DNA from: a virus
Taxonomy: Duplodnaviria; Caudoviricetes
Reading direction: 5' to 3' (one strand)
Length of the DNA: 64,000 nucleotides
Virus record (IMG/VR): IMGVR_UViG_3300033073_000410
Span: 51,485-115,484 of that record
This document shows positions 1 to 64,000 of this stretch, in pieces. The notes below the pieces were generated by a model. It worked only from the letters and a program-made list of their open reading frames with translations. It had not been told where the DNA came from and searched no databases. Each line of letters starts with the position of its first letter. Positions within the stretch are counted from its first letter, which is position 1. Position numbers and translations under genes: made by a program.

Positions 1-41
1 ACTACATCGTCCCAAATGTTTCCACCTTCCATTAAGTTCAT
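1..41 (-). CDS. 5' part of a gene running off the window (MNLMEGGNIWDDV...)
   Basis: ATG at 41-39, directly after the stop of 43..384; frame open to the window edge. Confidence 0.6.
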   Translation of the reverse strand, partial: MNLMEGGNIWDDV

Positions 42-42
42 T

Positions 43-384
43 TTAATAGCTCACTTTAATATGTTGAATAACACCAGCACTAAAATTGCTGATAACTACA
101 CGGATCCAAACAAAGTTTCCTGTGACGTTTTGATAACTGATTTGAGTTAATCCGTCAGCTTCGAAACTATGAACTTCGAACCAGTCGCCGTCTGTAGGGA
201 CTTCTGATAATGTAGCTTGAAATGAAATATAACCAGATACTGAGGTTAATTTCCATGCAACTGTTTGCAGATTCTTCTTGCTTAGATAGTACCCGGCGGC
301 AGGGAAATGGTCGCTGATAACCGTAGTGTTGTTGCCTGCAAAAGCCGTTTGACCAAGCATTAATGTTGTAATTGTTTGGCTCAT
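43..384 (-). CDS. Small beta-rich hypothetical protein, probably virion-associated
   Basis: ORF track; resembles the C-terminal domain of 46571..47323. Confidence 0.6.
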   Translation of the reverse strand: MSQTITTLMLGQTAFAGNNTTVISDHFPAAGYYLSKKNLQTVAWKLTSVSGYISFQATLSEVPTDGDWFEVHSFEADGLTQISYQNVTGNFVWIRVVISNFSAGVIQHIKVSY

Positions 385-551
385 TATGCTTTCTCAACTT
401 CCACTAAAACATCTCCAGCAACTAACTGCTGAACAACTTCTTCAATCGTCTTGGGAAGGTCATCAAACCCGGTAGACTCTACATCTGCCGGGTTATCTCT
501 TACAAGTTGGCTTAATTTAACTACAAATACGGTTTCTACAATCTTGGCCAT
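384..551 (-). CDS. 55-aa hypothetical protein (MAKIVETVFVVKLSQLVRD...EVEKA), missing from the ORF track
   Basis: Translated by hand; GGAG RBS, TAATG coupling to the next gene, TAAATA box upstream. Confidence 0.75.
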   Translation of the reverse strand: MAKIVETVFVVKLSQLVRDNPADVESTGFDDLPKTIEEVVQQLVAGDVLVEVEKA

Positions 552-553
552 GA

Positions 554-580
554 AAATACTCCATTAATAGAGTATTTATC
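554..580 (-). promoter_or_regulatory. T4-like late promoter (GATAAATA) overlapping an RBS-sequestering hairpin
   Basis: Minus strand gataAATACTC-tattaatg-GAGTATTTtcATG. Confidence 0.6.
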
Positions 581-583
581 ATG

Positions 584-1312
584 TTATGTAGGTTCTGGAC
601 GCTTTTCTAATTTATAGCGTTTACCCAGCATGTCGCCGTACAATAGTGCTAGATAGCTTAATGTTGATTCTTCATTGTAGTCAATGAAGTAGTGACTGGA
701 CATGTAATTGCCCCACCAATAATTAATTACAGTTTTTTCTCTAACCCACTTGGACATTGCAGGGCTAGAACTAAGGGTTTTCTTATTTTTATCTAAGAAT
801 TTCTTAAGTTCTTCCTTGAACCCGTCAGGAGCACGTTTGCTCTTTAAGTAAACCCTATAGTTAAACTTGGGCTTGTTTACAAAGTGCTTTATACCAACTA
901 AATTACTTGTGATAACTTCGGTCATGTCAGTTACAACATTAACATCGTTAGTATATTGTGACTTAATATCCTGCAAATACTGTAGGTCGTTACTGAAAAC
1001 AGCAATTGTGTCACCCTCGCTACGCAACCCAATGTTCTTGTCCTTCTTAGCCGCGGCCCTGAAAGTAATTAACCTTTCAATTGGTACTAAGTTTTCAGTG
1101 ATTTCTTTCTTTGCATCGTCACGTAACTTACTGTACAATTTACTCTTCCCGGCTAAACGTAACTTCAATGTTTCGATATCACTGTACCAGGCATAACGAA
1201 CACCCGGTATAGATAAACGCAACCTATATAGGTACTTACTGTAATATGAACTGTCTCGGTAATCGTGAAAATCGATACCAGGAACATCACTGACTGACTT
1301 CAATAATCCCAT
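584..1312 (-). CDS. Hypothetical protein, 242 aa
   Basis: ORF overlapping the end of clpA. Confidence 0.7.
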   Translation of the reverse strand: MGLLKSVSDVPGIDFHDYRDSSYYSKYLYRLRLSIPGVRYAWYSDIETLKLRLAGKSKLYSKLRDDAKKEITENLVPIERLITFRAAAKKDKNIGLRSEGDTIAVFSNDLQYLQDIKSQYTNDVNVVTDMTEVITSNLVGIKHFVNKPKFNYRVYLKSKRAPDGFKEELKKFLDKNKKTLSSSPAMSKWVREKTVINYWWGNYMSSHYFIDYNEESTLSYLALLYGDMLGKRYKLEKRPEPT

Positions 1313-3566
1313 CTTCTCCTACTTTCGCTACTAGTTTCTGTGATACCTCGAACTCGATGGTATCGTTGTTTAATACCGCGTTGATTGTACTATTTTTAAT
1401 ACGTTCAAACAAGATTTTCTTAGATAGAGGCACCCGAATCAATTCGTCAATCTTACGTGACAATGGACGAGCACCCATCTTACTATCATAGCCCTTTTCA
1501 GCTAGATATTCAACAACTGGTTCACTCAAGTTCAACTGAATCTGATATGTGTCATTCAATTGTTTACGCAAGTCCTCTGTAAACTTAAGTACAATCTTCT
1601 TGATAGCCAATGTATCGAGTTTATCAAACTTACAGACCAAGTCGATACGGTTTCTGAATTCTGGCTTAAAGAACTCTTTCAACGCTTTGTCATCTTCACC
1701 TGTACGTTCTTGTGAACCGAAACCAATCACTGACTTCTCACTATCACTAGAACCCAAGTTACTGGTCATGATAATGATACAGTTCTTAGCATTGACTTCT
1801 TTACCGTTCGTGCCGGTCACTCGACCTTCATCAAGTAATTGCAAGAACACGTTAAAGATATCTGGGTGAGCCTTTTCAACTTCGTCAAACAACAAGATAG
1901 CATGAGGGTTCTTGCTCAAGTCGTTGATTAAGCGTCCGCCACCTAAGTTGCCTTCGCCGAAGCCTACGTATCCGGGAGGTGCGCCGAGCAATGCTGACAC
2001 GTTGAACTTTTCACTGTACTCTGACATGTCGTATTTCAACAAGGGCATGTCTAAGTTCTTACTTAACAAACGTGCAAGTTCAGTCTTACCCGTACCAGTT
2101 GGGCCTAAGAACAAGAAACTTGCCATTGGCTTAGTCTCTGGGCTGATGCCAGCAAAACTAACATATAAGCGATCCAATACAGCATCAACAGTCTTTTCTT
2201 GACCATACAACTTATGCTTCACGTTATCGGACAATGTCAACACACGTGCGTTACTGTCATTACTCAACTTGTCAGCAGGGACTTTAGCCATGCGTTCAAC
2301 TTGTTCGTAAATCAATTCTTTTGTAATCTTAGCACCACTGTTGTTCAATACTCTCTGTTTAGCACAAGCCGCATCAATCAAGTCAATTGACTTGTCTGGG
2401 TTCTTACGGTCATGCATGTAACGGGTAGCACTATCTACTGCCGCAACAATAGCGTCATCTTCGATTTCAACATCATGGAAGTCATTCAAGCGTTTGCTCA
2501 AGCCACCAAGAATACGAATAGTTGATTCACGATTTGGTTCGTCAACTGATACACGATAGAAGCGGCGCATCAACGCACGATCCTTCTCGAAACTCTCATA
2601 GTACTCTTCCCAAGTTGTACTAGCGATAACTTTCAATGTACCCTTAGTGATAGCAGGCTTAATCATATTAGCGAAGTCAACACTGCCGTTACTACTGTTG
2701 CCACCAGCACCCTTCATAGTGTGTGCTTCGTCAATGAAAAGAATAGCTTTCTTCTTGGCACTCAATGCTTCGAGTACTGACTTAATCTTTTCTTCAAAGT
2801 CACCGCGATACTTACTACCAGCAAGCAAACTACCGATTTCAAGACTATAAAGAGTATGACCCTTCAAGAAGTCTGGGCAATCGCCGTCAACAATCTTTTG
2901 TGCTAGACCCTCTGCGATAGCTGTCTTACCTACACCAGGATCACCCACCATTAACACGTTACTTTTGAATCGTTTAGCTAATACGTTAACAATCTCGTTG
3001 ACCTCAGTTGAACGACCAATCATTGGTTCTAGTTTACCAGTTTGTGCTAGTTCACTCAAATTGATAGTGTATTCTTCTAGGATTTCATTAGCTTGTGATT
3101 CTGTCAATGCAACGATACTATCATTGTGCTTATAGTTCTTTTGCCAGAAGGGAACAAACTGATTCTTTTCAACGCCATACTTCAATAAAAAGTAATGTGC
3201 ATGGCTATTTGTTTCGTTTAAAATACTAAGATACAAGTCAATGCTTGTAACATTTTTACGACCGGTAAACAATACTTGTGTTACTGCTCGGTTCATTACA
3301 CGCTCTAAACTATGTGTTTTGCGTGGCTGAACATCTTGTCCTTGACTGATATCTACCTTGATTGATTGTAGGTTATCGATATAACTGGTGATTTCCTTAA
3401 TCATCATGTCAGTATCAGCACCAAATTGGTCAAGACATTTCTTAAACGGGGTGAATGTTACTAGTGCTAGTAACAAGTGCTCAATAGTGCAATATTCATG
3501 GTTGCGCTCTTTAGCGAATCCAACTGATGATTCAATGATGGATTCGATTTCTGGTGAATTAGTCAC
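1287..3566 (-). CDS. clpA: ClpA-like AAA+ unfoldase
   Basis: Clp N-domain (EHLLLAL), two Walker A motifs (GDPGVGKT, GPTGTGKT), Walker B (FIDEAH, LFDEVEK), GAPPGYVG, IGF loop, GARPL; no ClpB middle domain. Confidence 0.92.
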   Translation of the reverse strand: MTNSPEIESIIESSVGFAKERNHEYCTIEHLLLALVTFTPFKKCLDQFGADTDMMIKEITSYIDNLQSIKVDISQGQDVQPRKTHSLERVMNRAVTQVLFTGRKNVTSIDLYLSILNETNSHAHYFLLKYGVEKNQFVPFWQKNYKHNDSIVALTESQANEILEEYTINLSELAQTGKLEPMIGRSTEVNEIVNVLAKRFKSNVLMVGDPGVGKTAIAEGLAQKIVDGDCPDFLKGHTLYSLEIGSLLAGSKYRGDFEEKIKSVLEALSAKKKAILFIDEAHTMKGAGGNSSNGSVDFANMIKPAITKGTLKVIASTTWEEYYESFEKDRALMRRFYRVSVDEPNRESTIRILGGLSKRLNDFHDVEIEDDAIVAAVDSATRYMHDRKNPDKSIDLIDAACAKQRVLNNSGAKITKELIYEQVERMAKVPADKLSNDSNARVLTLSDNVKHKLYGQEKTVDAVLDRLYVSFAGISPETKPMASFLFLGPTGTGKTELARLLSKNLDMPLLKYDMSEYSEKFNVSALLGAPPGYVGFGEGNLGGGRLINDLSKNPHAILLFDEVEKAHPDIFNVFLQLLDEGRVTGTNGKEVNAKNCIIIMTSNLGSSDSEKSVIGFGSQERTGEDDKALKEFFKPEFRNRIDLVCKFDKLDTLAIKKIVLKFTEDLRKQLNDTYQIQLNLSEPVVEYLAEKGYDSKMGARPLSRKIDELIRVPLSKKILFERIKNSTINAVLNNDTIEFEVSQKLVAKVGEDGIIEVSQ

Positions 3567-3577
3567 TAATTGTTCCT

Positions 3578-4384
3578 TTATTTAGATTGAGTTTGACGAA
3601 TCATGTTTATTACAGATGCGTCAATGTTAGCAGGGATAAATGGTTTTAGCAAGAGATATTGGTCACCGGCACCTTGATGATATGGGATTCCCTCGCCCTT
3701 AATCTTCATCATTGCACCCGGTTGAGTCTTTTCGGGTATGTTGACTTCAAGTTCCTTACCCTTAATAGTAGTGAACTTAACTGTTGTACCCACAATTAGA
3801 TCCAGAACTGAAATCTCAAATGTACTAATTAAGTCGGGACCATTACGTTCAAACTTTGGATTAGGTTGAACTCTGAACTCTGCTATAAGTACGCTGTCTG
3901 GGATTATGTGTTCGTATTTGAGTTGTGTGCCGTTGTCAACACCGACTGGGATATCGATTTTGATTGCTTCAACTTTTCCAGATGGTAACTGTATTGAGAG
4001 TAACTGCTCTCCGCCAGTACAAACCTGTTCCAGGGTGACCCATACAATAGTCCTGAATACGTTCTGTCGCTGAAATCCTTGTCCGAAGAAGTTGTGGTTT
4101 CCACCTCCGAACATTTGGGCGAAAATGTCGTTAACGCTTCCCCCGTGATTGAATTGGAATCCGAAAGGGCTGCCGCCATGTTGACCGAATGGGTTTGGAT
4201 TGTCATATTGCTGTTTCTTTTCTGGGTTAGATAAGTTATCGTAGGCTTCTTGAACCTTTTGGAACATGGCAGTGTCACCACCCTTATCTGGGTGATGTAC
4301 TGCTGCCATTTTTCTGTATGCTTTTTTGATTTCGTCGGGGGAGGCATTTCTGTCTACCCCGAGAGTTTGATAATAGTCGCTCAT
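3578..4384 (-). CDS. dnaJ: DnaJ/CbpA-type co-chaperone without zinc finger
   Basis: DYYQTLGV, HPD motif, G/F-rich linker, DnaJ C-terminal domain. Confidence 0.92.
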   Translation of the reverse strand: MSDYYQTLGVDRNASPDEIKKAYRKMAAVHHPDKGGDTAMFQKVQEAYDNLSNPEKKQQYDNPNPFGQHGGSPFGFQFNHGGSVNDIFAQMFGGGNHNFFGQGFQRQNVFRTIVWVTLEQVCTGGEQLLSIQLPSGKVEAIKIDIPVGVDNGTQLKYEHIIPDSVLIAEFRVQPNPKFERNGPDLISTFEISVLDLIVGTTVKFTTIKGKELEVNIPEKTQPGAMMKIKGEGIPYHQGAGDQYLLLKPFIPANIDASVINMIRQTQSK

Positions 4385-4391
4385 AATATTG

Positions 4392-4420
4392 ATGATAGCA
4401 CAGTTTGTGTGCTAAGTCAA
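4392..4420 (-). promoter_or_regulatory. sigma70-type promoter, predicted leaderless (dnaJ-clpA operon)
   Basis: TTGACT-N17-TATCAT-N7-ATG, no SD. Confidence 0.65.
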
Positions 4421-4423
4421 TAT

Positions 4424-5020
4424 TTATTTTGCCGCACCCTCAATTTTTTCTTTTGTTCTACCATATGCGGCGATACCTAGAACTGCACCCATTGCGATGT
4501 GGTAAAGACCAGCACCTTGTAATGTCAATGGTTGCCACTGTGACGTTACGTTACCGTGTGTCAATGCTTGTAACAATGACCAAAGAATTGGGAACACAAC
4601 AAAGTCACATGTACATGTTAACATATACACCCAACCCATAACTGGGCGCCATTTCTTGTTGATCCAATCTGTTGCGTCTTTGTCTAATGCTACTGTGGAC
4701 TCTCCACCTTGGCTCATTGCTCCTCCGCCGGATTGTAGGGCGGCTGCTTGGTTGTTGTTTGATTGCATGTTTGCTCCTCCCATTGACGGACTTGAGCCGA
4801 AACTGCTAGTTGTTGACGATGTTGTAGTTGTAGTGCCAAAGCTACCGGAACCTCCGAAACCACTGGCTGCTGGGCTTGTTGCATTACCAAATCCTCCTCC
4901 GAATGAACTTCCCGTTGGGAAAGCAGATACGTTTGGATCTGCCGCTAGTGCCTCATGATGGTCGTCATCTGTGGCGATTGGAGTCTCTGCTCCCGCTTTT
5001 TTTGCTAGTAATGTTGCCAT
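4424..5020 (-). CDS. 3TM/GTA-holin-like membrane protein with a Gly/Ser-rich N-terminus
   Basis: WINKKWRPVMGW, hydrophobic helices, GAVLGIAAYGRTKEK end. Confidence 0.6.
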   Translation of the reverse strand: MATLLAKKAGAETPIATDDDHHEALAADPNVSAFPTGSSFGGGFGNATSPAASGFGGSGSFGTTTTTSSTTSSFGSSPSMGGANMQSNNNQAAALQSGGGAMSQGGESTVALDKDATDWINKKWRPVMGWVYMLTCTCDFVVFPILWSLLQALTHGNVTSQWQPLTLQGAGLYHIAMGAVLGIAAYGRTKEKIEGAAK

Positions 5021-5021
5021 A

Positions 5022-5561
5022 TTATAATCCCGCCTTTGAAATAAAGTCTTTGAGTAGACTATCTTGTTCTTTGAAAATCTTGTGTGGCTCTAGTCCTGCA
5101 CGTTCACGCATTTCATTCAAGTCTGACTCTTTTTCCATTCTATATTGATGTGGACTTAATGTAATCATACTTTTAATACGTCCGGCGTCTAAAGGATAAT
5201 TAGTCCCATCAATTTTCATTTCCCAGTCTTCAACTTTAAGACCAGTTAATGTTTCTAAATCTTCTACAAGCTCAATGATTCTATCTGGAACCATTGTTCT
5301 ACGGTCTAGTTCAACGAACACTACATAGCGTCCTGATACTAACTCACCGTCACTAGTCTTAGCGTCTAAGACCCAGTCATATCCTCGCTCAAACCAGTCA
5401 ACTAAATCTTCACTAGCCTGATTACCCCTAACAACAAATGACACAGTAACAATTTCATCATCACTTCCCATCTTTGCTTCATATTCATCAATTGAAATTC
5501 TAGGGACGATTTGTCCCTTCAAATCCATATGATCCATACCCTCTAATAGAATTTTGTTCAT
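5022..5561 (-). CDS. Hypothetical protein, possible head component (MNKILLE leader)
   Basis: ORF; TAATG-coupled. Confidence 0.65.
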   Translation of the reverse strand: MNKILLEGMDHMDLKGQIVPRISIDEYEAKMGSDDEIVTVSFVVRGNQASEDLVDWFERGYDWVLDAKTSDGELVSGRYVVFVELDRRTMVPDRIIELVEDLETLTGLKVEDWEMKIDGTNYPLDAGRIKSMITLSPHQYRMEKESDLNEMRERAGLEPHKIFKEQDSLLKDFISKAGL

Positions 5562-6184
5562 TACATCATTCCTCCGGGTGCTGGTGGCATTCCTCCGCCC
5601 ATCCCCATGTCAGGAGCCATTCCCATACCTTGTGCTTGTTGAGGTTGATTTTCTTCTCCCTCTTCGGAACCTGCTTTATCTAAGTCATCTTCGTAAGCAT
5701 TATCCAACTCACCCAAGTCAATAGTTTGGTCTGCTAAGTCAATAGAACCTTCGCGGATATCGTTCATTAGTTCTTTAGGCATATTGATGTAGACTAACCA
5801 CACTTCACGCTCAACCATTTTAGGATACTTAGTTCCGGGCTTGAAATCCTCTGCTGATTCGATTTTAACTGGAACTTCAATAGTAGTCTTTTTGAACTTG
5901 ATTGTGCAACCAAGTCTTAGTAATCTTTTGCCACCACGTGGGTCGGGCATTAGTTTCTCAGGGTACATGAATACACAAGAAACACTATACTTCTCAACAT
6001 CAGGACCACGGACTAACTCGCCCAAATCCCAATGTTTATATGCATAGAGGTCAGCTTCATCTAGGACTCGTTCAAAGTCTAGTAAGCTGTTAATCATACC
6101 GTCACTAAAGTAGACACCCTTAATAGTATTAATGATGCTCGAATAGTTGATATCGTTGAAAAAGTCGTCTGAAGGATTGCTCAT
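5561..6184 (-). CDS. Hypothetical late protein with a Gly/Met/Pro-rich tail
   Basis: ORF; GATAAATA 7 nt upstream of ATG. Confidence 0.7.
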   Translation of the reverse strand: MSNPSDDFFNDINYSSIINTIKGVYFSDGMINSLLDFERVLDEADLYAYKHWDLGELVRGPDVEKYSVSCVFMYPEKLMPDPRGGKRLLRLGCTIKFKKTTIEVPVKIESAEDFKPGTKYPKMVEREVWLVYINMPKELMNDIREGSIDLADQTIDLGELDNAYEDDLDKAGSEEGEENQPQQAQGMGMAPDMGMGGGMPPAPGGMM

Positions 6185-6354
6185 AGTTTAGTATTTATCA
6201 TTCTTTGAACGATAACGAGCAGAAAGAAAAGTTCGGGGGTAGCCTAATATTTATGCTAATTCTGTGTGAAAAAAGTACGCTACTATAGGCTATTCATTTG
6301 ACCTTAAATAAACTTGAGTGTTATGAGAACTCACGCTCGACAAAGGAGATAATT

Positions 6355-7134
6355 TTGAGCAAACGAAAGACAGGCGCTTTACGCAATCAGGAACAAGACA
6401 CACGCTACGCACACACAAAAAAACAAGAACAAACATTCTATACGAAAGAATCTAAAACAATCAATTTCGACCAAGCACGAATCAAACTGAATACTAAACC
6501 CATTCAATTAGTGCCCAAGTCCGTCAATCAAGAAAAGTACATTCTCGCACTACTTAATGAACACGTTGATATCGTTGTCGTAGGTGGACCTGCGGGAACA
6601 GGTAAAACTTATCTAGCTATGCAAGCCGCTATCAAGGCATTGAAAGCAGGTGAAGTAGACCGTATTATCTTGACTAGACCTGCAATTGGTGTTGAAGATG
6701 AAAAGCATGGGTTCTTGCCAGGAGATATCAATCAAAAGATGGAACCGTGGACTAGACCTCTGCTAGACGTTTTACGTGAGTATTACACAGCCCGTGAAAT
6801 CGCCCACATGCTAGAAGAACAGATAGTGGAAATTGCACCCCTAGCATTCTGTCGAGGTCGGAACTTTAAGCACAGCTACGTTATACTTGATGAAGCTCAA
6901 AACGCAACCCCTGGTCAACTCAAGATGATTATGACTAGAATCGGTATCGGCAGTAAGATTGTAATTACTGGCGACATTGAACAAGCCGATAGAAAAACAG
7001 CCGACAATGGGCTACTAGACTTACAAAATCGATTGGGGAAGGGGGTGATTCCAGGGTTGCAACTATGTAACTTTGAACTAAAAGATGTTCAACGACATAG
7101 GATTATCGAGCACGTACTTAAATTGTATGGATAA
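6355..7134 (+). CDS. phoH: PhoH-family ATPase (likely TTG start at 6355)
   Basis: GPAGTGKT, LTRP, GFLPG, RGR, LDEAQN, TGDIEQAD, VQRH; AAGGAG RBS before TTG. Confidence 0.93.
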   Translation: MSKRKTGALRNQEQDTRYAHTKKQEQTFYTKESKTINFDQARIKLNTKPIQLVPKSVNQEKYILALLNEHVDIVVVGGPAGTGKTYLAMQAAIKALKAGEVDRIILTRPAIGVEDEKHGFLPGDINQKMEPWTRPLLDVLREYYTAREIAHMLEEQIVEIAPLAFCRGRNFKHSYVILDEAQNATPGQLKMIMTRIGIGSKIVITGDIEQADRKTADNGLLDLQNRLGKGVIPGLQLCNFELKDVQRHRIIEHVLKLYG

Positions 7135-7135
7135 T

Positions 7136-7160
7136 AAAAAGGGGCTTAACGCCCCTTTTT
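7136..7160. terminator. Bidirectional intrinsic terminator
   Basis: AAAAAGGGGC-ttaac-GCCCCTTTTT between convergent genes. Confidence 0.85.
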
Positions 7161-7413
7161 ATTCCTCGTTCGCTTCGTTAGTTAATCGTTCTATGATAGC
7201 AGGGTAGACCTGAATATAGTACGCAAGCATTTTGTCAAAGTCAGTTTGAATAACTTGGCTTTCGACCAAGCATTTTACCAACTTCTTTTCCTTAAAGTCC
7301 ATGATAACATTCGCCATTTGAATGTCATTATCTTTAACTTTCTTCGCAACTTGAACTTGTTCGTCAATCTTACCATCGGCTTTACGAACGTATGTAATAA
7401 TTAGATATCTCAT
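7159..7413 (-). CDS. Hypothetical protein, 84 aa
   Basis: ORF. Confidence 0.7.
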   Translation of the reverse strand: MRYLIITYVRKADGKIDEQVQVAKKVKDNDIQMANVIMDFKEKKLVKCLVESQVIQTDFDKMLAYYIQVYPAIIERLTNEANEE

Positions 7414-7414
7414 A

Positions 7415-8341
7415 TTAACTTGTTAATTCTATAAGTGTAGCTGCCAAGTTGATTTCAGGGATACCAACTAGGCTTAAGTTTGCTAAACCATTGCGAATCA
7501 CAATGATACTAGCATCCTTCTTTTCTTGTGTATTGCCCCACAAGTCTAAGTTGTTGTACATCCAACGATATACATCTTCAATACGACTTGGATACAATGC
7601 CAAATATTGTAGTAGTTGTTGACGACCTTCGTTAATCTTTCCCTTCTTAAACAGTTGGGTTGCTTCAACTAATAGTTCATCTTCACTAGAAGTTTGTGTT
7701 GATGGTGGCAACAATTTGCCTGTGCTACTATTGACTTGCAATTGATTCAAACACTTACGTAAGTCAGGATAACTTACACCAATGTAGCTATCAAGCACAT
7801 CCAAATCAAATTCAACATTCTCTGTAACTAGAACAGTTGCGGCTCTTGCCGTGAACTCAGTTTTATCTGGTTTAGCGATATGAAACTTGTGACAGCGACT
7901 TTCACGCAATGCAGGTATAACTCTATGCTCATAGTTACAAGTTAAGATATAACGTGTAGTAGCAGAATATGCTTCCATATCATTACGCAATGCAGCCTGT
8001 GCGTCACGTGATAGATAGTCAGCTTCGTCAAGCAACACGACTTTGAACTTACCAAAGGGCATTGTTTCTACGAAACCATTAATCTTTGTACGAACGTTCT
8101 CTACGGAGTTTTCACGTGATGCGTTGATTTCCAACACATCGAATTCATCTACTCCCAACTCTTTGATTAAGACTTTTGCTAGTGTTGTTTTACCAGTACC
8201 AGGGTCACCCGATAACAATAAGTGAGGGATAGTTCCCTCTTTGATCCAACCTTCTACTTGTTGCTTTTGTCGTTCATCAACAAACACATAATCACTAATG
8301 TTTGTTGGGCGATACTTTTCTACCCAGAGACTGTTTTTCAT
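7415..8341 (-). CDS. Clamp loader large subunit (RFC / T4 gp44-like)
   Basis: LWVEKYRP, GDPGTGKTT, LEINAS, LDEAD, TCNY, SRC motif. Confidence 0.93.
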   Translation of the reverse strand: MKNSLWVEKYRPTNISDYVFVDERQKQQVEGWIKEGTIPHLLLSGDPGTGKTTLAKVLIKELGVDEFDVLEINASRENSVENVRTKINGFVETMPFGKFKVVLLDEADYLSRDAQAALRNDMEAYSATTRYILTCNYEHRVIPALRESRCHKFHIAKPDKTEFTARAATVLVTENVEFDLDVLDSYIGVSYPDLRKCLNQLQVNSSTGKLLPPSTQTSSEDELLVEATQLFKKGKINEGRQQLLQYLALYPSRIEDVYRWMYNNLDLWGNTQEKKDASIIVIRNGLANLSLVGIPEINLAATLIELTS

Positions 8342-8703
8342 CGTTTCAATGCTTCCAAAGTCATAATTTTAGCAAGTTCTGTGCCTAAATCCAAGTCACT
8401 TGGGATAAGATGTAGTGCTTGGTCGTTAGTATCCTTCTTCTCATTGTAGTAACTGTATTCTACAATGTGACCGCCCGTTGCTGGGTAGATTCTAAATACT
8501 AACGGAGATTGACTTAAGTTAACCTGACCGTCATCTGCAACTTTAATTCCCTGTCTCGATCCTGCTCGTACTCTAGGAATGTTCATAGCTAAACCAACTC
8601 TTGGACCCTCTGCTACTTTTTGAGTATTATGTTCCTCTTGCTCAATACTCTTGAGTCCGTTATACAACCATTTAAAAAACCAATTCATATTATACCTTAT
8701 CAC
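8338..8703 (-). CDS. Hypothetical protein
   Basis: ORF, coupled to its neighbours. Confidence 0.65.
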   Translation of the reverse strand: MIRYNMNWFFKWLYNGLKSIEQEEHNTQKVAEGPRVGLAMNIPRVRAGSRQGIKVADDGQVNLSQSPLVFRIYPATGGHIVEYSYYNEKKDTNDQALHLIPSDLDLGTELAKIMTLEALKR

Positions 8704-9058
8704 TCATAGTTAAATCGTCAACGGGTTCGTCACTAACTAATAGAATATCCGCTGGGTCAACTCTACGGATAGTTTTCTTACCCTCTTCATCTTCGATGTC
8801 CACACCCCTAGTCCAACGACCATGACTGATGCAAATCCATTTGCCCACTTCAAGTTGCGGGTCTTTTTGATTTGGTCCTAGTGCATAGATTTTAGCCCAA
8901 CGAGGGCGAATACCTGAACTTTTCATATCATCGTTTGGTAAAATGATACCACCATTTGTGATACGTACATCAAATGCCATATCACATACAATGATGTGTT
9001 CACTAATAGCCTTAAACTGGTCTTTGTTAAATTTGTGTGGTTCGAATGATGCTTTCAT
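8690..9058 (-). CDS. groES: GroES-like co-chaperonin (likely start MKASFE at 9058)
   Basis: TNGGIILP mobile loop, ALGP, VGKW, DILLV; the TTG start in the ORF track is the -35 box. Confidence 0.8.
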   Translation of the reverse strand: MKASFEPHKFNKDQFKAISEHIIVCDMAFDVRITNGGIILPNDDMKSSGIRPRWAKIYALGPNQKDPQLEVGKWICISHGRWTRGVDIEDEEGKKTIRRVDPADILLVSDEPVDDLTMSDKV

Positions 9059-9064
9059 GCTATG

Positions 9065-9094
9065 ATTATAAAGTATTTTTGTTTCTGTTTTCAA
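9065..9094 (-). promoter_or_regulatory. sigma70-type promoter, predicted leaderless (groES-clamp loader operon)
   Basis: TTGAAA-N18-TATAAT-N6-ATG. Confidence 0.65.
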
Positions 9095-9103
9095 TTAAAT
9101 TGG

Positions 9104-9370
9104 TTACTTTTGTACGTCATCATCTTCGTCAAAGAATTTCTTTTCCTCTGGCGACAACTCATCGGGTTGTAATGCTGGTTGATTGCGTACCGCTTGATTA
9201 TACGTCTTTCTAACACGTTGGTTATTGTCTTGGATAATCTTGTTGTTGCTATCTAAGATATCCCCACGTGCGTTGACACTCATGTTACCGACTGCGCGGA
9301 CTTTTTCATTGCGGGCAACTAAAGCAGACATGTCTACTGATTTACCCATTGCTGAACGTGATACACCCAT
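9104..9370 (-). CDS. Hypothetical protein, 88 aa
   Basis: ORF with AAGGAG RBS. Confidence 0.75.
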   Translation of the reverse strand: MGVSRSAMGKSVDMSALVARNEKVRAVGNMSVNARGDILDSNNKIIQDNNQRVRKTYNQAVRNQPALQPDELSPEEKKFFDEDDDVQK

Positions 9371-9380
9371 AATTTTCTCC

Positions 9381-9887
9381 TTATTTAAGAAACTCGTCTA
9401 TCGACAAGTCATAGTGTAAACTATTTATACGGTGTACCCCCATTAGATACAATACATAACTAGACACACTTGATCCTCTGCCCACTCCCCAAACTACGTT
9501 ATGTTTTCTCATTGTATCAACCAAATACTTTAGATAACGCAATAGCATGAACAAATCACGCTCTTGGAACTTGAGCAGTTCATCACCCACTCGTTGTAAC
9601 TCTGATTCGGTTTCGCACAAGTCTAATACGTATTTGGCAATATCAAAGTCAACATATTCTTCTGGGAGGAACCAAACACTCTGATTCTTCAAATCAAAGT
9701 TCTCTACTGAACCCGATGGCTTTTGATAGACTGAGAAACTTGGTTTGTTGTCTAAGTCCAATACCTCTGGGATTTGTAATATAGATTCAACCAATGCACG
9801 TTTGACTGTTCTATCTGGGTTTTTAAGATAGAACTCGCACAGGTCGTTTTCGGTCAATACTTGTTGACCATAGTTATCATTACGCAT
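9381..9887 (-). CDS. dnaE: DNA polymerase III alpha (DnaE)-like fragment, N-terminal half of the palm
   Basis: RVGDEL...LVDTMRKHNVVWGVGRGSSVSSYVLYLMGVHRINSLHYDLSIDEFL matches DnaE GPGRGSxAGSLVAYxLGITxxDPLxYxLxFERFL. Confidence 0.85.
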   Translation of the reverse strand: MRNDNYGQQVLTENDLCEFYLKNPDRTVKRALVESILQIPEVLDLDNKPSFSVYQKPSGSVENFDLKNQSVWFLPEEYVDFDIAKYVLDLCETESELQRVGDELLKFQERDLFMLLRYLKYLVDTMRKHNVVWGVGRGSSVSSYVLYLMGVHRINSLHYDLSIDEFLK

Positions 9888-9893
9888 TGATAT

Positions 9894-9922
9894 AGTATAA
9901 CAGGTTTATACTAGAATTTCAA
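9894..9922 (-). promoter_or_regulatory. sigma70-type promoter, predicted leaderless
   Basis: TTGAAA-N17-TATACT-N6-ATG. Confidence 0.65.
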
Positions 9923-9925
9923 CTG

Positions 9926-10540
9926 TTATGTTTCCGTTTTGTTATCAAAACTTGCGAACAACACTTCTGAATTGGGCGTTAATGTTTTGGTCTTGTTGTT
10001 GTCCCAAGCCAAATAGATATCTGACCAATCTGTTTTGGGCTTAACTAACTTAACAACTTTCTTAGAAGAATTCTTAACTTTAACATCATTGATTTTACAT
10101 GAGCATTCATTCCACCATCCGTGTGACATAAAGGGTCCGATGTTATCTTCTACTTCAACCATGCAACTTACACCATCGCTCAATGCAGAACCAATTTGAA
10201 TATCAGTGAGTAATAGTCTGCCCTCAGCGATTGCGTTTATCTTTACCATTAGCATGATACCAATCACTTGGTCATACGGATCTTCAGGTAATGAACACAC
10301 TTTTAGATTTGCACTACTATACTTTTCAATCATTTGAGTTTCTGATTGGTTGATAAAGATTGCATCAGTTAACACTTCATGTACTAAGTGTTTGATTCTT
10401 TCGAGCGCAATGTTTTGTTCTTCAATCGATTCAGTACCCACATTCATTGTCAAGTCAATGTCATATGAATTCATAAAGAACGAACCACTGAAGTACGCAC
10501 CAGCTAAGAAATTTAAGTTTGTACAAACTCTTGCTGTCAT
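9926..10540 (-). CDS. Hypothetical protein, possibly a degenerate QueD/PTPS-like T-fold
   Basis: ORF; pattern resemblance only. Confidence 0.55.
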   Translation of the reverse strand: MTARVCTNLNFLAGAYFSGSFFMNSYDIDLTMNVGTESIEEQNIALERIKHLVHEVLTDAIFINQSETQMIEKYSSANLKVCSLPEDPYDQVIGIMLMVKINAIAEGRLLLTDIQIGSALSDGVSCMVEVEDNIGPFMSHGWWNECSCKINDVKVKNSSKKVVKLVKPKTDWSDIYLAWDNNKTKTLTPNSEVLFASFDNKTET

Positions 10541-10776
10541 TTTGAACTTTCAACGTTGATTTGATTTTGGGCGTTCTGCTTTTTAAACAACTCGTCCATT
10601 TTACTAGCGTATACGGCTCTGTAGTTTTCTAGTACCATTTGAATTTGATAGACTAGTGCCGCATTGCGGGTGCGTGAGGCAAAATTGAGTTTATCCGTTA
10701 AATCAGTAATCTTCTTACCAATTTCGTCTAAACTCAACTGTGCTATTTCATTGTTATCGATGAAGGGATGTTGCAT
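10537..10776 (-). CDS. Hypothetical helical protein, 79 aa
   Basis: ORF; TAAATA 5 nt before ATG. Confidence 0.7.
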   Translation of the reverse strand: MQHPFIDNNEIAQLSLDEIGKKITDLTDKLNFASRTRNAALVYQIQMVLENYRAVYASKMDELFKKQNAQNQINVESSK

Positions 10777-10813
10777 GAAAATATTTAGTAGTCAGCAACC
10801 GGCTAAAACTATT

Positions 10814-11626
10814 TTAGCTAATAACGTATAACGGCATCCTACCCCAAATTGGTGTTTCACCGTCATATGGCCCCACGCATAGGTACATATATTGCCCGTC
10901 TGAACAGATAGTTCCGGGACCGTCACCAGGTAGACCAATCGGATCAGTGATAGAACGTAGATTCAATCCGCCTGCTTTTTGGTTTCTGTTTACTGGGTAA
11001 ATATCAAGTGTTGTTCCACAATCAAGTGATGATATATTGTACACCATTAATGACACTCCATTTGGAACTCCAGTTTGATTACTAAATACACCAGGTGCTA
11101 GATATTGAGAACCATAGTTTTCTAATTGCTGTACACTCGGAGTTGGTCCACTTAATAACTCACCTGTATCAGTATCATGGGTAGATGGAGGGAATGTAAT
11201 AACTGTACCTTCTTCCACAATTAAACGAATTTGAATTTCAGTTTGAACCACCTTGCTACCAGTAGTAGATGGCCAGTTATCAAAGTAGATAGTTACTGGT
11301 CCGGATACTGTACCATATTGTACGTCACCTTTAGAAACATCAACTACAATAGTTCCCTCTAAAGCACTACCCAAATGGTATGAACTCTTTCTGTATGTTT
11401 TAGTTTCTACGTTAGAGATTTGTCCTCCACCCATATCATTGTTAAGAGCAGTACCATTCAATGCACTTTTAACTAGGACTTTAGATTGCAAGTCTGTTAG
11501 TTCATCTTTAGTAATGTCTAAGTTGTTTTTGATTGAGCCAAAGTTGTCTCTGAATCCCTGCGAAGAATTGTTGATTCCCGGTACAGGGTAATTGATGTTC
11601 ATTCCGTTTGTGTTAATATCACTCAT
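10814..11626 (-). CDS. Baseplate/tail-fibre-associated structural protein
   Basis: N-terminal NNSSQGFRDNFGSIK attachment-like motif; C-terminal GDGPGTICSDGQYMYLCV...WGR. Confidence 0.65.
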   Translation of the reverse strand: MSDINTNGMNINYPVPGINNSSQGFRDNFGSIKNNLDITKDELTDLQSKVLVKSALNGTALNNDMGGGQISNVETKTYRKSSYHLGSALEGTIVVDVSKGDVQYGTVSGPVTIYFDNWPSTTGSKVVQTEIQIRLIVEEGTVITFPPSTHDTDTGELLSGPTPSVQQLENYGSQYLAPGVFSNQTGVPNGVSLMVYNISSLDCGTTLDIYPVNRNQKAGGLNLRSITDPIGLPGDGPGTICSDGQYMYLCVGPYDGETPIWGRMPLYVIS

Positions 11627-11646
11627 ATTATTTTTCCGTGAAGTAT

Positions 11647-13800
11647 TTAGTATGTGTTCTTGGGTAGAATCGTTTTCTCTGGGAACACGACTACCAAATC
11701 ATTTGTGTCTAGTGGATACGGTGTGGGTGTTGCGCTTGGCAATTCAGACCACCCTGGCATTGAAGTCATATATGGATTCCAGTTGAACGTACTACTCTTA
11801 TCGATAATATATCTATCGACAGTAAATTCTACTTTGTTTAACGGGAACGTAATATTATTAATGATATTATCTCTAATAGTGCTTGATGCCCCTTCTACTG
11901 TGTAGCATATGACCCAAGCAGGAATATACCCTAGAATAGAACCGTCTACTTGCTGACTAGTCATCCACTTTGGCAATATATTACTATCTAAGTTTTCACC
12001 CAACACAGAAGCAACGTGTGCTCTCATGTTTTTCAATCCAGCCGGATACAATGTTCTAACTGTGCCAGGCGATAAACTAGTATTGTATTTGTTATCAAAT
12101 GAATTGCTAGTATAGATATCTCCAGCGCCAGTATCATAAGGGCCTAAGTTTCTACTAATCGGAACTTCCCAGAAAACACTCTTACTTGATGCATCGGCTT
12201 CGTTGATAATATCACAGTATACAACTTCGTACAAAATGTTTCCATTTGTATCTTTAGCAATCGCAGTCTTTACATCACCTATTAACAAATTGATATCAGA
12301 ATGATTTCTACCCATCGCTGACAAATATGTTTCTAAACTAGTTGACTCTACCCCGTAGATGTGTACGAAAGAGACCATAGATGACTTACCAAAGTAAGGA
12401 TCTTCGGGTCTATATAATAACTCTGTAGGGAATATATTTTCATCATTCAACAAGTTATTCAATAGTTTACGCTGCGGGACTCCGGGAGCCGCTTTAATGT
12501 ATACGTTCTCGATAGGTTTGTCGTAGTACTGTTCAACAGTCAACGTGAACGTTTTAGTCCCATTCAACATATTGTAATCTGTATTATACGCTTGAACAGC
12601 AAATATGAATTCTGTTTTGTTACCAGTCTTTGTTAATGTCTCATTCGGTTGAAACGATGTTCTTCCCATGATGTGACCTGTATCTGAAATTGACAAGTTA
12701 GGTGGAAGTGATCCGTGAACTAATCTATATTGCAACGGCAAAGCTGATGTTGCTTGAATAGACAAATCACTTATAGTTCCGTTATAGATAATACCCAAGT
12801 TACTTGGTGATACCCATTCAATGTCTTGTACTACTTCTTTACGTACAGCAAAGAAATATTCAGAGAACTCACTGAAAATTGACGGGTTATCTAATTTTGC
12901 TACTCTTACATTGAACTTGTACTTACTGATACCCTTTGATGAAAGAACTGGTCTTCCACTAATCCAACCAGTTTTAGTATCACCTACTAATCCTAGAGGT
13001 AGTTCATTGTATTCGTATACAAATTCACCATTGTCAAAGTCTTTACCGATAATTTTAAATGTGATGAATGCACCACTGTCAACATAGATAGTATCCTCAT
13101 TGATTAAGTAATAATCAAAGAAAGGATCACTGCTACTCAATGGCAATGATAGTGGTCTACTATTTAAGATAACAGGTGGCCTAGTGTTAGTAGGATGCGT
13201 GAATCTATGATTGCGAACAGTGATTGAGTATATACAAGTGTGAGTACCCAATGAACTCTTAAGAGCTACTGTAAAATCGTATGTTTTAATTACTGGAATC
13301 TGACCATTAAGAGGCGGAGTCGCATATCCTCTGATTACCCCAGATGTTGTCAAGTCAAGTCCCGGTGGCAATGCCCCCGATGTAACTACCACTTCAACTT
13401 GCTCATTTAATGGGTTGGAATATTGTAGCTGAAACTCTGTCCACTTACTATCAACAATATTTAAAATCTGACCTTTAGGGGTAGTGAACGTGGGCTTTTG
13501 AATGCCTGCAACAGTAATTGAGAATGTTCTATCTTTAAAATCCCCAAACTCATCGGTAATTCTAATAGTAAAATCAAACGTAGTATCTACGTTTAACAGT
13601 TTAGGCAGACCTGAAATCAATCCTTCTGTTGATAATGATAAATCATTTACTTGACCAGTAGGCAATGATCCACTTATAATTGCAAATGTTAAATTAGTTG
13701 CAGGTGCAACTGCCGCAGCCTGCAACTGTATGCCAATGTGACTGTTAGATGGGTATGAGCCCAAGTTACCTGCATCGGTTAACCAAACTGGTTGAGCCAT
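11647..13800 (-). CDS. Baseplate wedge-like protein with Ig-like (He_PIG-type) repeats
   Basis: Repeated SGSLPxGLxLxxxGxIxGxP units; C-terminal LPKWM...GYIPAWVICY. Confidence 0.7.
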   Translation of the reverse strand: MAQPVWLTDAGNLGSYPSNSHIGIQLQAAAVAPATNLTFAIISGSLPTGQVNDLSLSTEGLISGLPKLLNVDTTFDFTIRITDEFGDFKDRTFSITVAGIQKPTFTTPKGQILNIVDSKWTEFQLQYSNPLNEQVEVVVTSGALPPGLDLTTSGVIRGYATPPLNGQIPVIKTYDFTVALKSSLGTHTCIYSITVRNHRFTHPTNTRPPVILNSRPLSLPLSSSDPFFDYYLINEDTIYVDSGAFITFKIIGKDFDNGEFVYEYNELPLGLVGDTKTGWISGRPVLSSKGISKYKFNVRVAKLDNPSIFSEFSEYFFAVRKEVVQDIEWVSPSNLGIIYNGTISDLSIQATSALPLQYRLVHGSLPPNLSISDTGHIMGRTSFQPNETLTKTGNKTEFIFAVQAYNTDYNMLNGTKTFTLTVEQYYDKPIENVYIKAAPGVPQRKLLNNLLNDENIFPTELLYRPEDPYFGKSSMVSFVHIYGVESTSLETYLSAMGRNHSDINLLIGDVKTAIAKDTNGNILYEVVYCDIINEADASSKSVFWEVPISRNLGPYDTGAGDIYTSNSFDNKYNTSLSPGTVRTLYPAGLKNMRAHVASVLGENLDSNILPKWMTSQQVDGSILGYIPAWVICYTVEGASSTIRDNIINNITFPLNKVEFTVDRYIIDKSSTFNWNPYMTSMPGWSELPSATPTPYPLDTNDLVVVFPEKTILPKNTY

Positions 13801-13803
13801 GAA

Positions 13804-14433
13804 TTATCCTTGATGTTGAAGTAGATCCAACACTAAATGATAGTGGTGTTGTCTGTCTTCCAAACCAATTGTACCTCCATTGATACGTTTTGTTAATGTA
13901 ACAAAATCGTCTTTGTCGCAATATTGATTCAAATTATTGTTATCCCAGAACCAACCAGCAGAGCTAACAGCACCAGCAGGTGTTTCTAAGTATGCAACAG
14001 TTTCTTCGATTGAGATACCCAAATCTTCAGCAAACTTTGTATAGTTAGCACGACCAGTCAATTGAATCAAGCCACGGCCACAGAAACGATATCCGTCGCC
14101 ACTTGCTTCGTCACCGTTGTTCATGCGATTGGCATAAACACGATTAGCAATCTTCTCTGGTTGACGCTCATATGCTTTCGCTGTTGCTTCATCAGGGAAG
14201 TACTTTTTGAAAGTACCCATCAAACCCTTTGCGCCATAGTTCAAATTTTCTTTAACAAAGTTAAAGCCACCTGATTCATGCGCTACTTGTGCTAAGAAAC
14301 CTGCAATACGATGTGGGTTATCATACATGTCATAGTATTCTGCTACTTCATGTAGTGGTTCAGCATACAATTCTAATACTGAACGTTTTGTCTTTGGGCA
14401 TAGTGCCTGTAATAATTCTACTGTTACTCTCAT
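13804..14433 (-). CDS. Glycoside hydrolase family 19 lysozyme/endolysin
   Basis: FLAQVAHESGGF, ENLNY, GRGLIQLTGRANY, AGWFW, INGGTIGLEDR. Confidence 0.92.
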   Translation of the reverse strand: MRVTVELLQALCPKTKRSVLELYAEPLHEVAEYYDMYDNPHRIAGFLAQVAHESGGFNFVKENLNYGAKGLMGTFKKYFPDEATAKAYERQPEKIANRVYANRMNNGDEASGDGYRFCGRGLIQLTGRANYTKFAEDLGISIEETVAYLETPAGAVSSAGWFWDNNNLNQYCDKDDFVTLTKRINGGTIGLEDRQHHYHLVLDLLQHQG

Positions 14434-14448
14434 AACTTCTCCTTAATA

Positions 14449-17400
14449 TTATGCGTACACGCCTGTCATTGCATACCACTGTGTAGTTGATGCTGATATA
14501 AACATTAATCTTGCTCCAGGAGCTAATGGATATGATGAACCGGCTGCAATATTTTCAATAGCTACTGAACCTGAACTAGGCCATACTCTTAATGTAGCTG
14601 ATGTTGTGTTTACAATAATCACTGTCATACCTGCGCTTGCTGGCAATTTAACTCCGTCATTGACACTAGCTGTTGCACTTGTAACAATGTTAATATCTTT
14701 CGTTAACTGTGTTGCACCTGCCAGTGTTGTTCCTGCGGCTGCAACACCTCCACCTATACTTCTCAATAGATAACCACCGACGCTTAACTCTGAACCACTG
14801 TGTGAAATGTTTCCACTTACGTTTAGCGCAGTCAATGTGCCAATACTAGTCAAGTTAGTTGCAGTCACAATGTTAGGCTGTGATGTTGCAGTCACACTTG
14901 CTGATGTACCAGTTGTGTTTTGGTTCAATGTAGGTATGACTGATACGGACAATGTACCTGAAGTAATGTTACTTGCATTCATTGACTGTAATGCTGCACC
15001 GTTACCGTAGATATTACCCGTAATGTTAGCACCACTGATGTTGCCTACTACACTTAAAATACCACCGATGTTTGCGTTAGCGGTTACGATGTGATTACCA
15101 CCTACTGCATGGTCTCCTAATACGTTTACGTTGCCGCCGCCCGTTACTCTACCTAAAGCGCCTGACGCTGTTGTTAATGGACCACCTGTGATAGTCAACA
15201 CAACTTGCGTAGCGTTCGCAGAAGCTACTGATTTACCAGTCATGTTCCATGCCGCTGTATTGAAGCCAACTGTGTTCACAGATTGTCCAATGGAGAACGG
15301 AGTATAACCTTGGTCAGCATAAGTTAATGTCGCTGCCGTTGCGTTTGACGATACTGCGGTTACTACAATGTTAGACCCGATGTTTAATAATCCACCGATA
15401 TTCGTGTTTGTAGTAACGTTGTGATTACCTACAACTGCATGGTTTCCACCAACCGATGAGTTACCTGAAATACTTGCGCTACCAGTAGCTACAATATGTT
15501 GAATGCCTACGTTACCGATGTTAGCATTACCAGTGACGTTAAGTACTCCGGCAGTTGAAATGTTTCCACTGCTTATATTACCGGTTGCAACAACATGCAA
15601 TGTTCCTAGGTTACCAGTATTTGCATTCGATTGTACTGAAAGTGTTCCACTTACTGCGTGGTTTCCGCCAACAGTATGGTCGCCTGCAACCGATAAATTG
15701 CCACCGCCGACTAGCCTACCCATAACTGTTGCAGTAGCTAGAGGTCCACCTGTGATAGTGTATACTACTTGCGTTGCGTTAGCAGATATTACAGATTTGT
15801 TAATACCGTTCCAAGCACTTGGGGTGAAGCCACTTACAGTAATCAGTTGACCTACTGTGAAAGGTGTAAAGCCTTGGTCTGCGTAAGTTAGTGTAGCAGC
15901 CGTAGCATTTGATGTCGCTGTCAATACCGTAATGTTTGCACCAATTGCGTGATTACCACCTACTGCTGTATTTGATGTAACAAAGTGATTCGAACCGACA
16001 GTGTGATTGCCTGACACTAATGCAGAGCCTGTTGCTACAAAGTGAGTAGTACCTACGTTACCGATGTTGGCATTACCGGTAACAGCGATTCTACCACTAA
16101 TATTTGCATTACCACTTGCTTCAAAGTGAGTAGTACCTAAGTTACCTGTATTAGCATTACCGGTAATAGTAGCACCACCTGCAATGTTAGCATTACCACT
16201 TGCTATAAAGTGAGTAGTACCTAAGTTACCTATGTTTGCATTGCCGCTGATGTTTGCATTGCCACTTGCTACGAAGTGAGTAGTGCCCAAGTTACCTGTA
16301 TTTGCGTTACCTGAAACAAATATCTTACCTGCAATGTTAGCATTGCCACTTGCTTCAAAGTGAGTAGTGCCCAAGTTACCTGTATTTGCGTTACCTGAAA
16401 CAAATATCTTACCTGCAATGTTAGCATTACCACTTGCTTCAAGGTGTGTTGTACCTACGTTACCAACTGTAGCATTACCTGAAATAGTGGCTGCACCACT
16501 GATACTAGTATTTCCACCGACAGTATGGTCGCCAGCTAATGTCAAGTTGCCGCCGCCGGCTACTCTACCTGCAACTGTTTGAGGACCTGCAGTAGTTCCT
16601 GCAAAAGTAACTGACGTAGCGTTTGCCGCAAGAACAGTTTTTGTACCGTTAAATCCAATTGGAGTTACACCCGATACAACAACAGATGCACCAACTGCAA
16701 ATGGGGTGAAGCCTTGGTCGGCAAATGTTACTGTTGAATTCCCACCTGAACTAGATGCACCTGTTGTTACTAAATTAGAACCGACGGAAACAGTTCCGCC
16801 AATCGCTGTGTTTGATGTGACATTATGATTTCCACCGATGCTCATTGCACCGTTAGATGTTACATTACCTGCGACAATGTTACCACTTGCGTTTAAATGT
16901 GTTGTGCCTACGTTACCAACTGTAGCATTGCCTGTGATGTTAGCAGAACCACTTGCGTTTAAATGTGTTGTGCCTACGTTACCAACTGTAGCATTGCCTG
17001 TGATGTTAGCAGAACCCGAAGCAACAAAGTGAGTAGTACCTAAGTTACCTGTATTAGCATTACCTGTAACAACAATCTTACCACTAATGTTAGCGTTGCC
17101 ACTTGCTTCAATGTGAGTAGTACCTAAGTTACCTGCGTTAGCGTTACCAGTTACCACAATTGCACCGCTAATGTTAGCGTTGCCACTTGCTTCGATATGT
17201 GTAGTACCAATGTTACCTGCGTTAGCGTTACCAGTAACAGACATAGCGCCACTGATGTTTGCGTTACCGCTAGCTACAACATGTGTTACACCAATGTTAC
17301 CTGCGTTAGCGTTACCTGTTACTTTTAAGATACCAGCAACGTTTGCGTTACCGGTAGCTTCAACGTGACGAATACCGATGTTACCAATGTTGGCGTTACC

Positions 17401-18804
17401 AGTTACTTTCAAAATACCGGATACGTTTGCATTACCAGAGGCTTCTAAGTGACGAGTACCGATGTTACCTGCATTGGCATTGCCGGCTACTGATAATATA
17501 CCTGGAGTAACCAAGTTAGCACCTTGTAAGTTACCAGTAGCAATCAAGTTAGCACCTTGCACATCACCTGATGCAAGAATGTTAGTTGTACCTACATTAC
17601 CTAAGTTAGCGTTACCACCTACGTATAAGATACCTGATGTACCAAGATTGCCAACGTTAGCATTACCCGAAACGTTTAGCAAACCAGGGGTTGTAATGTT
17701 ACCAGCATCAACGTTGCCAGTAGCAACAACGTTTAATGTACCAATGTTACCGGCATTTGCATTACCAGAAACTTGCAGAACACCAGAAGCAACTAAGTTA
17801 GCACTGTGTACGTTACCCGAAATAGAAAGAATGTTACTTGCTTTACTGAACGTGAATCCAGGAAGAGCAGCAGCAACGCCGCCGTCATTGAAAAGAATTT
17901 CCGTGTCTTGTCCAGGTGGTGTGATGTTACCACCGACTAAGTTACCGGTAATGTTACCTGCAACGAATTCTTGAAGTACAGTCATTGTTTGTACTTGCAA
18001 TGAACCTTGAACTTGCAATGATGTTAACGTACCGACACTAGTAATGTTTGGCTGACTTGAACTTGTAACTTGAGTAGCAGTCAATGCTGGACCCATGAAG
18101 TTACCATAGTAATAGTTAGCATCAACTCTATTACCCAAACGAGCATTACCAGAGTTAACGTTAGCACTAGTAGTAATGTTTCCTGAACCTGTGAAAGCAC
18201 CAGTTAAAGTTAATGCGTTACCAGTGAATGTCAGGTTCTGACTAGCTGCCATGTTACCTTGGTTGTTGAACAAGATTTGTGTGTTTGAACCAGGGGCAGA
18301 ATATGTAACAGCAGAAATAGATGGAGTTACAATGTTACCGATGAAATAAGGAGCAGTAATGTTACCGGTACTTGTTAAGCTAGTTAATGTACCTACTGAC
18401 GTAATGTTTGGTTGTGAACCTGAGTTAGCAGTTAATCTACCTGATAAGTTAGTAGCTGCAACGCTAGTTAATGTAATAGAATCTTTAAGACCGATAACGA
18501 ACGGGGTAACGTTCGCTCTAGTGTCAGTAATCGTTGCTACGCTACCTGATGCAGTTCCTACACCAACTTGCATGTTGTTTGTAGTCTGAATAGTGATAGA
18601 CGGCATTAACGCACTAATAGTTACGTTACCTGTACTGCGGTTAACTGCAATACCAGCGCCTGCTGCCGCGCTTACAACACCCGTTGATAGCGTTACGCCG
18701 TATAATTCTGTGAAGTTGTTTTGAACTTTACCAAACGCTGAACGAATTGAGTCCGCATCAGAGTCATTCGGAAAAGCACCTGTGTTAATATTTTGTTGAG
18801 ACAT
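14449..18804 (-). CDS. Long repeat-rich tail fibre, 1451 aa
   Basis: N-terminal PNDSDADSIRSAFGKVQNNF, QPNITSVGTL motifs, many GNANxGN repeats. Confidence 0.85.
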   Translation of the reverse strand: MSQQNINTGAFPNDSDADSIRSAFGKVQNNFTELYGVTLSTGVVSAAAGAGIAVNRSTGNVTISALMPSITIQTTNNMQVGVGTASGSVATITDTRANVTPFVIGLKDSITLTSVAATNLSGRLTANSGSQPNITSVGTLTSLTSTGNITAPYFIGNIVTPSISAVTYSAPGSNTQILFNNQGNMAASQNLTFTGNALTLTGAFTGSGNITTSANVNSGNARLGNRVDANYYYGNFMGPALTATQVTSSSQPNITSVGTLTSLQVQGSLQVQTMTVLQEFVAGNITGNLVGGNITPPGQDTEILFNDGGVAAALPGFTFSKASNILSISGNVHSANLVASGVLQVSGNANAGNIGTLNVVATGNVDAGNITTPGLLNVSGNANVGNLGTSGILYVGGNANLGNVGTTNILASGDVQGANLIATGNLQGANLVTPGILSVAGNANAGNIGTRHLEASGNANVSGILKVTGNANIGNIGIRHVEATGNANVAGILKVTGNANAGNIGVTHVVASGNANISGAMSVTGNANAGNIGTTHIEASGNANISGAIVVTGNANAGNLGTTHIEASGNANISGKIVVTGNANTGNLGTTHFVASGSANITGNATVGNVGTTHLNASGSANITGNATVGNVGTTHLNASGNIVAGNVTSNGAMSIGGNHNVTSNTAIGGTVSVGSNLVTTGASSSGGNSTVTFADQGFTPFAVGASVVVSGVTPIGFNGTKTVLAANATSVTFAGTTAGPQTVAGRVAGGGNLTLAGDHTVGGNTSISGAATISGNATVGNVGTTHLEASGNANIAGKIFVSGNANTGNLGTTHFEASGNANIAGKIFVSGNANTGNLGTTHFVASGNANISGNANIGNLGTTHFIASGNANIAGGATITGNANTGNLGTTHFEASGNANISGRIAVTGNANIGNVGTTHFVATGSALVSGNHTVGSNHFVTSNTAVGGNHAIGANITVLTATSNATAATLTYADQGFTPFTVGQLITVSGFTPSAWNGINKSVISANATQVVYTITGGPLATATVMGRLVGGGNLSVAGDHTVGGNHAVSGTLSVQSNANTGNLGTLHVVATGNISSGNISTAGVLNVTGNANIGNVGIQHIVATGSASISGNSSVGGNHAVVGNHNVTTNTNIGGLLNIGSNIVVTAVSSNATAATLTYADQGYTPFSIGQSVNTVGFNTAAWNMTGKSVASANATQVVLTITGGPLTTASGALGRVTGGGNVNVLGDHAVGGNHIVTANANIGGILSVVGNISGANITGNIYGNGAALQSMNASNITSGTLSVSVIPTLNQNTTGTSASVTATSQPNIVTATNLTSIGTLTALNVSGNISHSGSELSVGGYLLRSIGGGVAAAGTTLAGATQLTKDINIVTSATASVNDGVKLPASAGMTVIIVNTTSATLRVWPSSGSVAIENIAAGSSYPLAPGARLMFISASTTQWYAMTGVYA
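16040..17480 (-). repeat. Coding tandem repeats of 22 and 28 aa, including near-exact 66-nt and 84-nt DNA duplications
   Basis: GSANITGNATVGNVGTTHLNAS x2 (about 16882-17015); NANTGNLGTTHFxASGNANIAGKIFVSG x2 (about 16276-16440). Confidence 0.85.
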
Positions 18805-18854
18805 TTCTAATACACCTTATTATGTATTTATCGTTGTTTAAAATACAGATACCC

Positions 18855-18884
18855 AAAAAAATAGCCCACCGAAGTGAGCTATTT
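18855..18884 (-). terminator. Intrinsic terminator with a C(UUCG)G tetraloop
   Basis: Minus strand ATAGCTCAC-TTCG-GTGGGCTAT-TTTTTT. Confidence 0.85.
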
Positions 18885-18901
18885 CAAGTACGGTTTTGTT
18901 A

Positions 18902-21106
18902 TTAGATACCGCTTAACTTTTTCCAATCACTGATTTCAGCACGTACTGGGTTGCCTACTGCCTGACTGTGTTTTTCTCTATTCAAATCATTACCCATGCT
19001 CAATAGAGCTTTTAACTGAGCAATTTCATCGTGCGGTTCATTTGCGAATGATTCTTCGACTGTTTCTTCTTCGCATTCGCATTCAGATTGACCGCAATCA
19101 CTGCATGATTCATCATGGTCTGCGTGTCCACCTTCTTCATCTTTTCCTAAACGACCAGCAACTACGTCACCTTGAGTAACTTTGTCGTATGGCTTAGCAT
19201 TGTTAGCTAGATTACCGTCGTTAGCTTCGTCAACTTCTTCCTCATCTTCTTGGGAATCTTGTTCTTCGCCGCCTTCTTCTGCACCTTCTTCGTCAGAAGA
19301 TGTGTCGCTTGAGTTCTCATCTTCATAGTCTTGACCGCCTTCTTCGCCACCTTGTGCTGGCTCTAAAGTTTGTGACTGTTCTTCGCCACCTTGTTCTGGT
19401 GAACCTTGTTCGCCACCTTCGATACCGGCCATACGCTTCATCAATGACAACATATCATCACCGTCACCAACTACGTCAGGTGCGGCTTGAGGTTCTGTGC
19501 CTGTACCGTCGAAATCTTCTTCACCTTGACTAGCAACACCATAACCGATTTGAGGCTTTTCTTCACCACCGAATACGCCGATACCTGCATTACGCAATAC
19601 GCCTAAAAGTTGTCCTGCGTCAGCATCAGTTGCACTGATAGTAACTGAATCAGGTGAACCTTGTTGACCTGTGCTTGAAGATACAGTGATACCTTCATTT
19701 AATAAACTGTCTAGCTGTTTTGCCCAGCTTTCTACTTGAATGTCTTTCATATTTGTACCTTCTGAAAATGGATTTGCTTCTGGCTTTGGTTTACGTAGAC
19801 CAGAAATAAAATTAATTGCTCTATCTGTTGTTGCTTGAATAGGATCAACTGACCACGGAGTAGGAGCTTGTTTTGGATCTACTGCAACATATTTGCTTGG
19901 TGTTGCGTCCATACCATGTTGTGTATGGTCTTCAATTGACCCTTCATCCAATGATGGGACCTTTTGATAATGTGCATATGCACTCGCTACATCACTGATA
20001 AAATCCTCATCATAAGAAACTTTGTAACGAGCAGCCTTAGGTGTTAGACCACATGCAATTAGTTCGTGATAGATGGCTCCGTAGAACTCATCATTGCTAC
20101 TTAATGCTTCCATGCCTGGTTTCTCACGTGCTAGGATTTTAGCAATCTTTTCATCTAGATATTCACTAGCTTCATGGTCACGGCTTTCAGCAACTTTCTT
20201 CTTAGCTTCTTTGTCTTTTTCAGCTTTAGTCCAAGATTCTGTCTCATTATCGTCATCATCAACATCAGTGAAATCTGGCTTCTTACCTTCAGCCATTTGT
20301 TGTTCATCGTTAGGATTCAATGTCATTTCACCCTTACCAATAGATTGTTTAATCTGTGCAGCCAATTGTGGATTGTTAACTGTACCCAATGTCTGATTGC
20401 CCTTTTGGATAACTTGTGTGTTAGTTTGACTTGCTGGTTTAACTTGAATAGGATCCTGATTAGTCATATCTTCTTCAATAGCATTGTATTCAATACCTAA
20501 CTCAGCTGCCTTTGCTTTCAAGTCAGCATCAACATCACGCATCACACCTAAGTTAGCTCTTAAACCAGAACCAAAACCCATCTTGTCATGTTGGTGATTC
20601 ATAATAGTACCCTTCATTCTCTGGGCGTACTTTTGTGCAACTGCAAATTGTTCAGGCGTTTGAACTGATTTGATAACTTTTGCTAGTTTAGATAGGTTAG
20701 CCGCAACACTTGTATGGTCTACCCCACCGAACAAACCCTCCATTACAGCTTCAGCTTCTTTTGTATCTGCTACTGATTCCATGTATTCTTTTAGTGAGTG
20801 CTTGACTGAACGCTTACCTACTTCACCTTTTGGCTTCTTGCCACCACCGAATACGTTACTCAATGCTGATGAATCATATGTTTTTACTTCACCGGAATCA
20901 TCTGCACCCTTCTTAGGACGACCACGTCCCTTTTTAGGAGCATCTTTCTTTCCCTCAGCATCTTTATTAACTTTGCCGATTTTATGTCCATATTGGTCAC
21001 GAACGTCTTCCTTACCGTGACTAGTACCATAAGTACCTTTGTGTACTCGACTGCCTTCTGACTCAGAAAGTTCAGTCATTGATTGTAATAGGCTTCTGAA
21101 ATCCAT
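18902..21106 (-). CDS. Large acidic, low-complexity putative internal head/core protein
   Basis: E/D-rich; AT-hook KGRGRPKK; CxxCxxxxCxC motif; many (L/I/V/M)xE sites. Confidence 0.6.
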   Translation of the reverse strand: MDFRSLLQSMTELSESEGSRVHKGTYGTSHGKEDVRDQYGHKIGKVNKDAEGKKDAPKKGRGRPKKGADDSGEVKTYDSSALSNVFGGGKKPKGEVGKRSVKHSLKEYMESVADTKEAEAVMEGLFGGVDHTSVAANLSKLAKVIKSVQTPEQFAVAQKYAQRMKGTIMNHQHDKMGFGSGLRANLGVMRDVDADLKAKAAELGIEYNAIEEDMTNQDPIQVKPASQTNTQVIQKGNQTLGTVNNPQLAAQIKQSIGKGEMTLNPNDEQQMAEGKKPDFTDVDDDDNETESWTKAEKDKEAKKKVAESRDHEASEYLDEKIAKILAREKPGMEALSSNDEFYGAIYHELIACGLTPKAARYKVSYDEDFISDVASAYAHYQKVPSLDEGSIEDHTQHGMDATPSKYVAVDPKQAPTPWSVDPIQATTDRAINFISGLRKPKPEANPFSEGTNMKDIQVESWAKQLDSLLNEGITVSSSTGQQGSPDSVTISATDADAGQLLGVLRNAGIGVFGGEEKPQIGYGVASQGEEDFDGTGTEPQAAPDVVGDGDDMLSLMKRMAGIEGGEQGSPEQGGEEQSQTLEPAQGGEEGGQDYEDENSSDTSSDEEGAEEGGEEQDSQEDEEEVDEANDGNLANNAKPYDKVTQGDVVAGRLGKDEEGGHADHDESCSDCGQSECECEEETVEESFANEPHDEIAQLKALLSMGNDLNREKHSQAVGNPVRAEISDWKKLSGI

Positions 21107-21324
21107 TATCGTGATCCTCTTTTATCTAATTTATCTTCAATTCTTCCTAGTTGTTTTGACAATTCAACTAACTTATCATTCATTGCTTCTTGTCTAACAC
21201 TATTAATAGTTAACTTGTTGTCAACTTCTTTAATCTTACTATCCATTGTGAGATAGCCGCCGCCACCAATGCCACATGCACTGATAACTATCCAGCTAAG
21301 TTGTTTAGCTGTGAAGTCAATCAT
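21106..21324 (-). CDS. Small membrane-anchored coiled-coil protein (holin/XhlA-like?)
   Basis: N-terminal hydrophobic segment plus coiled coil. Confidence 0.55.
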   Translation of the reverse strand: MIDFTAKQLSWIVISACGIGGGGYLTMDSKIKEVDNKLTINSVRQEAMNDKLVELSKQLGRIEDKLDKRGSR

Positions 21325-21923
21325 TTGCTGAATCCTTTACCACCAGTTGCTGGTAACTCTGGACGCTTGACAGAACTCATTGGGCTCTTAGTTTGAATGC
21401 CTTCTTTGCTCTTGTTTGGTGCAGTTGGAGTTTCTTTACCTGCGTAAGGGATATCAATACTTGGTTTCTTAGGAACAACTTTGTCTAAGTATTGATTTGC
21501 ATAATCTTTGCTTGCTTCTTTGCCATCATCCGGAAGTTCTGGTTGTAGCAACAATGCTTCATCTCTATCATTTGCGTATCTATCGTTGTCAGCATTCAAA
21601 CTGTCATCGTATTCAGTAGTAGTTACACGAACCATACTAACTTGTTTACCTAGCATTTGTGCAACTTGCTGAATCATTGGTTCAGTTGCCGGATACTTAA
21701 ATTCTGCTTTGATGATTGTAACTGATTGATTTTCTACATCAGGGAATCCAACTGGATTCTTTTGAATAGGTGTAGTTTTTGGTTCTTCGATTTTGACTGG
21801 GTCAAACTTGCTCAAGTTAGTCTTGAACAACGACATGAACTTACTGTCCACATCACCGGCGATTTTGATAGTGTACTTGTATGTATGCACACTTTCCATG
21901 AGATAATGACGAAGGCTCTTCAT
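21321..21923 (-). CDS. Hypothetical late protein (MKSLRHYLME leader)
   Basis: ORF with late box and RBS. Confidence 0.7.
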   Translation of the reverse strand: MKSLRHYLMESVHTYKYTIKIAGDVDSKFMSLFKTNLSKFDPVKIEEPKTTPIQKNPVGFPDVENQSVTIIKAEFKYPATEPMIQQVAQMLGKQVSMVRVTTTEYDDSLNADNDRYANDRDEALLLQPELPDDGKEASKDYANQYLDKVVPKKPSIDIPYAGKETPTAPNKSKEGIQTKSPMSSVKRPELPATGGKGFSK

Positions 21924-21951
21924 AATGTTATTCCTATTATATTATTTATTC

Positions 21952-22434
21952 TTAATCTGATTTTTTGTTTGCCAGTATCTGCTTTAGAAGTTCGTTTCTG
22001 TCTACTAGACTACCCTCACCGATTGGAGTATTGTCAATTTCTTCTGTTTTGCTGGCAGCTTTTGCATCTAAACTAGCTTTCTTAAGCTGTAAGTCTAGCA
22101 TTTTCAGTTTTTTGTTAATCTTTGCTGTCTTTGATGTGATAGCATGTCCTAAGAATGAACTTGCACTGTTGAATATCTCACTAGCAAAGCGACTATCAAC
22201 TTGCATACCTAAATCCATTAGGTCTTTGTAGCTTGATGTGGCTAATTCAGCTAGTTCATCCATTTCACTATCACTTGCTTCTAAGCCTCTAACTTGTGGT
22301 AGTGCAGCCTCAATCTTGTCAAGTGCATCAGAAGCCTCTTCGGTTACTTCTAGTGCGTGTTCTTGGAATTCTTGTTCGTCAGTGGGAGTATTATCGTCTG
22401 GTAACTCAAATAGTTCACTAAGTTTCTTGGTCAT
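21952..22434 (-). CDS. Helical protein, candidate terminase small subunit
   Basis: All-helical; C-terminal DRNELLKQIL is reminiscent of gp16 tails; next to the gp4-like gene. Confidence 0.4.
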   Translation of the reverse strand: MTKKLSELFELPDDNTPTDEQEFQEHALEVTEEASDALDKIEAALPQVRGLEASDSEMDELAELATSSYKDLMDLGMQVDSRFASEIFNSASSFLGHAITSKTAKINKKLKMLDLQLKKASLDAKAASKTEEIDNTPIGEGSLVDRNELLKQILANKKSD

Positions 22435-22461
22435 TCTACTATCCTATAATAGTAGTATTTA

Positions 22462-22899
22462 TTACTTGCGTCTGCCGTTATGAAAAAGGTCATCTTCTGT
22501 GATAACTCTAAACGTAAACCCGGCATGTTTACAATAGGCCATCGCTGCCTGCCACTTGGCATGATTGACTGCCACTACTGCTCTATCTCTAGCACTAGCA
22601 ACTTTACTTTCAATGAGACTTTGCTTCTTAGGTTTGATTTCAACGACTTCTGCTAATTGCTTACCGTGTTTGTTTTGATAGACAACAAAGAAGTCAGGGA
22701 TATATGAATGCATCTTACCATCAAGAGGGCTTCTGTATGGGATTGCTATTGCCTCACTTGCCCATTTCAATACGTTGTTGTTTGTGTCACAGAATTGCAT
22801 GAAGGTAAGTTCCCAACCACTGCGATACTTCGGTTTGTGATTACCTATATACTTTTCAACGTTCTTGGGAACGAATATCCCCTGTGCCCACTTAGCCAT
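22462..22899 (-). CDS. Head completion nuclease (T4 gp4-like, TnsA-type PD-(D/E)xK)
   Basis: YRSGWE, WASE, IPY, YIPDF, EIKP, NHAKW, ITEDDL. Confidence 0.88.
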   Translation of the reverse strand: MAKWAQGIFVPKNVEKYIGNHKPKYRSGWELTFMQFCDTNNNVLKWASEAIAIPYRSPLDGKMHSYIPDFFVVYQNKHGKQLAEVVEIKPKKQSLIESKVASARDRAVVAVNHAKWQAAMAYCKHAGFTFRVITEDDLFHNGRRK

Positions 22900-23261
22900 T
22901 ATATCACTACGTTGCGTTGAACGTTCTGGTTAGGTTGTGGGTTTGATGCAACACCGTATAAAACTGTTTTTGATTTCAACCCATTTAAGTAATATGCCAT
23001 CAATGCATTTACTTCAGTTTTTGAGGAACCTCTAACATAATCTAAAATCTCTAATGAGTACGTGCTAGATAGGGTTGAGATTCTAAACACCATGATAGTA
23101 AAGTTTTTTGCTACATCAACACTTTTAGTTACATCATAAAAGTATGAATAGATAATGTCATATTCGCTTCCGTTAACAACCATGTCAACATTATAGAATT
23201 TGTCAAAAATTCTAACATTGGAATCTAGTTCGGAGTTTGGTGCATCAATAGTATTTGCCAT
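22899..23261 (-). CDS. Hypothetical late protein
   Basis: ORF; TATAAATA 5 nt before ATG. Confidence 0.7.
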   Translation of the reverse strand: MANTIDAPNSELDSNVRIFDKFYNVDMVVNGSEYDIIYSYFYDVTKSVDVAKNFTIMVFRISTLSSTYSLEILDYVRGSSKTEVNALMAYYLNGLKSKTVLYGVASNPQPNQNVQRNVVI

Positions 23262-23279
23262 AATACTATTTATAGTTTA

Positions 23280-24353
23280 TTAAATCTTACCTGATGGGAA
23301 CTGATAATTGTTCCTATTGGCTGCATTAGTTGAGTAGTTTCTGGCAGCATTCATTGCTTCTTGTTTACCCATAGCAGCCAAATCTTTGCCCTTAAATGTC
23401 TTGTAAGCTGTACCCGCTTTTTGTGCTGCACCTGCCCAGTTGCCGTTCGCCAAGTCATCTAAGATGCCTTCTCCGGCAGACACTAAACCACCAGGGCCCA
23501 TAATGCTTGCTTGGCTACCCGGTCTAGCAATAGGACTCAGTACAGTGTCATAATGCGTATTATCACCGAACTCTTTAACTATTTGTCCTGGATTCTTGCC
23601 ACTCAATGCACCTTCAAAATACTTCACAGTTTCAAATTGCAAAGTCATTTGATTTTCCATTATTGAATTCTCTGAGTACGAGTAAGTGTCATGACCAAAA
23701 GTATCAATGATAGGATTCATTAATCTATACAATGCAAAGTTATGCTGGTTAAAGCCATAGATATTGATAGCATTGAAGAAGGGAGCTTTAATGTCACCTG
23801 TTATTGATTGAGTACCGGATGTTTCACCTACATAACCCCAATCATCGCTACCTGACATATTGGGATTATATATATTTCTATCTAATAACGCAGGACTGTT
23901 ACCAGATGGGGGTGCTGCCGGCCCAGTGATTGGGGTATTAGGATCAGGATGCGATGCATCTCTGTAATAGTATGTATAGTAAGCATACCATAGTTTTCTA
24001 ATCAAATTAGCATTATCATCATGGAAAGTAATGCTAATTGGATCATACTTAATTTTCGACTGAACAATACGTTTACGATTGTATTGATTCAATACATGAG
24101 TGTCGAAAGAAAATTTAGGTAGCTGTATTGATTTTACAGCTAACCCAAAATTACTATCTGTGGGGAAGTTTCCAAATGCACCTAAATGAGCCTTGTTGAT
24201 ATCAAAATACACGTGAAACAAGAACTTAAACTTAGGAGCATATGCATACCCATTAGTTGTAAATGTTTTACTTGCGTGTTGGTAGTCACGAAGGTAGTCA
24301 CTGCTGAAAAAAGATTCAGCAGCGCCCTTAAGTTGGTCTTGAAAAAATCCCAT
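23280..24353 (-). CDS. Tube-like baseplate protein (gp48/gp54-like)
   Basis: PKFKFLFHVYF, VKSIQLP, YDPISITFHDD; directly after the tail tube gene. Confidence 0.7.
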   Translation of the reverse strand: MGFFQDQLKGAAESFFSSDYLRDYQHASKTFTTNGYAYAPKFKFLFHVYFDINKAHLGAFGNFPTDSNFGLAVKSIQLPKFSFDTHVLNQYNRKRIVQSKIKYDPISITFHDDNANLIRKLWYAYYTYYYRDASHPDPNTPITGPAAPPSGNSPALLDRNIYNPNMSGSDDWGYVGETSGTQSITGDIKAPFFNAINIYGFNQHNFALYRLMNPIIDTFGHDTYSYSENSIMENQMTLQFETVKYFEGALSGKNPGQIVKEFGDNTHYDTVLSPIARPGSQASIMGPGGLVSAGEGILDDLANGNWAGAAQKAGTAYKTFKGKDLAAMGKQEAMNAARNYSTNAANRNNYQFPSGKI

Positions 24354-24360
24354 CGTTTAA

Positions 24361-24990
24361 TTAGCGTCCGATACCAGAAGCTGCTGTGCCGCCGAATGCA
24401 CGACCAACACTTGTGCCTAAACCAGATGCCAATGGTGATTGAACTGCGTTATCAAAACGAATTGTCAATGAAATTGTTGCCGCTTCGTTTGTACCATAGT
24501 TCATAGTATTGTAGTTAGCCGCTTGAACGAAGCAACCATACAATTCCCATGTTTCTAATACGTTTGGTGTCAATGTACCGTTACCGCCATCAAGTACTTC
24601 GTAGTTGATTTGGAACTTGTAATCTTGACCAGTCGCAGCAGATGCTTGTTCAACGAAGTCCATTTGTTTCTGTAGTTGTTCACCAACTAACTTAGAAACG
24701 TTACCGGCGGCATCGTCACGTAAGTTAATAGTTGTTGTTTGCCACTCGTGCTTACCAGCTAGATAAATCTTGCTGTTATAAATGTCGATTGGAATTTCAG
24801 TGAAAGAAACGTTTGGACGTGCAATGTCAACGACTTGCTTTGTCAACTCTTGTGTAGCACCGCCAACGCCGAAGTTCAAGAACAATGCTCTGAAACGGAA
24901 TTGTAACTTAGGCATCAATAGACCTTGAGAACTAGGTGTATTGTCTGATCCTACAGTCATATTAAACAGTGATTGTGAGGCTATTGCCAT
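24361..24990 (-). CDS. Tail tube protein (gp19-like)
   Basis: PKLQFRFR, AGKHEW, WELYGCF, ISLTIRFD; downstream of the sheath gene. Confidence 0.88.
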   Translation of the reverse strand: MAIASQSLFNMTVGSDNTPSSQGLLMPKLQFRFRALFLNFGVGGATQELTKQVVDIARPNVSFTEIPIDIYNSKIYLAGKHEWQTTTINLRDDAAGNVSKLVGEQLQKQMDFVEQASAATGQDYKFQINYEVLDGGNGTLTPNVLETWELYGCFVQAANYNTMNYGTNEAATISLTIRFDNAVQSPLASGLGTSVGRAFGGTAASGIGR

Positions 24991-25020
24991 TTTTGTATCT
25001 CCTTAATAATATTTATCTTA

Positions 25021-25047
25021 AATAATCCCCCGTCTCCGGGGGACTAT
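25021..25047 (-). terminator. Hairpin/terminator after the sheath gene, followed by the late promoter of the tube gene
   Basis: TCCCCCG-GAGA-CGGGGGA-TTATTT, then GATAAATA. Confidence 0.7.
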
Positions 25048-25050
25048 TCA

Positions 25051-28000
25051 TTAAGCTGACAATGCCCCTGTGTTCATCAAGCGAACTGGGATGTAGATAA
25101 ATTCAGCTGCCTTCACAGGCTCGATAGCGATATCAATCCATAACTCGTTTCTATCGATACGAGCAGGAGTGTTATTGCTTGTGTCACATACAACTAGATA
25201 GTCATACAAACCACGCTTAGAGACCAAGTCAATAAACAATGATTGAACAACACCTGTCAATTGAGCACGTGTTAAGTTGTCGTTTGGTTCGAATACGAAC
25301 GGACGAGCCGCTACTTGTAGACGTTCACGGATGTAGCACACTAAACGAGCAACGTTTACACGATCCAATGAAGATTGTGAATCATAGCTTGTCTTGTTAC
25401 CGTAGTTCAACAAACCAACGCCTGTGAAGAACGCTAGTGGGTTGATTTGGTGTGAGTACAATACGTCACGAATTGACATACGGTTCTTGATAGTTTGGAA
25501 TTCACCAGTTGTGCTATCAATGTAACCAATGTTTGTAGCATTGTCGATGTTACCTCTACGTGTACCAGCAGCCGCTAACCAAGGGTAAGCGATTTGGTCA
25601 TTACGCAAGAATGTACGCAACATCATATGTGATGCTGGAACAACAACTTCTGTACCTGTCAAGTCTGTTGTAATACCGCTTGGGTAGAATACGCCCAAGT
25701 ATGTATCACGTGTAACCCAACCATCTTCACCTGTTGCTGTAGCACCCTTTGTGTTATTAGCCCAGTCAGTCAACGCAGTTGCTTGGTCTGGTAAACGTAA
25801 TGGTGTATCACCAACGATGAACGCAGTATTGTTTCTGTCGTTATTCAATGTAACCATGTCTGGTTGTAGTTCTGGATATCCAGGAGCTGCAATCAAGTTA
25901 AAGAAGTTATCTTCTTCACGAATTGTCATATTAGTTGCTACTGCTTCTTTCAATGCTTTTACAACTAGAGCACGTTGTGCCTTACGACCCATATAAGCTG
26001 AACCGTCTGACTTCAAACCACTTTCAGAAACCCATGTATATGGAACTGATGGTAGTGATTGACCTGGGAAGTCGATACCATTGAAGTAGTTAGCCTTGAA
26101 TTGCTTAACGTTGTAACCTGAACGGCGTGTGTTGAACAACAACATACCTTGTGGATAAGCAGCAGCAGAAGGAGCATCTAAATCTAAGTAGCTGTTAACT
26201 AACAAGCTAGTGATTGATGGAACTTCATCAGATACTGGGTTAACTGTACTACCTGTACCCCAACGTGCATCAGCAAATAAGATACCGCTTGAACTTGTTT
26301 GGTCTGTGTTGTCAATCAATACCCATTGATCCACAGCGTCAACTTGTTCCCAACGTGAAATCTTAGGATAGTTTTCTAAGTCGCTTGTGTCAACCCACAA
26401 ATCACCGTAAGCTAATGAAGAACCATCAACTTGTGTTGTAGGTGTGCTTGCGCTGATGATTGGACCTGTTGGGTCAGTAGATGGAACACCTGCGCTTGCT
26501 GGGTGACCATTTGAGTCGAATGCAACTGTACGATAACCTTTCCATACACCACCTTTGTTAACCATAATGTCAACTTGGTCGATAACAGAATAGAACCAAC
26601 GTGTGTCAGCTACTGGGTTTGTTGCTGGTGCGCTTGAGTTAGCAACATAATCAATCTGTTCCCAGTTACTTAATTGAACTGTATAGATTGATGTTTCGCT
26701 TACGATGCCAGATACTAAAGCAACTCTTGATACAGGACCTGTACCTGAACCGCTGATAGCTTGAACAGAAACTTTAACATCGTTTGTTGGGCTTGTGCCA
26801 CCAAATTTCTCACCAGCAATAGTGATGATATCACCTAATGCATAGTTTGCGCCACCTGAACCAGAGTTAACAATGTACTCATTACCAGAGACTGAAATGC
26901 TAAATGATGCACCAGTTGCTGTTGATGGAGAACCATCTGCATGTTCAACTGCATCCTGTGATAGGCCACTAGCAGTGAATACTGAATTGATGCCTTTTTT
27001 AACACCTAGTGTTGTACCAGTGATAAAACCAAGAGACTGAACTAAGCCAGTGCTTGTGTTTGTACCATCGCGGTCATTCAAGAAGATTTCGCCACCTAAT
27101 GTGTGAGTCAATTGAATTGCACCAGCATCAGTAACAACAGCAGTTGTGTAGGGGATACCAGTAGCTGACCAGTCAGTTACGAAACTAGCGGCTGTAGTAC
27201 CTTGTGTCACAAACGTATATGATTGTGTTGTAGTTGAACCAGGAACAGTGATACTTACTGTTAAAGATACACCTGAATCATATGAAGGATCAGTGATTGA
27301 ACCAGTAACAACTGTAGGACCTGTAGCGATTCTTTGATTTAGAACCAATGCTGCTTCAGGGTTAACACCACGTGAGTTTACTGTACCATAGATAGTACCT
27401 GCTGGAATTGCTTTACCACCAGATGAATCTAGATATGTAGAAGCAGCCACGTCACTGTAGTAAACGTTAACTGTCTTATTAACCCAAGAACCTGAAGTTG
27501 ATGAGAATTTAGCTAGAGCAATATCAAAGCCTGAACCTGCAACGCTAGTCTTAACCCATACAGAACCTGTTGGGTGAGGTTTAGCTTGACTTGCTGTCCA
27601 TAATGGCATTTGAGCACTAGTACCGAATGTAGCTTCTGGAGCATAGAATGTAGCTTCTGCGATACCCAATTGGCTCAATACATCATCGCTTGATGCGAAT
27701 GTTAGATACTTGTTAGCACCATATTGCTTGTAATATACAGTGAATACACCACCGATATTTTCAGCACGTAAGTCACCAATCTTCAAGTCATCATTGATGA
27801 TAGATACTAGTCCGTCAACTGTGTTGTTTGGGCTAGCTGGGATTGTGATTTCACGTGTAAATTGACCAGAAACGTTGATAGTGAACTTGTCACCAGCATT
27901 CAATGATGTTGGAGATTGTGTTGCTACAACTGTAGGAATGATATCTTTCCACTCTGTTGAACCTAATGCAACCCAACGGTTGAATTTGTTCTTGTAGAAG

Positions 28001-28605
28001 AATGATGACTTTTCTAGTGAAGTCTCTGCTACTTGTGTTGGAACAACAGCATAGTCACCCTTGTTACCAATACTGTCAGATGGCATCAAACCATCAATAT
28101 CAGTGTCTTTAGTGATAACTAACGGAGTCTTACCAGTGAACTTACCAGTAGTAGCGTTGAATTCATAAAGACCCCAAGAACTATTTCCTGTGTCTAACCA
28201 ATAAGTGCCGTCTGCTGGCTCACCAACTGGGCGACTTACTTTACCTACTAAACTTGCTAAGTCAACGTCTGCACGTAGAACAAAGCAACTATTTGTTGTA
28301 CCCAACAATGAATAAGCAGCCATTAAGCCGTATTCATTCAATTCATATCCATGAATTGGAGTACCGTTCGTTGTCTTGTAGAAGAACGGGTTACCGAATA
28401 ATGTTACCAAATCACGTTGGCTTGTTACTTGATAAAGTTTGTTTGCATTTACTGCGGTAGTAGCTGTTGCTACACCTGTTCCTGCAGGATTAGCTTTGTT
28501 TTGTGCTGTTGCTAATACGACAAGTGGAACTGAATTTGAGGCTGAAGGTAGATACTGACTTTGGTCAATGATGTTAACTTCAATACCTGGTGATACTAAT
28601 GCCAT
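25051..28605 (-). CDS. Contractile tail sheath protein (gp18-like), 1184 aa
   Basis: LVSPGIEV start, FGNP, YPWLAAAG, INP, RVNVARL, FEPND, VVCDTSNN, PVKAAEFI. Confidence 0.95.
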   Translation of the reverse strand: MALVSPGIEVNIIDQSQYLPSASNSVPLVVLATAQNKANPAGTGVATATTAVNANKLYQVTSQRDLVTLFGNPFFYKTTNGTPIHGYELNEYGLMAAYSLLGTTNSCFVLRADVDLASLVGKVSRPVGEPADGTYWLDTGNSSWGLYEFNATTGKFTGKTPLVITKDTDIDGLMPSDSIGNKGDYAVVPTQVAETSLEKSSFFYKNKFNRWVALGSTEWKDIIPTVVATQSPTSLNAGDKFTINVSGQFTREITIPASPNNTVDGLVSIINDDLKIGDLRAENIGGVFTVYYKQYGANKYLTFASSDDVLSQLGIAEATFYAPEATFGTSAQMPLWTASQAKPHPTGSVWVKTSVAGSGFDIALAKFSSTSGSWVNKTVNVYYSDVAASTYLDSSGGKAIPAGTIYGTVNSRGVNPEAALVLNQRIATGPTVVTGSITDPSYDSGVSLTVSITVPGSTTTQSYTFVTQGTTAASFVTDWSATGIPYTTAVVTDAGAIQLTHTLGGEIFLNDRDGTNTSTGLVQSLGFITGTTLGVKKGINSVFTASGLSQDAVEHADGSPSTATGASFSISVSGNEYIVNSGSGGANYALGDIITIAGEKFGGTSPTNDVKVSVQAISGSGTGPVSRVALVSGIVSETSIYTVQLSNWEQIDYVANSSAPATNPVADTRWFYSVIDQVDIMVNKGGVWKGYRTVAFDSNGHPASAGVPSTDPTGPIISASTPTTQVDGSSLAYGDLWVDTSDLENYPKISRWEQVDAVDQWVLIDNTDQTSSSGILFADARWGTGSTVNPVSDEVPSITSLLVNSYLDLDAPSAAAYPQGMLLFNTRRSGYNVKQFKANYFNGIDFPGQSLPSVPYTWVSESGLKSDGSAYMGRKAQRALVVKALKEAVATNMTIREEDNFFNLIAAPGYPELQPDMVTLNNDRNNTAFIVGDTPLRLPDQATALTDWANNTKGATATGEDGWVTRDTYLGVFYPSGITTDLTGTEVVVPASHMMLRTFLRNDQIAYPWLAAAGTRRGNIDNATNIGYIDSTTGEFQTIKNRMSIRDVLYSHQINPLAFFTGVGLLNYGNKTSYDSQSSLDRVNVARLVCYIRERLQVAARPFVFEPNDNLTRAQLTGVVQSLFIDLVSKRGLYDYLVVCDTSNNTPARIDRNELWIDIAIEPVKAAEFIYIPVRLMNTGALSA

Positions 28606-28728
28606 GTTAAATTTCCTTTATGTTATGATTGTGAGGGTTAACGCCCTAGTTCGTAATTATATTTAGCGAAAATTTTAAAAAAGCACCAATAACCGTACCT
28701 TCGAAGGCTATTCTTGAGTAAATAGAGT

Positions 28729-29070
28729 ATGAGACCAATATGTAAACACTGCAACAAGAACCCATGTGCAGTGAACTATGTCAAGCATGGAGTGACGCAT
28801 TATCGCAGTATGTGTGATGTATGTGGTCGCAAAAAACACAAAGAGAAACCAAGAAAGCCTACTTGGCATAAGTCGGGCTACAAGAAAAAAGCCACATGTG
28901 ACTTGTGTGGCTTTAAGAGTCAGTTCCCCAGTCAAATGACTGTGTTTCACATAGACGGGGATTTAGAAAATACTCAATTAACTAATCTACGTTCTATCTG
29001 TCTCAACTGTGTTGAGGTGGTTAAGAAGAAAGAAGTTAACTGGCGTCGGGGTGATTTAGAAGTTGATTGA
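28729..29070 (+). CDS. Zinc-finger/HNH-like protein
   Basis: CxxC pairs and HIDGDLENxxxxNLxxICxNC. Confidence 0.7.
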   Translation: MRPICKHCNKNPCAVNYVKHGVTHYRSMCDVCGRKKHKEKPRKPTWHKSGYKKKATCDLCGFKSQFPSQMTVFHIDGDLENTQLTNLRSICLNCVEVVKKKEVNWRRGDLEVD

Positions 29071-29683
29071 TTTGCTCATGTAGGTCAATGATTGTCCCAT
29101 CATTTCTGATAATGTGGTCATATTTTAATCCCACCGAACTATATTCACTTGCATGAACATTGTTAGTATCTAGTACCCGTTTTCCCAAAGACCATCCGGC
29201 ATTTCCGTTAGGTCCACGATTGTAATCAACTGCTGCTTGATACCAAACAGGATTGTCACCTCTCATGACCCTGCAGGTCGTGCCACCTGCGTTTTTGATA
29301 GCATTTACTTCATTGGCAAAGCGACAGTCAGTAATTACAATATCGTCTTTGGCATTGCGTAATTTGTTTTCAACTGAGGCAACCCAGATATCAGTATGAA
29401 AGTGGTTTCTGAATACGTCTGTTCCCCAGAACTGTAATACCCAGCGGGGAGTTAGATTGGGCATTGCTAGTCGTTCTGCCCACCAAGTATCTACTTCTTC
29501 ACGCCATTGTCTGCTGGCTTTAGTAGTGCCCTCTAGCATTTCTCTGTCCCAGCCGAAGACTGCTGAAACTGCATCTTTGAGACTGGCTGCGAATGAAACT
29601 CGCTTGAAGCCATGCTCAGTAACCAAATAATCTGCGATAGTGTCTTTGCCGGAGCCTATCAGTCCTGTAACGCCTAGAATCAT
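29036..29683 (-). CDS. Deoxynucleoside monophosphate kinase (T4 gp1-like)
   Basis: GLIGSGKDT, SFAASLK, PRWVLQFWGTD, ITDCRFANE, HASE. Confidence 0.9.
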   Translation of the reverse strand: MILGVTGLIGSGKDTIADYLVTEHGFKRVSFAASLKDAVSAVFGWDREMLEGTTKASRQWREEVDTWWAERLAMPNLTPRWVLQFWGTDVFRNHFHTDIWVASVENKLRNAKDDIVITDCRFANEVNAIKNAGGTTCRVMRGDNPVWYQAAVDYNRGPNGNAGWSLGKRVLDTNNVHASEYSSVGLKYDHIIRNDGTIIDLHEQINQLLNHPDAS

Positions 29684-29730
29684 ATAGCTACTTATTATAC
29701 TAGACTTTAGTACGAATAAAAGTATTTAGG

Positions 29731-31104
29731 TTACTTTTTTCTGGTTAATTCGTAAACAACTTGGTCACCTTGGTCTTCATAATACTCGTCATAACCCCAA
29801 GCATTAGCGTAACGCTGTACCATTCTGTTATATAGTTTTGCTCTGCTAGGATTATATTCTCCGGGCTCAACTTCTTGCTTTGCTGAGAATATGATTCTCC
29901 ATGGATGTTCTTTCTGAATGAACTGTTGAATCGCAGTCAATACAGTAGCGAATATTCTTTGTGCGTCACCTTCGCCGGTTACTTCTTGGCTATGATTCCT
30001 ATGGAACTCAACTTGCCATTCTTCGTCACCTTCGTCATTGAACATAATATTCAAATAAGTACCGTCACCTAATGTTGCAAGTGCGTCCCAATCCCCAAAG
30101 TCACTTTTTTCCCACTTGATACGATAAGGGTCATCAAATGCTTCTTTGATTTCTTCTACTGGAACATATGCAGGTATCTGTTTAAGTCCTTGTCGCTGTG
30201 CTTGATAAGCTCTATGGAACCCATCAATGATAACGCCATTACTATCTACAATGATAGGATCTTTGAAGTTGATCGGATGGTCAGTATCAATGTCAATCAC
30301 TCTGCCGTACGGATCATCAAAACTATCTGTATCTAATTCCATTGGATTAACCGTAGTTAATTTCCATTTATGGCTTTTGACATATTGTTCTGTATCAGGG
30401 TTTAAGTTTCTACCCTGTGTCAAGCCTTCCCAAACAGTTTCTTCTTCACCGCGATGTTTGTTCCAGAATCCAGCACCAGCATCTGTTTGGTCGTAGCTTC
30501 TATTGACTTTATACCCACGATAAGTTGCGAAATCATACATAAGTTGAGCAATTCCCTGCCCCCTATATCTTTCATCTACTTCTACATATTTCGCTTCTAG
30601 GTCGTCATAGAATCTACTGAATGTAACGTGACCCAATACTTTATTACCCTGACTATCCAATGCTTTTATCTCAACTTCATCATCAAGTTCGGATATTTTC
30701 ATCGGCACACCTTGAAATTTTTCAATGCGGCTTTCGTCATCTTCCCAAACAGTTTCTTCACCGCGATTCTTTTGCCAGTGATGTTCACCTGATTGTTTAC
30801 CTTGGTCTTTGATTTTTGTTAAGTCAGGGCTTCTATGAATTTCATATCCATGACTTGTTACAAAGTCATACATTTTTCTAGCAACACCTTGACCTCTAGC
30901 TTCAGGTTCAACCCACAAACTTTGCGCTTCGATGAAGTCACCATCCATATCATTAAAGTGAGCACGACCTATCACATTGCCCCAGTCATCAAGTGCTTTG
31001 ACCACAATGGCGCCAAGTTTAGAAATTTCTAATTTCATGTCAACACCCTCGAAATCTTCGACGGTGCCCATTTTGTACTCAATGATAAACTCTTTTGCTC
31101 TCAT
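29731..31104 (-). CDS. Multidomain protein: two GNAT acetyltransferases, a ParB/Srx-like domain and a fourth domain (likely start MRAKEF)
   Basis: VEPEARGQGVA and VDERYRGQGIA acetyl-CoA motifs; PIIV...IIDGFHRA; TAATG coupling to the neck gene. Confidence 0.8.
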   Translation of the reverse strand: MRAKEFIIEYKMGTVEDFEGVDMKLEISKLGAIVVKALDDWGNVIGRAHFNDMDGDFIEAQSLWVEPEARGQGVARKMYDFVTSHGYEIHRSPDLTKIKDQGKQSGEHHWQKNRGEETVWEDDESRIEKFQGVPMKISELDDEVEIKALDSQGNKVLGHVTFSRFYDDLEAKYVEVDERYRGQGIAQLMYDFATYRGYKVNRSYDQTDAGAGFWNKHRGEEETVWEGLTQGRNLNPDTEQYVKSHKWKLTTVNPMELDTDSFDDPYGRVIDIDTDHPINFKDPIIVDSNGVIIDGFHRAYQAQRQGLKQIPAYVPVEEIKEAFDDPYRIKWEKSDFGDWDALATLGDGTYLNIMFNDEGDEEWQVEFHRNHSQEVTGEGDAQRIFATVLTAIQQFIQKEHPWRIIFSAKQEVEPGEYNPSRAKLYNRMVQRYANAWGYDEYYEDQGDQVVYELTRKK

Positions 31105-31865
31105 TAGCCTTGTACCCAAGTCAATGGTTGTGAGTAGTCAACATAACGCTTCAATTCATCAAGTAACTGTTCTTGCATTGCCTTACCCTCAGACTTCATG
31201 TTAGCACCGTTCAAGCTAGTTCCGCCCCCAGGTCCTGCGATAGTAGAGAATTTCTCACGTGCTTCACCGATTGTCATTTTCAATGAAGCTAGAATCCAGT
31301 CAGTTATCCATACACCTGATCCTGGATTCAATAATAAATCTAGTTCAGACTTTTGCAAGTCTCCCCAGATTAGAATCTGTTCACCTGAACCCTTGATATC
31401 TCTAACTAGTTTTAGTTCTTTTGATACAGGGTTGAATGTATAAATGATGTAGCCACCAAACATACGTGCTACTAATTCGATATAACCAGCATACATGTCA
31501 TATGTTGCTAAACCACCGGCGTAGTTATAGTTTAACAAGTATGTGTTTAAGATAGCGCTGGAGAATGGGTCGAATGAACTCGATGCTGGACCGGTTTCCA
31601 TACCCACTGTTCTACGAAATACTTGTCTTACATTGACAAATTGACTAGGTAAAACGTAGGTATTGTGATGAGCATCTAATGTCATCAATGTATATGATTC
31701 CTCGGTAGCATTTTGTGCTCGTTGGCGATATACTTTAAGAGCATATTTGTATGCTGATTCAAAGTGCTCAGGATCTAATTCCAAGTCAACAATCCCATCG
31801 CCCAAGCGATAACGAATACCTTGAAATAATTCTTCTTTAACTTCTTCTAATGATTGGCCTGCCAT
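31104..31865 (-). CDS. Neck protein (T4 gp13-like)
   Basis: RLGDGIVDLELD, GEAREKF, GPGGGTSLNG. Confidence 0.8.
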   Translation of the reverse strand: MAGQSLEEVKEELFQGIRYRLGDGIVDLELDPEHFESAYKYALKVYRQRAQNATEESYTLMTLDAHHNTYVLPSQFVNVRQVFRRTVGMETGPASSSFDPFSSAILNTYLLNYNYAGGLATYDMYAGYIELVARMFGGYIIYTFNPVSKELKLVRDIKGSGEQILIWGDLQKSELDLLLNPGSGVWITDWILASLKMTIGEAREKFSTIAGPGGGTSLNGANMKSEGKAMQEQLLDELKRYVDYSQPLTWVQG

Positions 31866-31882
31866 TGTGTTCTCCAGATATA

Positions 31883-32086
31883 TTATTTATCTGGGTGTGG
31901 GCTTTTGCCTTTCATAAATCTGAGGAGGGAAAGATTCTCACGGTCAATTTCTTTGTGCTTAACCCAGTGGTCAACTTCCCCTTTGTCTCCGTCGCAAATA
32001 GGACAAGAGCGAAACCATTCATCGTCACCACGTATGTGTTTCATTTCAACGTGGCATTCTACACAAATGAACGGAAAATATGCCAA
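31883..32086 (-). CDS. Small zinc-ribbon protein
   Basis: CVEC...CPIC. Confidence 0.6.
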   Translation of the reverse strand: MAYFPFICVECHVEMKHIRGDDEWFRSCPICDGDKGEVDHWVKHKEIDRENLSLLRFMKGKSPHPDK

Positions 32087-32521
32087 TTACAGGTCGCCCT
32101 CTTTGCGATTCTCGCTATAGAACGCATCAAATGAACCACCGGGATAACGTGATTCTAGTTTCTTGACGTTCTCATTGATAACTTCGTTGGGGTCAAGACG
32201 TAATGCACGACAAGCATTGATCCAGTACCACATAACGTCACCTAACTCACGCTTCATGTGAAATACTGCGGCGTCATCTAGAGGCTTGCCTTGAAAAATG
32301 ACTTTCTTGGGCACTTCAATGAATTCACCTGCTTCTGCGGCTAGACCCATACATGCAGTAATTAACAATGGAACGTTAACATCAGGGTCGTGACCCTCGT
32401 TCTCTACATAATTGCCGTCTAGATAATCTAAACGGTTCATAAATGATGTTAAGTCATTACTGGGCTGGCTAGTCACAGCCTCTACGAATTGTTTGTATTT
32501 GTTTAAGTCAATATTGCTCAT
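32087..32521 (-). CDS. mazG: MazG-like NTP pyrophosphohydrolase (likely start MSNIDL)
   Basis: GLAAEAGEFIE, RELGDVMWY, NVKKLESRYP. Confidence 0.88.
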   Translation of the reverse strand: MSNIDLNKYKQFVEAVTSQPSNDLTSFMNRLDYLDGNYVENEGHDPDVNVPLLITACMGLAAEAGEFIEVPKKVIFQGKPLDDAAVFHMKRELGDVMWYWINACRALRLDPNEVINENVKKLESRYPGGSFDAFYSENRKEGDL

Positions 32522-32526
32522 AAAAA

Positions 32527-32570
32527 AGTCCTTATGCATGTATTGTACATAAGGACTAAAGTAATTACAA
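32527..32570 (-). promoter_or_regulatory. sigma70-type promoter with its -10 in the loop of a hairpin that pairs the RBS
   Basis: TTGTAA-N17-TACAAT; arms AGTCCTTATG / CATAAGGACT. Confidence 0.6.
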
Positions 32571-32582
32571 TGTATTAGGTAA

Positions 32583-33746
32583 TCAGAATGCTTTTAAGAT
32601 TACCATATTCTCATTAAATCGGCCATTAGGAGTTGTTCCAACCGCTTTAATCTCTGCAAAGTACTTACGTGCGGCTGGCTTCGAACCCATAACCTCTTTG
32701 ATTTGCTCACCAGGCTTTCGTAGTGTTTTGATTTCGGACTTATTAGTATCAAAACCGAGAATAGTGTTACCTTTAACTGTGAAACTCTTACTATATTCGT
32801 CTGCGACATAGTGATGAAGTTTACGCTTTGCCGTGTCATATACCCAAGCCTCACTTGCACCATGGAGTTTAGTAGGGTGGATTGATATGAGGTCAAGTTT
32901 GTTGACTGCATCTTTGAATTCTTTCAAATACTTGAGATTTTTAACAATCTTCTCAACTGGTACAGGCTTACGCTTACGAGGAGCTTTACTGGCTTTCTTA
33001 ATTGAGATATAACTATTCAAGTCACCTAGAACACCCTCAATGAACTTGAGAATGTTACGCAATTGAACTTTACCCAAGTTACCGTAGGCTTCTTTCAATT
33101 CTTTGTCGTCAGTCTCGGACAATGTTTCAAATTCAGTTTGCTTTTTCTTCCACACATCGACAATAATTGGGATATGCTGGGGCATGACGTTGAACTTGGC
33201 AACAATGTCAACTGTTTTGTCTGATGCTTTGCCGTTTAGATAGAATTCATCGAATGAACCCTCAAGTTCGCCAGCCGCATCACGTGCTTTTTCACGCATT
33301 AGTTCCTGAATGTTGGGGCGATTAGACACTTTTTCTTCTTCGACCTTTTCAACAACTTCAGGTTTTGCCGAGCAATGAATCAAACGTGAAATTTCATTCT
33401 CAAGTGTAAGTTCCTCATGCTCATTCAATTCAAGACCGCGCATTGTCATACGTGCGAGCCAGCAAAGTGTCATCAAAAACTCAGATTCGTGAACTTTTCG
33501 AATCTGTTTAGCTTCGTCTGTGCGCTTATGATGCTCCAAATACTGACACAAGAGGTCTTTTGCGTCTTTTTTACCGTAGAACCGATTGTACCAAGTAAAG
33601 CCATATGTTAGTGCAGTCGTGCGACCATCGGATTCGGGTTGTAATGGGAAGAAGGGTTCTTCACCCATATACTTTGTATCAGCATCACGTGGATTAAGTG
33701 CTTTAACAAAATGGTCAGCTGTGATTTTGGGCTTTCGTGTCGCCAT
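32583..33746 (-). CDS. Hypothetical early protein (likely start MATRKPK)
   Basis: AGGAG RBS; strong promoter upstream. Confidence 0.75.
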   Translation of the reverse strand: MATRKPKITADHFVKALNPRDADTKYMGEEPFFPLQPESDGRTTALTYGFTWYNRFYGKKDAKDLLCQYLEHHKRTDEAKQIRKVHESEFLMTLCWLARMTMRGLELNEHEELTLENEISRLIHCSAKPEVVEKVEEEKVSNRPNIQELMREKARDAAGELEGSFDEFYLNGKASDKTVDIVAKFNVMPQHIPIIVDVWKKKQTEFETLSETDDKELKEAYGNLGKVQLRNILKFIEGVLGDLNSYISIKKASKAPRKRKPVPVEKIVKNLKYLKEFKDAVNKLDLISIHPTKLHGASEAWVYDTAKRKLHHYVADEYSKSFTVKGNTILGFDTNKSEIKTLRKPGEQIKEVMGSKPAARKYFAEIKAVGTTPNGRFNENMVILKAF

Positions 33747-33771
33747 AGTTGCTCCTGTTAACAATACTATG

Positions 33772-33800
33772 ATTATATATGACTTCCCATTAAAAGTCAA
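33772..33800 (-). promoter_or_regulatory. sigma70-type early promoter
   Basis: TTGACT-N17-TATAAT. Confidence 0.75.
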
Positions 33801-33853
33801 GTCCTAGAAAGGTAATACTTTAGTCATAAATACACTATAATTGGATAAACGCA

Positions 33854-35482
33854 ATGCCAAGACTTTCACTATATCGCTCAGAAAAGACCAATGACTACAA
33901 ATACCTAGATAAGAATATCAAGGAGATGTTTACTATTGGCGCTACAGATTTGTACGTACACAAGTATTTGGGTACAGTACCACCAAGCTCAGATTCTGGT
34001 ACACCAGATCCAATGGCTATTCAAGATTTACTGTTCATGGAGAATCGTGACCGCAAATATGATGCTGATATATATCGCATCAGAGGTCACTATAACGTAC
34101 AGAACTTAGACTTTGACTTGTCACAGTTTGGTTTGTTCTTAAACAATGATATTATCTTTATCACTGTTCATTACAATGACATGATTGAACTGATTGGTCG
34201 TAAACTAATGGTAGGTGATGTATTCGAACTACCTCACTTAACTGACTATCACCCATTGAATGAGACTATCCCAGTGGGGTTACGTAGATACTATCAAATC
34301 ACTGATGCAAACTTTGCTAGTGAAGGTTTCTCATCAACATGGTATCCTCACTTGTGGCGTATCAAGTGTGAGCCTCTAGTTGATAGTCAAGAATATAGCC
34401 AAATTCTTGACACTCCTTTGAGCCAAGATAACTACTTAGGAGAGTGGAGCAGAACTGCTACATATGTACCTGGTTATGTTATCACATTCGGTGGCAAGAA
34501 CTATACAGCTACACAAAACGTACCAGCTGGCATTATGCCTCCTGATCCAGACTATTGGGAACTAGACTTGGCTGATAACATTCGTGACGTATTAAGTCGC
34601 TATAACAAGAACATTGAAATCAATGATGCTAACCTCGAGGAAGCTAGAAAGAATCTTCCAAAGAGCGGTTACGACCGTTCATCATTATATGTTACTCCTA
34701 TACAAGACAATGGACAGCCGGCTGCTCCAGTTGATTTAGTAACATCACCGATAGCACCTAGACCTACAAGAGGTACTTTACAACTTGTTAGGACTAATGG
34801 TTTCAGTCAAGCAAGTCCAGTAGTACGAGTTCCAGCTTCTGCTAAGGATAGGTTAAAGCAATTAGCTATTCAAGCATTACAGGCACAACAAGGTGCAAAC
34901 TTACAAGTATCAGAACTTGCTGTACCAAAGACTGATTCAAACTCAGGAAGAGTATCAGGTGACTTAGTTCTTTCGGTAACTCCAATGGGCACTATGCCGC
35001 AACCATATGGTTCTGCTGATACTATTGCCGCAAGAACAGACCAGGACCCAACACAACCCAACTTTGATGGAATTATTATTCCTGACATTATGGATTATCG
35101 TGCTGACACTGACCCTCGATTCCGTTACATTGTAAGAACTACTCCTAAGGGTTACGGTTATAGTGAAGGTTATCTTGCAGGTGATGGCACTGCTCCGAAC
35201 GGAGAACCATTTGGTACTGGCATCACATTCCCTAGCAACCCAATGACGGGTGACTACTTCTTACGCATTGACTATCTACCACAGCAAATGTTCCGCTGGG
35301 ACGGTAAGTTATGGGTCAAGATTAGCGAGAATTCACGTACTGGTGTTGGTATGGAAGACGGTGCAGGTAACCAACGTGCTTCGTTCATCAACAATAGTAA
35401 TGTAACAGTATTGAGTGATGGTGTAACTACAATACCAGAACGTCAATCACTATCAAGTATTTTACGCATTCAACCAGATTAA
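33854..35482 (+). CDS. Neck/head-closure protein (gp14-like) with an inserted CBM-like module
   Basis: ENRDRKYD, LSQFGLF, GDVFELP; WSRTATYVPGYVITFGGKNY...YW. Confidence 0.7.
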   Translation: MPRLSLYRSEKTNDYKYLDKNIKEMFTIGATDLYVHKYLGTVPPSSDSGTPDPMAIQDLLFMENRDRKYDADIYRIRGHYNVQNLDFDLSQFGLFLNNDIIFITVHYNDMIELIGRKLMVGDVFELPHLTDYHPLNETIPVGLRRYYQITDANFASEGFSSTWYPHLWRIKCEPLVDSQEYSQILDTPLSQDNYLGEWSRTATYVPGYVITFGGKNYTATQNVPAGIMPPDPDYWELDLADNIRDVLSRYNKNIEINDANLEEARKNLPKSGYDRSSLYVTPIQDNGQPAAPVDLVTSPIAPRPTRGTLQLVRTNGFSQASPVVRVPASAKDRLKQLAIQALQAQQGANLQVSELAVPKTDSNSGRVSGDLVLSVTPMGTMPQPYGSADTIAARTDQDPTQPNFDGIIIPDIMDYRADTDPRFRYIVRTTPKGYGYSEGYLAGDGTAPNGEPFGTGITFPSNPMTGDYFLRIDYLPQQMFRWDGKLWVKISENSRTGVGMEDGAGNQRASFINNSNVTVLSDGVTTIPERQSLSSILRIQPD

Positions 35483-35490
35483 GGTAAACA

Positions 35491-36858
35491 ATGGCACAAT
35501 TTTTTTATGATACACAGATACGCAGATTCTTAGTACAATTTGCTAGAATCTTTAGTGACTGGCAAGTTACTAAGGGCAAAGACCCTGCAGGTAACGATAT
35601 TCTAGTTCGTGTACCTATTCAGTATGGTGATTCAAGTAGACAAGCAAGTACTATTGTTTCTAACAATAGCGCAAGCAGTATGCCAAGTGCACCTATGATT
35701 ACATACTATATCAGTGGATTAGAGTATGACCAAAAGAGAACACAAGATCCAACATTCATTGACAAGTTAAGTGTTCGTCAAAAGACATACAATCAAGATA
35801 CACAGAGTTTTGAGAGTACACAAGGGCAAGCATTTACAGTTGAGCGTATGATGCCAGTGCCATACACATTGAGGGTGACAGTAGACTTCTGGACTACAAA
35901 CTATAATCAAAAACTTGAGTTGATTGAACAGTTAGGAACATTATTCAATCCTGCTTTAGAAATTCAAAGCACAGATAACTTTATCGACTGGACAAGTTTG
36001 AGTGTAGTTTATCAAGATGGTTTAACATTCTCAAGTCGTTCAATTCCAGTAGGTAACAGTAATCCAATTGATGTTATGTCATGGAAGTTCTACATGCCTA
36101 TATGGATTTCAGGTCCTGCTAAGGTTAGAAAATTAGGTGTCATTCACAAGATTATTGCAAGTATCTTCCAGGGCAATGCTCTTACAGATATGCAAGATGA
36201 TGACTTGTTGCTAGGTACTCGTCAGAAGATTACACCATATGGATACAAAATATTATTCATTGGTAATACATTACAAGTGTTGCCACATAGCCAACCAATG
36301 AATAACACAATATCTACTGACTTGCCCGAGAGTCCTAATACAAATATCTACTGGCAAGCCTTCTTAGGACCTTATGGTTCAGTAAAAGCAGGCGTGAGTC
36401 AAATTTGGTTACAGAACCCTTATATGGATACAGAGATTGTGGGTACTATTGCGTTCAACCCGAATGATGACCGTATGTTATCGTTCAACGTAGACCCAGA
36501 TACATTACCACAAGATACACTTGAACCAGTTGATAGTATTATCAATCCATATCGCAAACATCCTGGATTGGGATTGCCGGATGCGGCAAATGGTCAACGC
36601 TATTTGATTGTTGAAGACTTGGGAAGTGAAGGTTCCATGTCTAATGCATGGGGAAGTATTGTCGCCAATGCAAATGATATCATTCAGTATAACTCAACTG
36701 AAAACAAATGGTACGTTGTATTCAATAGTGCCGAGCATACTGATGTAGAATTTGTTTCTAACTTAACATCAGGTGTGCAGTATCGTTATGTTGATAGAAT
36801 GTGGGTCAAGAGTTATGAAGGCTTCTATGACCAGGGAGATTTTAGTATCGTCATCTAA
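35491..36858 (+). CDS. Tail terminator/sheath stabiliser (gp15-like) with a C-terminal extension
   Basis: FFYDTQIRRFLVQF, VPIQYG, PVPY, EQLGTLFNP. Confidence 0.8.
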   Translation: MAQFFYDTQIRRFLVQFARIFSDWQVTKGKDPAGNDILVRVPIQYGDSSRQASTIVSNNSASSMPSAPMITYYISGLEYDQKRTQDPTFIDKLSVRQKTYNQDTQSFESTQGQAFTVERMMPVPYTLRVTVDFWTTNYNQKLELIEQLGTLFNPALEIQSTDNFIDWTSLSVVYQDGLTFSSRSIPVGNSNPIDVMSWKFYMPIWISGPAKVRKLGVIHKIIASIFQGNALTDMQDDDLLLGTRQKITPYGYKILFIGNTLQVLPHSQPMNNTISTDLPESPNTNIYWQAFLGPYGSVKAGVSQIWLQNPYMDTEIVGTIAFNPNDDRMLSFNVDPDTLPQDTLEPVDSIINPYRKHPGLGLPDAANGQRYLIVEDLGSEGSMSNAWGSIVANANDIIQYNSTENKWYVVFNSAEHTDVEFVSNLTSGVQYRYVDRMWVKSYEGFYDQGDFSIVI

Positions 36859-36876
36859 CTAATGATAAATTAGTGT

Positions 36877-37296
36877 ATGAAAGAAAATACATCTGCTGGT
36901 GTCTTTTTCTACGCAAAGAAAACAAATAGGTTTTTATTTCTGCTAAGAGCAGACGATAAGAATTCAGGTAACTGGGGTATACCTGGTGGTAAAGTAGAAG
37001 ATGGTGAGTCACTGTTTGAAGGTATAGAACGTGAATGCATGGAAGAAGTTAATTACTTCCCAATAGATGCAAAACTCGTACCAATACAGAAGTTCATCAA
37101 CAATCTGTTTACCTATCATACATTCTTTTGTGTAGTAGATGAAGAATTCACACCGATACTAAATGAAGAACATTGTGGTTACTGTTGGGTCGATCCAGAA
37201 CATTATCCTAAACCATTACATCCCGGATTGTTTAACACTATCAACTTTGACGTAGTACAAGACAAACTAAAGAAACTAATAAAAAAAGCCGCATAA
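36877..37296 (+). CDS. NUDIX hydrolase
   Basis: WGIPGGKVEDGESLFEGIERECMEE Nudix box. Confidence 0.92.
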   Translation: MKENTSAGVFFYAKKTNRFLFLLRADDKNSGNWGIPGGKVEDGESLFEGIERECMEEVNYFPIDAKLVPIQKFINNLFTYHTFFCVVDEEFTPILNEEHCGYCWVDPEHYPKPLHPGLFNTINFDVVQDKLKKLIKKAA

Positions 37297-37308
37297 AGCG
37301 GCTTTTTT
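37282..37308. terminator. Bidirectional intrinsic terminator
   Basis: AAAAAAGCCGC-ataaa-GCGGCTTTTTT between convergent genes. Confidence 0.88.
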
Positions 37309-37324
37309 GTTGTGCTTAAAAATA

Positions 37325-38305
37325 TTAAGCGTTAGAGATTTTAACAGATTCGTTAACTACTGCGGCTGTCATGTTCCAAGGAACTGATTGACCTGTAGCA
37401 AACTGTGTACCTGTACCACGAGTTAGTGTAGCTCTACGTGCGGCAATCTTTGTGATAAAGTATGTGCCGCCTGCACTGTCAACAGCACCGATAGAACCCT
37501 CACCAGCAGCATTTGCCAATGAATCTTGCAATGTTACAACACCTGTACGTGTACCGTCAGTTACTTTGAAACGCTTTGCGCCAACTTGCTTGATGATATC
37601 AACTTCTAATGCTGAACCACCTGTCAAGAATGCTGTCATACGAATAGCGTTTTCTTGATTATTAGCATTCATGTTGCTACCATCGTTGCCTGAGTTACCA
37701 TAAGAACCACTATCAGTAGTCAATACGATTGTACCAGCTGGAGCAGTACCAGTACCACCAGTATACAATGTTACCGTGAAAGTTTCGGCTCCTGTATAAC
37801 CAGAACCCTTTTCAGTAATTGCAAGAGACTTAACTCTGAAATTGATATCAACTAAGAATGTTGATGCACCTGAACCAGTTACTTTAGTGATGTTTACACC
37901 CGTAGTGTCACCTGGCATTGCATTTAAATCAAACTCACCGCGGCTTGTTACAGTGAATGTAGCGTTTGAGCCATCGTTACCAGATGTAGCAACTGTGAAA
38001 ACAGGTGAACCTAAACCAGCGTATGTATAAGTGTCACCTACAACTAGACCAACTGAGCCTGCGCCTGTTGTTACTGTTGCAACTTCGAACAATGGTGCCC
38101 ATTCAGCTTGAACGCCACCAGGGATTGTTGGGGCAGGAAGAGCGAAACCTACTAGTGGGTTGTGAGCACCATTATTACCACGGAATGAGCCTACTTGGCT
38201 TACGCTGATAGAAGCAATACCTTCGCCACCGATAGCATTATCGCTTGTACCAGTAGTACCGATGTTACGGTTACCGAAATATTTTTTATTTAGAGGACGT
38301 GCCAT
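37325..38305 (-). CDS. Abundant virion structural protein (likely start MARPLNKKYFG)
   Basis: AAGGAG RBS, Gly/Thr/Ala-rich, flanked by a late promoter and a terminator. Confidence 0.7.
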   Translation of the reverse strand: MARPLNKKYFGNRNIGTTGTSDNAIGGEGIASISVSQVGSFRGNNGAHNPLVGFALPAPTIPGGVQAEWAPLFEVATVTTGAGSVGLVVGDTYTYAGLGSPVFTVATSGNDGSNATFTVTSRGEFDLNAMPGDTTGVNITKVTGSGASTFLVDINFRVKSLAITEKGSGYTGAETFTVTLYTGGTGTAPAGTIVLTTDSGSYGNSGNDGSNMNANNQENAIRMTAFLTGGSALEVDIIKQVGAKRFKVTDGTRTGVVTLQDSLANAAGEGSIGAVDSAGGTYFITKIAARRATLTRGTGTQFATGQSVPWNMTAAVVNESVKISNA

Positions 38306-38397
38306 TTTATTTCTCCTTGAAAAATGTGGGTTCAAGCCCACTACGCGGTTGACTTCCGCATAAAACTTACCCTATGTAAGTCGTACTATATATTTAT
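38306..38397 (-). promoter_or_regulatory. Late promoter followed by a three-hairpin structured 5' leader
   Basis: ACTTAC/GTAAGT, TATGCGG/CCGCGTA and GTGGG/CCCAC stems in tandem. Confidence 0.65.
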
Positions 38398-38400
38398 CAA

Positions 38401-40668
38401 TTAAAGTACAGGAGTTAGGTTCACTAAGAACGTTGTACCTAGGGTGTTGTTAGTAATAAAGATACCATCTACATTTGCAAACATACTGAATGTACCTGAA
38501 TCGTCTGCTAGATTTAACTCAAGTGATTTAGTCTTAACTGTAGTTGATACGGTCTTATTCCACGGAGTACCATCAGAACCTAAATCATATGTGTCACCAG
38601 TCGCTGGATTCAATCCTGTTTCATCAACTTTAACAGTTTCGATAGCAGAACCAGTACCATCATCAATCAATACAGAAACTGTATTAGTTGTGTCCATGAT
38701 ATAGATACCAGAACCTGATTGGTTAGATTTTGAAAGCAAACTTACACCAGCAGCATCAGTAGAAACAAATAGTTTATTAGTGTTACTGACAATTGACATT
38801 ACATCAATTTGTGTACCTAATGTATTATCACCGATGTTTACAGAATTACCGTGTAGCTTGTTTGTGGATACAGCACCATCACTATCTTGAAGTAACGTAG
38901 TTCCTAAGTGAATCGTTGTACCAGCAAGATACAATTCTTTCCAGCGCTTGCTTGCTGTACCTAAACTTTGAATGCCGGATGCATCAGGAATCAAGTTACC
39001 AAGAATAGATGCAGTTTGAATCTTATTAGTAGTAATTGTATTAACAACACTTGCGTTACCTGCATTCACTGTACCGGTTACACTCAACGAACTTAATGTA
39101 CCAATACCAGTAATGTTGGGTTGATTACCCACTGTTACTGTACCAGCGTATGTTGCAGTTGTTGCGTTGGCAACTATACCAGTAACGTTAGCACCGTTCA
39201 ATTGTGATAAGTTAGCACCGTTACCGACAAAGCGGGTGTTAGCTGTAATAACAGTACCAGTAATCGAACCGTTACTATTAACTTGTGCAGTAGTAACACT
39301 ACCAATTGCACGTAATGTACCAGCAAGTTGTAGTGCATTTGTCGTTAATGTACTTGTTGATTTATCGTATACTAAACCAGAGTCTGCTCCGAAGTCATTG
39401 TCATCGTTGTATTGAATCTGTGTATTAGAACCAGATGGCTTGCGTAATAGTTCAGTGTTTGGTACCCAACGTAAGTTAGCTAATCCATCAGTACCTAATA
39501 GGAATCCATTGCCGCCGCCGCCAATCTTGATATTAGCAACTGCTGATCCTAAGTTAGTCACACCAGCAACAGTTAATGAAGTTAACGTACCGACGCTTGT
39601 AATATTAGGTTGTGCTTGAGTAGTTAACGTACCAGTCAATGTCTCTGCTGACACACTTGTATCAAATGTAGCATTGGAAGCAGTTACACCACCGTCAACA
39701 ATTAAACTATAATCATCAGTAGATAGAACACGGCTACCCAGTGTGATGTTACCGTTCTTGATATATAAGTTGCCCCAGCTTTGCCAGAAAGAACCTAAAT
39801 CTTTTGTACCATCTTCATCTGGTAACAATGATGTTACTACGTTTCCAGTAACATTCAATGTTCCTACATTAGCTTCGCCAGCTGTTACTAAATTCTCTGC
39901 TGTAACATTTCCAGAAGCAGTTAGTTCTCCAGTTGTAATTAAATTAGCGGCAGTTAAGTCCCCGCCGATGTTAGTTGTTGAGACTGTTGTTAATGTAGTG
40001 AACTCACCGGATGAGCGAACTGTTGCATTACCCACAGGACCAAAATGAGTTCCAACTACGTTACCTTCAATGTTACCAGTGGCAATTAAAGGTCCATCGA
40101 TAGTTAATGCATGAGTTACTTTGTTATATGTTAGGTATGCGCTACCACCAAAGTCGCCACCATCATTGAATTGAAGCTGGGTATTAGCACCACCTGGTGT
40201 TCCCTCGATTGTTACTGCACCTACAGAATCTGTCCAAGTTAGATTACCTTCACCGTCTGTTTGTAAGAACTGTCCATTAACGCCACCGATAATCGATACT
40301 GTTTCAGCTTTACCTAGTTTAAGTTTAACTTCATCAGGTCCAATTAGTTCGCCGTCCCAGTTAGTCCAAGCATTACCGACGCTGATGTTACCAGTAGCAA
40401 CTAATAGTTGTCCGGTTTGCACATCGTTTAGTGTCAATGATGTGTTAGCAACTCCTCCGATTTTACTGAAACTTAGTGTACTATGTTCAGTTAAAACTTC
40501 TGTCTGAGTAGTTGAACTCTCAGATACAGGAGGGTGGGCGATGGAGTCATCGCCGATGTATAGTTTTTGTTGATCCGTTGCATAACCAAATTCACCTGCA
40601 TCTAATTGAGGCAGGTCTACGTTTGCACCGGTTCTGTGAATGATTTTTGAGATTTGTACGATAGCCAT
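38401..40668 (-). CDS. Fibre protein, 755 aa
   Basis: N-terminal LPQLDAGEFGYATDQQKLYIG, QPNITSVGTL, PGGANTQLQFNDGG, DLGSxxxxWxxLY motifs. Confidence 0.8.
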   Translation of the reverse strand: MAIVQISKIIHRTGANVDLPQLDAGEFGYATDQQKLYIGDDSIAHPPVSESSTTQTEVLTEHSTLSFSKIGGVANTSLTLNDVQTGQLLVATGNISVGNAWTNWDGELIGPDEVKLKLGKAETVSIIGGVNGQFLQTDGEGNLTWTDSVGAVTIEGTPGGANTQLQFNDGGDFGGSAYLTYNKVTHALTIDGPLIATGNIEGNVVGTHFGPVGNATVRSSGEFTTLTTVSTTNIGGDLTAANLITTGELTASGNVTAENLVTAGEANVGTLNVTGNVVTSLLPDEDGTKDLGSFWQSWGNLYIKNGNITLGSRVLSTDDYSLIVDGGVTASNATFDTSVSAETLTGTLTTQAQPNITSVGTLTSLTVAGVTNLGSAVANIKIGGGGNGFLLGTDGLANLRWVPNTELLRKPSGSNTQIQYNDDNDFGADSGLVYDKSTSTLTTNALQLAGTLRAIGSVTTAQVNSNGSITGTVITANTRFVGNGANLSQLNGANVTGIVANATTATYAGTVTVGNQPNITGIGTLSSLSVTGTVNAGNASVVNTITTNKIQTASILGNLIPDASGIQSLGTASKRWKELYLAGTTIHLGTTLLQDSDGAVSTNKLHGNSVNIGDNTLGTQIDVMSIVSNTNKLFVSTDAAGVSLLSKSNQSGSGIYIMDTTNTVSVLIDDGTGSAIETVKVDETGLNPATGDTYDLGSDGTPWNKTVSTTVKTKSLELNLADDSGTFSMFANVDGIFITNNTLGTTFLVNLTPVL

Positions 40669-40700
40669 AGTATAATCTTTATGTGATTATACTATTTATC
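40667..40700 (-). promoter_or_regulatory. Late promoter overlapping an 11-bp hairpin that includes the start codon
   Basis: gataaATAGTATAATC-acataaa-GATTATACTATg. Confidence 0.65.
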
Positions 40701-40705
40701 ATCTA

Positions 40706-41392
40706 TTATACGAACTGGGTATAGAACAATTCTAAGCGTTTGTACCACTCTTGTTGATACTTGTCGAATTCAGTACCCTCAATTATGAACTCTTGGTACA
40801 CACTGTTCGGATCACACATAAAAATGACACCTTTGCGGATTTTTGTTCCGTGTAACTCGTTATGTGCTGTTGCATACGCCGCAAGTTGGATAAAGTAGTC
40901 ATCAATCCATTCTCTTTTCTTGGGTTTATTAGTCTGCTTATGATCCATGATAGATTCACTGCCATCATGCACACCGACCAAATCAGTCGTTCCAGCATAG
41001 ACACCAGGAAAGTATAACGGAACCTCCGTACCCCAGAACTCAGAGCAATTACATAGACCTTGCCTGATAATTGAGTCAGCCATTGAATGGCTCTGTATAC
41101 TATATGGATTTGATCCTGGGACACCTATCGCTCCTGTCTTTACATAATCTTCAAGCCACTTGTGCATACGAGTTCCTCGTCCAGCGGCTTCTGTTGTAAT
41201 CTCTTGTGCTTTCTTAGCCCCTACTCTATTACGCCAGTTTTGAAGTGCTTCTTGCTTTTCTTTAGGAGTAGTAGCTGAAAGTATAGTAGTGACTGATGGT
41301 AGTTTTTGTCCATCAGGAGTAGCATAGCGTCTGCCCTCGGGCGTATCTACTCGTTTAATCGGTTCGTATAAAAATTTATCGGGAATGTACAT
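40706..41392 (-). CDS. PD-(D/E)xK exonuclease
   Basis: PSVTTIL, RGTRMH, EVPL, AGTTD, DHKQ, QLAAY. Confidence 0.88.
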   Translation of the reverse strand: MYIPDKFLYEPIKRVDTPEGRRYATPDGQKLPSVTTILSATTPKEKQEALQNWRNRVGAKKAQEITTEAAGRGTRMHKWLEDYVKTGAIGVPGSNPYSIQSHSMADSIIRQGLCNCSEFWGTEVPLYFPGVYAGTTDLVGVHDGSESIMDHKQTNKPKKREWIDDYFIQLAAYATAHNELHGTKIRKGVIFMCDPNSVYQEFIIEGTEFDKYQQEWYKRLELFYTQFV

Positions 41393-41398
41393 ATGGAA

Positions 41399-41428
41399 AT
41401 TGTACTACGAATTTCTTCATAGTACAAT
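41399..41428 (-). promoter_or_regulatory. Palindromic sigma70-type promoter, predicted leaderless
   Basis: TTGTAC-N17-TACAAT-N6-ATG; ATTGTACTA...TAGTACAAT inverted repeat. Confidence 0.6.
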
Positions 41429-41436
41429 CTAATTGG

Positions 41437-41735
41437 TTAACCGACTTGTTTGCTTGCCATTTGCTGTCGAATCTTTGCGTTTTCGTCAGCATCGCCTTCT
41501 GGCGGTTCGTCTGGTTCTTGTGTTTTAAATGTTACTTCATGTGCGTTAACGTTAGCGATAATGTTTTTCAATGGGTCTTTATGCACAATGTCAAACAAAT
41601 CTTCTTTACCTAAGTTGACGCCATTTTGACGTAATAGTTTTAAGAATTCTTCTGTTGGAAGTTTCTCAGTAGAGCCTTGGACAAGTTGGTTAAGTTGAGC
41701 GGCTACACTGCGTCCGCAAACTCAAAGAGTCTCAT
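41437..41735 (-). pseudogene. Frameshifted gene of about 99 codons (MRLFEFAD / SVAAQLNQ...MASKQVG)
   Basis: ATG right after the upstream stop reaches TAG after 10 codons; a second frame of about 90 codons without its own 5' start continues to TAA at 41437. Confidence 0.7.
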
Positions 41736-41736
41736 A

Positions 41737-42474
41737 TTAACGAGTAGCTCTACCTACTGATCCCGGGATTTCTTCTGGTTCTTCTAAGTCAGCTTCTGGT
41801 TCAGTAGCTAAGTCAGGACTCATCTCAGCGCCGGCTGCTGGGTCTGCACCTAAGTCGCCGCCCATGTCATCACCCATCTCACCGCCCATATCTGCACCCA
41901 TGTCAGCACCTGCTGCCGCGCCAGTAGCATCAAAGCCACCTGCTTGACCAGTGATAACACCTAATGCACCGCTTAGACCTGTCTTAGAACCTGTCAAGGC
42001 TGCTTGCAATGAAGTCAATGCTTGAGTAACTTGGTCGTTGAATTGTTGACCTTCGTTTGTACCAACTTCACTGTTGACACCGTCGACAACTGCTGGTAAT
42101 TCTTTAACTAGCATGTCAGATACTTGCTCAACCATCTTCTGGATTGAGTCAACCATCTCTTGTGCTGCCAAGATAACTTGTGACTTCTCAACTTGCTCGT
42201 TTTCTACAACGATACGTTGATTGTACATTGGCATTGCTTTCAAATCACCATAGTGATGTGTCAATGCTTGTTCCATGAATACTAGTTTCAAGTATGCTGG
42301 ATTGTGTTGTGATTCGACACTCTTGCTTTCGCGGATTAGACCCTTAACTTTATTAAGCATTTTCTTTGTTTCGAAAAGGCCCAATTGGTCTACATTGAAC
42401 TTCGTATTGAAGTGTTCTTCCAACGCTCTCTTAGCGACTGAAGTTGGATTGTTGTTAAATTCTGATAGTTTCAT
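41737..42474 (-). CDS. Putative head scaffold/core-like protein
   Basis: Helical with an acidic Gly/Met tail; late box and RBS. Confidence 0.55.
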   Translation of the reverse strand: MKLSEFNNNPTSVAKRALEEHFNTKFNVDQLGLFETKKMLNKVKGLIRESKSVESQHNPAYLKLVFMEQALTHHYGDLKAMPMYNQRIVVENEQVEKSQVILAAQEMVDSIQKMVEQVSDMLVKELPAVVDGVNSEVGTNEGQQFNDQVTQALTSLQAALTGSKTGLSGALGVITGQAGGFDATGAAAGADMGADMGGEMGDDMGGDLGADPAAGAEMSPDLATEPEADLEEPEEIPGSVGRATR

Positions 42475-42517
42475 AGTTTTTCCCTAAAGAACTGATATAG
42501 TATTTATCAGTTTCAAA

Positions 42518-43006
42518 TTATTTAGTAGCCTGACGGAACACGTTGTTCTGCCAGTTTTTAGCGAACCTAACATACTCGTTTATCTCACGGGATGCTAGTT
42601 CTTGCTTTACCAAATCTTCCCCGATTTTAGTCTTAAACAAGACGTATGTATCGATATCTTTTGCTTTTTGAAGCAATTTAGAATGCTGTTTATACTGGAT
42701 TTTCGAGTCCTCTAACTGCTTGTCTAGTTGACAAATTCTGTTAGCGTCCCAGATTCTGTTCAATTTGTCAAATGTAGACCATGCGACTGCATATCTCAAA
42801 TCAGAGAATTCAGCATTCCCATCCACATTAGTTTTAGTTACACTGTATACTGAATCAATCTTGTCAATGGTATACTGCCCAAATAACTTATACTGATTCC
42901 CCTCTTTATAGATAATCTTACTCTCAATCTGATTGAAAGTAGTATCCTTAATAATATCATGTAGAACGTGATAGAATCGTTTCTCTTTTGCTTTAGATAA
43001 TTTCAA
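42518..43006 (-). CDS. Hypothetical protein
   Basis: ORF. Confidence 0.7.
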   Translation of the reverse strand: MKLSKAKEKRFYHVLHDIIKDTTFNQIESKIIYKEGNQYKLFGQYTIDKIDSVYSVTKTNVDGNAEFSDLRYAVAWSTFDKLNRIWDANRICQLDKQLEDSKIQYKQHSKLLQKAKDIDTYVLFKTKIGEDLVKQELASREINEYVRFAKNWQNNVFRQATK

Positions 43007-43442
43007 AATGAATATTCCTTAATTCTGAACTCGAATCTAAAAAGTTGGGCAATTTGTCCCATTCCCCGAGATTCTTAATCATAGGCACACCGTCACAGTC
43101 AGAGTATAATGCGCCCAAGTCGTTGATTCCGTCACTATATACGTTGTCATAATTGACGGTAAAATCGAACGTCCAGGCCATTTGTGCTTCCTCTTGGTCG
43201 AACAAAAAGCCAAACATATCTATATCATCAAACACGATAATCTCTTGTGTGGGAATAGTTATATCTTCGGGCTGTGTCCTCAATGAGATAACTTGAATTA
43301 TAGTGTCAAAGTTACTTTGACTGTTTCTGTTCTTCTCCCACTCAGATACTTTTTCTAAGGGTATACCAGCCGGAGTTCTGCGGTTAGGTACCCCGGTTTT
43401 GTTAATGTTAAACAATGTGGTACATCTAATCTTGGTTGTCAT
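42993..43442 (-). CDS. Hypothetical late protein
   Basis: ORF; TATAAATA 5 nt before ATG. Confidence 0.7.
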   Translation of the reverse strand: MTTKIRCTTLFNINKTGVPNRRTPAGIPLEKVSEWEKNRNSQSNFDTIIQVISLRTQPEDITIPTQEIIVFDDIDMFGFLFDQEEAQMAWTFDFTVNYDNVYSDGINDLGALYSDCDGVPMIKNLGEWDKLPNFLDSSSELRNIHFEII

Positions 43443-43460
43443 ACTGATATTTATAGCGGT

Positions 43461-43491
43461 AAAAAAGCCCCTAGATTTTAGGGGCTGTTTT
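43461..43491 (-). terminator. Intrinsic terminator
   Basis: AGCCCCTA stem followed by a T-tract on the minus strand. Confidence 0.8.
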
Positions 43492-43509
43492 AATTAACTT
43501 ACGTTAATA

Positions 43510-43788
43510 TTAGAATGTTACGTCAGCAACAGTGAAAGTTGCGCCACCAGCAGACAAGCTACCGTTTTCAACGCCTTGACCTTCAACCAACATACGAACT
43601 ACGTCAGAAACGCCAGCTTCGAATGCGCCAATCATCATAATTGTGTTCAATTGAGCAACTGAAGTTACCAAAGCATCTAATTCTGCTTGAGTAATGTTTG
43701 TCTTAGAGAAAGACTTCAATGAGTATTCTTGACGACCAACTGCTGAGAATGGACCTGTTTGTCCGTGTACACGATTTGTATAAGCCAT
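43510..43788 (-). CDS. Small abundant virion protein (capsid-decoration-like?)
   Basis: Has its own late promoter, 5' hairpin, AAGGA RBS and terminator. Confidence 0.55.
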   Translation of the reverse strand: MAYTNRVHGQTGPFSAVGRQEYSLKSFSKTNITQAELDALVTSVAQLNTIMMIGAFEAGVSDVVRMLVEGQGVENGSLSAGGATFTVADVTF

Positions 43789-43833
43789 GATATTTTCCTT
43801 TAAAAGTTGAATCCTATAGATTCATACACTTAT

Positions 43834-44082
43834 TTATGCCTCTTCGTCATTTTTCTTGAGGCTCTTGGCGAACCTAGACTGGTCCCTAGCTTTGATTGCG
43901 CTCAGTAATTTACGCTCTAAAATCTGTGCTTTTTCAGGATCATAGTGCTTGTTAATCATTTCGATTAAGTTGATGGCACTAGTGATAATGTTGTGGGCAC
44001 GGCTTTCGATGATGTGCTTGGTATCTCGGTTTTTACCAAGGTCTTCTAATTCTTCGAGCAGGCTACGGGTTTTGCGTTGCAT
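43834..44082 (-). CDS. Hypothetical protein, 82 aa
   Basis: ORF with late box. Confidence 0.7.
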   Translation of the reverse strand: MQRKTRSLLEELEDLGKNRDTKHIIESRAHNIITSAINLIEMINKHYDPEKAQILERKLLSAIKARDQSRFAKSLKKNDEEA

Positions 44083-44106
44083 AATTAAGTCCCTATTTTA
44101 TATTTA

Positions 44107-45564
44107 TCACTTTTTCAGATTGTTTAGCATTGCTCTGAGTTTTGAACCCTGAACGTCTACTACAACTTTCTTTTCTAGGGGCTGTAAAACTTCCCCTGTA
44201 GTCTGGTCAATAATCGGTTCACTAGAAGTCAATGTTGCTTGAGGTTTCAACTGACTCATAATGTCGTTGGGGCTAGGACTTGGTCTATACTTGGCTTGCT
44301 GTTCAGCATATCCGTCAGGATCTGAGTCTGAAATACGCATAGTTTCCATATCATAGTCCAAGTCAATCTTCATACCTACACCAGTAGAACTACGTGACTT
44401 CATACATTGAATCTGATACTTACCACGTTCACGCATACTACGTGAAGTGAAGATACCGAACACGTTATCCGCTGTGTTAATCTTTGAGATACCACCTGCA
44501 ATGTGACTGTGGTCGAATTCAATTTCGTCAACAGCACTACGGTTCAACTGACTAGCTGTAACTAACAAGATTCCCATCTCTTTCGCTAAGTTACGTAATT
44601 CTTCTGCTACATACTTGTCTTTAATAAACTGGTCGTTAGGGTTAACTTTAACTGATACCGGCATCACCAAGTCAAGATAGTCAACCATAACAAAGTCAAC
44701 TTTGATACCTGTTTGAATCTGTACTTCTTTCAAGTAACTACGAATATCGTTTACGTTACTTTGTGCTGGTAATGCTTTAACACGATACTTACCTGAGTTC
44801 TTACCAACCATTCTAACTTTCAAGTCAGTAGTGTCGATATCCTTGCGAATCATCTTCGTACCAGTCTCTGTCAACATCGCATCAGTACGCAAACTTGTTA
44901 GTTCTTCTGAAAGTTCAAGTGTGATGTAAACACCGCTCATACCTACTTGCAACCAGTTCAAAGCCAAGTTCATCATAACAAGAGACTTACCTGAACCTGA
45001 GCCACCTGCAAAGATATTCAGTTCACCACGGCTCATGCCACCATAGAGAATCTTATCCATCTGAGGCCAACCAGTAGATACTTGTCCACCTGCGTTAAAG
45101 TATTTGTTGATACGTGCTTTAGGATCAGCAAAGTAATCGGTACCCATGTCTTTCTGTAGACTGATTTGCACAGCATCTTTGATTAGCTTCTCAACTGGTG
45201 CAAAGTCGCCCTTCTCAAGCATATCAGCTGCCTTAAGAATCGCTCGTTCTAGTTCTTGTCGTTTAGTAAACGCTTCAAATGCATCTAAGAACCAATCACT
45301 ATGTCCCTCATTGAGTTCAGGAATAGGTTCAAGTTCTACACCTGTCATCGCTTTGATTTGAGTTTGTTCAGGTAGAACTTTATACTTGTCAGTATGCTCT
45401 TTAAACATCTCCGCGACTGGGCGCAAACTCTTGTCAAAGTTTTCGCTATTCATAATGTTCATAACCCGAGTATACAACTCGGCGTTAGTTATCATCATTC
45501 GCAAGAATAGTTTTTGTACGTCTGGTGTGTATTCTATTTGTTTAGAATCCGTTTTGTTTGCCAA
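44107..45564 (-). CDS. Replicative DnaB-family helicase (T4 gp41-like)
   Basis: STGW, GGSGSGKS, ITLEL, VDYL, TASQLNR, KSR. Confidence 0.92.
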   Translation of the reverse strand: MANKTDSKQIEYTPDVQKLFLRMMITNAELYTRVMNIMNSENFDKSLRPVAEMFKEHTDKYKVLPEQTQIKAMTGVELEPIPELNEGHSDWFLDAFEAFTKRQELERAILKAADMLEKGDFAPVEKLIKDAVQISLQKDMGTDYFADPKARINKYFNAGGQVSTGWPQMDKILYGGMSRGELNIFAGGSGSGKSLVMMNLALNWLQVGMSGVYITLELSEELTSLRTDAMLTETGTKMIRKDIDTTDLKVRMVGKNSGKYRVKALPAQSNVNDIRSYLKEVQIQTGIKVDFVMVDYLDLVMPVSVKVNPNDQFIKDKYVAEELRNLAKEMGILLVTASQLNRSAVDEIEFDHSHIAGGISKINTADNVFGIFTSRSMRERGKYQIQCMKSRSSTGVGMKIDLDYDMETMRISDSDPDGYAEQQAKYRPSPSPNDIMSQLKPQATLTSSEPIIDQTTGEVLQPLEKKVVVDVQGSKLRAMLNNLKK

Positions 45565-46522
45565 TCTTCTTCCTCTGTAATTCTAGTTTTATCTTAGACA
45601 TTGTAGCATTTTGTAGTATACTAAGTAAAGTAGGTAGTTTGCCGTATTTGACTACAGCATCATTCACATCCTTAACGCCCGGTTCCCAGTTAGGTATACT
45701 TACTTAATAACCCAATTCTAATGCCCTATCTATAATCTTCATCCCAGTCTTGTCAAAGTCTGGAACTACAATAATGCGTTTATTTAATGTAGCCAATAGT
45801 TGTGCTTGCTCTGGACTAATGTCATCGTGCATAATTGCTACGCCATCGATTGACAATGCATCAAAGATGCCCTCAGTTACAATGCACACTTGCCAATCAG
45901 ATTTTTGAATATCAATGTTGAACACATAACCCGGTTGCTGGTCATTGATATACTTTGGTATTCTGTTGTCAGTAAATCTACTAGTGTGTCCTACAATCTT
46001 GTTACCATATGTGTAGGGTATGATAATACGGTTAGCATACCGTTCTTTGTCATTGGGAGTTACCATAAAGGGATAACTCGTTGGATCAATGTGCCTCTTC
46101 TGTAGATACTCTACGAAGGGTTTATGTCTTACATCATCAACGTTTAATAACTCAGCGTTGGGCAAGTCTTTTGACTTGAACTTGATACGGTCACGTTTCT
46201 TTTTGGGCTGGGTGAAGTCTAATAAGTCTTTGTTCTGTAGACTTTCTAAGTTCCATCGTTGTACTTGGTCTTCATCTGCTCCGCACCATTTTAAAAAATC
46301 TCTAGCCTTAGGGCTAATAGTTTTACCTAAAATGAAATTGCAACTAAAGCCACAATTGAAACAATGCATAACCCAGTTTGTGGGTCCATCAAACTTAATC
46401 CCACCTCGACTTCTACGGTCAGGTTTATGTCCGCGGTGTCCACAACAAACAGCGTTGAAACTTGTCCAGCCGCTACCCGTTAGTTTTTTCTTACCAGGGA
46501 TTAATGATATGATATCGAACAT
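45542..46522 (-). CDS. DNA primase (T4 gp61-like) interrupted by an in-frame TAA at 45704-45706
   Basis: Zn finger (CC...HCFNC), KYIN, TOPRIM EGIFD and PDFD; after the stop the frame continues VSIPNWEPGVKDVNDA. Confidence 0.85.
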
Positions 46523-46528
46523 ACTACT

Positions 46529-46557
46529 ATTTTAGCATAGTATGTATCAGATTACAA
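46529..46557 (-). promoter_or_regulatory. sigma70-type promoter, predicted leaderless (primase-helicase)
   Basis: TTGTAA-N17-TAAAAT-N6-ATG. Confidence 0.6.
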
Positions 46558-46570
46558 CGATATCGGTATA

Positions 46571-47323
46571 TTATCTCAATAGAATTTTGGTTGCATTACC
46601 ATTTGCACTGTCTGCAAACTTGATACGCACACGTGCGTGAAAGCCTTCGATAGTGTAGTATACAGTTCCATTCTGTGTCTCGTACACATATGGTTCACCA
46701 ATGTCATACCAATCAGTATCAGTTAGTGTGGTCCCCTCAAACTGTACATTACCAGTATAGTCAGTGAAGTAAATTTGAGTAGTTAGTAATGGGTTACCAT
46801 CTGTTAGATACTCGCCACTATAGTAAGTTACAGGTGCATAGTGTACTGCTTCTCTATGTGATTCGATAGTGATAGTATCGCTTGCTTGATGTTTAGGTTT
46901 GACACTATCAACAACTTTGATTGTACCTCTTGCACCCGAATTAGCATCAACAAAGACAGGTAAATCAAACTCACCCTCAGGGATTTCTAATGAATAGAAT
47001 CCGGGTTGAGATTCAATATCATGCAAATCATCTTGGTGAAGTTGTAATTCTGCTAGTCCTTTTAAAGGAAGCAAAGGTGTTAAGGTCTTACGGATTAGTT
47101 CAACTGTTCCGTCATGACTAATGATTCTGCAAGTAATCTCTTTGTCTGTGATATCCACAGGCTTCTGTTCCTGATTAATGAATTGGAATTGAAGTCTGTT
47201 ATCAACGCCCTTATGTAATGTTAGATTTTTAGCGTACACGGTTTGGTATCTCCTTGTTGAATCGCCAAAGTACAACACTACGGTTTGTCTTGGTATTTGA
47301 AAGTAAACTGATGTTGAGTACAC
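46571..47323 (-). CDS. Two-domain beta-rich structural-like protein
   Basis: GTG start with AGGAG RBS and late box. Confidence 0.65.
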   Translation of the reverse strand: MYSTSVYFQIPRQTVVLYFGDSTRRYQTVYAKNLTLHKGVDNRLQFQFINQEQKPVDITDKEITCRIISHDGTVELIRKTLTPLLPLKGLAELQLHQDDLHDIESQPGFYSLEIPEGEFDLPVFVDANSGARGTIKVVDSVKPKHQASDTITIESHREAVHYAPVTYYSGEYLTDGNPLLTTQIYFTDYTGNVQFEGTTLTDTDWYDIGEPYVYETQNGTVYYTIEGFHARVRIKFADSANGNATKILLR

Positions 47324-47406
47324 GAATTGGCTCCTATGCTGTATTTATGACAAATAATATATTGGGTTTGCCCAGGTGATAAATATTCCTAGTACATCTA
47401 TTTTTA

Positions 47407-47787
47407 ATGATACATAACGAATTTTTCAAGCGCCTTAGCGAAAACCACCCGTTTATCACTGTCTGCTCATATGCAGGGCAGGATTACGTGGGTATTGTCC
47501 AGAATAGGGACGATATAGTTACCACTATCTATGACTATGGGGCAATCATTGGCCCTGACCTCAGAGAGAAGTTCCTAGCACTAGGAGACATTTGGTGGTG
47601 GGAATCTAACAGATTAGTCCCAATCAATATGTTCTTAAAAGAAGAATGGGGCGTGTTCAAACCCTATCTACGAACGTTCAACAACAAAAGTTTAAACATA
47701 ATACATGGCCCCATTTGTAGTATGTTAGAATTGAATAAGCGCAAGAGCAAGCGCAAATCAATTACCCTTGTTAAAAGACTCCCGTAA
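47407..47787 (+). CDS. Hypothetical protein
   Basis: ORF; GATAAATA upstream. Confidence 0.7.
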   Translation: MIHNEFFKRLSENHPFITVCSYAGQDYVGIVQNRDDIVTTIYDYGAIIGPDLREKFLALGDIWWWESNRLVPINMFLKEEWGVFKPYLRTFNNKSLNIIHGPICSMLELNKRKSKRKSITLVKRLP

Positions 47788-48342
47788 CAAATTCATATGA
47801 ACGACAACAAGATTTGCGTAGGCGACACTATGACTTTTCTTAAACTGATATCCATCAGAACCCTTTTCCCAGACAGATTCAGAAACCGTTTTCCATGTGG
47901 AGCCAATCAAGTGGTTCTTCGCTGGGCGGATCGCCGCAAGGAACATCGCCAATCTAGGGATAGAGTTAACAGGTTCAGGCATCTTCTGAAGGCTATCATA
48001 GTGGTTAGCTAAGTGAATTAGTTGTTCGACTATCTTTCTGTCCTTCAACATATTCCAATCAGGTTCATCCATTAACTCAATCAAGTGACGTTCATCACGT
48101 ACTTTCTCATACACGTGAACGTTCAACATATCTAACTTAACATATCCGCGTTCTTCTGCTACAGTATAATCCAAGTTAGCAATGTCATTGTCACTGTCAT
48201 ACGGAATCTCAGTAACATAGATACCAGTCGCATGTTTGCGTACTGGATGCACTCTACGCATTGCCGCAGGTATATACTTGATATGTTGTAAGATATCATC
48301 ACGGTTACCGAAGTCAATATCTATGTCTGATTGAAATTTCAT
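47758..48342 (-). CDS. dnaE: DnaE-like fragment carrying the catalytic aspartates and a trimmed fingers region
   Basis: SDIDIDF, KHATGIYV, GYVKLDMLN, LAAIRPA, GYQFKKSHSVAYA. Confidence 0.87.
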   Translation of the reverse strand: MKFQSDIDIDFGNRDDILQHIKYIPAAMRRVHPVRKHATGIYVTEIPYDSDNDIANLDYTVAEERGYVKLDMLNVHVYEKVRDERHLIELMDEPDWNMLKDRKIVEQLIHLANHYDSLQKMPEPVNSIPRLAMFLAAIRPAKNHLIGSTWKTVSESVWEKGSDGYQFKKSHSVAYANLVVVHMNLLRESFNKGN

Positions 48343-48890
48343 GGGTTTACTAATTCTGCTTTCATCAATTTCTTGTATGCTTGTTGAACAACGATTGCTT
48401 GACGTTCAGCATCTTCTACAGCCTTGTGACTTGTTGTGTGTCCACCGTCTTTGAGTTTAACGTTACAAATGTCATAGATTGTACGTGTATCTCTAATGTT
48501 CCAGAAGTTCCAAGGTGCTAACTGATTGTGGTCTCTCCAAGCTGACTCCATTACAACAACGTCAAAACTTGCACCGTTACTCCATACTTTACCATTGTTA
48601 TACTTCCAGCACCACTTATACAATGTATCCATACAGTCTTTGTATGATACTCTATCTCTGTCGCCCAGTGCTTCTTCTTGTGCAGCCTCTGATTGTTCAC
48701 TCCACCAACGCAATGTATCTGGATTGATGGAACGATTAAAGATATCAGTTTGTTCTTCAATCGTGGGGCGCAATTCTATTTTATCTATAATGCCATTGCC
48801 CTTAGGGTCAAACAATACTGCACCTATTGTCAATATCACACAGTTTGGAGTCGTGTCCAAACTTTCAATGTCAATCATTATGTCAGCCAT
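48339..48890 (-). CDS. DEDDh 3'-5' exonuclease
   Basis: MIDIES, NGASFD, RDTRT, HKAVEDA. Confidence 0.88.
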   Translation of the reverse strand: MADIMIDIESLDTTPNCVILTIGAVLFDPKGNGIIDKIELRPTIEEQTDIFNRSINPDTLRWWSEQSEAAQEEALGDRDRVSYKDCMDTLYKWCWKYNNGKVWSNGASFDVVVMESAWRDHNQLAPWNFWNIRDTRTIYDICNVKLKDGGHTTSHKAVEDAERQAIVVQQAYKKLMKAELVNP

Positions 48891-49099
48891 TATTTTTTCT
48901 CTTTTCTTGATGTGTAAGGTTGTTCTAGTCTAGGCAAACCGCAATCAGCACAATTGCATCTAGCCCATACCATAGTATTGTAATCACTTCTTTCTAGTGT
49001 TTCGTATGATGTCCAACGATGCCATCCTAGTCTACACTTCCATGATTGAATGGGCTTCATTCCTGTCAGCACTCGCCAAGTGTTTTCTGCACTTTTCAT
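48890..49099 (-). CDS. Small Cys/His zinc-binding protein (CRxGxHxW...CxxC)
   Basis: WKCRLGWHRW...CADC; paralogue of 59433..59669. Confidence 0.7.
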   Translation of the reverse strand: MKSAENTWRVLTGMKPIQSWKCRLGWHRWTSYETLERSDYNTMVWARCNCADCGLPRLEQPYTSRKEKK

Positions 49100-49395
49100 T
49101 TGATTAACTCCATAACTATCTTCAACTTTTCAATCTGGTCATTCACAGTAGGATTGTCTCTATGCTTCCAAACTTCATGTGCAAAGTTTTTAAACTTTAT
49201 TTCTTCTCTTAGTTCAAATGGTACTGTAAATATGCGGTTAGTTCCATTACCTAGATAGGTCATAATATTACCATCTATATTAACATTAATGTTAGCCCCG
49301 GCGCTAGGAGCTTCATTGAATACGAGGTGATGATTCAGTTCTTCATATTCATACGGTGATTGCATTATCCCGTTAATTGATACTAACGTTGTCAT
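49096..49395 (-). CDS. Hypothetical protein with an INGIMQSP...FNEAP (tail-domain-like) motif
   Basis: ORF, TAATG-coupled. Confidence 0.6.
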   Translation of the reverse strand: MTTLVSINGIMQSPYEYEELNHHLVFNEAPSAGANINVNIDGNIMTYLGNGTNRIFTVPFELREEIKFKNFAHEVWKHRDNPTVNDQIEKLKIVMELIK

Positions 49396-49676
49396 TAGTT
49401 TTTCCACATTTCATAAGTGAACTTCTCTTTCTCACCCCAGACTTCAATGTACAACAATCCACCTGCCATCCAGAAGTCCCACATTCTACCACGCTCACCT
49501 AGGTTTCTACGACACCATTTGATATATTCAGTTAAGTCTATCTTTTGATAATTGAGGTCGATAGTATGTAAGATACGTCCATTACGACTAGCATCATAAC
49601 TAGACTTATCCGCCACATTGTAAGTAGGTAGCGGAGCAAATGTTCCTGTGCTTCTTCCTATTCCTGATATTGCCAT
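49395..49676 (-). CDS. Small array protein, divergent LRW-family member
   Basis: WCRRNLG...W motif. Confidence 0.65.
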   Translation of the reverse strand: MAISGIGRSTGTFAPLPTYNVADKSSYDASRNGRILHTIDLNYQKIDLTEYIKWCRRNLGERGRMWDFWMAGGLLYIEVWGEKEKFTYEMWKN

Positions 49677-49894
49677 TATAGATACCTTAAACTAAACCAT
49701 GTTGCTAGTTCTTCTTTGTAGAAGATGAATATAGTGTATCTATTATACACGGCTTCGTATGTTGTTTCACTATATTTGGGCTTATGATATTCAAAATCAT
49801 AATCTATACCCTGAACATACCCACTCTTTCTTATTTCCCTAACGATGTCCATTACTTCGTTGGGCATCTTATCCAAAAGTTTAATTTCAATCAT
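49676..49894 (-). CDS. LRW-family small protein
   Basis: Ends FYKEELATWFSLRYL. Confidence 0.7.
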   Translation of the reverse strand: MIEIKLLDKMPNEVMDIVREIRKSGYVQGIDYDFEYHKPKYSETTYEAVYNRYTIFIFYKEELATWFSLRYL

Positions 49895-50142
49895 TGCGGG
49901 AATTGTAATAAGAACCAACTAGCGTAGCTGTCATCTTCAAAAGTAAGTTTCCAAACTCTGTAATGACTAGTATACTTCTTGCCATCTTCACCATCGACAA
50001 TTGATTGTTCACTGTGCAACTTAGCCATCCATCCTTCACCACCGACACTATTATGAATGTAATGAAGTCTAGGGCCTACGTTTTTAGCAAGCCAATCTTC
50101 TGCTCGTGAACTCAAACCACTCTTAAGTGTTATAGTTATCAT
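49891..50142 (-). CDS. LRW-family small protein
   Basis: WLAKNVG; ends FEDDSYASWFLLQFPQ. Confidence 0.7.
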   Translation of the reverse strand: MITITLKSGLSSRAEDWLAKNVGPRLHYIHNSVGGEGWMAKLHSEQSIVDGEDGKKYTSHYRVWKLTFEDDSYASWFLLQFPQ

Positions 50143-50408
50143 GTCCACCTCAATAGAAACGCTGTAAGGAACTCATCCTTACATAGCATGATTTCTCCAA
50201 ATTCACAATTGTCAACCCAGTAACTATCTTCAATATCTTCTCTATAGCCACTCTTACCAAAAGTTTCACAGCACCAATTTTGAATCTCGTTCGCATCAAC
50301 CTCACCTTTACCTTTCCAGCTAATAGTAGTTATGTTTCGTTCACTGAATGGATAATGCTCTACCCAATATTGAAAGGACCCTAATTGTTTAACTTGTTTC
50401 ATTGCCAT
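50139..50408 (-). CDS. LRW-family small protein
   Basis: WCCETFG; ends FLTAFLLRWT. Confidence 0.7.
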   Translation of the reverse strand: MAMKQVKQLGSFQYWVEHYPFSERNITTISWKGKGEVDANEIQNWCCETFGKSGYREDIEDSYWVDNCEFGEIMLCKDEFLTAFLLRWT

Positions 50409-50650
50409 CTTAGTATAAACCATTCCATATCTTTTTTCTCACGAAAGTAAAATCTGCTATTGTTAATGTACCATCTTCCGCCGGGTGAAAATACTCCATC
50501 TTTCGGTAGTGGTCCAAATGATTGTAAGCACCAGTCTTCTAACTCTTTCCATTCTTCTACAAACCAAGTACTAACGTGTGCTTTGAATATAGGTTCGGCT
50601 GAGTAGTACCGTGCCCCATAGATTCGTCCTTCGTCAAATCTTAACTCCAT
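50399..50650 (-). CDS. LRW-family small protein
   Basis: WCLQSFG; ends FREKKDMEWFILRWQ. Confidence 0.75.
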   Translation of the reverse strand: MELRFDEGRIYGARYYSAEPIFKAHVSTWFVEEWKELEDWCLQSFGPLPKDGVFSPGGRWYINNSRFYFREKKDMEWFILRWQ

Positions 50651-50901
50651 CGTAGAATAAACCATTCTGCATCTTGTTTGTTCTCAAATAGATAATCGCT
50701 ACCTAATCTGCGATAACTACCTTTACATGTTCCGGCTAACCAAATGTTAATATCAACAGCTTGTGTATTGTTTTTGAAATGATATCCGACGGGGATCCAA
50801 CCGGAGTTAACTAACATGTTAGATATGATACCTTCATCCATTTCTCTGGCTATCTCATTAGCCAAAATATCATATATTTCTTGTTCTACATCTTGTTTCA
50901 T
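50641..50901 (-). CDS. LRW-family small protein
   Basis: Ends FENKQDAEWFILRWS. Confidence 0.75.
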   Translation of the reverse strand: MKQDVEQEIYDILANEIAREMDEGIISNMLVNSGWIPVGYHFKNNTQAVDINIWLAGTCKGSYRRLGSDYLFENKQDAEWFILRWS

Positions 50902-50903
50902 AT

Positions 50904-51086
50904 TTACGACCACCTCAACATATACATCATATAAACATCTTCATTCATCCACAGATTTTCTAATCCATAGTCGTATTCTTCGCCCCAGCGCCCGCCATTG
51001 ACTCCGAAGTTCATAACTAACCACAGTTTAACTTCTGCTTTTAACTTCCAAGGCCAACGCTCAGTTACAATTCCATATTGTTTCAC
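50904..51086 (-). CDS. LRW-family small protein
   Basis: WLVMNFG; ends YMMYMLRWS. Confidence 0.7.
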   Translation of the reverse strand: MKQYGIVTERWPWKLKAEVKLWLVMNFGVNGGRWGEEYDYGLENLWMNEDVYMMYMLRWS

Positions 51087-51304
51087 ACCCACCTCAGTTC
51101 ACACATTAGTGCATGTTTTTCTTCTTCAAACCAAATGTCAAGTGATTCACCGGAAGAACGATACCTAATCTCAAAAAGGTCTTCGTTGTATTCTACTAGT
51201 TGTTCAACCCACTCTCTTATCACTAACACTTCGTTAATCCGTGATTCTATATCGAACAAGTTTGTTGTTCGTAGTTTGACATTAACTTTGTAATTCACGA
51301 CCAT
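51083..51304 (-). CDS. LRW-family small protein
   Basis: Ends WFEEEKHALMCELRWV. Confidence 0.7.
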   Translation of the reverse strand: MVVNYKVNVKLRTTNLFDIESRINEVLVIREWVEQLVEYNEDLFEIRYRSSGESLDIWFEEEKHALMCELRWV

Positions 51305-51525
51305 TTCAATATAAACATCATCAAATCTGATTCACGGTCAATTCTAACCTCGCCGTACTTGATATCATCAACCCAACGAACATCTGCTGTATCATTTCTA
51401 TAGCCGGGCTCACCGAATGTTTGATAACACCAGGTTCTAATCTCAGCCTGTACAAGTATTTCTTGCATAGGGAATGCCACAGTAGTGTAGTTCTTGTATG
51501 TTGGTTTATAGTAAATCAGTTTCAT
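51295..51525 (-). CDS. LRW-family small protein
   Basis: WCYQTFG; ends DLMMFILKWS. Confidence 0.7.
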   Translation of the reverse strand: MKLIYYKPTYKNYTTVAFPMQEILVQAEIRTWCYQTFGEPGYRNDTADVRWVDDIKYGEVRIDRESDLMMFILKWS

Positions 51526-51791
51526 TCCCACCTCAACAAGAACCAAGAATACTTCTTATCATCTACAATTTTGTAGTCAGTCATCTTCCAGGAAGTTGCA
51601 TAAGTTTGTTGTATTTGATATTGTATAAGTTCAATATCAACCCCATGCTCTGTTAGCATGTGATGTAGGAAGGAATCATTCCTAGGAATACCTGTAACTA
51701 CTCTTGCTTCACCTGGTAGTGGAAGCTCTTTTCCAATTGCTTCTTTCCAATACTTATATATGACTTTCTCAAATTTTTTGATATCCTGCAT
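51522..51791 (-). CDS. LRW-family small protein
   Basis: Ends IVDDKKYSWFLLRWE. Confidence 0.7.
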   Translation of the reverse strand: MQDIKKFEKVIYKYWKEAIGKELPLPGEARVVTGIPRNDSFLHHMLTEHGVDIELIQYQIQQTYATSWKMTDYKIVDDKKYSWFLLRWE

Positions 51792-51793
51792 AA

Positions 51794-52237
51794 TTATGAC
51801 CACCTCAACATAAACATCATGTAATCTCTTTCATCTTTGAAGGCAAAGTAAACAAAATCACTGCCACCGATATCATTGAACCAATAATCTTCATGCAAGT
51901 CATTGTCGATTCCTATACCAGTTTGCTTATGCACTCGGTGAATGTCTGCACGCCATTTGAATCTAATGTTCCAATCACACCATGAACGCATTTCATTGTA
52001 GCCAAACACTAAGCCACCGGGACCGTAGTCACCTAGACACTGGTACGCATAGTGACTAGGATTTTCACAACGATAGACATGGGTATATCCACTGTAGAAG
52101 TCACTTACTTTATCAGCATAACGGCAAACATCAGTATCACGATTGTGCCGATATGTTGCCCAATTGGCATAACCACTCTTTGCTAACTTTCTGTTAGCAA
52201 GATACTGGCGCCAACGTGCTTTAAGTCGTAGATTCAT
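51794..52237 (-). CDS. LRW-family protein, long form (147 aa)
   Basis: Ends FAFKDERDYMMFMLRWS. Confidence 0.75.
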   Translation of the reverse strand: MNLRLKARWRQYLANRKLAKSGYANWATYRHNRDTDVCRYADKVSDFYSGYTHVYRCENPSHYAYQCLGDYGPGGLVFGYNEMRSWCDWNIRFKWRADIHRVHKQTGIGIDNDLHEDYWFNDIGGSDFVYFAFKDERDYMMFMLRWS

Positions 52238-53409
52238 TTCAAATATCCTATGTCAGTGCGATACACGTACTCACCCATTTTCTGTGTTTTTAAATATGCG
52301 TATATTTTATCACTGGCTTGACTAATTGTAAATCCCTTTGATGTAAAAACATATGAACTACTGTACCCAGGTCTAGTGTAAGTTATATCTTTGGGTACAT
52401 TAATGAATTCGGGCTTCTCACTATTTGGGTCATACTTATAGTCTTTGGGTGATACTACCACTGTAACTGCTTTGTCATCAGAGAATGTTATTTCGGGTAG
52501 TACTAAGCCCATAGTAGCAGAGTAAAGTAATGTGCCTAACTCATTCGTAACAGTAGATATTATACTTAATGATTCAGGGCAACCAAATCTAGTATTGATT
52601 TCTAACACTAACGGAACGTTGTCTTTATCGAAGATGATACCCAAGTAAAGTATACCGACGTAAGGGTCGCCTTGTTGCGACAAGTAGTTTAGTATCTTAT
52701 CTACATACTGGTCAACGATATAGAATCGGTCAGTGATACTGTATGAGCCTACACCTTCTGTGTTAAAACCCTTGTCATCGTTCTCAAACTTTTTATAATC
52801 TCTCGCAGAGCCTAAGTACTTCCAATTAGTATCGTTACAAATCGCATGGTAAGATATCTCATGTTTGCTGTCGATAAATTCATCAATGATGAATGTCTCC
52901 ACTGGAGAATCTTTCATCCTATCATACTCGTCTAGTTGATTAGTATCAGTAACTATAACTGTTTGCAAGCCCTCGTTCCAGTATTTGTTATACTTTAGAA
53001 CAAAAGGTCGTTGAATGATAAAGAAGCATTCTATTAGTTCTTCTTTACTGAGAACTTGATGCTTGGGTGTAGGTATGTTAAGTTCGTTTAACATATCCTT
53101 TGTTTTACTCTTATCCCATTCTAACAATGCGTTATTATGTGATGGCATAAAGCAAGGCGTGTCTTTAATCGCTTCACGTAATTCTTCTGACAACTGATAC
53201 TCAAGTTGAGTAGGAATAATCAAATCAAAGTTGAGTTTCTTTATGCATCCAATCAAGTAGTCAAGTGATTCTTTGGCTGGTAGAGGTATATAGTTGTCCT
53301 CTACCTGGTAGGTAATGTTAGCCCCATAGTGATAGACTGTGTTAGACTTAGCCAACAATTTAGATATGAAGTGTGCTGAGGGTATTCTACCTATTACCAG
53401 AATTTTCAT
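52234..53409 (-). CDS. Divergent phosphoribosylamine-glycine ligase (PurD/GARS)-like ATP-grasp enzyme
   Basis: MKILVIG, LEWDK..TK, RDYKK...GFNTEGVGSYS, YVGILYLG, LEINTRFGCPE, YRTDIG. Confidence 0.8.
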   Translation of the reverse strand: MKILVIGRIPSAHFISKLLAKSNTVYHYGANITYQVEDNYIPLPAKESLDYLIGCIKKLNFDLIIPTQLEYQLSEELREAIKDTPCFMPSHNNALLEWDKSKTKDMLNELNIPTPKHQVLSKEELIECFFIIQRPFVLKYNKYWNEGLQTVIVTDTNQLDEYDRMKDSPVETFIIDEFIDSKHEISYHAICNDTNWKYLGSARDYKKFENDDKGFNTEGVGSYSITDRFYIVDQYVDKILNYLSQQGDPYVGILYLGIIFDKDNVPLVLEINTRFGCPESLSIISTVTNELGTLLYSATMGLVLPEITFSDDKAVTVVVSPKDYKYDPNSEKPEFINVPKDITYTRPGYSSSYVFTSKGFTISQASDKIYAYLKTQKMGEYVYRTDIGYLK

Positions 53410-53678
53410 AGGTACTTGAGTACATATAGCATGTACTTACCTTCATCAGTGATTGTATATTCTCTCATCACATTACCGTGAATATCGAACAGAATTTTTA
53501 TGCCGCATTCTTTTTCTATCCACTTGTCAAAGCTATCTTCTTTGCCAGTGGTAGTTGGTTCATAGTACCCGGTATATTGTTTCTGATATAAGTCTTTCAT
53601 CTTTCGCATGTTGCGCCAAAAGACCCATTGCTTATTAGTAACCACGTTATGATACTCGATAAATTCGTTAGTCTGCAT
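53406..53678 (-). CDS. LRW-family small protein
   Basis: Ends ITDEGKYMLYVLKYL. Confidence 0.7.
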   Translation of the reverse strand: MQTNEFIEYHNVVTNKQWVFWRNMRKMKDLYQKQYTGYYEPTTTGKEDSFDKWIEKECGIKILFDIHGNVMREYTITDEGKYMLYVLKYL

Positions 53679-53967
53679 GTGTCAATAAATCAAATGCGGT
53701 GGCATATTGAACTTCAGGCTCCATGTGGAAGCCGGTACCCCATACTACCCAAACTCTGCGCTTGTATGCTTTAGTCCAGAACAACGGTACGCCGCTGACA
53801 CTTCTGCGAGGCCACATGACGAATGTTTCAGTCCACGGATAGCAATCTGCACCGTCCGTTATAATTTTTGTTATATTCATCATTGATCCTGGAATAGGTT
53901 GTGTTAGTTGTACCATCTTGTTTAGTTCTATGTTGAAGTTTATACTTCTGCCCCAGACTATCTTCAT
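53668..53967 (-). CDS. Hypothetical protein
   Basis: ORF, ATGA-coupled. Confidence 0.65.
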   Translation of the reverse strand: MKIVWGRSINFNIELNKMVQLTQPIPGSMMNITKIITDGADCYPWTETFVMWPRRSVSGVPLFWTKAYKRRVWVVWGTGFHMEPEVQYATAFDLLTHAD

Positions 53968-54401
53968 CGCTGTAATATAGCCCACATGTCAAGTTTATGT
54001 GTGGCTTCTTTTGCTTTTTCTTCTGCTTTGTGTTGATATTCTCTTGCTACTCTAACATTATACTTTTCTGTTTCAATCTGTTCATTCAATTCTTGAATCA
54101 ACTCAGCCACAGTTCTCGCCTTAAGACTCTTAACTTCTTCTCTTTCTTGCTCTAACAAAAACTGAGTATGTTTAAGTTCATCCTCAAGATGTAAGATATA
54201 ATGTCCTGGATGATACCGATTACAGTTTACAACACTTACAAAATCACAATAAGTATCATCCATACCTGCATTTAACAAGTCATCCATGATTGCGCCTTTT
54301 GTGCGTTGCATAACTGTGGCTATTTTAACTCGTACTGGATCAGTATCGTATCTAATAACATAGTCCATTAGTTCATCGTCTGTTAGGTGATTTAAGTTCA
54401 T
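53964..54401 (-). CDS. Hypothetical coiled-coil protein
   Basis: ORF, ATGA-coupled. Confidence 0.65.
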   Translation of the reverse strand: MNLNHLTDDELMDYVIRYDTDPVRVKIATVMQRTKGAIMDDLLNAGMDDTYCDFVSVVNCNRYHPGHYILHLEDELKHTQFLLEQEREEVKSLKARTVAELIQELNEQIETEKYNVRVAREYQHKAEEKAKEATHKLDMWAILQR

Positions 54402-54628
54402 AACCACATCAATCCAAAATATGTTGCGTCACTTTGTTTTTGAAACCTGAAGGTTGCACTTTTATAGTCTTTTGATTCATGCATCCAAAAGCCCTTGCAC
54501 TTACGTTTACAAAACTTCTTTGCCTTCTCAATCTTCATATCAAATTCAAAATATCTTTCGGAAAGATTGTGAAGGGTAATTTCATGCTCTGTTTTACGTT
54601 TATGTTGCCTACGTTGTTGTGAATTCAT
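54398..54628 (-). CDS. LRW-family small protein
   Basis: Ends FRFQKQSDATYFGLMWL. Confidence 0.7.
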   Translation of the reverse strand: MNSQQRRQHKRKTEHEITLHNLSERYFEFDMKIEKAKKFCKRKCKGFWMHESKDYKSATFRFQKQSDATYFGLMWL

Positions 54629-54843
54629 TAGGAGTACCTCAATACAAACATCATATATAGTTTTTCATCATGCCATTTGACATTCATTATGCTATTGGGT
54701 TGTTTAGATTTTGCAATCGTTGCGTTATACTTCTTTAGTGTATCTTCAATGATTTCTTCAGGATCATGTGACTTGATAAAATTGTTGAAGTAACAATTTC
54801 TTTTGTCTGGAACTGGGTAACGAAAATATTGTTTCTTTATCAT
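54628..54843 (-). CDS. LRW-family small protein
   Basis: Ends WHDEKLYMMFVLRYS. Confidence 0.7.
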   Translation of the reverse strand: MIKKQYFRYPVPDKRNCYFNNFIKSHDPEEIIEDTLKKYNATIAKSKQPNSIMNVKWHDEKLYMMFVLRYS

Positions 54844-55082
54844 TATAGCCACCTCAAGCTAAATTGAATAGCATCTTTTTCATCATAGAAATAGAAGTCC
54901 ATGTAATCAGTCAATGGATGCCACGAGAATCGTGTACCAGGCATACCATACTGTTCGATAGCCCAAGCACAGATTTCATTCCATGCTTCATTGTTGTTAC
55001 GACCATCACGCCAGTCAAGGCGTACTTTAGTACCCCGCCATTTTGAGGGTGTCTTGGATTCGTTGTTTAGTATCTGTGTCAC
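54843..55082 (-). CDS. LRW-family small protein (start uncertain)
   Basis: WAIEQYG; ends FYFYDEKDAIQFSLRWL. Confidence 0.7.
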   Translation of the reverse strand: MTQILNNESKTPSKWRGTKVRLDWRDGRNNNEAWNEICAWAIEQYGMPGTRFSWHPLTDYMDFYFYDEKDAIQFSLRWL

Positions 55083-55752
55083 GGTGAAACTTCAATGCCC
55101 ATTGTTCTGGATTTATATAATCAGTAATCATTGTAACTTGACCTGGATTTAATGTCTCTAGAAAACGGATACCGCTGTCGCTACAATACAACATCCATGG
55201 TGATATTTTACCCGTTGTTATGGCATGACATATTCGATTACTGTTCCCATAGCGCAAAACATCATTGGGCTGGATATTTTCGTTTTCACTTTGGGTAATA
55301 CAGTACTCAACGCTACGATGAATCGCATCAAAAGGATCCTCTACCCGTAAGTACTCTATAAGAAAACGGGTATACGTAGAGTCTGTATTCCAAACGTCTA
55401 TCTTAATTTGGTTCTTGAGTAACCATTCAACATACCTACTGACATTAATCACATTTGCATCAGCACAGTATGAACCGAACTTAGCAAATGCAGTATAGTA
55501 TGGACTACGAATGAATTCTTCTACTGTTTTGTTCTTTGTCTTGCTCATTGAGTTCTTCGTATAGAACTGCAACCAAGACTGAAACGCTAACCGATTACCT
55601 TTGTTATCTTTGTTTAGCCAACGTGATTTGGTCTCACATATATGAGATATTATAGTTTTCTCTCTGGAGAATTCACGATTACAAAATTCACAACTAAACT
55701 TTAGTGGTTTAGTTGTTTCCGTGTTCTCGCTCGTATTCTTTGATATCTTCAT
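55027..55752 (-). CDS. Hypothetical protein with an N-terminal C2HC zinc finger
   Basis: FSCEFCNREF...HIC. Confidence 0.75.
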   Translation of the reverse strand: MKISKNTSENTETTKPLKFSCEFCNREFSREKTIISHICETKSRWLNKDNKGNRLAFQSWLQFYTKNSMSKTKNKTVEEFIRSPYYTAFAKFGSYCADANVINVSRYVEWLLKNQIKIDVWNTDSTYTRFLIEYLRVEDPFDAIHRSVEYCITQSENENIQPNDVLRYGNSNRICHAITTGKISPWMLYCSDSGIRFLETLNPGQVTMITDYINPEQWALKFHRDTDTKQRIQDTLKMAGY

Positions 55753-56305
55753 CAGTAACCAGTAATGCTAGGGTTTCTATATCAGTCAACTTGAGTTCAG
55801 GGAACTTCTTAGCCAAATAGACTTTCTTTTTGTGTTCCTCAATGAATGCGTCACTAAGCGCATCGATTGTTTCTGAATCAGTCTTAGGATATATCTTTGT
55901 GTAATATTCTTTAACGTCTTTAGATTTGGGCGTTTCTTTTAGTGTAGATACCTTAGTTGACAGGTGGGGTATCCATTGATGATACTGTTTACCTACACCA
56001 GGTGAGGCCGCACACAGCATCATCCATTGTAGTTTAGGGTTCTTTTGCACGTACTCATTGAACAAGTGTTTATTGGCGGCATACTCTGTATTCATCACGT
56101 AGTATGCTGATACTTCACCGCTACCTTTAATCGCACTCATCCAGTGAGTCATCATATAGGGAACAAACTTCTTTAATTGTTCCTCTGTCATCTTATCTAA
56201 GTAAGTGTAATCTTTCTTGTCCAATGCGGCTAATGCTTCAAACAAGTTAAAGTCTTGTTTGTCTAGTTTCTCATCTTGGGGTACTGCGGGTTTTTTAGTT
56301 GCCAT
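55709..56305 (-). CDS. Clamp loader small subunit-like protein (T4 gp62-like)
   Basis: FVPYMMTHWMS, AN, QW..L, QWI, VKEYY pattern. Confidence 0.55.
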   Translation of the reverse strand: MATKKPAVPQDEKLDKQDFNLFEALAALDKKDYTYLDKMTEEQLKKFVPYMMTHWMSAIKGSGEVSAYYVMNTEYAANKHLFNEYVQKNPKLQWMMLCAASPGVGKQYHQWIPHLSTKVSTLKETPKSKDVKEYYTKIYPKTDSETIDALSDAFIEEHKKKVYLAKKFPELKLTDIETLALLVTDEDIKEYEREHGNN

Positions 56306-56805
56306 TAGAATGCCTGATTATAATCTACGATTTCACAATTACGACTAATCTCTTTTACAAAGTAAACACATCTAGGTTTATCACCATCATCAATCGGTAC
56401 ACATAAGAACTGCCCGTTCTTCAATCGAGGTGCGTACCAAGTAACATCGTGATAGATATCTACAATCTCAATATCTTGAAAGCTAGGTCTGAATGCACTT
56501 AATGGATTAAACTCAAATGCTTTAAAGCCTCTGTCGTTAATGCTCGTTAGTGGTAATGTTTCCAAGTCACCCATCTCAGGTTCGCCGATTAAGATTTGCC
56601 AATCTACTGGCATCTTAATAGTCTTGTCACCAACTCGTAATACTAGTGCAGGTGAGTTGAATGATTCTAAGAAGATTAATGGTATATAATGATAGTCTAC
56701 GTTTTGTGTATTTGAATTGTCAAGTATAGCAAATCGTAAGTCATCTACCTCTTCAGGTAATGTCTCTAAGTTATAGTAAGTATTTTCTAGGGTAAGTATT
56801 CTCAT
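56305..56805 (-). CDS. Hypothetical protein
   Basis: ORF with its own promoter. Confidence 0.75.
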   Translation of the reverse strand: MRILTLENTYYNLETLPEEVDDLRFAILDNSNTQNVDYHYIPLIFLESFNSPALVLRVGDKTIKMPVDWQILIGEPEMGDLETLPLTSINDRGFKAFEFNPLSAFRPSFQDIEIVDIYHDVTWYAPRLKNGQFLCVPIDDGDKPRCVYFVKEISRNCEIVDYNQAF

Positions 56806-56811
56806 AGTTAT

Positions 56812-56840
56812 ATTTTATCACTTGTATGTAAGTTTTTCAA
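56812..56840 (-). promoter_or_regulatory. sigma70-type promoter overlapping the 3' end of uvsW, predicted leaderless
   Basis: TTGAAA-N17-TAAAAT-N6-ATG. Confidence 0.6.
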
Positions 56841-58305
56841 TCGAAAACGGGTAGTTAGCCTCTTTATAAAAGGTCTTGCGTTGTGTTAGATGGCGCTTTG
56901 CGAATTTACAGCTTGATGTAATATCCCAAATCTGCACAAAATCTTTATCTTCTGCTTTACGAATTCCTCGGCCTATTGACTGAATAACTCTAACAAACGA
57001 TTTGCCAGGCTCAACAAGAACCAAGTTAAAGATGCGAGGAATATTAATTCCAACAGCCGCGACTCCGTAAGTCGCAACAATAACCTTGTTAGTAGCAGTC
57101 GCAACTTCGTCATATTGTTCCTTTCTATCATTCATGTCTGTGCCACCGGACACAAATGAAACTTCATAATCGAGTCTCTCTTTAGTGAATGCTTCGCTAA
57201 GTCTAGTTTGAATTTCTCTACCGGCTGCAACTCTATCTACAAGAATCAAAGTATTACCTGACTCTTTAATCTTTTCTAGCAACTGACATATTGTTACTAG
57301 TCTGTCATCATTCTCAAGTAAGTACTTTAGTTCAGTTTGATAATTACTAAACTCTACCTTGTCTTGTAATTGAACAATGTTAACGTGACATTGTGCTAAC
57401 ACTCCCATTTCTTGTAATGTGCTTGCGGCAAGTTTATTAATAACGTTTCCAAGAGACACATACAATGCTTGTGCTTCAAATATAGCTTTAGGTATAGTAC
57501 CAGTCAAACCGAATCTGATTGGAATGTTTGCCATTACACCAGTTAATAATTCTTTCAACACATCTGCTTTAGCCATGTGTACTTCGTCAACCATGACACA
57601 AACAACATCTTCTAAAAAGTCAATGATAGATACTTCTGCATCACCACTCTTAGTATTCTTTAGCATGTTACCAAGACTTTGCCATGTGCAAATCGTATGT
57701 GTCTTTCCAAAGTCTTTTCTGTCACCGAAGTATACACCAACGTCAAGACCCAAGTTGATATAGTCTGCTTCTGTTTGAACGACTAGACTTTTGTTAGGGA
57801 CGATAACAATAGAGCGTCCATACTTCTCAACTGAATGAGACAATGCCGCAGTAATCAATGTCTTACCTGCACCCGTAGCAATCTCTTGAATCGATTGAGG
57901 GTTCTTTAAAAACTCGTTAATGATTTCAATTTGATAGTCACGTAGTACAACTGGCTTACCCTCCATTGGATGCTTGGCTGGCCATACTTTGTGTTTGAAC
58001 GTTTCTTCCGTTACTTCGTCAAAGTTGAACGTGGTTGAATACTCACGTAAATCTTCTAGTTGAATATCATATCCAGCGCTATCTAGTAATGGAAGAATCT
58101 GTGGTAGTAAATTAACGTATGTGCTACCACCTAAGCTAAAGAAACTAATCTTGCCGTTCCATCTACCTAATCGGACACTTGGCAAATATCTTGCACCAGG
58201 CTTCTCGTACTCAAACATCTTCATCAGTGTCTTACGGTCGCCTAACTCAAGTCCTTCTATCTTTACATTGACTTCGTCCTTAATTATTAGTTTACATTCT
58301 TTCAT
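56818..58305 (-). CDS. uvsW: UvsW-like SF2 helicase
   Basis: LRDYQ, ATGAGKT, VDEVH, GLTGT, GINIP, QSIGRGIR. Confidence 0.9.
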   Translation of the reverse strand: MKECKLIIKDEVNVKIEGLELGDRKTLMKMFEYEKPGARYLPSVRLGRWNGKISFFSLGGSTYVNLLPQILPLLDSAGYDIQLEDLREYSTTFNFDEVTEETFKHKVWPAKHPMEGKPVVLRDYQIEIINEFLKNPQSIQEIATGAGKTLITAALSHSVEKYGRSIVIVPNKSLVVQTEADYINLGLDVGVYFGDRKDFGKTHTICTWQSLGNMLKNTKSGDAEVSIIDFLEDVVCVMVDEVHMAKADVLKELLTGVMANIPIRFGLTGTIPKAIFEAQALYVSLGNVINKLAASTLQEMGVLAQCHVNIVQLQDKVEFSNYQTELKYLLENDDRLVTICQLLEKIKESGNTLILVDRVAAGREIQTRLSEAFTKERLDYEVSFVSGGTDMNDRKEQYDEVATATNKVIVATYGVAAVGINIPRIFNLVLVEPGKSFVRVIQSIGRGIRKAEDKDFVQIWDITSSCKFAKRHLTQRKTFYKEANYPFSIEKLTYK

Positions 58306-59360
58306 TTAATATCGATTGGTTTATTATTCATAAGAGTCACTGCCTTCCTAACTCCTAATCGTTCTTTAGAACGCTCTTTGGGTACCCATATACTAGTGTA
58401 TACAGCTACTGGCATGTCATAATCATTGGACCTAATTGATGCTAGGTCTGATTTCCTATCAACTACTTTGCAGTCAATGCCCACAGAAGTTAACGCTTCT
58501 TCTAACTTCTTTGTGCTTATTTTTGTATGCGATAACGATTCTGTTATTATAACATAATCACATCCAATAGACTTTAATGCTTCAACGATTGAGGGTACAT
58601 CATTTATATCTAAATGAGGTGCTGGGCTTTTTGCAAACTGCACAAGTTTGCCGTCAATTGATTTGTTCTCTAGTGCATTCACGATTGAATCTGCAATGTA
58701 AATACCATAGTCAATTGCCTTAGCTACAGAATTCAAGTCTAATGAAAAGTCTATATCTTCAATCGCATCGGCTAGTGGACGATTGATTCCAGCAACCATT
58801 ACATTACCGTTAATGTAACAAAGCGTAGGATCCCATATGGTTGCTGATTCATATTCTATCAAGCTATTTATAATTTCAGTGGTCTTCTCACAATAGTGCA
58901 AGTTATCATAATGCTTGCTAGTCATGTTGATAAAATGCTTTAGTGTTTCTTCACATAAAGGTGCAGACCATATTTTTGTTTCTTTGTTCCAGTCTAACTG
59001 CACTGAGGTTGACCTGAACTCTTTAACAAAGTCACCTTTGAATGGGCTTCGCAATGTAATAATGTCATCGACAATTGTTACAAACGCATGAGTAAATTCA
59101 GGTAAACTAGAAACAACATTAGAAGTCCATGGCAATTGAACCATGTCATTAGCATCAATCTCTTGCTTTCTCAACTGCCTCGCATAGCGTAAAACAATCT
59201 TATCTAAAAGTTCAGACTGGTTACTAGTGATTGGTTTATTGTTAACAATCTGCATCGTTTGCAAGTTGTTTAGAAAACGCTTATCATAGGTTCCCAAACT
59301 AACTGTTTGCAATAGATAGTAAATTAACTGTTCCTTAGTTGTTGGCTTCACTTTTGTCAT
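58302..59360 (-). CDS. Hypothetical protein (likely start MTKVKP)
   Basis: ORF with upstream promoter. Confidence 0.7.
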   Translation of the reverse strand: MTKVKPTTKEQLIYYLLQTVSLGTYDKRFLNNLQTMQIVNNKPITSNQSELLDKIVLRYARQLRKQEIDANDMVQLPWTSNVVSSLPEFTHAFVTIVDDIITLRSPFKGDFVKEFRSTSVQLDWNKETKIWSAPLCEETLKHFINMTSKHYDNLHYCEKTTEIINSLIEYESATIWDPTLCYINGNVMVAGINRPLADAIEDIDFSLDLNSVAKAIDYGIYIADSIVNALENKSIDGKLVQFAKSPAPHLDINDVPSIVEALKSIGCDYVIITESLSHTKISTKKLEEALTSVGIDCKVVDRKSDLASIRSNDYDMPVAVYTSIWVPKERSKERLGVRKAVTLMNNKPIDIK

Positions 59361-59366
59361 TCTGCT

Positions 59367-59396
59367 AGTATAATACTTATGACTAGAGGAAGTCAA
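59367..59396 (-). promoter_or_regulatory. sigma70-type promoter, predicted leaderless
   Basis: TTGACT-N18-TATACT-N6-ATG. Confidence 0.65.
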
Positions 59397-59406
59397 CCTT
59401 TGAGGC

Positions 59407-59430
59407 AAAAAAAAGGGGACCGAAGTCCCC
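59407..59430 (-). terminator. Intrinsic terminator with a C(UUCG)G tetraloop
   Basis: GGGGAC-TTCG-GTCCCC-T8. Confidence 0.92.
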
Positions 59431-59432
59431 GA

Positions 59433-59669
59433 TTAGTAACTGTCGTGTGTCCCTAACTTATACATTGTTCTATCTATCTTGTTACAGTTACCACAGGATC
59501 TAAATTGAAACAATGCTTTAGAACGATTCATAGTGAAAGCATTTTTATAAATTCCCGGTTCAGGTTCGCCCCACATTGTCCAATTATGGACACCTGCACG
59601 ACACCACCAACTTTTCATTAAAGGAACTTGCTCCTTTAATACCCTGAATGTATTTTCTTTTTCGTTCAT
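59433..59669 (-). CDS. Small Cys/His zinc-binding protein
   Basis: WWCRAGVHNW...CGNC. Confidence 0.7.
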   Translation of the reverse strand: MNEKENTFRVLKEQVPLMKSWWCRAGVHNWTMWGEPEPGIYKNAFTMNRSKALFQFRSCGNCNKIDRTMYKLGTHDSY

Positions 59670-60001
59670 CGTTTCAATTCTTCGAACACACGTTCACGTT
59701 CAGCCAAGAAACATTCAAACGCAGCCTTGACGATGTTGTAAACAAACGTGAGAATATTCATCACAAAATAGGTACCCATAATTGTTCCGGCAAATTCTTT
59801 GCTCGGTGATAGCCAAACAGCAAACAACCCGACTGCCATAAATGTTACCAATGACAGTATCAGAAATCCAGCGATAGCAAAAATAGAATCAGGCGGGCCC
59901 TTCTTCAATTCATAGCGAAACTTTTCTGCGAGATTAAAGCACCCGCCGAACGTTTTCATAAAACACCATTTGAAAAATGCTAGATACATTCCAACGTTCA
60001 T
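59666..60001 (-). CDS. Membrane protein with 2 TM helices (likely start MNVGMY)
   Basis: GGAGG RBS; hydrophobic helices. Confidence 0.7.
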   Translation of the reverse strand: MNVGMYLAFFKWCFMKTFGGCFNLAEKFRYELKKGPPDSIFAIAGFLILSLVTFMAVGLFAVWLSPSKEFAGTIMGTYFVMNILTFVYNIVKAAFECFLAERERVFEELKR

Positions 60002-60204
60002 GCTTCCTCCGTTAATGTGGGTGTGAAGTATTCCACTGCTTGTGCGAATCCTCGCAACCCGTCTACAGTTTGACACTCGGCAACAATCGTGCCTTTCTTG
60101 TTATGAATGTAAAATCCACTGTTAATAGAACTCACACTATAACCAAAGTTTTTAAGTACCGATTCCCAGCTACGGTATCGCATAATCAATTCATAGTCTT
60201 TCAT
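59998..60204 (-). CDS. Hypothetical protein
   Basis: ORF, coupled. Confidence 0.65.
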   Translation of the reverse strand: MKDYELIMRYRSWESVLKNFGYSVSSINSGFYIHNKKGTIVAECQTVDGLRGFAQAVEYFTPTLTEEA

Positions 60205-60422
60205 TCTTCTACTCCAAAGTGTTCTTTATATACCATATCCAAATCAATCTCACCAATGCGGCGACCGATAAATTGATTATTAACCTTAGCACATTCCCGA
60301 ATAACTAACCCGGCGAACACTTGTTTGATTTTCTCAATTTGATCCATTGATAGACTTGAGTAAGTCTCGGGGACAGCTTTATCTAAAGCCTCTCCCCACA
60401 GTGTGTCTACAATAGTTGACAT
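60201..60422 (-). CDS. Hypothetical protein (FAxLIVREC...EHFGV type)
   Basis: FAGLVIRECA, KEHFGVEE. Confidence 0.7.
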   Translation of the reverse strand: MSTIVDTLWGEALDKAVPETYSSLSMDQIEKIKQVFAGLVIRECAKVNNQFIGRRIGEIDLDMVYKEHFGVEE

Positions 60423-60423
60423 A

Positions 60424-61431
60424 TTAGCCTCGCTTCATACAAGTTGCTTTAGCCAACTCTTTCCAGTTAGGACTAATCTTAACCAAGTCAGCTACTTTCA
60501 AACACATACGCAAAGACACTTCACGCAATTTGTTGTGATTGTCAACAATGAATTGCATCACTTCGTCAGTTTGTTCCTGAGTAAAGTCATAGTCAGCAAA
60601 CAAACCACCATCAGCATCACGATGCACTTGCTTGATACGCAACATTTTGTCACGCTCGGTGTCAACAGTCAAGTCCAAGAAGTGACTACGTGATTGCAAC
60701 GCATCCAAGTGAGGTTGCATCTTGCTTGCTTTCTTCTGGTCGAAAGTTTTGTTTGTAATGAAGATGATTGAACCGTTAAAGTCGAAAGTGTTAGGCACAC
60801 CCTCGTCACGCAACAAACGTGAATCTTTGTTCCAACTGATACGGCGCTTCTTACCTGAATCTAGCGCACCTTTGAGAACGTTAACTGCATCTTGGTCATC
60901 CCAAATATCACAGTCATCAAACACCAACACGTTCTTTGCGTCAGAGTATTTGTACAACTTAGCAAACAAGCCGATGCCTGACATTGCACCTTTTACAATC
61001 TCAAAGCGAGGGCGCTTGCCTGAGATTTTATCAAACATAGAGGCTTTTTCCATTTGCATAGTCACACCGTGTGACTTGCCGATACCTGCGGGACCTGTCA
61101 CAATCATAGCACGAATGTCACCACTGATACAGGCTTTGGACATTTCGTCTAATACTGCGAAACGTGATGCAATACGATCCATTGCCTCAGTTTCAGATTC
61201 GATAACTTTTTCTTCAACAATAGGTGTGTCACCTGAAACGAATTGCAAGCAATCGTGGGTGTCTACGTTGATACGAATCTCTGAACTACGACCAGGGAAC
61301 TGACCCTCATTCTTTACAGTTACAAAACCACCTTTAGCACCTAGTTGGTAACCTTTCACAAGTGTGAAAACTTTATCGTTTACTGGGGTGTTACGATATG
61401 TACCCGACGTGATGCGAACTGTTGAGGTCAT
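60424..61431 (-). CDS. Early P-loop/AAA ATPase
   Basis: GPAGIGKS, LVFDDCD, IIFITN, ALQSR. Confidence 0.85.
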   Translation of the reverse strand: MTSTVRITSGTYRNTPVNDKVFTLVKGYQLGAKGGFVTVKNEGQFPGRSSEIRINVDTHDCLQFVSGDTPIVEEKVIESETEAMDRIASRFAVLDEMSKACISGDIRAMIVTGPAGIGKSHGVTMQMEKASMFDKISGKRPRFEIVKGAMSGIGLFAKLYKYSDAKNVLVFDDCDIWDDQDAVNVLKGALDSGKKRRISWNKDSRLLRDEGVPNTFDFNGSIIFITNKTFDQKKASKMQPHLDALQSRSHFLDLTVDTERDKMLRIKQVHRDADGGLFADYDFTQEQTDEVMQFIVDNHNKLREVSLRMCLKVADLVKISPNWKELAKATCMKRG

Positions 61432-61463
61432 TTTTTCTCCTGTGTTTCAAACTCAATACAAGT

Positions 61464-61509
61464 ATTATAGCAGATACCTGAATTATTGTCAAATTTCGGG
61501 TATCTGCTA
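61464..61509 (-). promoter_or_regulatory. Consensus sigma70 early promoter inside an 11-bp inverted repeat
   Basis: TTGACA-N17-TATAAT; TAGCAGATACC...GGTATCTGCTA. Confidence 0.85.
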
Positions 61510-61520
61510 AAGGTAATACT

Positions 61521-61763
61521 TTATTCTACAAAAGCAAAAGTTTTGAAGTTATTTTGCTTACAGATACGTTCAGCGTGGGCTTCTACGATAGAACGCTCAA
61601 CCTGTACTGTATCAAAATCATAAGTAACAAGTGCAGTCTTATTAGTTACTTTTGGGTTGTCGCTTGCGAGAATTCGCATACAAACAACTTCGTCACTGTA
61701 GGGCTTCTTTTTGAAAACGACTTTGACGAACATCTTAGACACAGCGACAGAGTTGTATTTCAT
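61521..61763 (-). CDS. Hypothetical early protein
   Basis: ORF after a consensus promoter. Confidence 0.7.
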   Translation of the reverse strand: MKYNSVAVSKMFVKVVFKKKPYSDEVVCMRILASDNPKVTNKTALVTYDFDTVQVERSIVEAHAERICKQNNFKTFAFVE

Positions 61764-61794
61764 TTTGGATTCTCTTTCAAGTGATTAAGACTGT

Positions 61795-61823
61795 ATTATA
61801 TACCCAAAATGATTTATTGTCAA
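61795..61823 (-). promoter_or_regulatory. Consensus sigma70 early promoter
   Basis: TTGACA-N17-TATAAT. Confidence 0.85.
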
Positions 61824-62665
61824 CCTCTGTCAATCTCCCAACCACTGAGAAGAAAGTGGTCGAACCCATCAAGTCTACGTCTAGTGTATGTGCCCTTGAT
61901 TTTCAGTTGGTTCTCATTGTCGAACACATAATCCCACAAGTGCTTCAACTGATTTTTTCGTTCGACTGAGACCATGACACCGGCATCTAACTTAGTATCT
62001 TTGAACCAGTATTGAACATTGTCCAAATGCTTAGTCTTGCGTACAATTGACTTGAGTGGTTGCAAGTCAGCAGACAAGTTCAAGGTGTATGGCTTGTGGG
62101 TTTTGTTCATTTCTTCAAAACCTTGATCCGTTTTGATGTGAAGTTTGATACCATCTAAGTCAGTATCATATTGATGGAACATCGGTAGATAGTAAGCCAT
62201 ACCTAACAGGTTTTCTTTAAACATAGTACCGTCACTATGTACTAATTTGTTCAAATCTTCTCTGAAGGGTGACATGTGTTCTCGTGTGCCCTTTAGTTTC
62301 AACATCATAATCTTTTGACTATAATATTTTCTAATCTCTGCCGCATGTTCTCTATCCGCATCAGTTACTTTACGAAACAATTGATGATCCAACATTTTAT
62401 AGAAAGTATCGTCACCTTCTTTCTTCAAACGATACATCGTTGACGATAGTGATAGAATGTCTTCCTCTGATTCAATCACCTGATACTTCTTTATCTGTGG
62501 ATTTGATATCGAAACCCAATCATCAAAGGTTGATGCGCTGGCAGCGCCAATACTAATATTGGACAAGGGTGCCAATGATGGAGAATAGTTAGTAAGCGTA
62601 ATAGTATTATGCGGCATGTTTCTTCCAGTAAGTTGAACGAGGCCTTTACCTCGATAGTTAGTCAT
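61820..62665 (-). CDS. Hypothetical protein
   Basis: ORF. Confidence 0.75.
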   Translation of the reverse strand: MTNYRGKGLVQLTGRNMPHNTITLTNYSPSLAPLSNISIGAASASTFDDWVSISNPQIKKYQVIESEEDILSLSSTMYRLKKEGDDTFYKMLDHQLFRKVTDADREHAAEIRKYYSQKIMMLKLKGTREHMSPFREDLNKLVHSDGTMFKENLLGMAYYLPMFHQYDTDLDGIKLHIKTDQGFEEMNKTHKPYTLNLSADLQPLKSIVRKTKHLDNVQYWFKDTKLDAGVMVSVERKNQLKHLWDYVFDNENQLKIKGTYTRRRLDGFDHFLLSGWEIDRG

Positions 62666-62670
62666 GCGTT

Positions 62671-62706
62671 ATTATAACAAAAACCTCGTATCATTACAAT
62701 ACGAGG
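62671..62706 (-). promoter_or_regulatory. Terminator hairpin overlapping a predicted leaderless sigma70 promoter
   Basis: CCTCGTAT...ATACGAGG-TTTTT; TTGTAA-N17-TATAAT-N5-ATG. Confidence 0.65.
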
Positions 62707-62712
62707 CCTCTG

Positions 62713-63171
62713 TTAAAGGGTAATATCTTCCATTCCACTTGTCCGTAATCGAACTATGTGACCCATTTGCCATTGTTTGGCATCTAAGCCTTTCATAATA
62801 CCTAACCATTTGTTTCGCATCAATGCGACTTCGTTGATTAATGTTTCATAGTCAATTACTTCTTGTTCTCCGTCTACATACTTTTCGGCATCACGGCTAG
62901 TCAATGCCCTGTTGTATGCTTCCAGATACTTTTGAAAATGCTTTCTACGAATCTTACGTAGTTGAATGTTAAGATGATTCAACACAGCCTCAATTTCTTG
63001 AAGCTGATAGAAACGGTGTTCAGTAATACCCGGTAATGCGGCAATGTTCTTTTCTAACTTACCGTATACCTTTACATCATTCTTTGCCGAACTAAGTTCT
63101 GTCTCATAGTAAGCAATAAAATCAGGTAGTACTGAAATATCTAAACTAACTCTAGTTAACCAGTTTGACAT
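62713..63171 (-). CDS. uvsY: Recombination mediator, UvsY-like
   Basis: Helical; YLEAY...DAEKYVDGE...GIMKGLDAKQWQMG; downstream of recA/uvsX. Confidence 0.7.
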   Translation of the reverse strand: MSNWLTRVSLDISVLPDFIAYYETELSSAKNDVKVYGKLEKNIAALPGITEHRFYQLQEIEAVLNHLNIQLRKIRRKHFQKYLEAYNRALTSRDAEKYVDGEQEVIDYETLINEVALMRNKWLGIMKGLDAKQWQMGHIVRLRTSGMEDITL

Positions 63172-63420
63172 TTAATCCCATTCTTCGTCTTGGTCTTCGT
63201 CTTCGTATTCTTCGTAATCTTCTTCTTGGAAGTGCTGTTCAGCGTAACCCTTCAATGCTCTAGTGATATCTTTATCACTGAAATCATCCTGGATATCGTC
63301 AACTGAATAGTTGTTTTCAATCAAGTAAACAACCATTGCATCAGCGGCCTCACTACGGTCATTGAAATCAATGTGCTCACGCAAGACTTCCCAAACTTCT
63401 GCTATAGTACTTAAACTCAT
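63172..63420 (-). CDS. Acidic hypothetical protein (likely start MSLSTI)
   Basis: GGGGAG RBS. Confidence 0.7.
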   Translation of the reverse strand: MSLSTIAEVWEVLREHIDFNDRSEAADAMVVYLIENNYSVDDIQDDFSDKDITRALKGYAEQHFQEEDYEEYEDEDQDEEWD

Positions 63421-63424
63421 GGTG

Positions 63425-63598
63425 TTACTCCCCAAGTTTAGCTTTTACTTGTCTAACTAATTCTTTGCCTAAGTCAGCATAGAATTGTTCTTCTGTAATG
63501 CCAATTGGTTGTTTCGCCGCATCAATTGCGATAGTCCCTTCGAACTTTGCTTTAGATCCAAATTGGTCTTCAACCAATTCAACTTTGTCGATAATCAT
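63425..63598 (-). CDS. 57-aa hypothetical protein (MIIDKVELVED...KAKLGE), missing from the ORF track
   Basis: Translated by hand; ATGA overlap with the recA stop, AAGGAG upstream. Confidence 0.7.
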   Translation of the reverse strand: MIIDKVELVEDQFGSKAKFEGTIAIDAAKQPIGITEEQFYADLGKELVRQVKAKLGE

Positions 63599-64000
63599 TC
63601 TGTAGTGTCTCCTTCTTCGGTTTCTACAGTATTACTTATCTCTTGCTTCGCAGTTCTTAGTGGTAAGTCTTTCATCACAGTATCCAAACAACCATCGGTG
63701 TTAGCTTCCCATGCTTTGCGGAACTTCTTAATCACTTCGCCGTCAAGTGTCGTGTAAACAAGGCTGTTGCCTTCTTTCTTTAAAAGTTCGTTCTTCTCAG
63801 CCAAGTCAACTAGACCACTGTATGGACTCATACCTGTCTTGTAAGGAATCTTCACTTGCACACCCTCAAAAGGTTTTGCATAACGAGTTTTCATAATCTT
63901 ACAACCAGCACGAATACCATTTACTTCTGATACTTTGTTACCATCCTCGTCTTCTTTCAATTTCATCTTTTTCATCGCAACAACGATAGATGAAGCATAC
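63595..64000 (-). CDS. uvsX: RecA/UvsX recombinase, C-terminal part (starts beyond the window)
   Basis: YASSIVVAMKK, KIMKTRYAKPF, IPYKTGMSPYSGL, KKEGN. Confidence 0.85.
   Translation of the reverse strand, partial: YASSIVVAMKKMKLKEDEDGNKVSEVNGIRAGCKIMKTRYAKPFEGVQVKIPYKTGMSPYSGLVDLAEKNELLKKEGNSLVYTTLDGEVIKKFRKAWEANTDGCLDTVMKDLPLRTAKQEISNTVETEEGDTTE

Follow-up and report, generated by a model that had tools for sequence, protein, structure and literature searches.

A split minimal DNA polymerase III alpha in an uncultured jumbo phage and its natural single-chain relatives

Two small genes of an uncultured jumbo phage, lying 37.9 kb apart on the same strand, are confirmed by sequence comparison as the two halves of a minimal DNA polymerase III (Pol III) alpha core. 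The contig is an IMG/VR record of 115 kb, about one third of the genome, and the window analysed here is a stretch of 64,000 nucleotides within it. The N-terminal unit (N-half, 168 aa) is encoded at 9381..9887 and the C-terminal unit (C-half, 194 aa) at 47758..48342, both on the minus strand. With a probability that we put at roughly 0.6, the products of these genes are the paired subunits of a split minimal Pol III alpha of the kind that characterizes group 2.2 (RaK2/PA5oct/Atu_ph07-like) jumbo phages; they would associate noncovalently and most likely serve as a short-patch accessory DNA polymerase, not as the main replicase. The identity of the halves, their conservation, their co-occurrence and the single fold that they form in a natural fusion are established. 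A preliminary description of this locus had reported the two open reading frames, which are present as described, and its picture of an intein-free, two-gene minimal family C core beside a T4-type replisome stands; its inclusion of a neighbouring exonuclease and its implied novelty do not. Indeed, exactly such a split minimal enzyme was described by Iyer, Anantharaman, Krishnan, Burroughs and Aravind (2021, Viruses 13:63; PMC7824862), so that the class has been known since then and the window is one more, uncultured, example of it. A literature search for biochemistry or later work on the split enzyme found only that paper. What is newly noted here is the existence of natural single-chain fusions, the finding that the exonuclease is not obligate, and a convergent 126-aa gene as an invariant neighbour of the C-half.

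The N-half comprises the initial segment of the palm, in which the triphosphate-binding GRGS loop lies; its C-terminal ...DEFLK stops just short of the point where the catalytic DxD would follow. It matches Pfam PF07733 (Pol III alpha palm, NTPase) with 34 bits against a cut-off of 23.9, a match also recovered when the contig was searched, and it matches phrog_11127 with an E-value of 2e-41. Its GVGRGSS...DEFLK portion aligns with residues 409-454 of Taq Pol III alpha, reaching residue 167 of 168, and G134-S140, including the GS triphosphate loop G138-S139-S140, is invariant in 27 relatives. At E165 an invariant Glu replaces the Arg of the Pol III alpha FERFL segment (R452 in Taq), and the NPER segment that comes after FERFL has no corresponding residues. 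In Pol III alpha the FERFL and NPER arginines are in contact with the triphosphate, and the way in which the nucleotide is bound may accordingly not be that of the bacterial enzyme. For the N-terminal 60-80 residues no counterpart is known, and they are poorly modelled. A consensus scan gave a candidate sigma-70-type promoter for this gene (TTGAAA, 17 nt, TG-TATACT; 9894..9922, minus strand), with 10 of 12 consensus matches and its end 6 nt before the ATG; promoter-like sites in the region do not exceed the number expected by chance, and the candidate is thus proposed on its position only.

The C-half carries the catalytic DxD (D6 and D8), the third Asp (D71) and then shortened fingers with the FKKSHxxAY motif. 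It matches phrog_11778 with an E-value of 8e-53, while its residues 46-108 match residues 576-637 of the full-length DnaE family phrog_405 (E 1e-7). Its AF2 model has a pLDDT of 88.7, and the top Foldseek matches of that model were Pol III alpha chains only, at a modest E-value of 4e-3. Searches of PDB chains with the C-half sequence and with its 40-member profile gave no match, so that the link between the C-half and Pol III alpha rests on the PHROG profiles and on the fold. Across 51 relatives no change is seen at D6, D8, D10, K69, D71, F167, K168, H171 or Y175. The catalytic Asp residues, GRGS loop and F-x-K-S-H-x-x-A-Y motif, which had been listed as kept, are all invariant among relatives, and the placement of the three Asp and the GS loop is backed by phrog_405, by the Taq alignment and by the fold match.

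No isolate phage matched the C-half region in a megablast search, its relatives being detectable at the protein level only. In a representative library 493 relatives were found, nearly all equal in length. Both halves occur in the same isolate taxa (88 and 96 records), a near-perfect co-occurrence, and in the isolate genomes they are always separate genes, 30-45 kb apart or more; in the IMG/VR relatives they lie on the same contigs at a distance of 35-40 kb. The dN/dS ratios of 0.08 for the N-half and 0.16 for the C-half indicate purifying selection, and the catalytic residues are all invariant even where identity falls to 57%.

Three metagenomic proteins of 375-376 aa from three samples (P0045, P0151 and P0152, on contigs L123 and L124) contain both halves in one chain, with the same two modules in the same order and 39-40% identity to the halves in the window. 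When one of these natural chains, of 375 aa, was aligned with the window's proteins, its residues 82-180 corresponded to N-half residues 72-168 and its residues 190-370 to C-half residues 5-179; the halves thus map onto successive parts of a single protein and are complementary, as had been proposed. The split point falls between the FERFL-like segment and the DxD, and in the fused form it is bridged by a linker of about 10 residues (DNKEGIYNIA). DnaE homology extends to residue 167/168 of the N-half and begins at residue 5-6 of the C-half with no extra sequence, so that no intein can be present at the junction, in agreement with the intein-free split suggested earlier. An AF2 model of the fused form, built from a balanced alignment set, matches Mtb DnaE1 304-800, Taq 293-830, E. 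coli 275-773 and PolC 825-1288 at Z 20; with 5lew the score is Z 20.3, over 288 aligned residues at an rmsd of 3.5, whereas the next structural family after the C-family polymerases scores Z 3.9. The match spans palm and fingers together, and this predicted structure supports the view that the halves assemble to build a single active site. A quick ML tree nests the fused form among the split C-halves (SH-aLRT 97), which indicates that the single-chain form is probably a secondary fusion. Downstream, the fused-form loci likewise have the convergent phrog_11637 gene together with a gene for a virion structural protein. In the sister clade of the fused forms (L129) a 200-aa gene upstream of the C-half was considered as an adjacent N-half, and on testing it was unrelated. 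The natural single chain could be expressed as one protein, which would make it a practical route to activity tests.

The two halves together amount to about 360 aa, versus 1100-1400 for Pol III alpha and PolC. The PHP domain (PF02811) had no match on the 115-kb contig at E-values up to 10, and the N-half is too short to contain it; the Pol3-finger domain (PF17657) likewise had no match on the contig. The spacing from the DxD to the third Asp is 63 residues, and the minimal chain terminates at a position equivalent to E. coli residue 773. Judged from these domain searches, the motif spacing and the aligned ranges, the PHP, thumb, distal fingers, clamp-binding, HhH, OB and tau-binding parts all appear to be absent. 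The domain losses listed in the preliminary description agree with this for PHP and Pol3-finger, which are undetected, but need correction elsewhere, since the motif spacing suggests a thumb that is absent rather than reduced and fingers of which about half is kept. The thumb grips the primer-template duplex in complete enzymes, and with this part missing templated synthesis may need a partner.

T4-type replisome genes lie next to each half, as had been anticipated; they include a clamp loader, a primase and a DnaB-like helicase. A family B polymerase (PolB) was found on the same contig as a PF00136 match in a 910-aa frame. The clamp loader (7415..8341, minus strand; phrog_168, E 1e-71) lies near the N-half, in a block whose synteny extends to Atu_ph07 and PA5oct-like phages. 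On the other side, the DnaB-like helicase (44107..45564) and the primase (45704..46522) occupy 44107..46522 on the minus strand (phrog_19, E 5e-66, and phrog_47, E 3e-35), and the order C-half, primase, helicase is syntenic across the clade.

From these comparisons we infer, for the window's own two proteins, physical assembly, polymerase activity, a substrate and a biological role. The subunits would associate without covalent joining to form one Pol-beta-fold palm with shortened fingers. In the composite active site the GRGS loop of the N-half would hold the triphosphate of the incoming nucleotide, while the C-half would supply the three metal-binding Asp (D6, D8 and D71) as well as the fingers helix with FKKSH..AY, the Pol III alpha equivalent of which is turned towards the nascent base pair. 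Since the PHP, thumb, clamp-binding, OB and tau-binding parts are missing and a PolB, a clamp loader, a primase and a helicase are encoded by the phage itself, we regard the enzyme as most likely a short-patch DNA polymerase with an accessory function at or near the replisome, with primer extension, gap filling and repair synthesis as candidate roles. The non-replicative role put forward at the outset is in that respect plausible, as far as gene content and domain composition can indicate.

The same minimal architecture might belong to some other nucleotidyltransferase, a heterodimer that carries out template-free end addition, extends or tails RNA primers, or synthesizes or transfers a nucleotide-derived group; such reactions are common among Pol-beta-fold enzymes. 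We consider this unlikely, although the apparent loss of the thumb and of about half of the fingers (from motif spacing and aligned ranges) and the invariant Glu in the position of the FERFL Arg would suit it, the sole structural matches below the C-family are a CCA-adding enzyme, Pol beta and poly(A)/poly(U) polymerases (Z 3-4), and the family of the coupled exonuclease is named for an exoribonuclease. Against it, the FKKSH..AY fingers helix is invariant, the C-family fold match at Z 20 covers palm and fingers and lies far above that of the other transferases, and both genes are located within DNA replication blocks. A further reading, in which a captured dnaE is decaying and has left the halves as remnants, or each half works by itself in a non-catalytic role, is close to refuted: very small proteins, genes far apart and a C-half without sequence match to any solved structure would be expected of remnants, but strong purifying selection on both genes, catalytic residues that do not vary down to 57% identity, nearly uniform lengths in 493 relatives, the near-perfect co-occurrence in isolates and the existence of a natural fusion all argue the other way.

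The exonuclease bears on a further alternative. An Rv2179c-like DEDDh 3'-5' exonuclease (48339..48890, minus strand; PF16473, E 5e-34; phrog_255, E 1e-44) overlaps the start of the C-half gene by ATGA, as had been noticed, an arrangement of translational coupling. Its DEDDh set (D7, E9, D110, H155 and D160) is invariant, its dN/dS is 0.13, and in most close IMG/VR relatives it is found upstream of the C-half, usually abutting it. One could then imagine that, in this subclade, the exonuclease and both halves make up a three-protein proofreading mini-polymerase comparable to Pol III alpha-epsilon; besides the coupling and the conservation, the lack of a proofreading domain in the mini-polymerase itself would favour such a complex. 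We find this rather improbable. Neither of the complete genomes of Atu_ph07 and Paride, both of which have the polymerase, contains the exonuclease, and it is likewise missing from a close relative that is 95% complete and has a C-half of 72% identity, which is not the co-inheritance of an alpha-epsilon pair; when the genes that precede the C-half in those two isolates were searched with Pfam, no exonuclease match resulted. Moreover, several IMG/VR loci have other genes between the exonuclease and the C-half, the two do not adjoin in several subclades, the closest isolate homologues of the exonuclease belong to small siphoviruses without the split polymerase, and PHP, the docking domain of epsilon in Pol III, is missing. 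The exonuclease is thus not an obligate partner of the split polymerase, as the initial reading of the locus had it, but a lineage-limited neighbour, an add-on of one environmental subclade, and it would be unsafe to count it as a component of the polymerase machine. Other Rv2179c-like exonucleases (PF16473; phrog_255 in phages) have the same DEDDh fold and residues and are standalone proteins of about 180 aa, the type member Rv2179c being described as an exoribonuclease; unlike the window's exonuclease, which is coupled to a polymerase fragment, the phrog_255 members of small phages sit with recombination or nuclease genes. As a speculation that we hold to be doubtful, the mini-polymerase of this subclade may have recruited the coupled exonuclease into a PHP-less, three-protein analogue of Pol III alpha-epsilon, the 375-aa single chain being then the smallest self-contained family C polymerase; if this were true, that chain would offer a tractable system in which to study the family's minimal catalytic unit.

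Among known systems the closest is that of Iyer et al. (2021; PMC7824862), who described two standalone proteins encoded by distant genes, an NTP-binding N unit and a Mg- and template-binding C unit, proposed the same accessory role that we favour, and took the split enzyme as a model of an ancestral Pol III. The enzyme occurs in RaK2, 121Q, PA5oct and Atu_ph07. Both their system and the window are without other Pol III domains and have a classic family B polymerase with a T4-type replisome; the window's proteins are 44-52% identical to the Atu_ph07 and PA5oct counterparts and belong to the same PHROG families (11127 and 11778). However, the DEDDh exonuclease coupled to the C unit in the window's subclade is not mentioned in that work (PMC7824862). 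The bacterial DnaE and PolC enzymes (2hpi/3e0d/4iqj, 2hnh/5fku, 5lew/7pu7 and 3f2b) have in common with the split enzyme the Pol-beta-fold palm, the GS loop, the three Asp and the first part of the fingers, whereas the window's version is in two pieces, has Glu for the FERFL Arg and is not the only polymerase of its phage. In Synechocystis, DnaE is likewise a family C polymerase made from two far-apart genes, dnaE-n and dnaE-c, whose products are reportedly joined by a split intein (an observation ascribed to Wu, Hu and Liu in 1998). The cyanobacterial protein differs in having intein halves and protein trans-splicing, in being split at another site and in being a full-size DnaE. The phage enzyme class is the smallest known version of the bacterial replicase catalytic core, with a split that runs through the active site, and the replisome around it otherwise looks archaeo-eukaryotic/T4-like.

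The convergent 126-aa gene (47407..47787, plus strand; phrog_11637) shares 30 nt with the 3′ end of the gene for the C-half. The two are neighbours in 77 of 80 IMG/VR loci, the three others ending 81-229 nt past the C-half, and also in Atu_ph07 and Paride, and the 126-aa gene is present in 89 isolate records; since the whole block is syntenic, this adjacency carries little weight. Pfam, PDB and ESM Atlas searches gave no lead to the fold of the protein. We considered it as a third subunit or thumb substitute, on account of its constant adjacency, its higher conservation than that of the halves and a basic tail, but this was set aside: a late-type GATAAATA box lies 21 nt upstream of its ATG, as at structural genes, and its CRJP21 homologue carries the label 'structural protein'. 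It is probably a late or virion gene. Its dN/dS is 0.035, and the basic tail of its product reads KRxSKRxSITLVKR.

All three ORFs of the putative split family C polymerase and its neighbouring exonuclease were recovered exactly as the preliminary description had reported them. The N-half gene (9381..9887, minus strand) encodes 168 aa ending in ...HYDLSIDEFLK, the C-half gene (47758..48342, minus strand) encodes 194 aa starting with MKFQSDIDIDFG, and the stop codon of the 183-aa exonuclease gene (48339..48890, minus strand) overlaps the C-half start (ATGA). The N-half matched the Pol III alpha palm family PF07733 with 34 bits, above Pfam's own threshold of 23.9, as well as the phage family phrog_11127 (E = 2e-41), while the C-half matched phrog_11778 (E = 8e-53) and positions 576-637 of phrog_405, a full-length DnaE family (E = 1e-7). 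When the N-half was aligned directly to Taq Pol III alpha, its GVGRGSS...LSIDEFL portion corresponded to Taq residues 409-454 and the alignment reached the last N-half residue but one, leaving no room for an intein, in line with the intein-free split first described. Where the bacterial FERFL segment has an arginine (Taq R452), the N-half has a glutamate. In the C-half, 63 residues separate the DxD from the third catalytic aspartate and 97 separate the latter from the FKKSH lysine, whereas the corresponding spacings in E. coli Pol III alpha are about 150 and 200. Judged from this spacing, the minimal split enzyme lacks the thumb and retains roughly half of the fingers. Searches for PHP and Pol3-finger domains gave no match on the 115-kb contig that includes the window, in line with the domain losses first proposed.

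Searching 1.84 billion representative proteins with a C-half profile retrieved 493 relatives, nearly all of them standalone proteins of about 190-215 aa. The 375-aa metagenomic protein P0045 matched the profile over residues 190-371; together with two 376-aa relatives, P0151 and P0152, it represents a single-chain form found in three different samples (78-81% mutual identity). The fused genes of P0045 and P0152 lie at L123:1066-2193 and L124:519-1649, respectively. PF07733 is present in all three proteins, and the sequence order is ...GVGRGSS...IKEFIK-DNKEGIYNIA-DFDID...KIDLL...KKTHSISYAL. Residues 72-168 of the window N-half aligned with residues 82-180 of the fused chain (39% identity, E = 3e-15) and residues 5-179 of the C-half with residues 190-370 (40% identity, E = 2e-46), so that the two halves, described earlier as complementary and non-overlapping, indeed follow one another end to end on one natural chain with zero overlap.

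We modelled P0045 with AF2 from an alignment that combined the fused forms with 27 N-halves and 27 C-halves. The model has an overall pLDDT of 72.7; most of the conserved core lies at about 80-97, and the first 80 residues are poor. In Foldseek, family C polymerases alone were found at E <1e-3, and VIA-align gave a Z of 20.3 over 288 aligned residues (rmsd 3.5); residues 79-375 of the model corresponded to 304-800 of M. tuberculosis DnaE1, 293-830 of the Taq, 275-773 of the E. coli and 825-1288 of the PolC enzyme. The next structural family (CCA-adding enzyme, Pol beta, poly(A)/poly(U) polymerases) reached a Z of 3-4. The window C-half modelled alone (pLDDT 88.7) also had Pol III alpha chains as top matches, with a weaker E of 4e-3. 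A quick ML tree, rooted at the midpoint, grouped the three fused forms as one clade nested among split C-halves (SH-aLRT 97), deep in the family, which points to a probably secondary fusion. In the split sister clade of the fused forms, the gene preceding the C-half was tested as a candidate N-half and is not one. On L129, a contig from this sister clade, the C-half is preceded at a distance of a few kb by a 417-aa CCA-adding/poly(A) polymerase family gene (PF01743, L129:3136-4389) and an RNase H gene.

The window makes up the final 64 kb of a 115-kb IMG/VR viral contig, which is estimated to cover one third of its genome and would therefore come from a phage of roughly 350 kb. Its relatives at the protein level are jumbo phages (Atu_ph07, PA5oct and kin, SCTP-2, Phosso, RaK2, 121Q/PBECO4, GAP32 and others). 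The co-occurrence expected of two cooperating halves was found: the N-half matched 88 isolate records and the C-half 96, in the same taxa and with similar counts per taxon, always as separate genes usually 30-45 kb apart (182 kb in Atu_ph07), and among the many closer IMG/VR relatives (56-88% identity) both halves are found together, 35-40 kb apart, on several contigs. A family B DNA polymerase, which it had been proposed to look for, is encoded outside the window on the same contig (910-aa open frame, G000:C1:~27000-29700) and is presumably the main replicase. Both halves sit in conserved replication blocks: a clamp-loader gene lies about 1 kb downstream of the N-half, and the C-half has the genes for primase and a DnaB-like helicase at about 1.2 kb, in an order preserved in Atu_ph07 and Paride. 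Between N-half and clamp loader there is a GroES/T4 gp31-like co-chaperonin gene (8690-9094, minus strand; phrog_931, phrog_3188), a placement also seen in Atu_ph07. Consensus matching placed the end of a candidate sigma-70-type promoter 6 nt upstream of the N-half ATG, and neither half has a late box of its own; on this matching, the halves would be expressed alongside the replication genes, in the early or middle phase.

Our best reading, which we hold at a probability of about 0.6, is that the halves would associate as a non-covalent heterodimer that rebuilds a Pol III alpha-type palm, with an active site across both chains, and that the resulting enzyme, a DNA polymerase of low processivity, would work near the replisome in an accessory role. 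It is improbable, though worth considering, that the pair is instead a non-templated or otherwise non-canonical nucleotidyltransferase, a role favoured by the loss of the thumb and by the replacement of Arg with Glu in the segment that binds the triphosphate; the intact fingers helix argues against it. That the halves are decaying or non-catalytic remnants is hardly credible. Among distinct sequences from the window and IMG/VR loci, D6, D8, D10, K69, D71, F167, K168, H171 and Y175 are invariant in 51 C-halves, as are W133-G-V-G-R-G-S-S140 and E165-F166 in 27 N-halves. Over pairs with unsaturated synonymous sites, median pairwise dN/dS was 0.08 for the N-half, 0.16 for the C-half, 0.13 for the exonuclease (36 sequences) and 0.035 for a 126-aa neighbour of the C-half (45 copies), and neutral decay of the halves, against which this check had been suggested, is excluded.

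A three-protein proofreading unit that includes the exonuclease in this subclade is somewhat less likely still than a nucleotidyltransferase. The preliminary description was correct and well read as an observation and reasonable in its interpretation, except where it coupled the exonuclease to the polymerase: the ATGA overlap exists here, but the partnership is not fixed. The gene product is a Rv2179c-like DEDDh enzyme (PF16473, E = 5e-34) whose D7, E9, D110, H155 and D160 are invariant. In close IMG/VR relatives it is upstream of the C-half in 64 of 80 loci, usually abutting, yet at several loci other genes intervene and whole subclades have no exonuclease nearby. In Atu_ph07 and Paride, the genes examined upstream of the C-half do not encode exonucleases, and searches of these whole records (490 and 287 kb) and of a 95%-complete IMG/VR relative with a 72% identical C-half revealed no homologue; two other complete relatives carry one. 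Its best isolate matches are in small siphoviruses without the split polymerase. Being absent or separated in relatives, the exonuclease is an accessory gene of one subclade, where a working partnership is possible; the polymerase does not require it.

The split minimal Pol III alpha was already described by Iyer et al. 2021 (PMC7824862), who proposed cooperation with the family B enzyme in one-strand synthesis or repair and made no mention of an exonuclease partner. Our literature search found no later work on the split enzyme and no biochemistry. This kind of enzyme is thus published, and it is common in this phage group, one or both pieces often being labelled "DNA polymerase III alpha" in GenBank isolate records; the present analysis adds a natural single chain with a fold match at Z 20, an exonuclease shown to be optional, and a conserved, probably late neighbour.

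This neighbour, the convergent 126-aa gene (47407..47787, plus strand; phrog_11637, of unknown function), shares 30 nt with the 3′ end of the C-half gene. It adjoins the C-half in Atu_ph07, Paride and 77 of 80 IMG/VR loci, the other three contigs ending 81-229 nt past the C-half, and has homologues in 89 isolate records. It also adjoins the fused forms, where the fused gene is followed by the convergent phrog_11637 gene and then by a virion structural gene. By dN/dS it is better conserved than the other three genes, both polymerase halves included. An invariant WWWESNR motif and a basic tail at the C-terminus mark the protein, for which comparisons with Pfam, PDB sequences and the ESM Atlas offered no lead. 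The sequence GATAAATA was found 21 nt upstream of its ATG. Of the 21 occurrences of the more general NATAAATA in the window (for example at 47378, 40700, 38398, 18832 and 9429), mostly as GATAAATA, 19 lie no more than 60 nt, and in most cases 10-35 nt, ahead of a gene start, many of them before large structural genes. It is a T4-like late promoter pattern in which the first T is often replaced by G or C. Together with the label "structural protein" carried by the homologue in E. coli phage CRJP21, this late-type box suggests a virion gene, and we read the 126-aa gene as a probable late gene with conserved synteny to the C-half, not as a subunit. One NATAAATA site falls within the 3′ end of the N-half gene, from where it would drive an 88-aa gene (9104..9370).

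Follow-up and report, generated by a model that had tools for sequence, protein, structure and literature searches.

The window analysed here, which is the whole stretch of 64,000 nt, lies in a fragment from an uncultured jumbo phage whose genome is roughly 360 kb long; the contig represents about one third of the phage genome, and the copy numbers and self-similarity searches reported below apply to that part. On the minus strand, between positions 49395 and 55082, we observed 15 genes of a single small-protein family, which we refer to as LRW-tail; 14 are firm members and 1 is probable. The array is broken by three other genes, one of them purD-like and two small and unrelated, and 3 further members are located elsewhere in the contig, outside 49395-55082. 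Membership was assessed with leave-one-out HMMs of the last 60 residues, ranked against the 770 ORFs of the genome. This procedure recovered 14 of the 15 candidates (E 4e-12 to 0.015), each above all non-members, and the 3 contig members that were not in the training set were matched by the profile at E 1e-10 to 2e-5. The sole failure among the 15 was 49395-49676 (E = 1), which we count as a probable, divergent member because it has a W-C-x-x-x-L-G core, matches a wider profile (E 0.0012) and has an orthologue at 64% identity in the relative L004. A sequence-only reading of this DNA had proposed about 15 diverged paralogues in this interval, to be checked by a C-terminal HMM; the profile signal is well above chance, and all 14 of the C-terminal endings that it listed were found in their places on the minus strand.

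The genes of the interval and its two anchors are as follows, with leave-one-out E values for family members and identities to orthologues in the relatives L004 and L024.

55027-55752, minus strand: conserved gene of 241 aa that serves as the variable site's upstream anchor; 63-85% identity in L004 and L024
54843-55082, minus strand: member, 79 aa, ends FSLRWL (E 3.5e-6); first cassette past the 241-aa gene; L004 69%, L024 82%; tail TTG AGG TGG, 6 nt ahead of the ATG of the next gene
54628-54852, minus strand: member, ends FVLRYS (E 1.5e-5); likely start ATG at 54843 (71 aa), with GAGG ahead of it; cassette wholly absent from L024 (breakpoints 54845 and 54628)
54398-54628, minus strand: member, 76 aa, basic (pI 9.8), ends FGLMWL (E 0.015); external homologue P0121 at 78% identity
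53964-54407, minus strand: non-member, 147 aa, C-terminal half helical and charged; no profile match and no Pfam family found; L024 53%
53668-53985, minus strand: non-member, 105 aa, conserved in relatives (L004 51%, L024 66%); no profile match
53406-53678, minus strand: weak member, 90 aa, ends YVLKYL (E 0.012, still outranking all non-members); L024 70%
52234-53409, minus strand: non-member, 391 aa, ATP-grasp / phosphoribosylglycinamide-synthetase-like (Pfam GARS_A, E 2e-21); of 46 relatives, L024 alone has one
51794-52237, minus strand: member, 147 aa, ends FMLRWS (E 8e-4); N-terminal extension of 80 residues, the module being residues 81-147; an alignment block with L024 stops exactly at 51796, at this gene's stop codon
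51522-51803, minus strand: member, ends FLLRWE (E 8e-7); likely start ATG at 51791 (89 aa), from which it is the same protein as representative P0058
51295-51546, minus strand: member, ends FILKWS (E 4e-12), closest of the array genes to the family consensus; likely start ATG at 51525 (76 aa, ATGA overlap), preceded by GAGG
51083-51304, minus strand: member, 73 aa, acidic (pI 4.7), ends CELRWV (E 9e-4); no orthologue in L024
50904-51092, minus strand: member, 62 aa, ends YMLRWS (E 3e-4), near the minimal fold in size; 59% identity to an array member of L002; 0.9 kb of additional DNA in L024 starts at its junction
50641-50913, minus strand: member, ends FILRWS (E 2.4e-5); likely start ATG at 50901 (86 aa); N-terminal helix resembling capsid protein
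50399-50665, minus strand: member, 88 aa, ends FILRWQ (E 2.4e-6)
50139-50423, minus strand: member, 94 aa, ends FLLRWT (E 3e-9); L024 82%; closest paralogue of 51295-51546, at just 35% identity
49891-50148, minus strand: member, 85 aa, variant ending FLLQFPQ (E 0.007); L004 orthologue 58-60% identical, ending FLLKFPQ
49676-49918, minus strand: member, 80 aa, ends FSLRYL (E 7e-6); L004 50%
49395-49676, minus strand: probable divergent member, 93 aa, ends FTYEMWKN; retains a W-C-R-R-N-L-G core
48339-48890, minus strand: Rv2179c-like 3'-5' exonuclease (Pfam PF16473, E 4.7e-34), the downstream anchor; 110 relatives in IMG/VR

The family pattern is a C-terminal [FY]-x-L-[RK]-[WYF], located 1-3 residues from the stop codon and preceded by E-x-D. 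It is exact in 12 of the 15 array members; the endings CELRWV and FGLMWL each depart from it at one position, and FLLQFPQ and FTYEMWKN are variants of it. Frequencies in the tail columns were 95% for F71, 98% for L73, 97% for R/K74 and 94% for W75.

Folds were modelled for two members, 51298-51525 and 50644-50901, and the others were placed by alignment. The AF2 model of the first (pLDDT 96.6, pTM 0.83) has the topology beta-beta-alpha-beta-beta-alpha, which bears out the common fold that the sequence-only reading had wanted checked; members are predicted to be essentially one domain of ~60-90 residues, a two-layer sandwich with W-C-x-x-x-F-G in helix 1, R-W in strand 3 and F-x-L-R-W ending helix 2. 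Core and surface were assigned from conservation and periodicity. The nearly invariant columns (W32, G38, W51, F71, L73 and W75) are mostly hydrophobic, and the variable ones are in the N-terminal part of helix 1, the loops and alternate strand positions; we read the conserved Trp, Phe and Leu residues as the core of the sandwich. The C-terminal helix had been proposed as a constant docking helix, a view that is not supported in that form: the spacing of the near-invariant positions fits the core of a two-layer sandwich, and the conserved helix is mainly hydrophobic core of the fold rather than a demonstrated docking tag. The conserved polar residues E28, R50, E65, D67 and R/K74 could nevertheless form a shared docking patch. 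The N-termini had also been called unrelated, which is accurate only for the true N-terminal extensions of three or four members; in most members, the N-terminus is beta1-beta2 of the fold, and the profile reaches into it.

Minus-strand coding from 61431 to 47758 is nowhere interrupted by 40 nt or more, and no late-promoter motif was found within this block, which also holds the exonuclease, the DnaE C-terminal gene and helicases. By this co-directional, gap-free packing, the array is probably in the same operon as the exonuclease and DnaE C-terminal genes, as had been suggested. The shared block, together with the conserved polar residues beside the hydrophobic core positions, is what would be expected if the proteins served as adaptors or subunits, all docking on one shared phage partner by the same constant face, formed by helix 2 and the W-C-x-x-x-F-G turn, and selecting substrates with their variable faces. 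Candidate partners are the polymerase halves, the exonuclease, the clamp and a Clp-type unfoldase. However, in a survey of 46 relatives that have both anchors, the 241-aa gene and the exonuclease, the anchor-to-anchor interval spanned lengths of 2 nt (0 members, a count shared by 9 loci) to 7.7 kb (15 members), so that both flanking genes persist in nine relatives that lack the array entirely. Also, the family neighborhoods in L002, which has 36 members within 11 kb, and in Phosso, a phage of Sinorhizobium meliloti with about 20 members, are quite different from this site, the invariant positions are mostly hydrophobic and, as weak evidence, no fusion of the module with any known domain was found. 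We therefore regard service as adaptors or subunits of the neighboring replication proteins, which the sequence-only reading had raised, as unlikely.

Comparison with L024, whose flanks are 82-85% identical to those of the window, showed that array content turns over quickly. The breakpoints (54845/54628, 51796 and 50910) are gene junctions, and whole genes are gained, lost and replaced there; complete relatives of 360-367 kb have 6-10 family matches each. The copies themselves are old, as had been claimed. For most members, the best external match is far stronger than the best paralogue in the same genome, and the seven clearest members are 57-78% identical to copies in other phages and only ~26-36% identical to their own paralogues; since the nearest relatives of the copies are in other phages, the duplications are old. 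The claim that long DNA repeats are lacking also agrees with our searches, which returned only junction motifs of 23-46 nt and one 77-nt stretch at 70% identity. Recent gene amplification was considered and rejected on these grounds, the closest paralogues being 35% identical in protein sequence and the longest DNA repeat being that 77-nt stretch. For array genes, dN/dS was 0.08-0.56, with all orthologous pairs below 1, although dS is near saturation and the values are rough; dN was 0.09-0.63 for array genes and 0.02-0.085 for the flanks. The array genes are under purifying selection, yet evolve 3-10 times faster than their neighbors.

These data bear on the idea that the small ORFs are neutral or selfish passengers, which persist through their own coupling signal and junction micro-homology and are of little benefit to the phage. 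Such passengers could be lost as a whole, as the entire array can at this site, could turn over quickly between phages with closely similar flanks, and could have the junction motif as their only repeated DNA. We nevertheless consider this improbable: dN/dS is below 1 in every orthologous pair, frames are intact throughout the array, and paralogue lineages are maintained across distinct phages at 57-78% identity and, at the profile level, down to Phosso.

In public data, the family comprises 447 representative clusters (50% identity) at E <= 1e-3, with lengths of 56-143 aa and the module C-terminal in nearly all; by these searches it appears to occur in viruses alone so far. Searches of Pfam, PHROGs and NCBIfam with 112 members gave no match and no family model, in agreement with the expectation that no characterised family would be matched, and the best hit in a PDB sequence search was at E 0.38. 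BFVD structural matches of the model were limited to uncharacterised proteins of uncultured phages. No characterised inhibitor (Acr, Tad, Gad, Ocr etc.) was among the Pfam, PHROGs, NCBIfam or PDB sequence and fold matches.

The top structural matches were 1uso_B (Z 5.9), 2ebb_A (Z 5.6) and 4low_B (Z 5.5), all under the noise level of the tool, Z 7-8, which is its typical best for models without a clear Foldseek match. The pterin-4a-carbinolamine dehydratase (PCD/DCoH) fold (PDB 1uso, 2ebb and 3jst; acRAF 4low) has the same b-b-a-b-b-a order in a two-layer sandwich, and its matches, at Z 5.5-5.9, aligned 65-68 residues with rmsd 2.7-3.0 and identity of 3-8%. However, none of the 112 members matched PF01329 (PCD/DCoH) at E <= 0.01. 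PCD/DCoH enzymes have conserved active-site histidines. In the LRW-tail family, no conserved core histidines were found; His is commonest only at positions 4-5 of strand 1 (23-36%) and does not stand out in strands 3-4 or in either of the helices. We read the DCoH likeness as topology in common only. Resemblance to RRM, KH, ACT and eIF1-type alpha/beta sandwiches was also weak, with none above noise. This last likeness, and the few strongly basic members (pI 9.4-9.9), might suggest small nucleic-acid-binding regulators comparable to the zinc ribbons of phage G. We judge that quite improbable, since the fold matches all lie within noise, 11 of 18 members have a pI of 6.0 or less (range 4.4 to 9.9), and the conserved aromatics would sit better in the core than on an exposed face of the sheet.

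The tail codons TTG AGG TGG also spell GAGGTG and thereby supply the following gene with a Shine-Dalgarno site. Of the 12 motif arginines, 10 are encoded by AGG, a codon with a share of 4.2% in the genome background; in L002, the figure is 15 of 19, with a background of 10%. GAGGT[GAT] followed by a start codon was observed at 9 of 18 junctions, in 8 of them with the ATG 3-9 nt on, so that this chaining is not universal; GAGGTG was found upstream of none of 108 other ORFs. The genes had been described as overlapping ORFs, which is right in kind and overstated in extent: from the likely starts, most overlaps are of 1 or 4 nt (TAATG, ATGA), and two array junctions have a 2-nt gap instead. Translational coupling through a Shine-Dalgarno sequence inside the upstream gene, with ATGA or TAATG overlaps, is a textbook operon feature. 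The arrangement here is similar in that the start codon follows the Shine-Dalgarno sequence by 3-9 nt and either overlaps the stop codon of the preceding gene or lies directly against it, and differs in that this sequence is a conserved amino-acid motif of the family, written with the rare AGG, which travels with every cassette. Because the tail codons both end the protein and provide a Shine-Dalgarno sequence, any inserted cassette brings the translation signal of its downstream neighbor. That the shared C-terminus is a mere by-product of this need, as the GAGGTG spelling and the strong over-use of AGG might suggest, with possibly unrelated ORFs and no common fold, is hardly credible and already contradicted by conservation that continues for 40-50 residues ahead of the tail, at W32, G38 and W51, by the confident predicted fold, by Lys (AAA/AAG) and CGA/AGA members that keep the amino-acid motif without a Shine-Dalgarno sequence, and by Phosso, in which scattered members standing alone keep F-K-L-R-W with CGC/CGT codons.

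Several viral systems resemble this locus in part. T4-type hyperplastic regions, which are shuffled as PeSL (promoter-early stem-loop) cassettes (Arbiol et al. 2010, PMC2839356; PMC4122927), also consist of small, non-essential, mostly unknown genes between conserved core genes, and their relatives also differ by whole-gene insertion, deletion and replacement at short conserved junctions. In contrast, the locus described here has no intergenic space, its junction being coding (the end of helix 2, the Shine-Dalgarno sequence and the stop/start overlap), and it contains one protein family where PeSL regions contain unrelated ORFans. PeSL-type sigma-70-like promoters and terminators were at chance level (49 promoter-like sites vs 42.5 +/- 5.7 expected; 9 terminator-like sites vs 5.1 +/- 2.3). 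Bacillus phage G has about 35 copies of a zinc ribbon, proposed to be transcription factors (Iyer et al. 2021, PMC7824862). There too, a single small domain has diverged into tens of copies within one giant phage and its function is a guess, but LRW-tail has a different fold with no metal-binding motif, occurs in many lineages (the 447 clusters), and has its copies chained by translational coupling. In the genomic accordions and multigene families of large eukaryotic DNA viruses, e.g., poxvirus K3L amplification (PMC13359090), gene-family copy number likewise varies at a fixed locus, which is thought to be adaptation to host defences; the copies there are recent and near-identical, whereas those described here are ancient and ~25-35% identical.

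One array gene has an additional feature. The N-terminal part of 50641-50913 aligned with positions 169-214 of Pfam Gp23 (E 4.5e-5, 23.5 bits, cut-off 24.4), and its residues 8-33 are 38% identical to residues 198-223 of the Phosso capsid protein. In the model of this subfamily (50644-50901, pLDDT 86), a helix at 3-32 is followed by b-a-b-b-a, the long helix replacing strand 1. We rejected a Gp23-type major capsid protein (PF07068) as an assignment, the match being below cut-off and covering only 169-214 of 376 model positions; judging from the alignment, the gene product is a capsid-fragment look-alike and not a capsid protein.

On balance, we favor the interpretation that the LRW-tail cassettes of this hyperplastic site, as binders with variable surfaces, make up an accessory host-interaction or counter-defence repertoire. 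The array genes, as their packing suggests, would be co-transcribed with the replication block and would act inside the infected cell. A stable core would present surfaces that differ among copies, to which one subfamily would add a copy of a helix of the major capsid protein; with surfaces that differ, each copy may have its own binding target in the host or the phage. Together, the copies would then be an accessory repertoire of intracellular binders, outside the replication machinery, with a role that is probably host interaction or counter-defence. LRW-tail is a family absent from Pfam, PHROG and NCBIfam models, with a predicted fold that has no clear solved relative, and its array is a series of cassettes in which the Leu-Arg-Trp ending doubles as the ribosome-binding site of the next gene.

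All 14 of the C-terminal endings that the sequence-only reading had listed for the array were found, and the small proteins that carry them are referred to here as the LRW-tail family, with a W-C-x-x-x-F-G core and an F-x-L-R-W C-terminus. We used an HMM made from the last 60 residues, with each sequence left out in turn, to score the genome's 770 ORFs; the predicted relationship of the C-termini held for 14 of 15 candidates (E 4e-12 to 0.015), all of which ranked above every non-member. The remaining candidate, 49395-49676, fails the leave-one-out search; it keeps the central motif, is matched by a wider profile at E 0.0012, and has an orthologue in a related phage (64% identity). The features of the region are as follows.

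61431-47758 (-), gene block that holds the array together with genes for a helicase, an Rv2179c-like exonuclease and a C-terminal fragment of DnaE, and several conserved uncharacterised genes
55027-55752 (-), conserved 241-aa gene, flanking anchor of the array
49395-55082 (-), array, 14 firm and one probable family member
52234-53409, inside the array, diverged phosphoribosylglycinamide-synthetase-like ATP-grasp gene (GARS_A E 2e-21)
48339-48890 (-), Rv2179c-like exonuclease, flanking anchor of the array

Nearly all genes are on the minus strand, and from 61431 to 47758 minus-strand coding proceeds without any gap of 40 nt or more. The array is likely to be co-transcribed with the replication block. 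The only plus-strand ORF nearby, 47407-47787 (126 aa), lies within the block's single 434-nt break; since a 126-aa gene is found on the opposite strand at the equivalent place in the related loci L004 and L005, this ORF is probably real and conserved. Between the exonuclease and the array is a 69-aa ORF (48890-49099) with the pattern C-x-x-x-x-H...C-x-C-x-x-C, the product of which is possibly a small zinc-binding protein; L024, the locus of the closest relative, has no orthologue of it. Three genes inside the interval are non-members: the purD-like ATP-grasp gene, which among 46 relatives only L024 shares, and two small conserved genes.

The window is the final 64 kb of a 115,484-bp IMG/VR virus record whose completeness was estimated by CheckV at 33%. 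A search with the exonuclease gene led to relatives that include contigs of 360-367 kb (G001 and G002, rated 100% complete), and the tail sheath has its closest counterparts (34%) in the jumbo phages Atu_ph07, Phosso and PA5oct. From these sizes, the sheath similarity and the estimated completeness, we conclude that the record is part of the genome of an uncultured jumbo phage; copy numbers and absences given for this phage thus cover one third of its genome. Three further family members, outside the training set, are located at genome positions 2145-3059, adjoining a metallophosphatase gene (1264-2115 of L001, this genome's locus outside the window). In another phage lineage (L002), 36 members occupy 11 kb after a metallophosphatase gene and an HTH_39 gene. 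In this phage group, therefore, the family has expanded at two or more sites. Its copies number 14-15 here, about 20 in Phosso, a cultured Sinorhizobium jumbo phage, and 36 in L002.

Pfam, PHROGs and NCBIfam hold no family model that matches the window members or a set of 112 family members, Gp23-like N-termini apart. The best result of a PDB sequence profile search was a forkhead domain at E 0.38, which we take as chance, and Foldseek returned zero PDB matches at E <= 0.001. A match to a characterised family, which the sequence-only reading had set against its own proposal, thus came from none of these searches. With Foldseek, BFVD gave matches to uncharacterised proteins of uncultured phages only, and the nearest entries in the ESM Atlas were viral hypothetical clusters, with no others. 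In searches of 50,697 GenBank phage records by blastn and tblastn, neither the region nor two of its members gave a match. A single weak match to a GenBank phage (E 0.05) pointed to Phosso, in which about 20 scattered matches, annotated as hypothetical throughout, were then counted; Atu_ph07 has about three weak ones. When 1.84 billion representatives were searched with the profile, 447 clusters were recovered at E <= 1e-3, all of 56-143 residues and with the module C-terminal in nearly all; within longer proteins (206-2000 aa) no fused form was found, which is weak evidence. We found no description of the family in the published literature. The LRW-tail proteins are an undescribed mini-fold family, observed in viruses alone.

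An AlphaFold2 model of a 76-residue member, made with the 112-member alignment, was of high confidence (pLDDT 96.6, pTM 0.83) and has the predicted order strand, strand, helix, strand, strand, helix. With an exhaustive structural aligner, two models of the family gave generic alpha/beta sandwiches only (Z <= 5.9). DCoH/pterin dehydratase ranked first, with identical element order and a Z of 5.9 that is beneath the aligner's own noise level; the family has none of the conserved histidines expected for DCoH, and we take the predicted likeness as common topology only. Prediction of a homodimer from two copies of the 76-residue member scored 0.01, which speaks neither for nor against a dimer. The near-invariant columns W32, G38, W51, F71, L73 and W75 have a spacing that suits residues facing the sheet or the other helix, whereas the loops, the N-terminal part of helix 1 and every second strand position are free to vary, and the pI of members ranges from 4.4 to 9.9. 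The constant docking helix of the sequence-only reading thus belongs mainly to the fold core, and its docking role was not supported as stated. Five conserved polar positions (E28, R50, E65, D67 and R/K74) could still form a shared surface patch.

The codons for L-R-W are usually TTG AGG TGG. AGG is used at 10/12 of the motif arginines, whereas in the long ORFs of the genome it accounts for 4.2% of arginine codons, and the same bias is seen in the L002 array (15/19). The TTG AGG TGG sequence contains GAGGTG, which can form standard base pairs with the 3' end of 16S rRNA and which lies 3-9 nt ahead of the next ATG; at most junctions the stop and start codons share 1 or 4 nt. Of 108 other ORFs, none is preceded by GAGGTG. 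A motif so written might reflect nothing more than selection on a ribosome-binding site, the refuting condition named in the sequence-only reading and one that the codon bias would favor; it fails, in that the amino-acid motif is kept where no Shine-Dalgarno sequence is present, both in the Lys variants of the tail, written AAA or AAG, and in Phosso, where members standing alone encode F-K-L-R-W with CGC or CGT. The Phosso codon comparison separates protein constraint from RBS constraint. It follows that the protein motif is primary and that its codons were recruited for coupling in the phages with arrays. The dual coding of the tail is real, and the cassettes carry a built-in translational coupling signal. 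A conserved protein tail doubles as the ribosome-binding site of the next gene, so that coding and regulatory constraints are fused, and such a signal would permit the shuffling of cassettes without loss of expression.

The nearest relative of most members is in another phage, the seven clearest showing 57-78% identity along most of their length, whereas the best paralogue in the same genome is about 26-36% identical; the junction motif is the only repeated DNA. These two observations indicate that the duplications are old, as had been proposed from the sequence alone. The paralogues are individually conserved. In 46 related IMG/VR loci that contain both anchors, the interval is between 2 nt and 7.7 kb long and the number of members takes the values 0, 3, 4, 5, 6, 7, 8, 10, 11, 12 and 15; nine loci have no member, and the 7.7-kb extreme has 15 together with the purD-like gene. 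Six genes occupy the site in the syntenic Logan contig L004; they are orthologous to a subset of the window's and stand in slightly different order. In comparison with L024, flank DNA is 82-85% identical and the array 67-73%; the alignment breaks off at gene junctions (54845/54628, 51796 and 50910), and one difference takes away exactly one cassette. Whole cassettes are gained and lost at a dispensable site. About 0.75 kb of extra DNA is present in L024 (2628-3579, against 53964-54178 here) around a non-member 147-aa gene, so the dynamics of the array also involve unrelated genes.

For orthologous pairs from the window and L024, dN/dS was below 1 throughout, with 0.08-0.56 for the array genes, although dS is near saturation and the ratios are rough. 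The dN values were 0.09-0.63 for array genes as against 0.02-0.085 for flanking genes; L004, L005 and L006 differ from each other too little for usable ratios. The picture suggested by these rough ratios is of proteins that are constrained but fast-evolving.

The N-terminus of the member at 50641-50913 matches positions 169-214 of Pfam Gp23 (E 4.5e-5, slightly under the cut-off), and its residues 8-33 are 38% identical over 26 residues to Phosso capsid protein residues 198-223; the N-terminal helix thus looks like a helix that is conserved among gp23-type major capsid proteins. The gp23-type capsid gene itself is absent from the record, which is one third of the genome. Gp23 matches occur in 3/112 family members, the best at 1.7e-8. 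This subfamily recurs in relatives (family representatives P0153-P0160; L004 3122-3376), and in its model a 30-residue N-terminal helix replaces the first strand. Two Phosso loci have further look-alikes.

L013 1924-2304 (-), Phosso family member, resembling residues 336-376 of the capsid protein (E 6e-7)
L022 1396-2076 (+), separate Phosso ORF of 226 aa, resembling capsid segment 77-117, which is very conserved (41% identity to the ORF, E 2e-9)

Capsid fragments are therefore found in several small non-capsid Phosso genes. Comparison of the variable N-terminal regions with the contig's 122 larger ORFs, from one third of the genome, gave no other self-mimicry below E 0.08. The capsid look-alike is the only hint of how the proteins might work, by mimicry or as decoys, and among the 15 members here it applies to one.

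We infer that the array proteins act within the infected cell, that different members have different partners, and that their role is an accessory one in host interaction or counter-defence. A more specific proposal, which we consider improbable, is that the mini-fold is a phage-encoded display scaffold, in which a stable core would present variable surfaces and some members would carry peptide copies taken from the most conserved proteins of the phage itself, such as the capsid helix in 50641-50913 and the different capsid segment in another Phosso member. Such copies would occupy host immune sensors that recognise those phage proteins or, alternatively, would tune capsid assembly, and the self-coupling junction would let phages exchange decoys as ready-to-express cassettes. 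The idea of adaptors for replication is weakened, because nine relatives keep the neighboring genes without an array and because the family is found in other contexts elsewhere.

The family consumes kilobases of jumbo-phage genomes, yet it has no database entry or solved structure; Phosso is a culturable phage that carries it and is suited to functional work. Individual conservation, fast evolution and swapping between close relatives are together what one would expect of genes for host interaction or counter-defence, and for this reason the LRW-tail family may be regarded as a large unexplored pool of candidates for these roles.

Follow-up and report, generated by a model that had tools for sequence, protein, structure and literature searches.

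Codon choice in a Leu-Arg-Trp tail motif indicates a second role as translation signal in a gene array of a jumbo T4-like phage

In a hyperplastic accessory-gene array of an uncultured jumbo T4-like (Rak2/PA5oct-like) phage, small paralogous genes end in a common Leu-Arg-Trp motif whose spelling would provide the translation signal of the gene that follows. Judged from codon statistics, a second function, initiation of the next gene, sets the synonymous codon choice at this one Arg. Translational coupling combined with short-homology recombination in a paralogue array is, on the sequence comparisons presented below, probably the best description of the system. A preliminary description of the same DNA had made the underlying observation, which was confirmed; its interpretation was partly supported.

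The array and its protein family

The window (the whole stretch of DNA analysed, 64,000 nucleotides) is part of a 115-kb contig. The array is located in the replication-gene block of this myovirus, between two conserved anchor genes. Gene starts were assigned by simple ORF rules, and the junctions were read from the sequence. The features are as follows (SD, Shine-Dalgarno sequence; family genes lettered in order of position).

48339-48890, minus strand: downstream anchor, Rv2179c-like 3'-5' exonuclease (Pfam PF16473, E 4.7e-34)
49676-55082, minus strand: whole array, 14 family genes and 3 unrelated genes (ORF list and junctions; the family HMM recovers all 14)
49676-49894, minus strand: family gene A, tail FSLRYL, junction TTA AGG TAT CTA TAATG (junction reading; orthologues 68-78% identical)
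49891-50142, minus strand: family gene B, tail FLLQFPQ without Arg, ATGA overlap without SD (junction reading, family HMM)
50139-50402, minus strand: family gene C, tail FLLRWT, junction TTG AGG TGG ACATGA (junction reading)
50399-50650, minus strand: family gene D, tail FILRWQ, AGA TGG CAATGA giving two in-frame ATGs for the next gene (junction reading)
50641-50901, minus strand: family gene E, tail FILRWS, CGA TGG being the sole start codon of the next gene (junction reading)
50904-51086, minus strand: family gene F, about 60 aa, tail YMLRWS, junction TTG AGG TGG TCG TAA at ATG (junction reading)
51083-51304, minus strand: family gene G, tail CELRWV, junction CTG AGG TGG GTGTGA, GTGA overlap (junction reading)
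51295-51525, minus strand: family gene H, 76 aa, tail FILKWS, AAA TGG giving an in-frame ATG for the next gene (junction reading; AlphaFold2 model)
51522-51791, minus strand: family gene I, tail FLLRWE, junction TTG AGG TGG GAATGA (junction reading)
51794-52237, minus strand: family gene J, 147 aa, tail FMLRWS, junction TTG AGG TGG TCA TAA tt ATG (junction reading)
52234-53409, minus strand: PurD-like ATP-grasp enzyme, 391 aa, array insert (Pfam GARS_A, E 2e-21)
53406-53678, minus strand: family gene K, tail YVLKYL with Lys as AAG, ATGA overlap (junction reading, family HMM)
53668-53967, minus strand: unrelated gene of about 99 aa within the array (ORF list, junctions, Pfam scan)
53964-54407, minus strand: unrelated 147-aa gene within the array, tail AILQR, ATGA overlap with the next gene (no Pfam match)
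54398-54628, minus strand: family gene L, tail FGLMWL with Met replacing Arg, ATGA overlap (junction reading)
54628-54843, minus strand: family gene M, tail FVLRYS, junction TTG AGG TAC TCC TAATG (junction reading)
54843-55082, minus strand: family gene N, 79 aa, GTG start, tail FSLRWL, junction TTG AGG TGG CTA TAATG (ORF list, junctions)
55027-55752, minus strand: upstream anchor, 241 aa, conserved (421 relatives among viral contigs; tblastn to jumbo phage isolates)

All genes of the array abut or overlap, leaving no intergenic space, and the array is probably transcribed as a single long polycistronic message. The 14 paralogues share the tail F-x-L-[R/K]-[W/Y]-x-stop. Gene N overlaps the upstream anchor by 56 nt, and its N-terminus matches the database homologues P0024 and P0025; the anchor is annotated as C2H2-type in one isolate. 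The ATP-grasp gene ends in TTG AAA TGA (Y-L-K-stop) with an ATGA overlap and was a singleton cluster in a comparison of 48 arrays. Pfam scans identified a helicase, the exonuclease, a primase and the ATP-grasp enzyme as neighbours in and around the array. Megablast of the array region and tblastn of one family member against phage records gave no matches, and the 115-kb fragment carries no tRNA gene of any kind, and so none for AGG.

The family domain spans about 60-75 aa, is predicted to fold as strand-strand-helix-strand-strand-helix, and its closing helix reads D-A-x-x-F-x-L-R-W. The AlphaFold2 model of gene H (pLDDT 83) has this same order of elements. The bodies of the paralogues are only 13-36% identical. 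A family HMM collected 458 members, the window's own 14 included, across 81 related loci. The tail motif was found on 479 of 711 array genes versus 9 of 964 genes outside arrays. Metagenome proteins yielded 4604 cluster representatives at E<=1e-3, all unnamed; the family is large (thousands of sequence clusters) and has no name. Searches of ten family genes against Pfam and PHROGs gave nothing above threshold, and Pfam detected in ten database homologues only Gp23 fragments, located in N-terminal extensions. The N-terminus of gene E looks like part of the major capsid protein Gp23 (phrog_138; PF07068 at E 4.5e-5, below the cut-off). Foldseek found no match in the PDB at E<=1e-3, and matches were limited to uncharacterised proteins of uncultured phages in BFVD and to unnamed viral clusters in the ESM Atlas. 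The best VIA-align match was DCoH/pterin-4a-carbinolamine dehydratase (Z 6.1, where the typical chance level of the tool is 7-8; rmsd 2.8 Å over 64 residues). This match has the same order of strands and helices, and we treat the likeness as a common arrangement rather than homology.

Codon choice and junction geometry

The nonamer YTGAGGTGG was found on the minus strand at 50145-50153, 50910-50918, 51089-51097, 51528-51536, 51800-51808 and 54849-54857. These six array tails account for all but one of the seven matches in the window (chance expectation 0.66; none of 100 shuffles reached seven). Related spellings are TTG AGG TAC at 54634-54642 and TTA AGG TAT at 49682-49690 (minus strand), whereas AGA TGG (50405), CGA TGG (50647) and AAA TGG (51301) each create an ATG that is in frame with the next ORF. 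All of these positions and codons were as originally described. The accompanying impression that AGG is uncommon elsewhere was also correct and the enrichment is position-specific: AGG encodes the motif Arg in 8 of 10 cases in this contig, compared with 81 of 1488 Arg codons (5.4%) contig-wide (binomial P ~3e-9). A second mini-array outside the window added two further AGG cases.

The same preference was evident in the 81 related loci, where the 341 motif Arg codons were distributed as AGG 199, AGA 105, CGA 24, CGC 11, CGG 2 and CGT 0; since the loci come from related phages, these codon and junction counts include kinship and do not represent independent events. When family clusters were divided by downstream neighbour into 125 semi-independent units, AGG was used in 83 and CGT in none. 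In the background usage of these loci AGG makes up 6-8% of Arg codons, whereas CGT, at 27-35%, is the commonest. Internal Arg-Trp dipeptides follow the background, with AGG in 27 of 505 (5%) and CGT in 203 of 505 (40%). Codon-pair context was rejected as the cause of the AGG preference, because AGG is no commoner than background in Arg-Trp and Leu-Arg pairs inside genes.

The commonest junction, YTG AGG TGG NNA TGA, encodes Leu-Arg-Trp-X-stop and spells GAGGTG, a six-base match to the canonical SD. The next ATG overlaps the stop codon as ATGA or TAATG, or else trails it by 2 nt, and is spaced 5 nt (ATGA) or 8 nt (TAATG) from GAGG, the range being 5-8 nt. A start was present at +6 to +16 in 187 of the 199 AGG junctions; in the 181 that read AGG TGG, the ATG of the next ORF was at +8 in 119 and at +11 in 28. 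Ninety-eight per cent of the AGG junctions with the ATG at +8 are ATGA overlaps. The Leu codon has G as third base in 95% of AGG junctions, and the residue after Trp can be any amino acid but the third base of its codon is fixed (the A of ATGA).

Non-AGG codons at the motif Arg end in A in 91% of cases. When the Arg or Lys codon ends in A, NNA TGG contains an in-frame ATG for the next gene, and this appears to be the alternative design. That ATG begins an ORF of 40 aa or more in 127 of 156 cases and is the sole ATG start near the junction in 41, in agreement with the start codons proposed earlier for AGA, CGA and AAA TGG; in 86 NNA TGG junctions the real start is ambiguous because a second ATG stands at +8. 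In orthologous clusters, codon and junction type change together.

The ATGA and TAATG overlaps are a genome-wide style and no speciality of the array: overlaps of 4 and 1 nt are the most frequent gene spacings across the contig, and intergenic starts of the phage have canonical AGGA/GGAG-type SDs. Both features of coupled gene pairs, overlapping co-directed genes and an SD-like 3' end of the upstream gene, are present in the array. As GAGGTG lies just ahead of an ATG overlapping the stop, a ribosome that terminates on one gene would start the next, either by SD-assisted coupling or by termination-reinitiation, and the last five codons would be dual-coded, for the protein tail and for the next initiation signal. 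The claim that each gene end carries the translation signal of its successor is thus supported by the AGG enrichment, the absence of CGT and the spacing to the ATG.

Rearrangement of the array among relatives

The preliminary description had proposed that units are gained, lost or shuffled by microhomology at the motif. Arrays between the same two anchors contain 3-24 genes and span 656-7856 bp, with shuffled order; neither order nor content is conserved among related arrays. Comparison of close relatives gave 13 clean gene-sized indels. About half of them (7-8 of 13) are flanked by motif-containing direct repeats, the two ends being in phase within a common repeat of 10-38 nt. The flanking repeat is TTGAGnTGGnCATGAG in the L071/L081 pair of loci, TGGTCATGAG in L053/L063 and ATTGAGATGGCAAT in L018/L024, and motif-containing repeats also flank the indels of L067/L073 and L057/L064. 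In L061/L064 the repeat consists of ~38 nt of homologous tails (clusters 6 and 11), and the shorter of the two alleles resembles a mosaic made from both parental tails. About half of the clean indels break within the motif or the junction; some lack any repeat. The homology used, 10 to ~38 nt of conserved tail, is often longer than 9 nt. Each of the three refutation tests named in the preliminary description (AGG enrichment, gene order and breakpoint position) went in its favour. Within the window exact identity between tails extends over just 9-15 nt. Adjacent homologues, variable copy number and breakpoints in homologous segments, the features of a tandem paralogue array, are all present.

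As every unit ends in the same 10-40 nt, tail-to-tail short-homology recombination could, as these comparisons suggest, remove, add and reorder whole units, and each surviving unit would keep its initiation signal. It is conceivable instead that indels arise anywhere, that only whole-gene ones persist, and that the junction is no preferred recombination site. Since the genes adjoin, the ends of every whole-gene indel necessarily fall close to a tail, a few bases away at most. Indels of whole genes are also the only ones likely to survive, and this on its own puts breakpoints near junctions. About 5-6 of the 13 indels are at gene borders without a visible repeat, as in L071/L079 (224 nt), L007/L011 and L036/L052, and the L030/L035 deletion begins inside a gene. 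However, the in-phase repeat ends of the other 7-8 and the L061/L064 mosaic are the product expected of repeat recombination, and we consider survivorship an unlikely explanation.

Exchange between phages must be rare or old, because cassettes co-diverge with the backbone: one of 1820 comparisons between divergent phages suggested recent transfer (97.5% cassette versus 83.7% backbone similarity). No array was found at the syntenic locus of Escherichia phage ph0011 or Pseudomonas phage PA5oct. The former has no family members, and the latter has three distant ones, two of which were examined and lack the LRW tail.

Origin of the tail spelling and comparison with known systems

Could Leu-Arg-Trp be kept mainly for its SD spelling, without being needed by the protein? 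TTG AGG TGG is nearly the sole in-frame spelling of GAGGTG here, and the free residue with fixed third base after Trp would fit. But conservative substitutions abolishing the SD are frequent (Lys 62, Tyr/Phe 67), Arg-Trp is kept at NNA TGG junctions without any SD, the distant PA5oct members retain F-x-L-x-F/H with neither SD spelling nor array, and the motif ends a confidently predicted amphipathic helix. This reversal of cause and effect is therefore quite improbable. Inheritance of the AGG TGG spelling, or its homogenisation by gene conversion among tails, with no role in translation, is very improbable as well. The genes are paralogous and their tails share up to 15 bases here and ~38 nt in relatives, yet with bodies so divergent synonymous sites should be saturated, codon state switches with junction type inside orthologous clusters, CGT is missing at the motif while common at internal Arg-Trp, and the spacing to the ATG is sharply peaked at 5 nt. 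Moreover, the final family gene in the second mini-array, with a gap after it, has AAG TAC and no SD. Frameshifting or read-through yielding fused neighbours can practically be dismissed: an SD-like element precedes the stop in the prfB frameshifting signal and two-domain members (P0028, P0047, P0117) occur in databases, but these fusions are single open frames, there is no conserved slippery sequence (the pre-stop codon is any NNA), and every ORF that follows has an ATG of its own in the canonical position.

For coupled overlapping genes, it has been reported that in the majority of prokaryote groups most downstream members of such pairs have an intragenic SD in front of them, and shown that loss of the SD usually reduces reinitiation (Huber et al. 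2019, PMC6728339). The array shares with such ATGA/TGATG coupling the co-directed 4- or 1-nt overlaps and the SD in the 3' end of the upstream gene. It differs in that the SD is written into a peptide motif conserved across a whole paralogue family, so that one 15-nt module recurs at each joint, in that a second motif variant supplies the start codon instead, and in the extreme codon bias (58% AGG versus 6%, CGT in none of 341). A synthetic parallel is the bicistronic design (BCD), in which the SD likewise lies in the end of a translated upstream frame, the stop overlaps the start, and the translating ribosome holds the site open whatever gene follows (bioRxiv 10.1101/2023.02.09.527918). The BCD is engineered and has a single leader peptide, whereas the phage junction is natural, is chained many times, and its upstream frame is a real protein.

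Promoter-early stem-loops (PeSLs) are mobile regulatory cassettes of hyperplastic regions in T4-type phages, intergenic, ~100 bp long and acting on transcription through a promoter and a terminator (Arbiol et al. 2010, PMC2839356; Comeau et al. 2014, PMC4122927). Like the tail motif, they are short repeated expression signals among non-essential small genes of T4-like phages, proposed as recombination sites that delete, insert and shuffle genes, each keeping its expression signal; in both cases the repeated element borders indels that separate close relatives, here in 7-8 of 13. The tail signal differs by acting on translation, inside coding sequence, over 10-40 nt and with no intergenic DNA. 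PeSL-like elements were not enriched in the array (promoter-like 47 versus 39.9 shuffled, sd 6.0; terminator-like 8 versus 5.0, sd 2.0).

A resemblance to integron arrays had also been suggested. Small, promoterless, variable genes in one orientation, with number and order varying among relatives, are indeed common to both. An integron identity was nevertheless rejected: Pfam detected no integrase (IntI) in ten family genes and the flanking genes (the other four were covered by the family HMM only), no attC hairpin sites (~60-140 bp) occur between cassettes, for which overlapping or abutting genes leave no room, and recent transfer is almost absent. There is no sign of site-specific recombination, and most units are paralogues of one family.

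Unrelated cargo is also found in the chains: here the ATP-grasp enzyme, in relatives a radical-SAM enzyme. The latter ends in ...KKLKWQ-stop, whereas its paralogues end in ...KKLAI or ...KKLAFNGFST; the former has the TTG AAA TGA end given above. The L-R-W tail might be a portable dual-use adaptor, a natural BCD linker as well as a recombination site, grafted onto unrelated enzymes, that lets this giant-phage clade plug arbitrary genes into a coupled chain, a reading we offer tentatively. If true, it would do at the level of translation what PeSL cassettes do at that of transcription, and would give jumbo phages a general route for turning over accessory genes.

Standard gene callers can overlook or mis-start such genes, and the junction is a natural template for context-independent polycistronic expression. 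In an unusually clean natural case, one short sequence would be under three constraints at once: it would close a protein helix, supply the next gene with its ribosome binding site or start codon, and be the place where gene-sized rearrangements occur. The array shows how a phage may maintain expression of many chained, fast-evolving accessory genes with no intergenic DNA between them, and it offers a concrete, testable mechanism by which giant phages could turn over genes in their hyperplastic regions.

The gene array and the phage that carries it

The window is the final 64 kb of a 115,484-bp IMG/VR viral contig with an estimated completeness of 33% (CheckV). T4-type genes of the contig encode a tail sheath, a gp15-like protein, UvsW, a DnaB-like helicase and a primase-like protein. 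Jumbo myoviruses (e.g. PA5oct, Asteriusvirus, SCTP-2, Phosso) encode homologues of the 241-aa gene adjoining the array, at 30-33% identity, and a related contig rated complete is 359,563 bp long. Taken together, these observations place the phage among the uncultured jumbo T4-like viruses. Its genes are almost all on the minus strand. The phage also encodes a full-length ClpB/Hsp104-like double AAA+ chaperone (1287-3566, minus strand; Clp_N, AAA, AAA_lid_9, AAA_2 and ClpB_D2-small).

Seventeen abutting genes are located between the two anchor genes, and 14 of the 17 (60-147 aa) end with the tail [F/W/Y/M]-x-L-[R/K/Q/M]-[W/Y/F]-x-stop. The neighbours, the tail codons and one unrelated gene are as follows:

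55027-55752, minus strand: conserved 241-aa gene, upstream anchor
54849, 51800, 51528, 51089, 50910 and 50145: six gene ends with YTG AGG TGG
54634: TTG AGG TAC
52234-53409, minus strand: PurD-like ATP-grasp enzyme, mid-array (GARS_A, E 2e-21)
51301: AAA TGG
50647: CGA TGG
50405: AGA TGG
49682: TTA AGG TAT
48339-48890, minus strand: Rv2179c-like exonuclease, downstream anchor

Positions and spelling of the tail codons were as written in the preliminary description, and its impression that AGG is uncommon elsewhere was correct: AGG encodes the motif Arg in 8 of 10 tails, compared to 5.4% of Arg codons contig-wide (P about 3e-9). The sequence YTGAGGTGG occurs seven times in the window (0.66 expected), six times at a gene end. 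Outside the window, at the opposite end of the contig (2145-3065), three more family members form a second mini-array, which adds two AGG tails. Two of the three have TTG AGG TGG or TTC CAATGA junctions; the last, with a gap after it, ends with AAG TAC and has no Shine-Dalgarno (SD) sequence.

The first array gene starts with GTG and overlaps the upstream anchor by 56 nt (55027-55082, minus strand). The overlap looks real because the N-terminus is conserved in database homologues; in the related contig L002 the stretch with the orthologue (6224-6402) has no gene call from the source.

Codon choice in the tail and initiation of the next gene

At the window junctions the ATG of the next gene overlaps the stop codon, as ATGA or TAATG, or lies two bases after it, thus the distance from the end of GAGG to the ATG is 5 or 8 nt. 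All six bases of GAGGTG match the canonical SD consensus. The intergenic starts of the phage use AGGA, GGAG and AAGGAG-type sites. Since 4- and 1-nt overlaps are the commonest gene spacings in the whole contig, coupled starts are the general style of this genome; in the array, distinctively, the initiation signal comes from a protein motif.

Eighty related viral loci were collected via the anchor gene and one via protein look-up, and a family HMM identified 458 members in the 81 loci, including the window's own 14. AGG accounted for 199 (58%) of the 341 motif Arg codons, followed by AGA (105), CGA (24), CGC (11) and CGG (2), and CGT did not occur, against a background in these relatives of 6-8% AGG and 27-35% CGT. 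Dipeptide context as the cause of the AGG preference was ruled out by the codons of internal Arg-Trp pairs (AGG 5%, CGT 40%) and internal Leu-Arg pairs (AGG 6.6%). In the tails of non-family genes 15% of Arg codons were AGG. To allow for relatedness, family clusters were paired with their downstream neighbours and the 125 resulting pairings were counted; AGG was the leading codon in 83 of them, whereas CGT led in no case. In 95% of the AGG junctions the Leu codon ended in G, and a start was present at +6 to +16 in 187 of all 199; for AGG TGG junctions the ATG of the next ORF was at +8 in 119 of 181. The residue following Trp at AGG junctions can be any amino acid, its codon ending in the A of ATGA.

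Most of the other motif Arg codons follow a second design. Of the 142 non-AGG codons, 129 end in A, therefore NNA TGG holds an ATG in the downstream frame. The suggestion that this ATG serves the next ORF was borne out: in 127 of 156 cases an ORF of 40 aa or more began at it, and in 41 no other ATG start was near the junction, typically with TAA as stop codon, which makes ATGA impossible. In 86 NNA TGG junctions a second ATG at +8 renders the start ambiguous. For gene D of the window the ATG inside CGA TGG is the sole possible start. Inside orthologous clusters the codon state switches along with the junction type. From these sequence comparisons we conclude that initiation of the following gene appears to determine the synonymous choice at the motif Arg.

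Gene turnover between the anchors

Arrays were compared among the 48 loci that hold both anchors. The intervals contain 3 to 24 genes (656-7856 bp) differing in content and order (e.g. 5-4-11-6-10 vs 5-30-6-11-17-4-10-12), and the tail motif was found on 479 of 711 array genes, compared to 9 of 964 genes outside the arrays. Aligned close pairs yielded 13 indels that were 60 nt or longer and had flanks of 80% identity or more. Between L061 and L064 (98% identical) a 302-nt gene was lost; the breakpoints are inside homologous tails of about 38 nt, and the shorter allele resembles a mosaic. The indel repeats were TTGAGnTGGnCATGAG in L071/L081, TGGTCATGAG in L053/L063 and ATTGAGATGGCAAT in L018/L024; L067/L073 showed two repeat-bounded events, and in L057/L064 the repeat ATGGCnATnA surrounds a 1.5-kb radical-SAM gene. 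The claim that units are gained, lost or shuffled at the motif thus holds in part: content and order vary, and in-phase direct repeats with the motif or the overlap bound 7-8 of the 13 indels, whereas the rest, located at gene borders, have no repeat, and one begins within a gene. This pattern is the product expected from recombination between repeated tails, and we infer such a role; selection for intact genes would likewise put breakpoints near junctions.

An exact 13-nt junction, GAGGTGGNNATGA, has 12 copies in some relatives (L076, L077, L079), whose arrays are far more uniform, and only 2 in the window.

The PurD-like gene has GARS_A as its only domain, GARS_N and GARS_C being absent, and among the 48 arrays it occurs in this phage only. 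Its end, TTG AAA TGA, looks like the tail's Lys variant in which a stop codon has replaced that of Trp. The arrays of relatives contain another enzyme:

L056:7262-8782, plus strand: radical-SAM/B12-binding enzyme, 506 aa (also in L057, L058 and L037)

In three loci this gene has a family-tail-like end (...KKLKWQ-stop), whereas two paralogues in L037 end with ...KKLAI and ...KKLAFNGFST, which suggests that the tail was grafted.

Family proteins and comparison with known systems

No Pfam or PHROG family was found for the members scanned. A 93-member profile matched 4604 cluster representatives (E<=1e-3) among 1.84 billion proteins, with the domain extending to the C-terminus in nearly all matches listed. 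The model of family gene H (pLDDT 83) has the order strand-strand-helix-strand-strand-helix, the last helix containing the motif; the best structural matches were not above chance (DCoH, Z 6.1), and Foldseek found nothing in the PDB at E<=1e-3. From the location, an early accessory role can be guessed.

Some members carry N-terminal stretches similar to Gp23, the T4-type major capsid protein (50641-50901, minus strand, and the database homologues P0027, P0087 and P0123). The match of the window gene (PF07068 positions 169-214, E 4.5e-5) is below the cut-off; that of P0123 covers positions 6-43 (E 7.6e-11). Among P0026, P0028, P0047 and P0117 there are proteins with two tandem domains, as if neighbouring units had fused, and one with a duplicated tail of 21 residues; these features look like traces left at a junction by recombination or by loss of the stop codon.

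The cultured Pseudomonas phage PA5oct (L085, 181548-182187) has three distant family matches, two of which end with ...FKLQFGL and ...FGLIHK. These two have no LRW (Leu-Arg-Trp) spelling and are not chained head to tail, thus the dual-coded tail may have arisen in the uncultured clade as a derived trait. The lack of the LRW spelling in these distant members and the conservative Lys, Tyr and Phe replacements indicate that constraint on the tail also acts at the protein level.

The likeness to an integron array, proposed in the preliminary description, is limited. No integrase was found in the array and the flanking genes examined, there is no room for attC between array genes, and promoter-like and terminator-like sites are not enriched in the array. 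Cassette identity follows backbone identity (mean difference -1.3 points), with a transfer-like outlier in only 1 of 1820 comparisons, thus turnover looks mainly intragenomic or old. Of published concepts, the closest is the promoter-early stem-loop (PeSL) cassette of T4-type phages. PeSLs are repeats of about 100 bp that lie between genes and combine a promoter with a terminator; the ORFs they flank are proposed to be deleted, inserted and shuffled through them (PMC2839356; PMC4122927). In contrast to PeSL, the array repeat is inside the coding sequence and is predicted to act on translation. It is well documented that SDs inside genes, at ATGA/TGATG overlaps, play a part in reinitiation (PMC6728339). 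The LRW-tail feature is real and statistically very strong, and its probable mechanism combines known kinds: coupled overlapping genes and repeat-mediated shuffling in phage hyperplastic regions.
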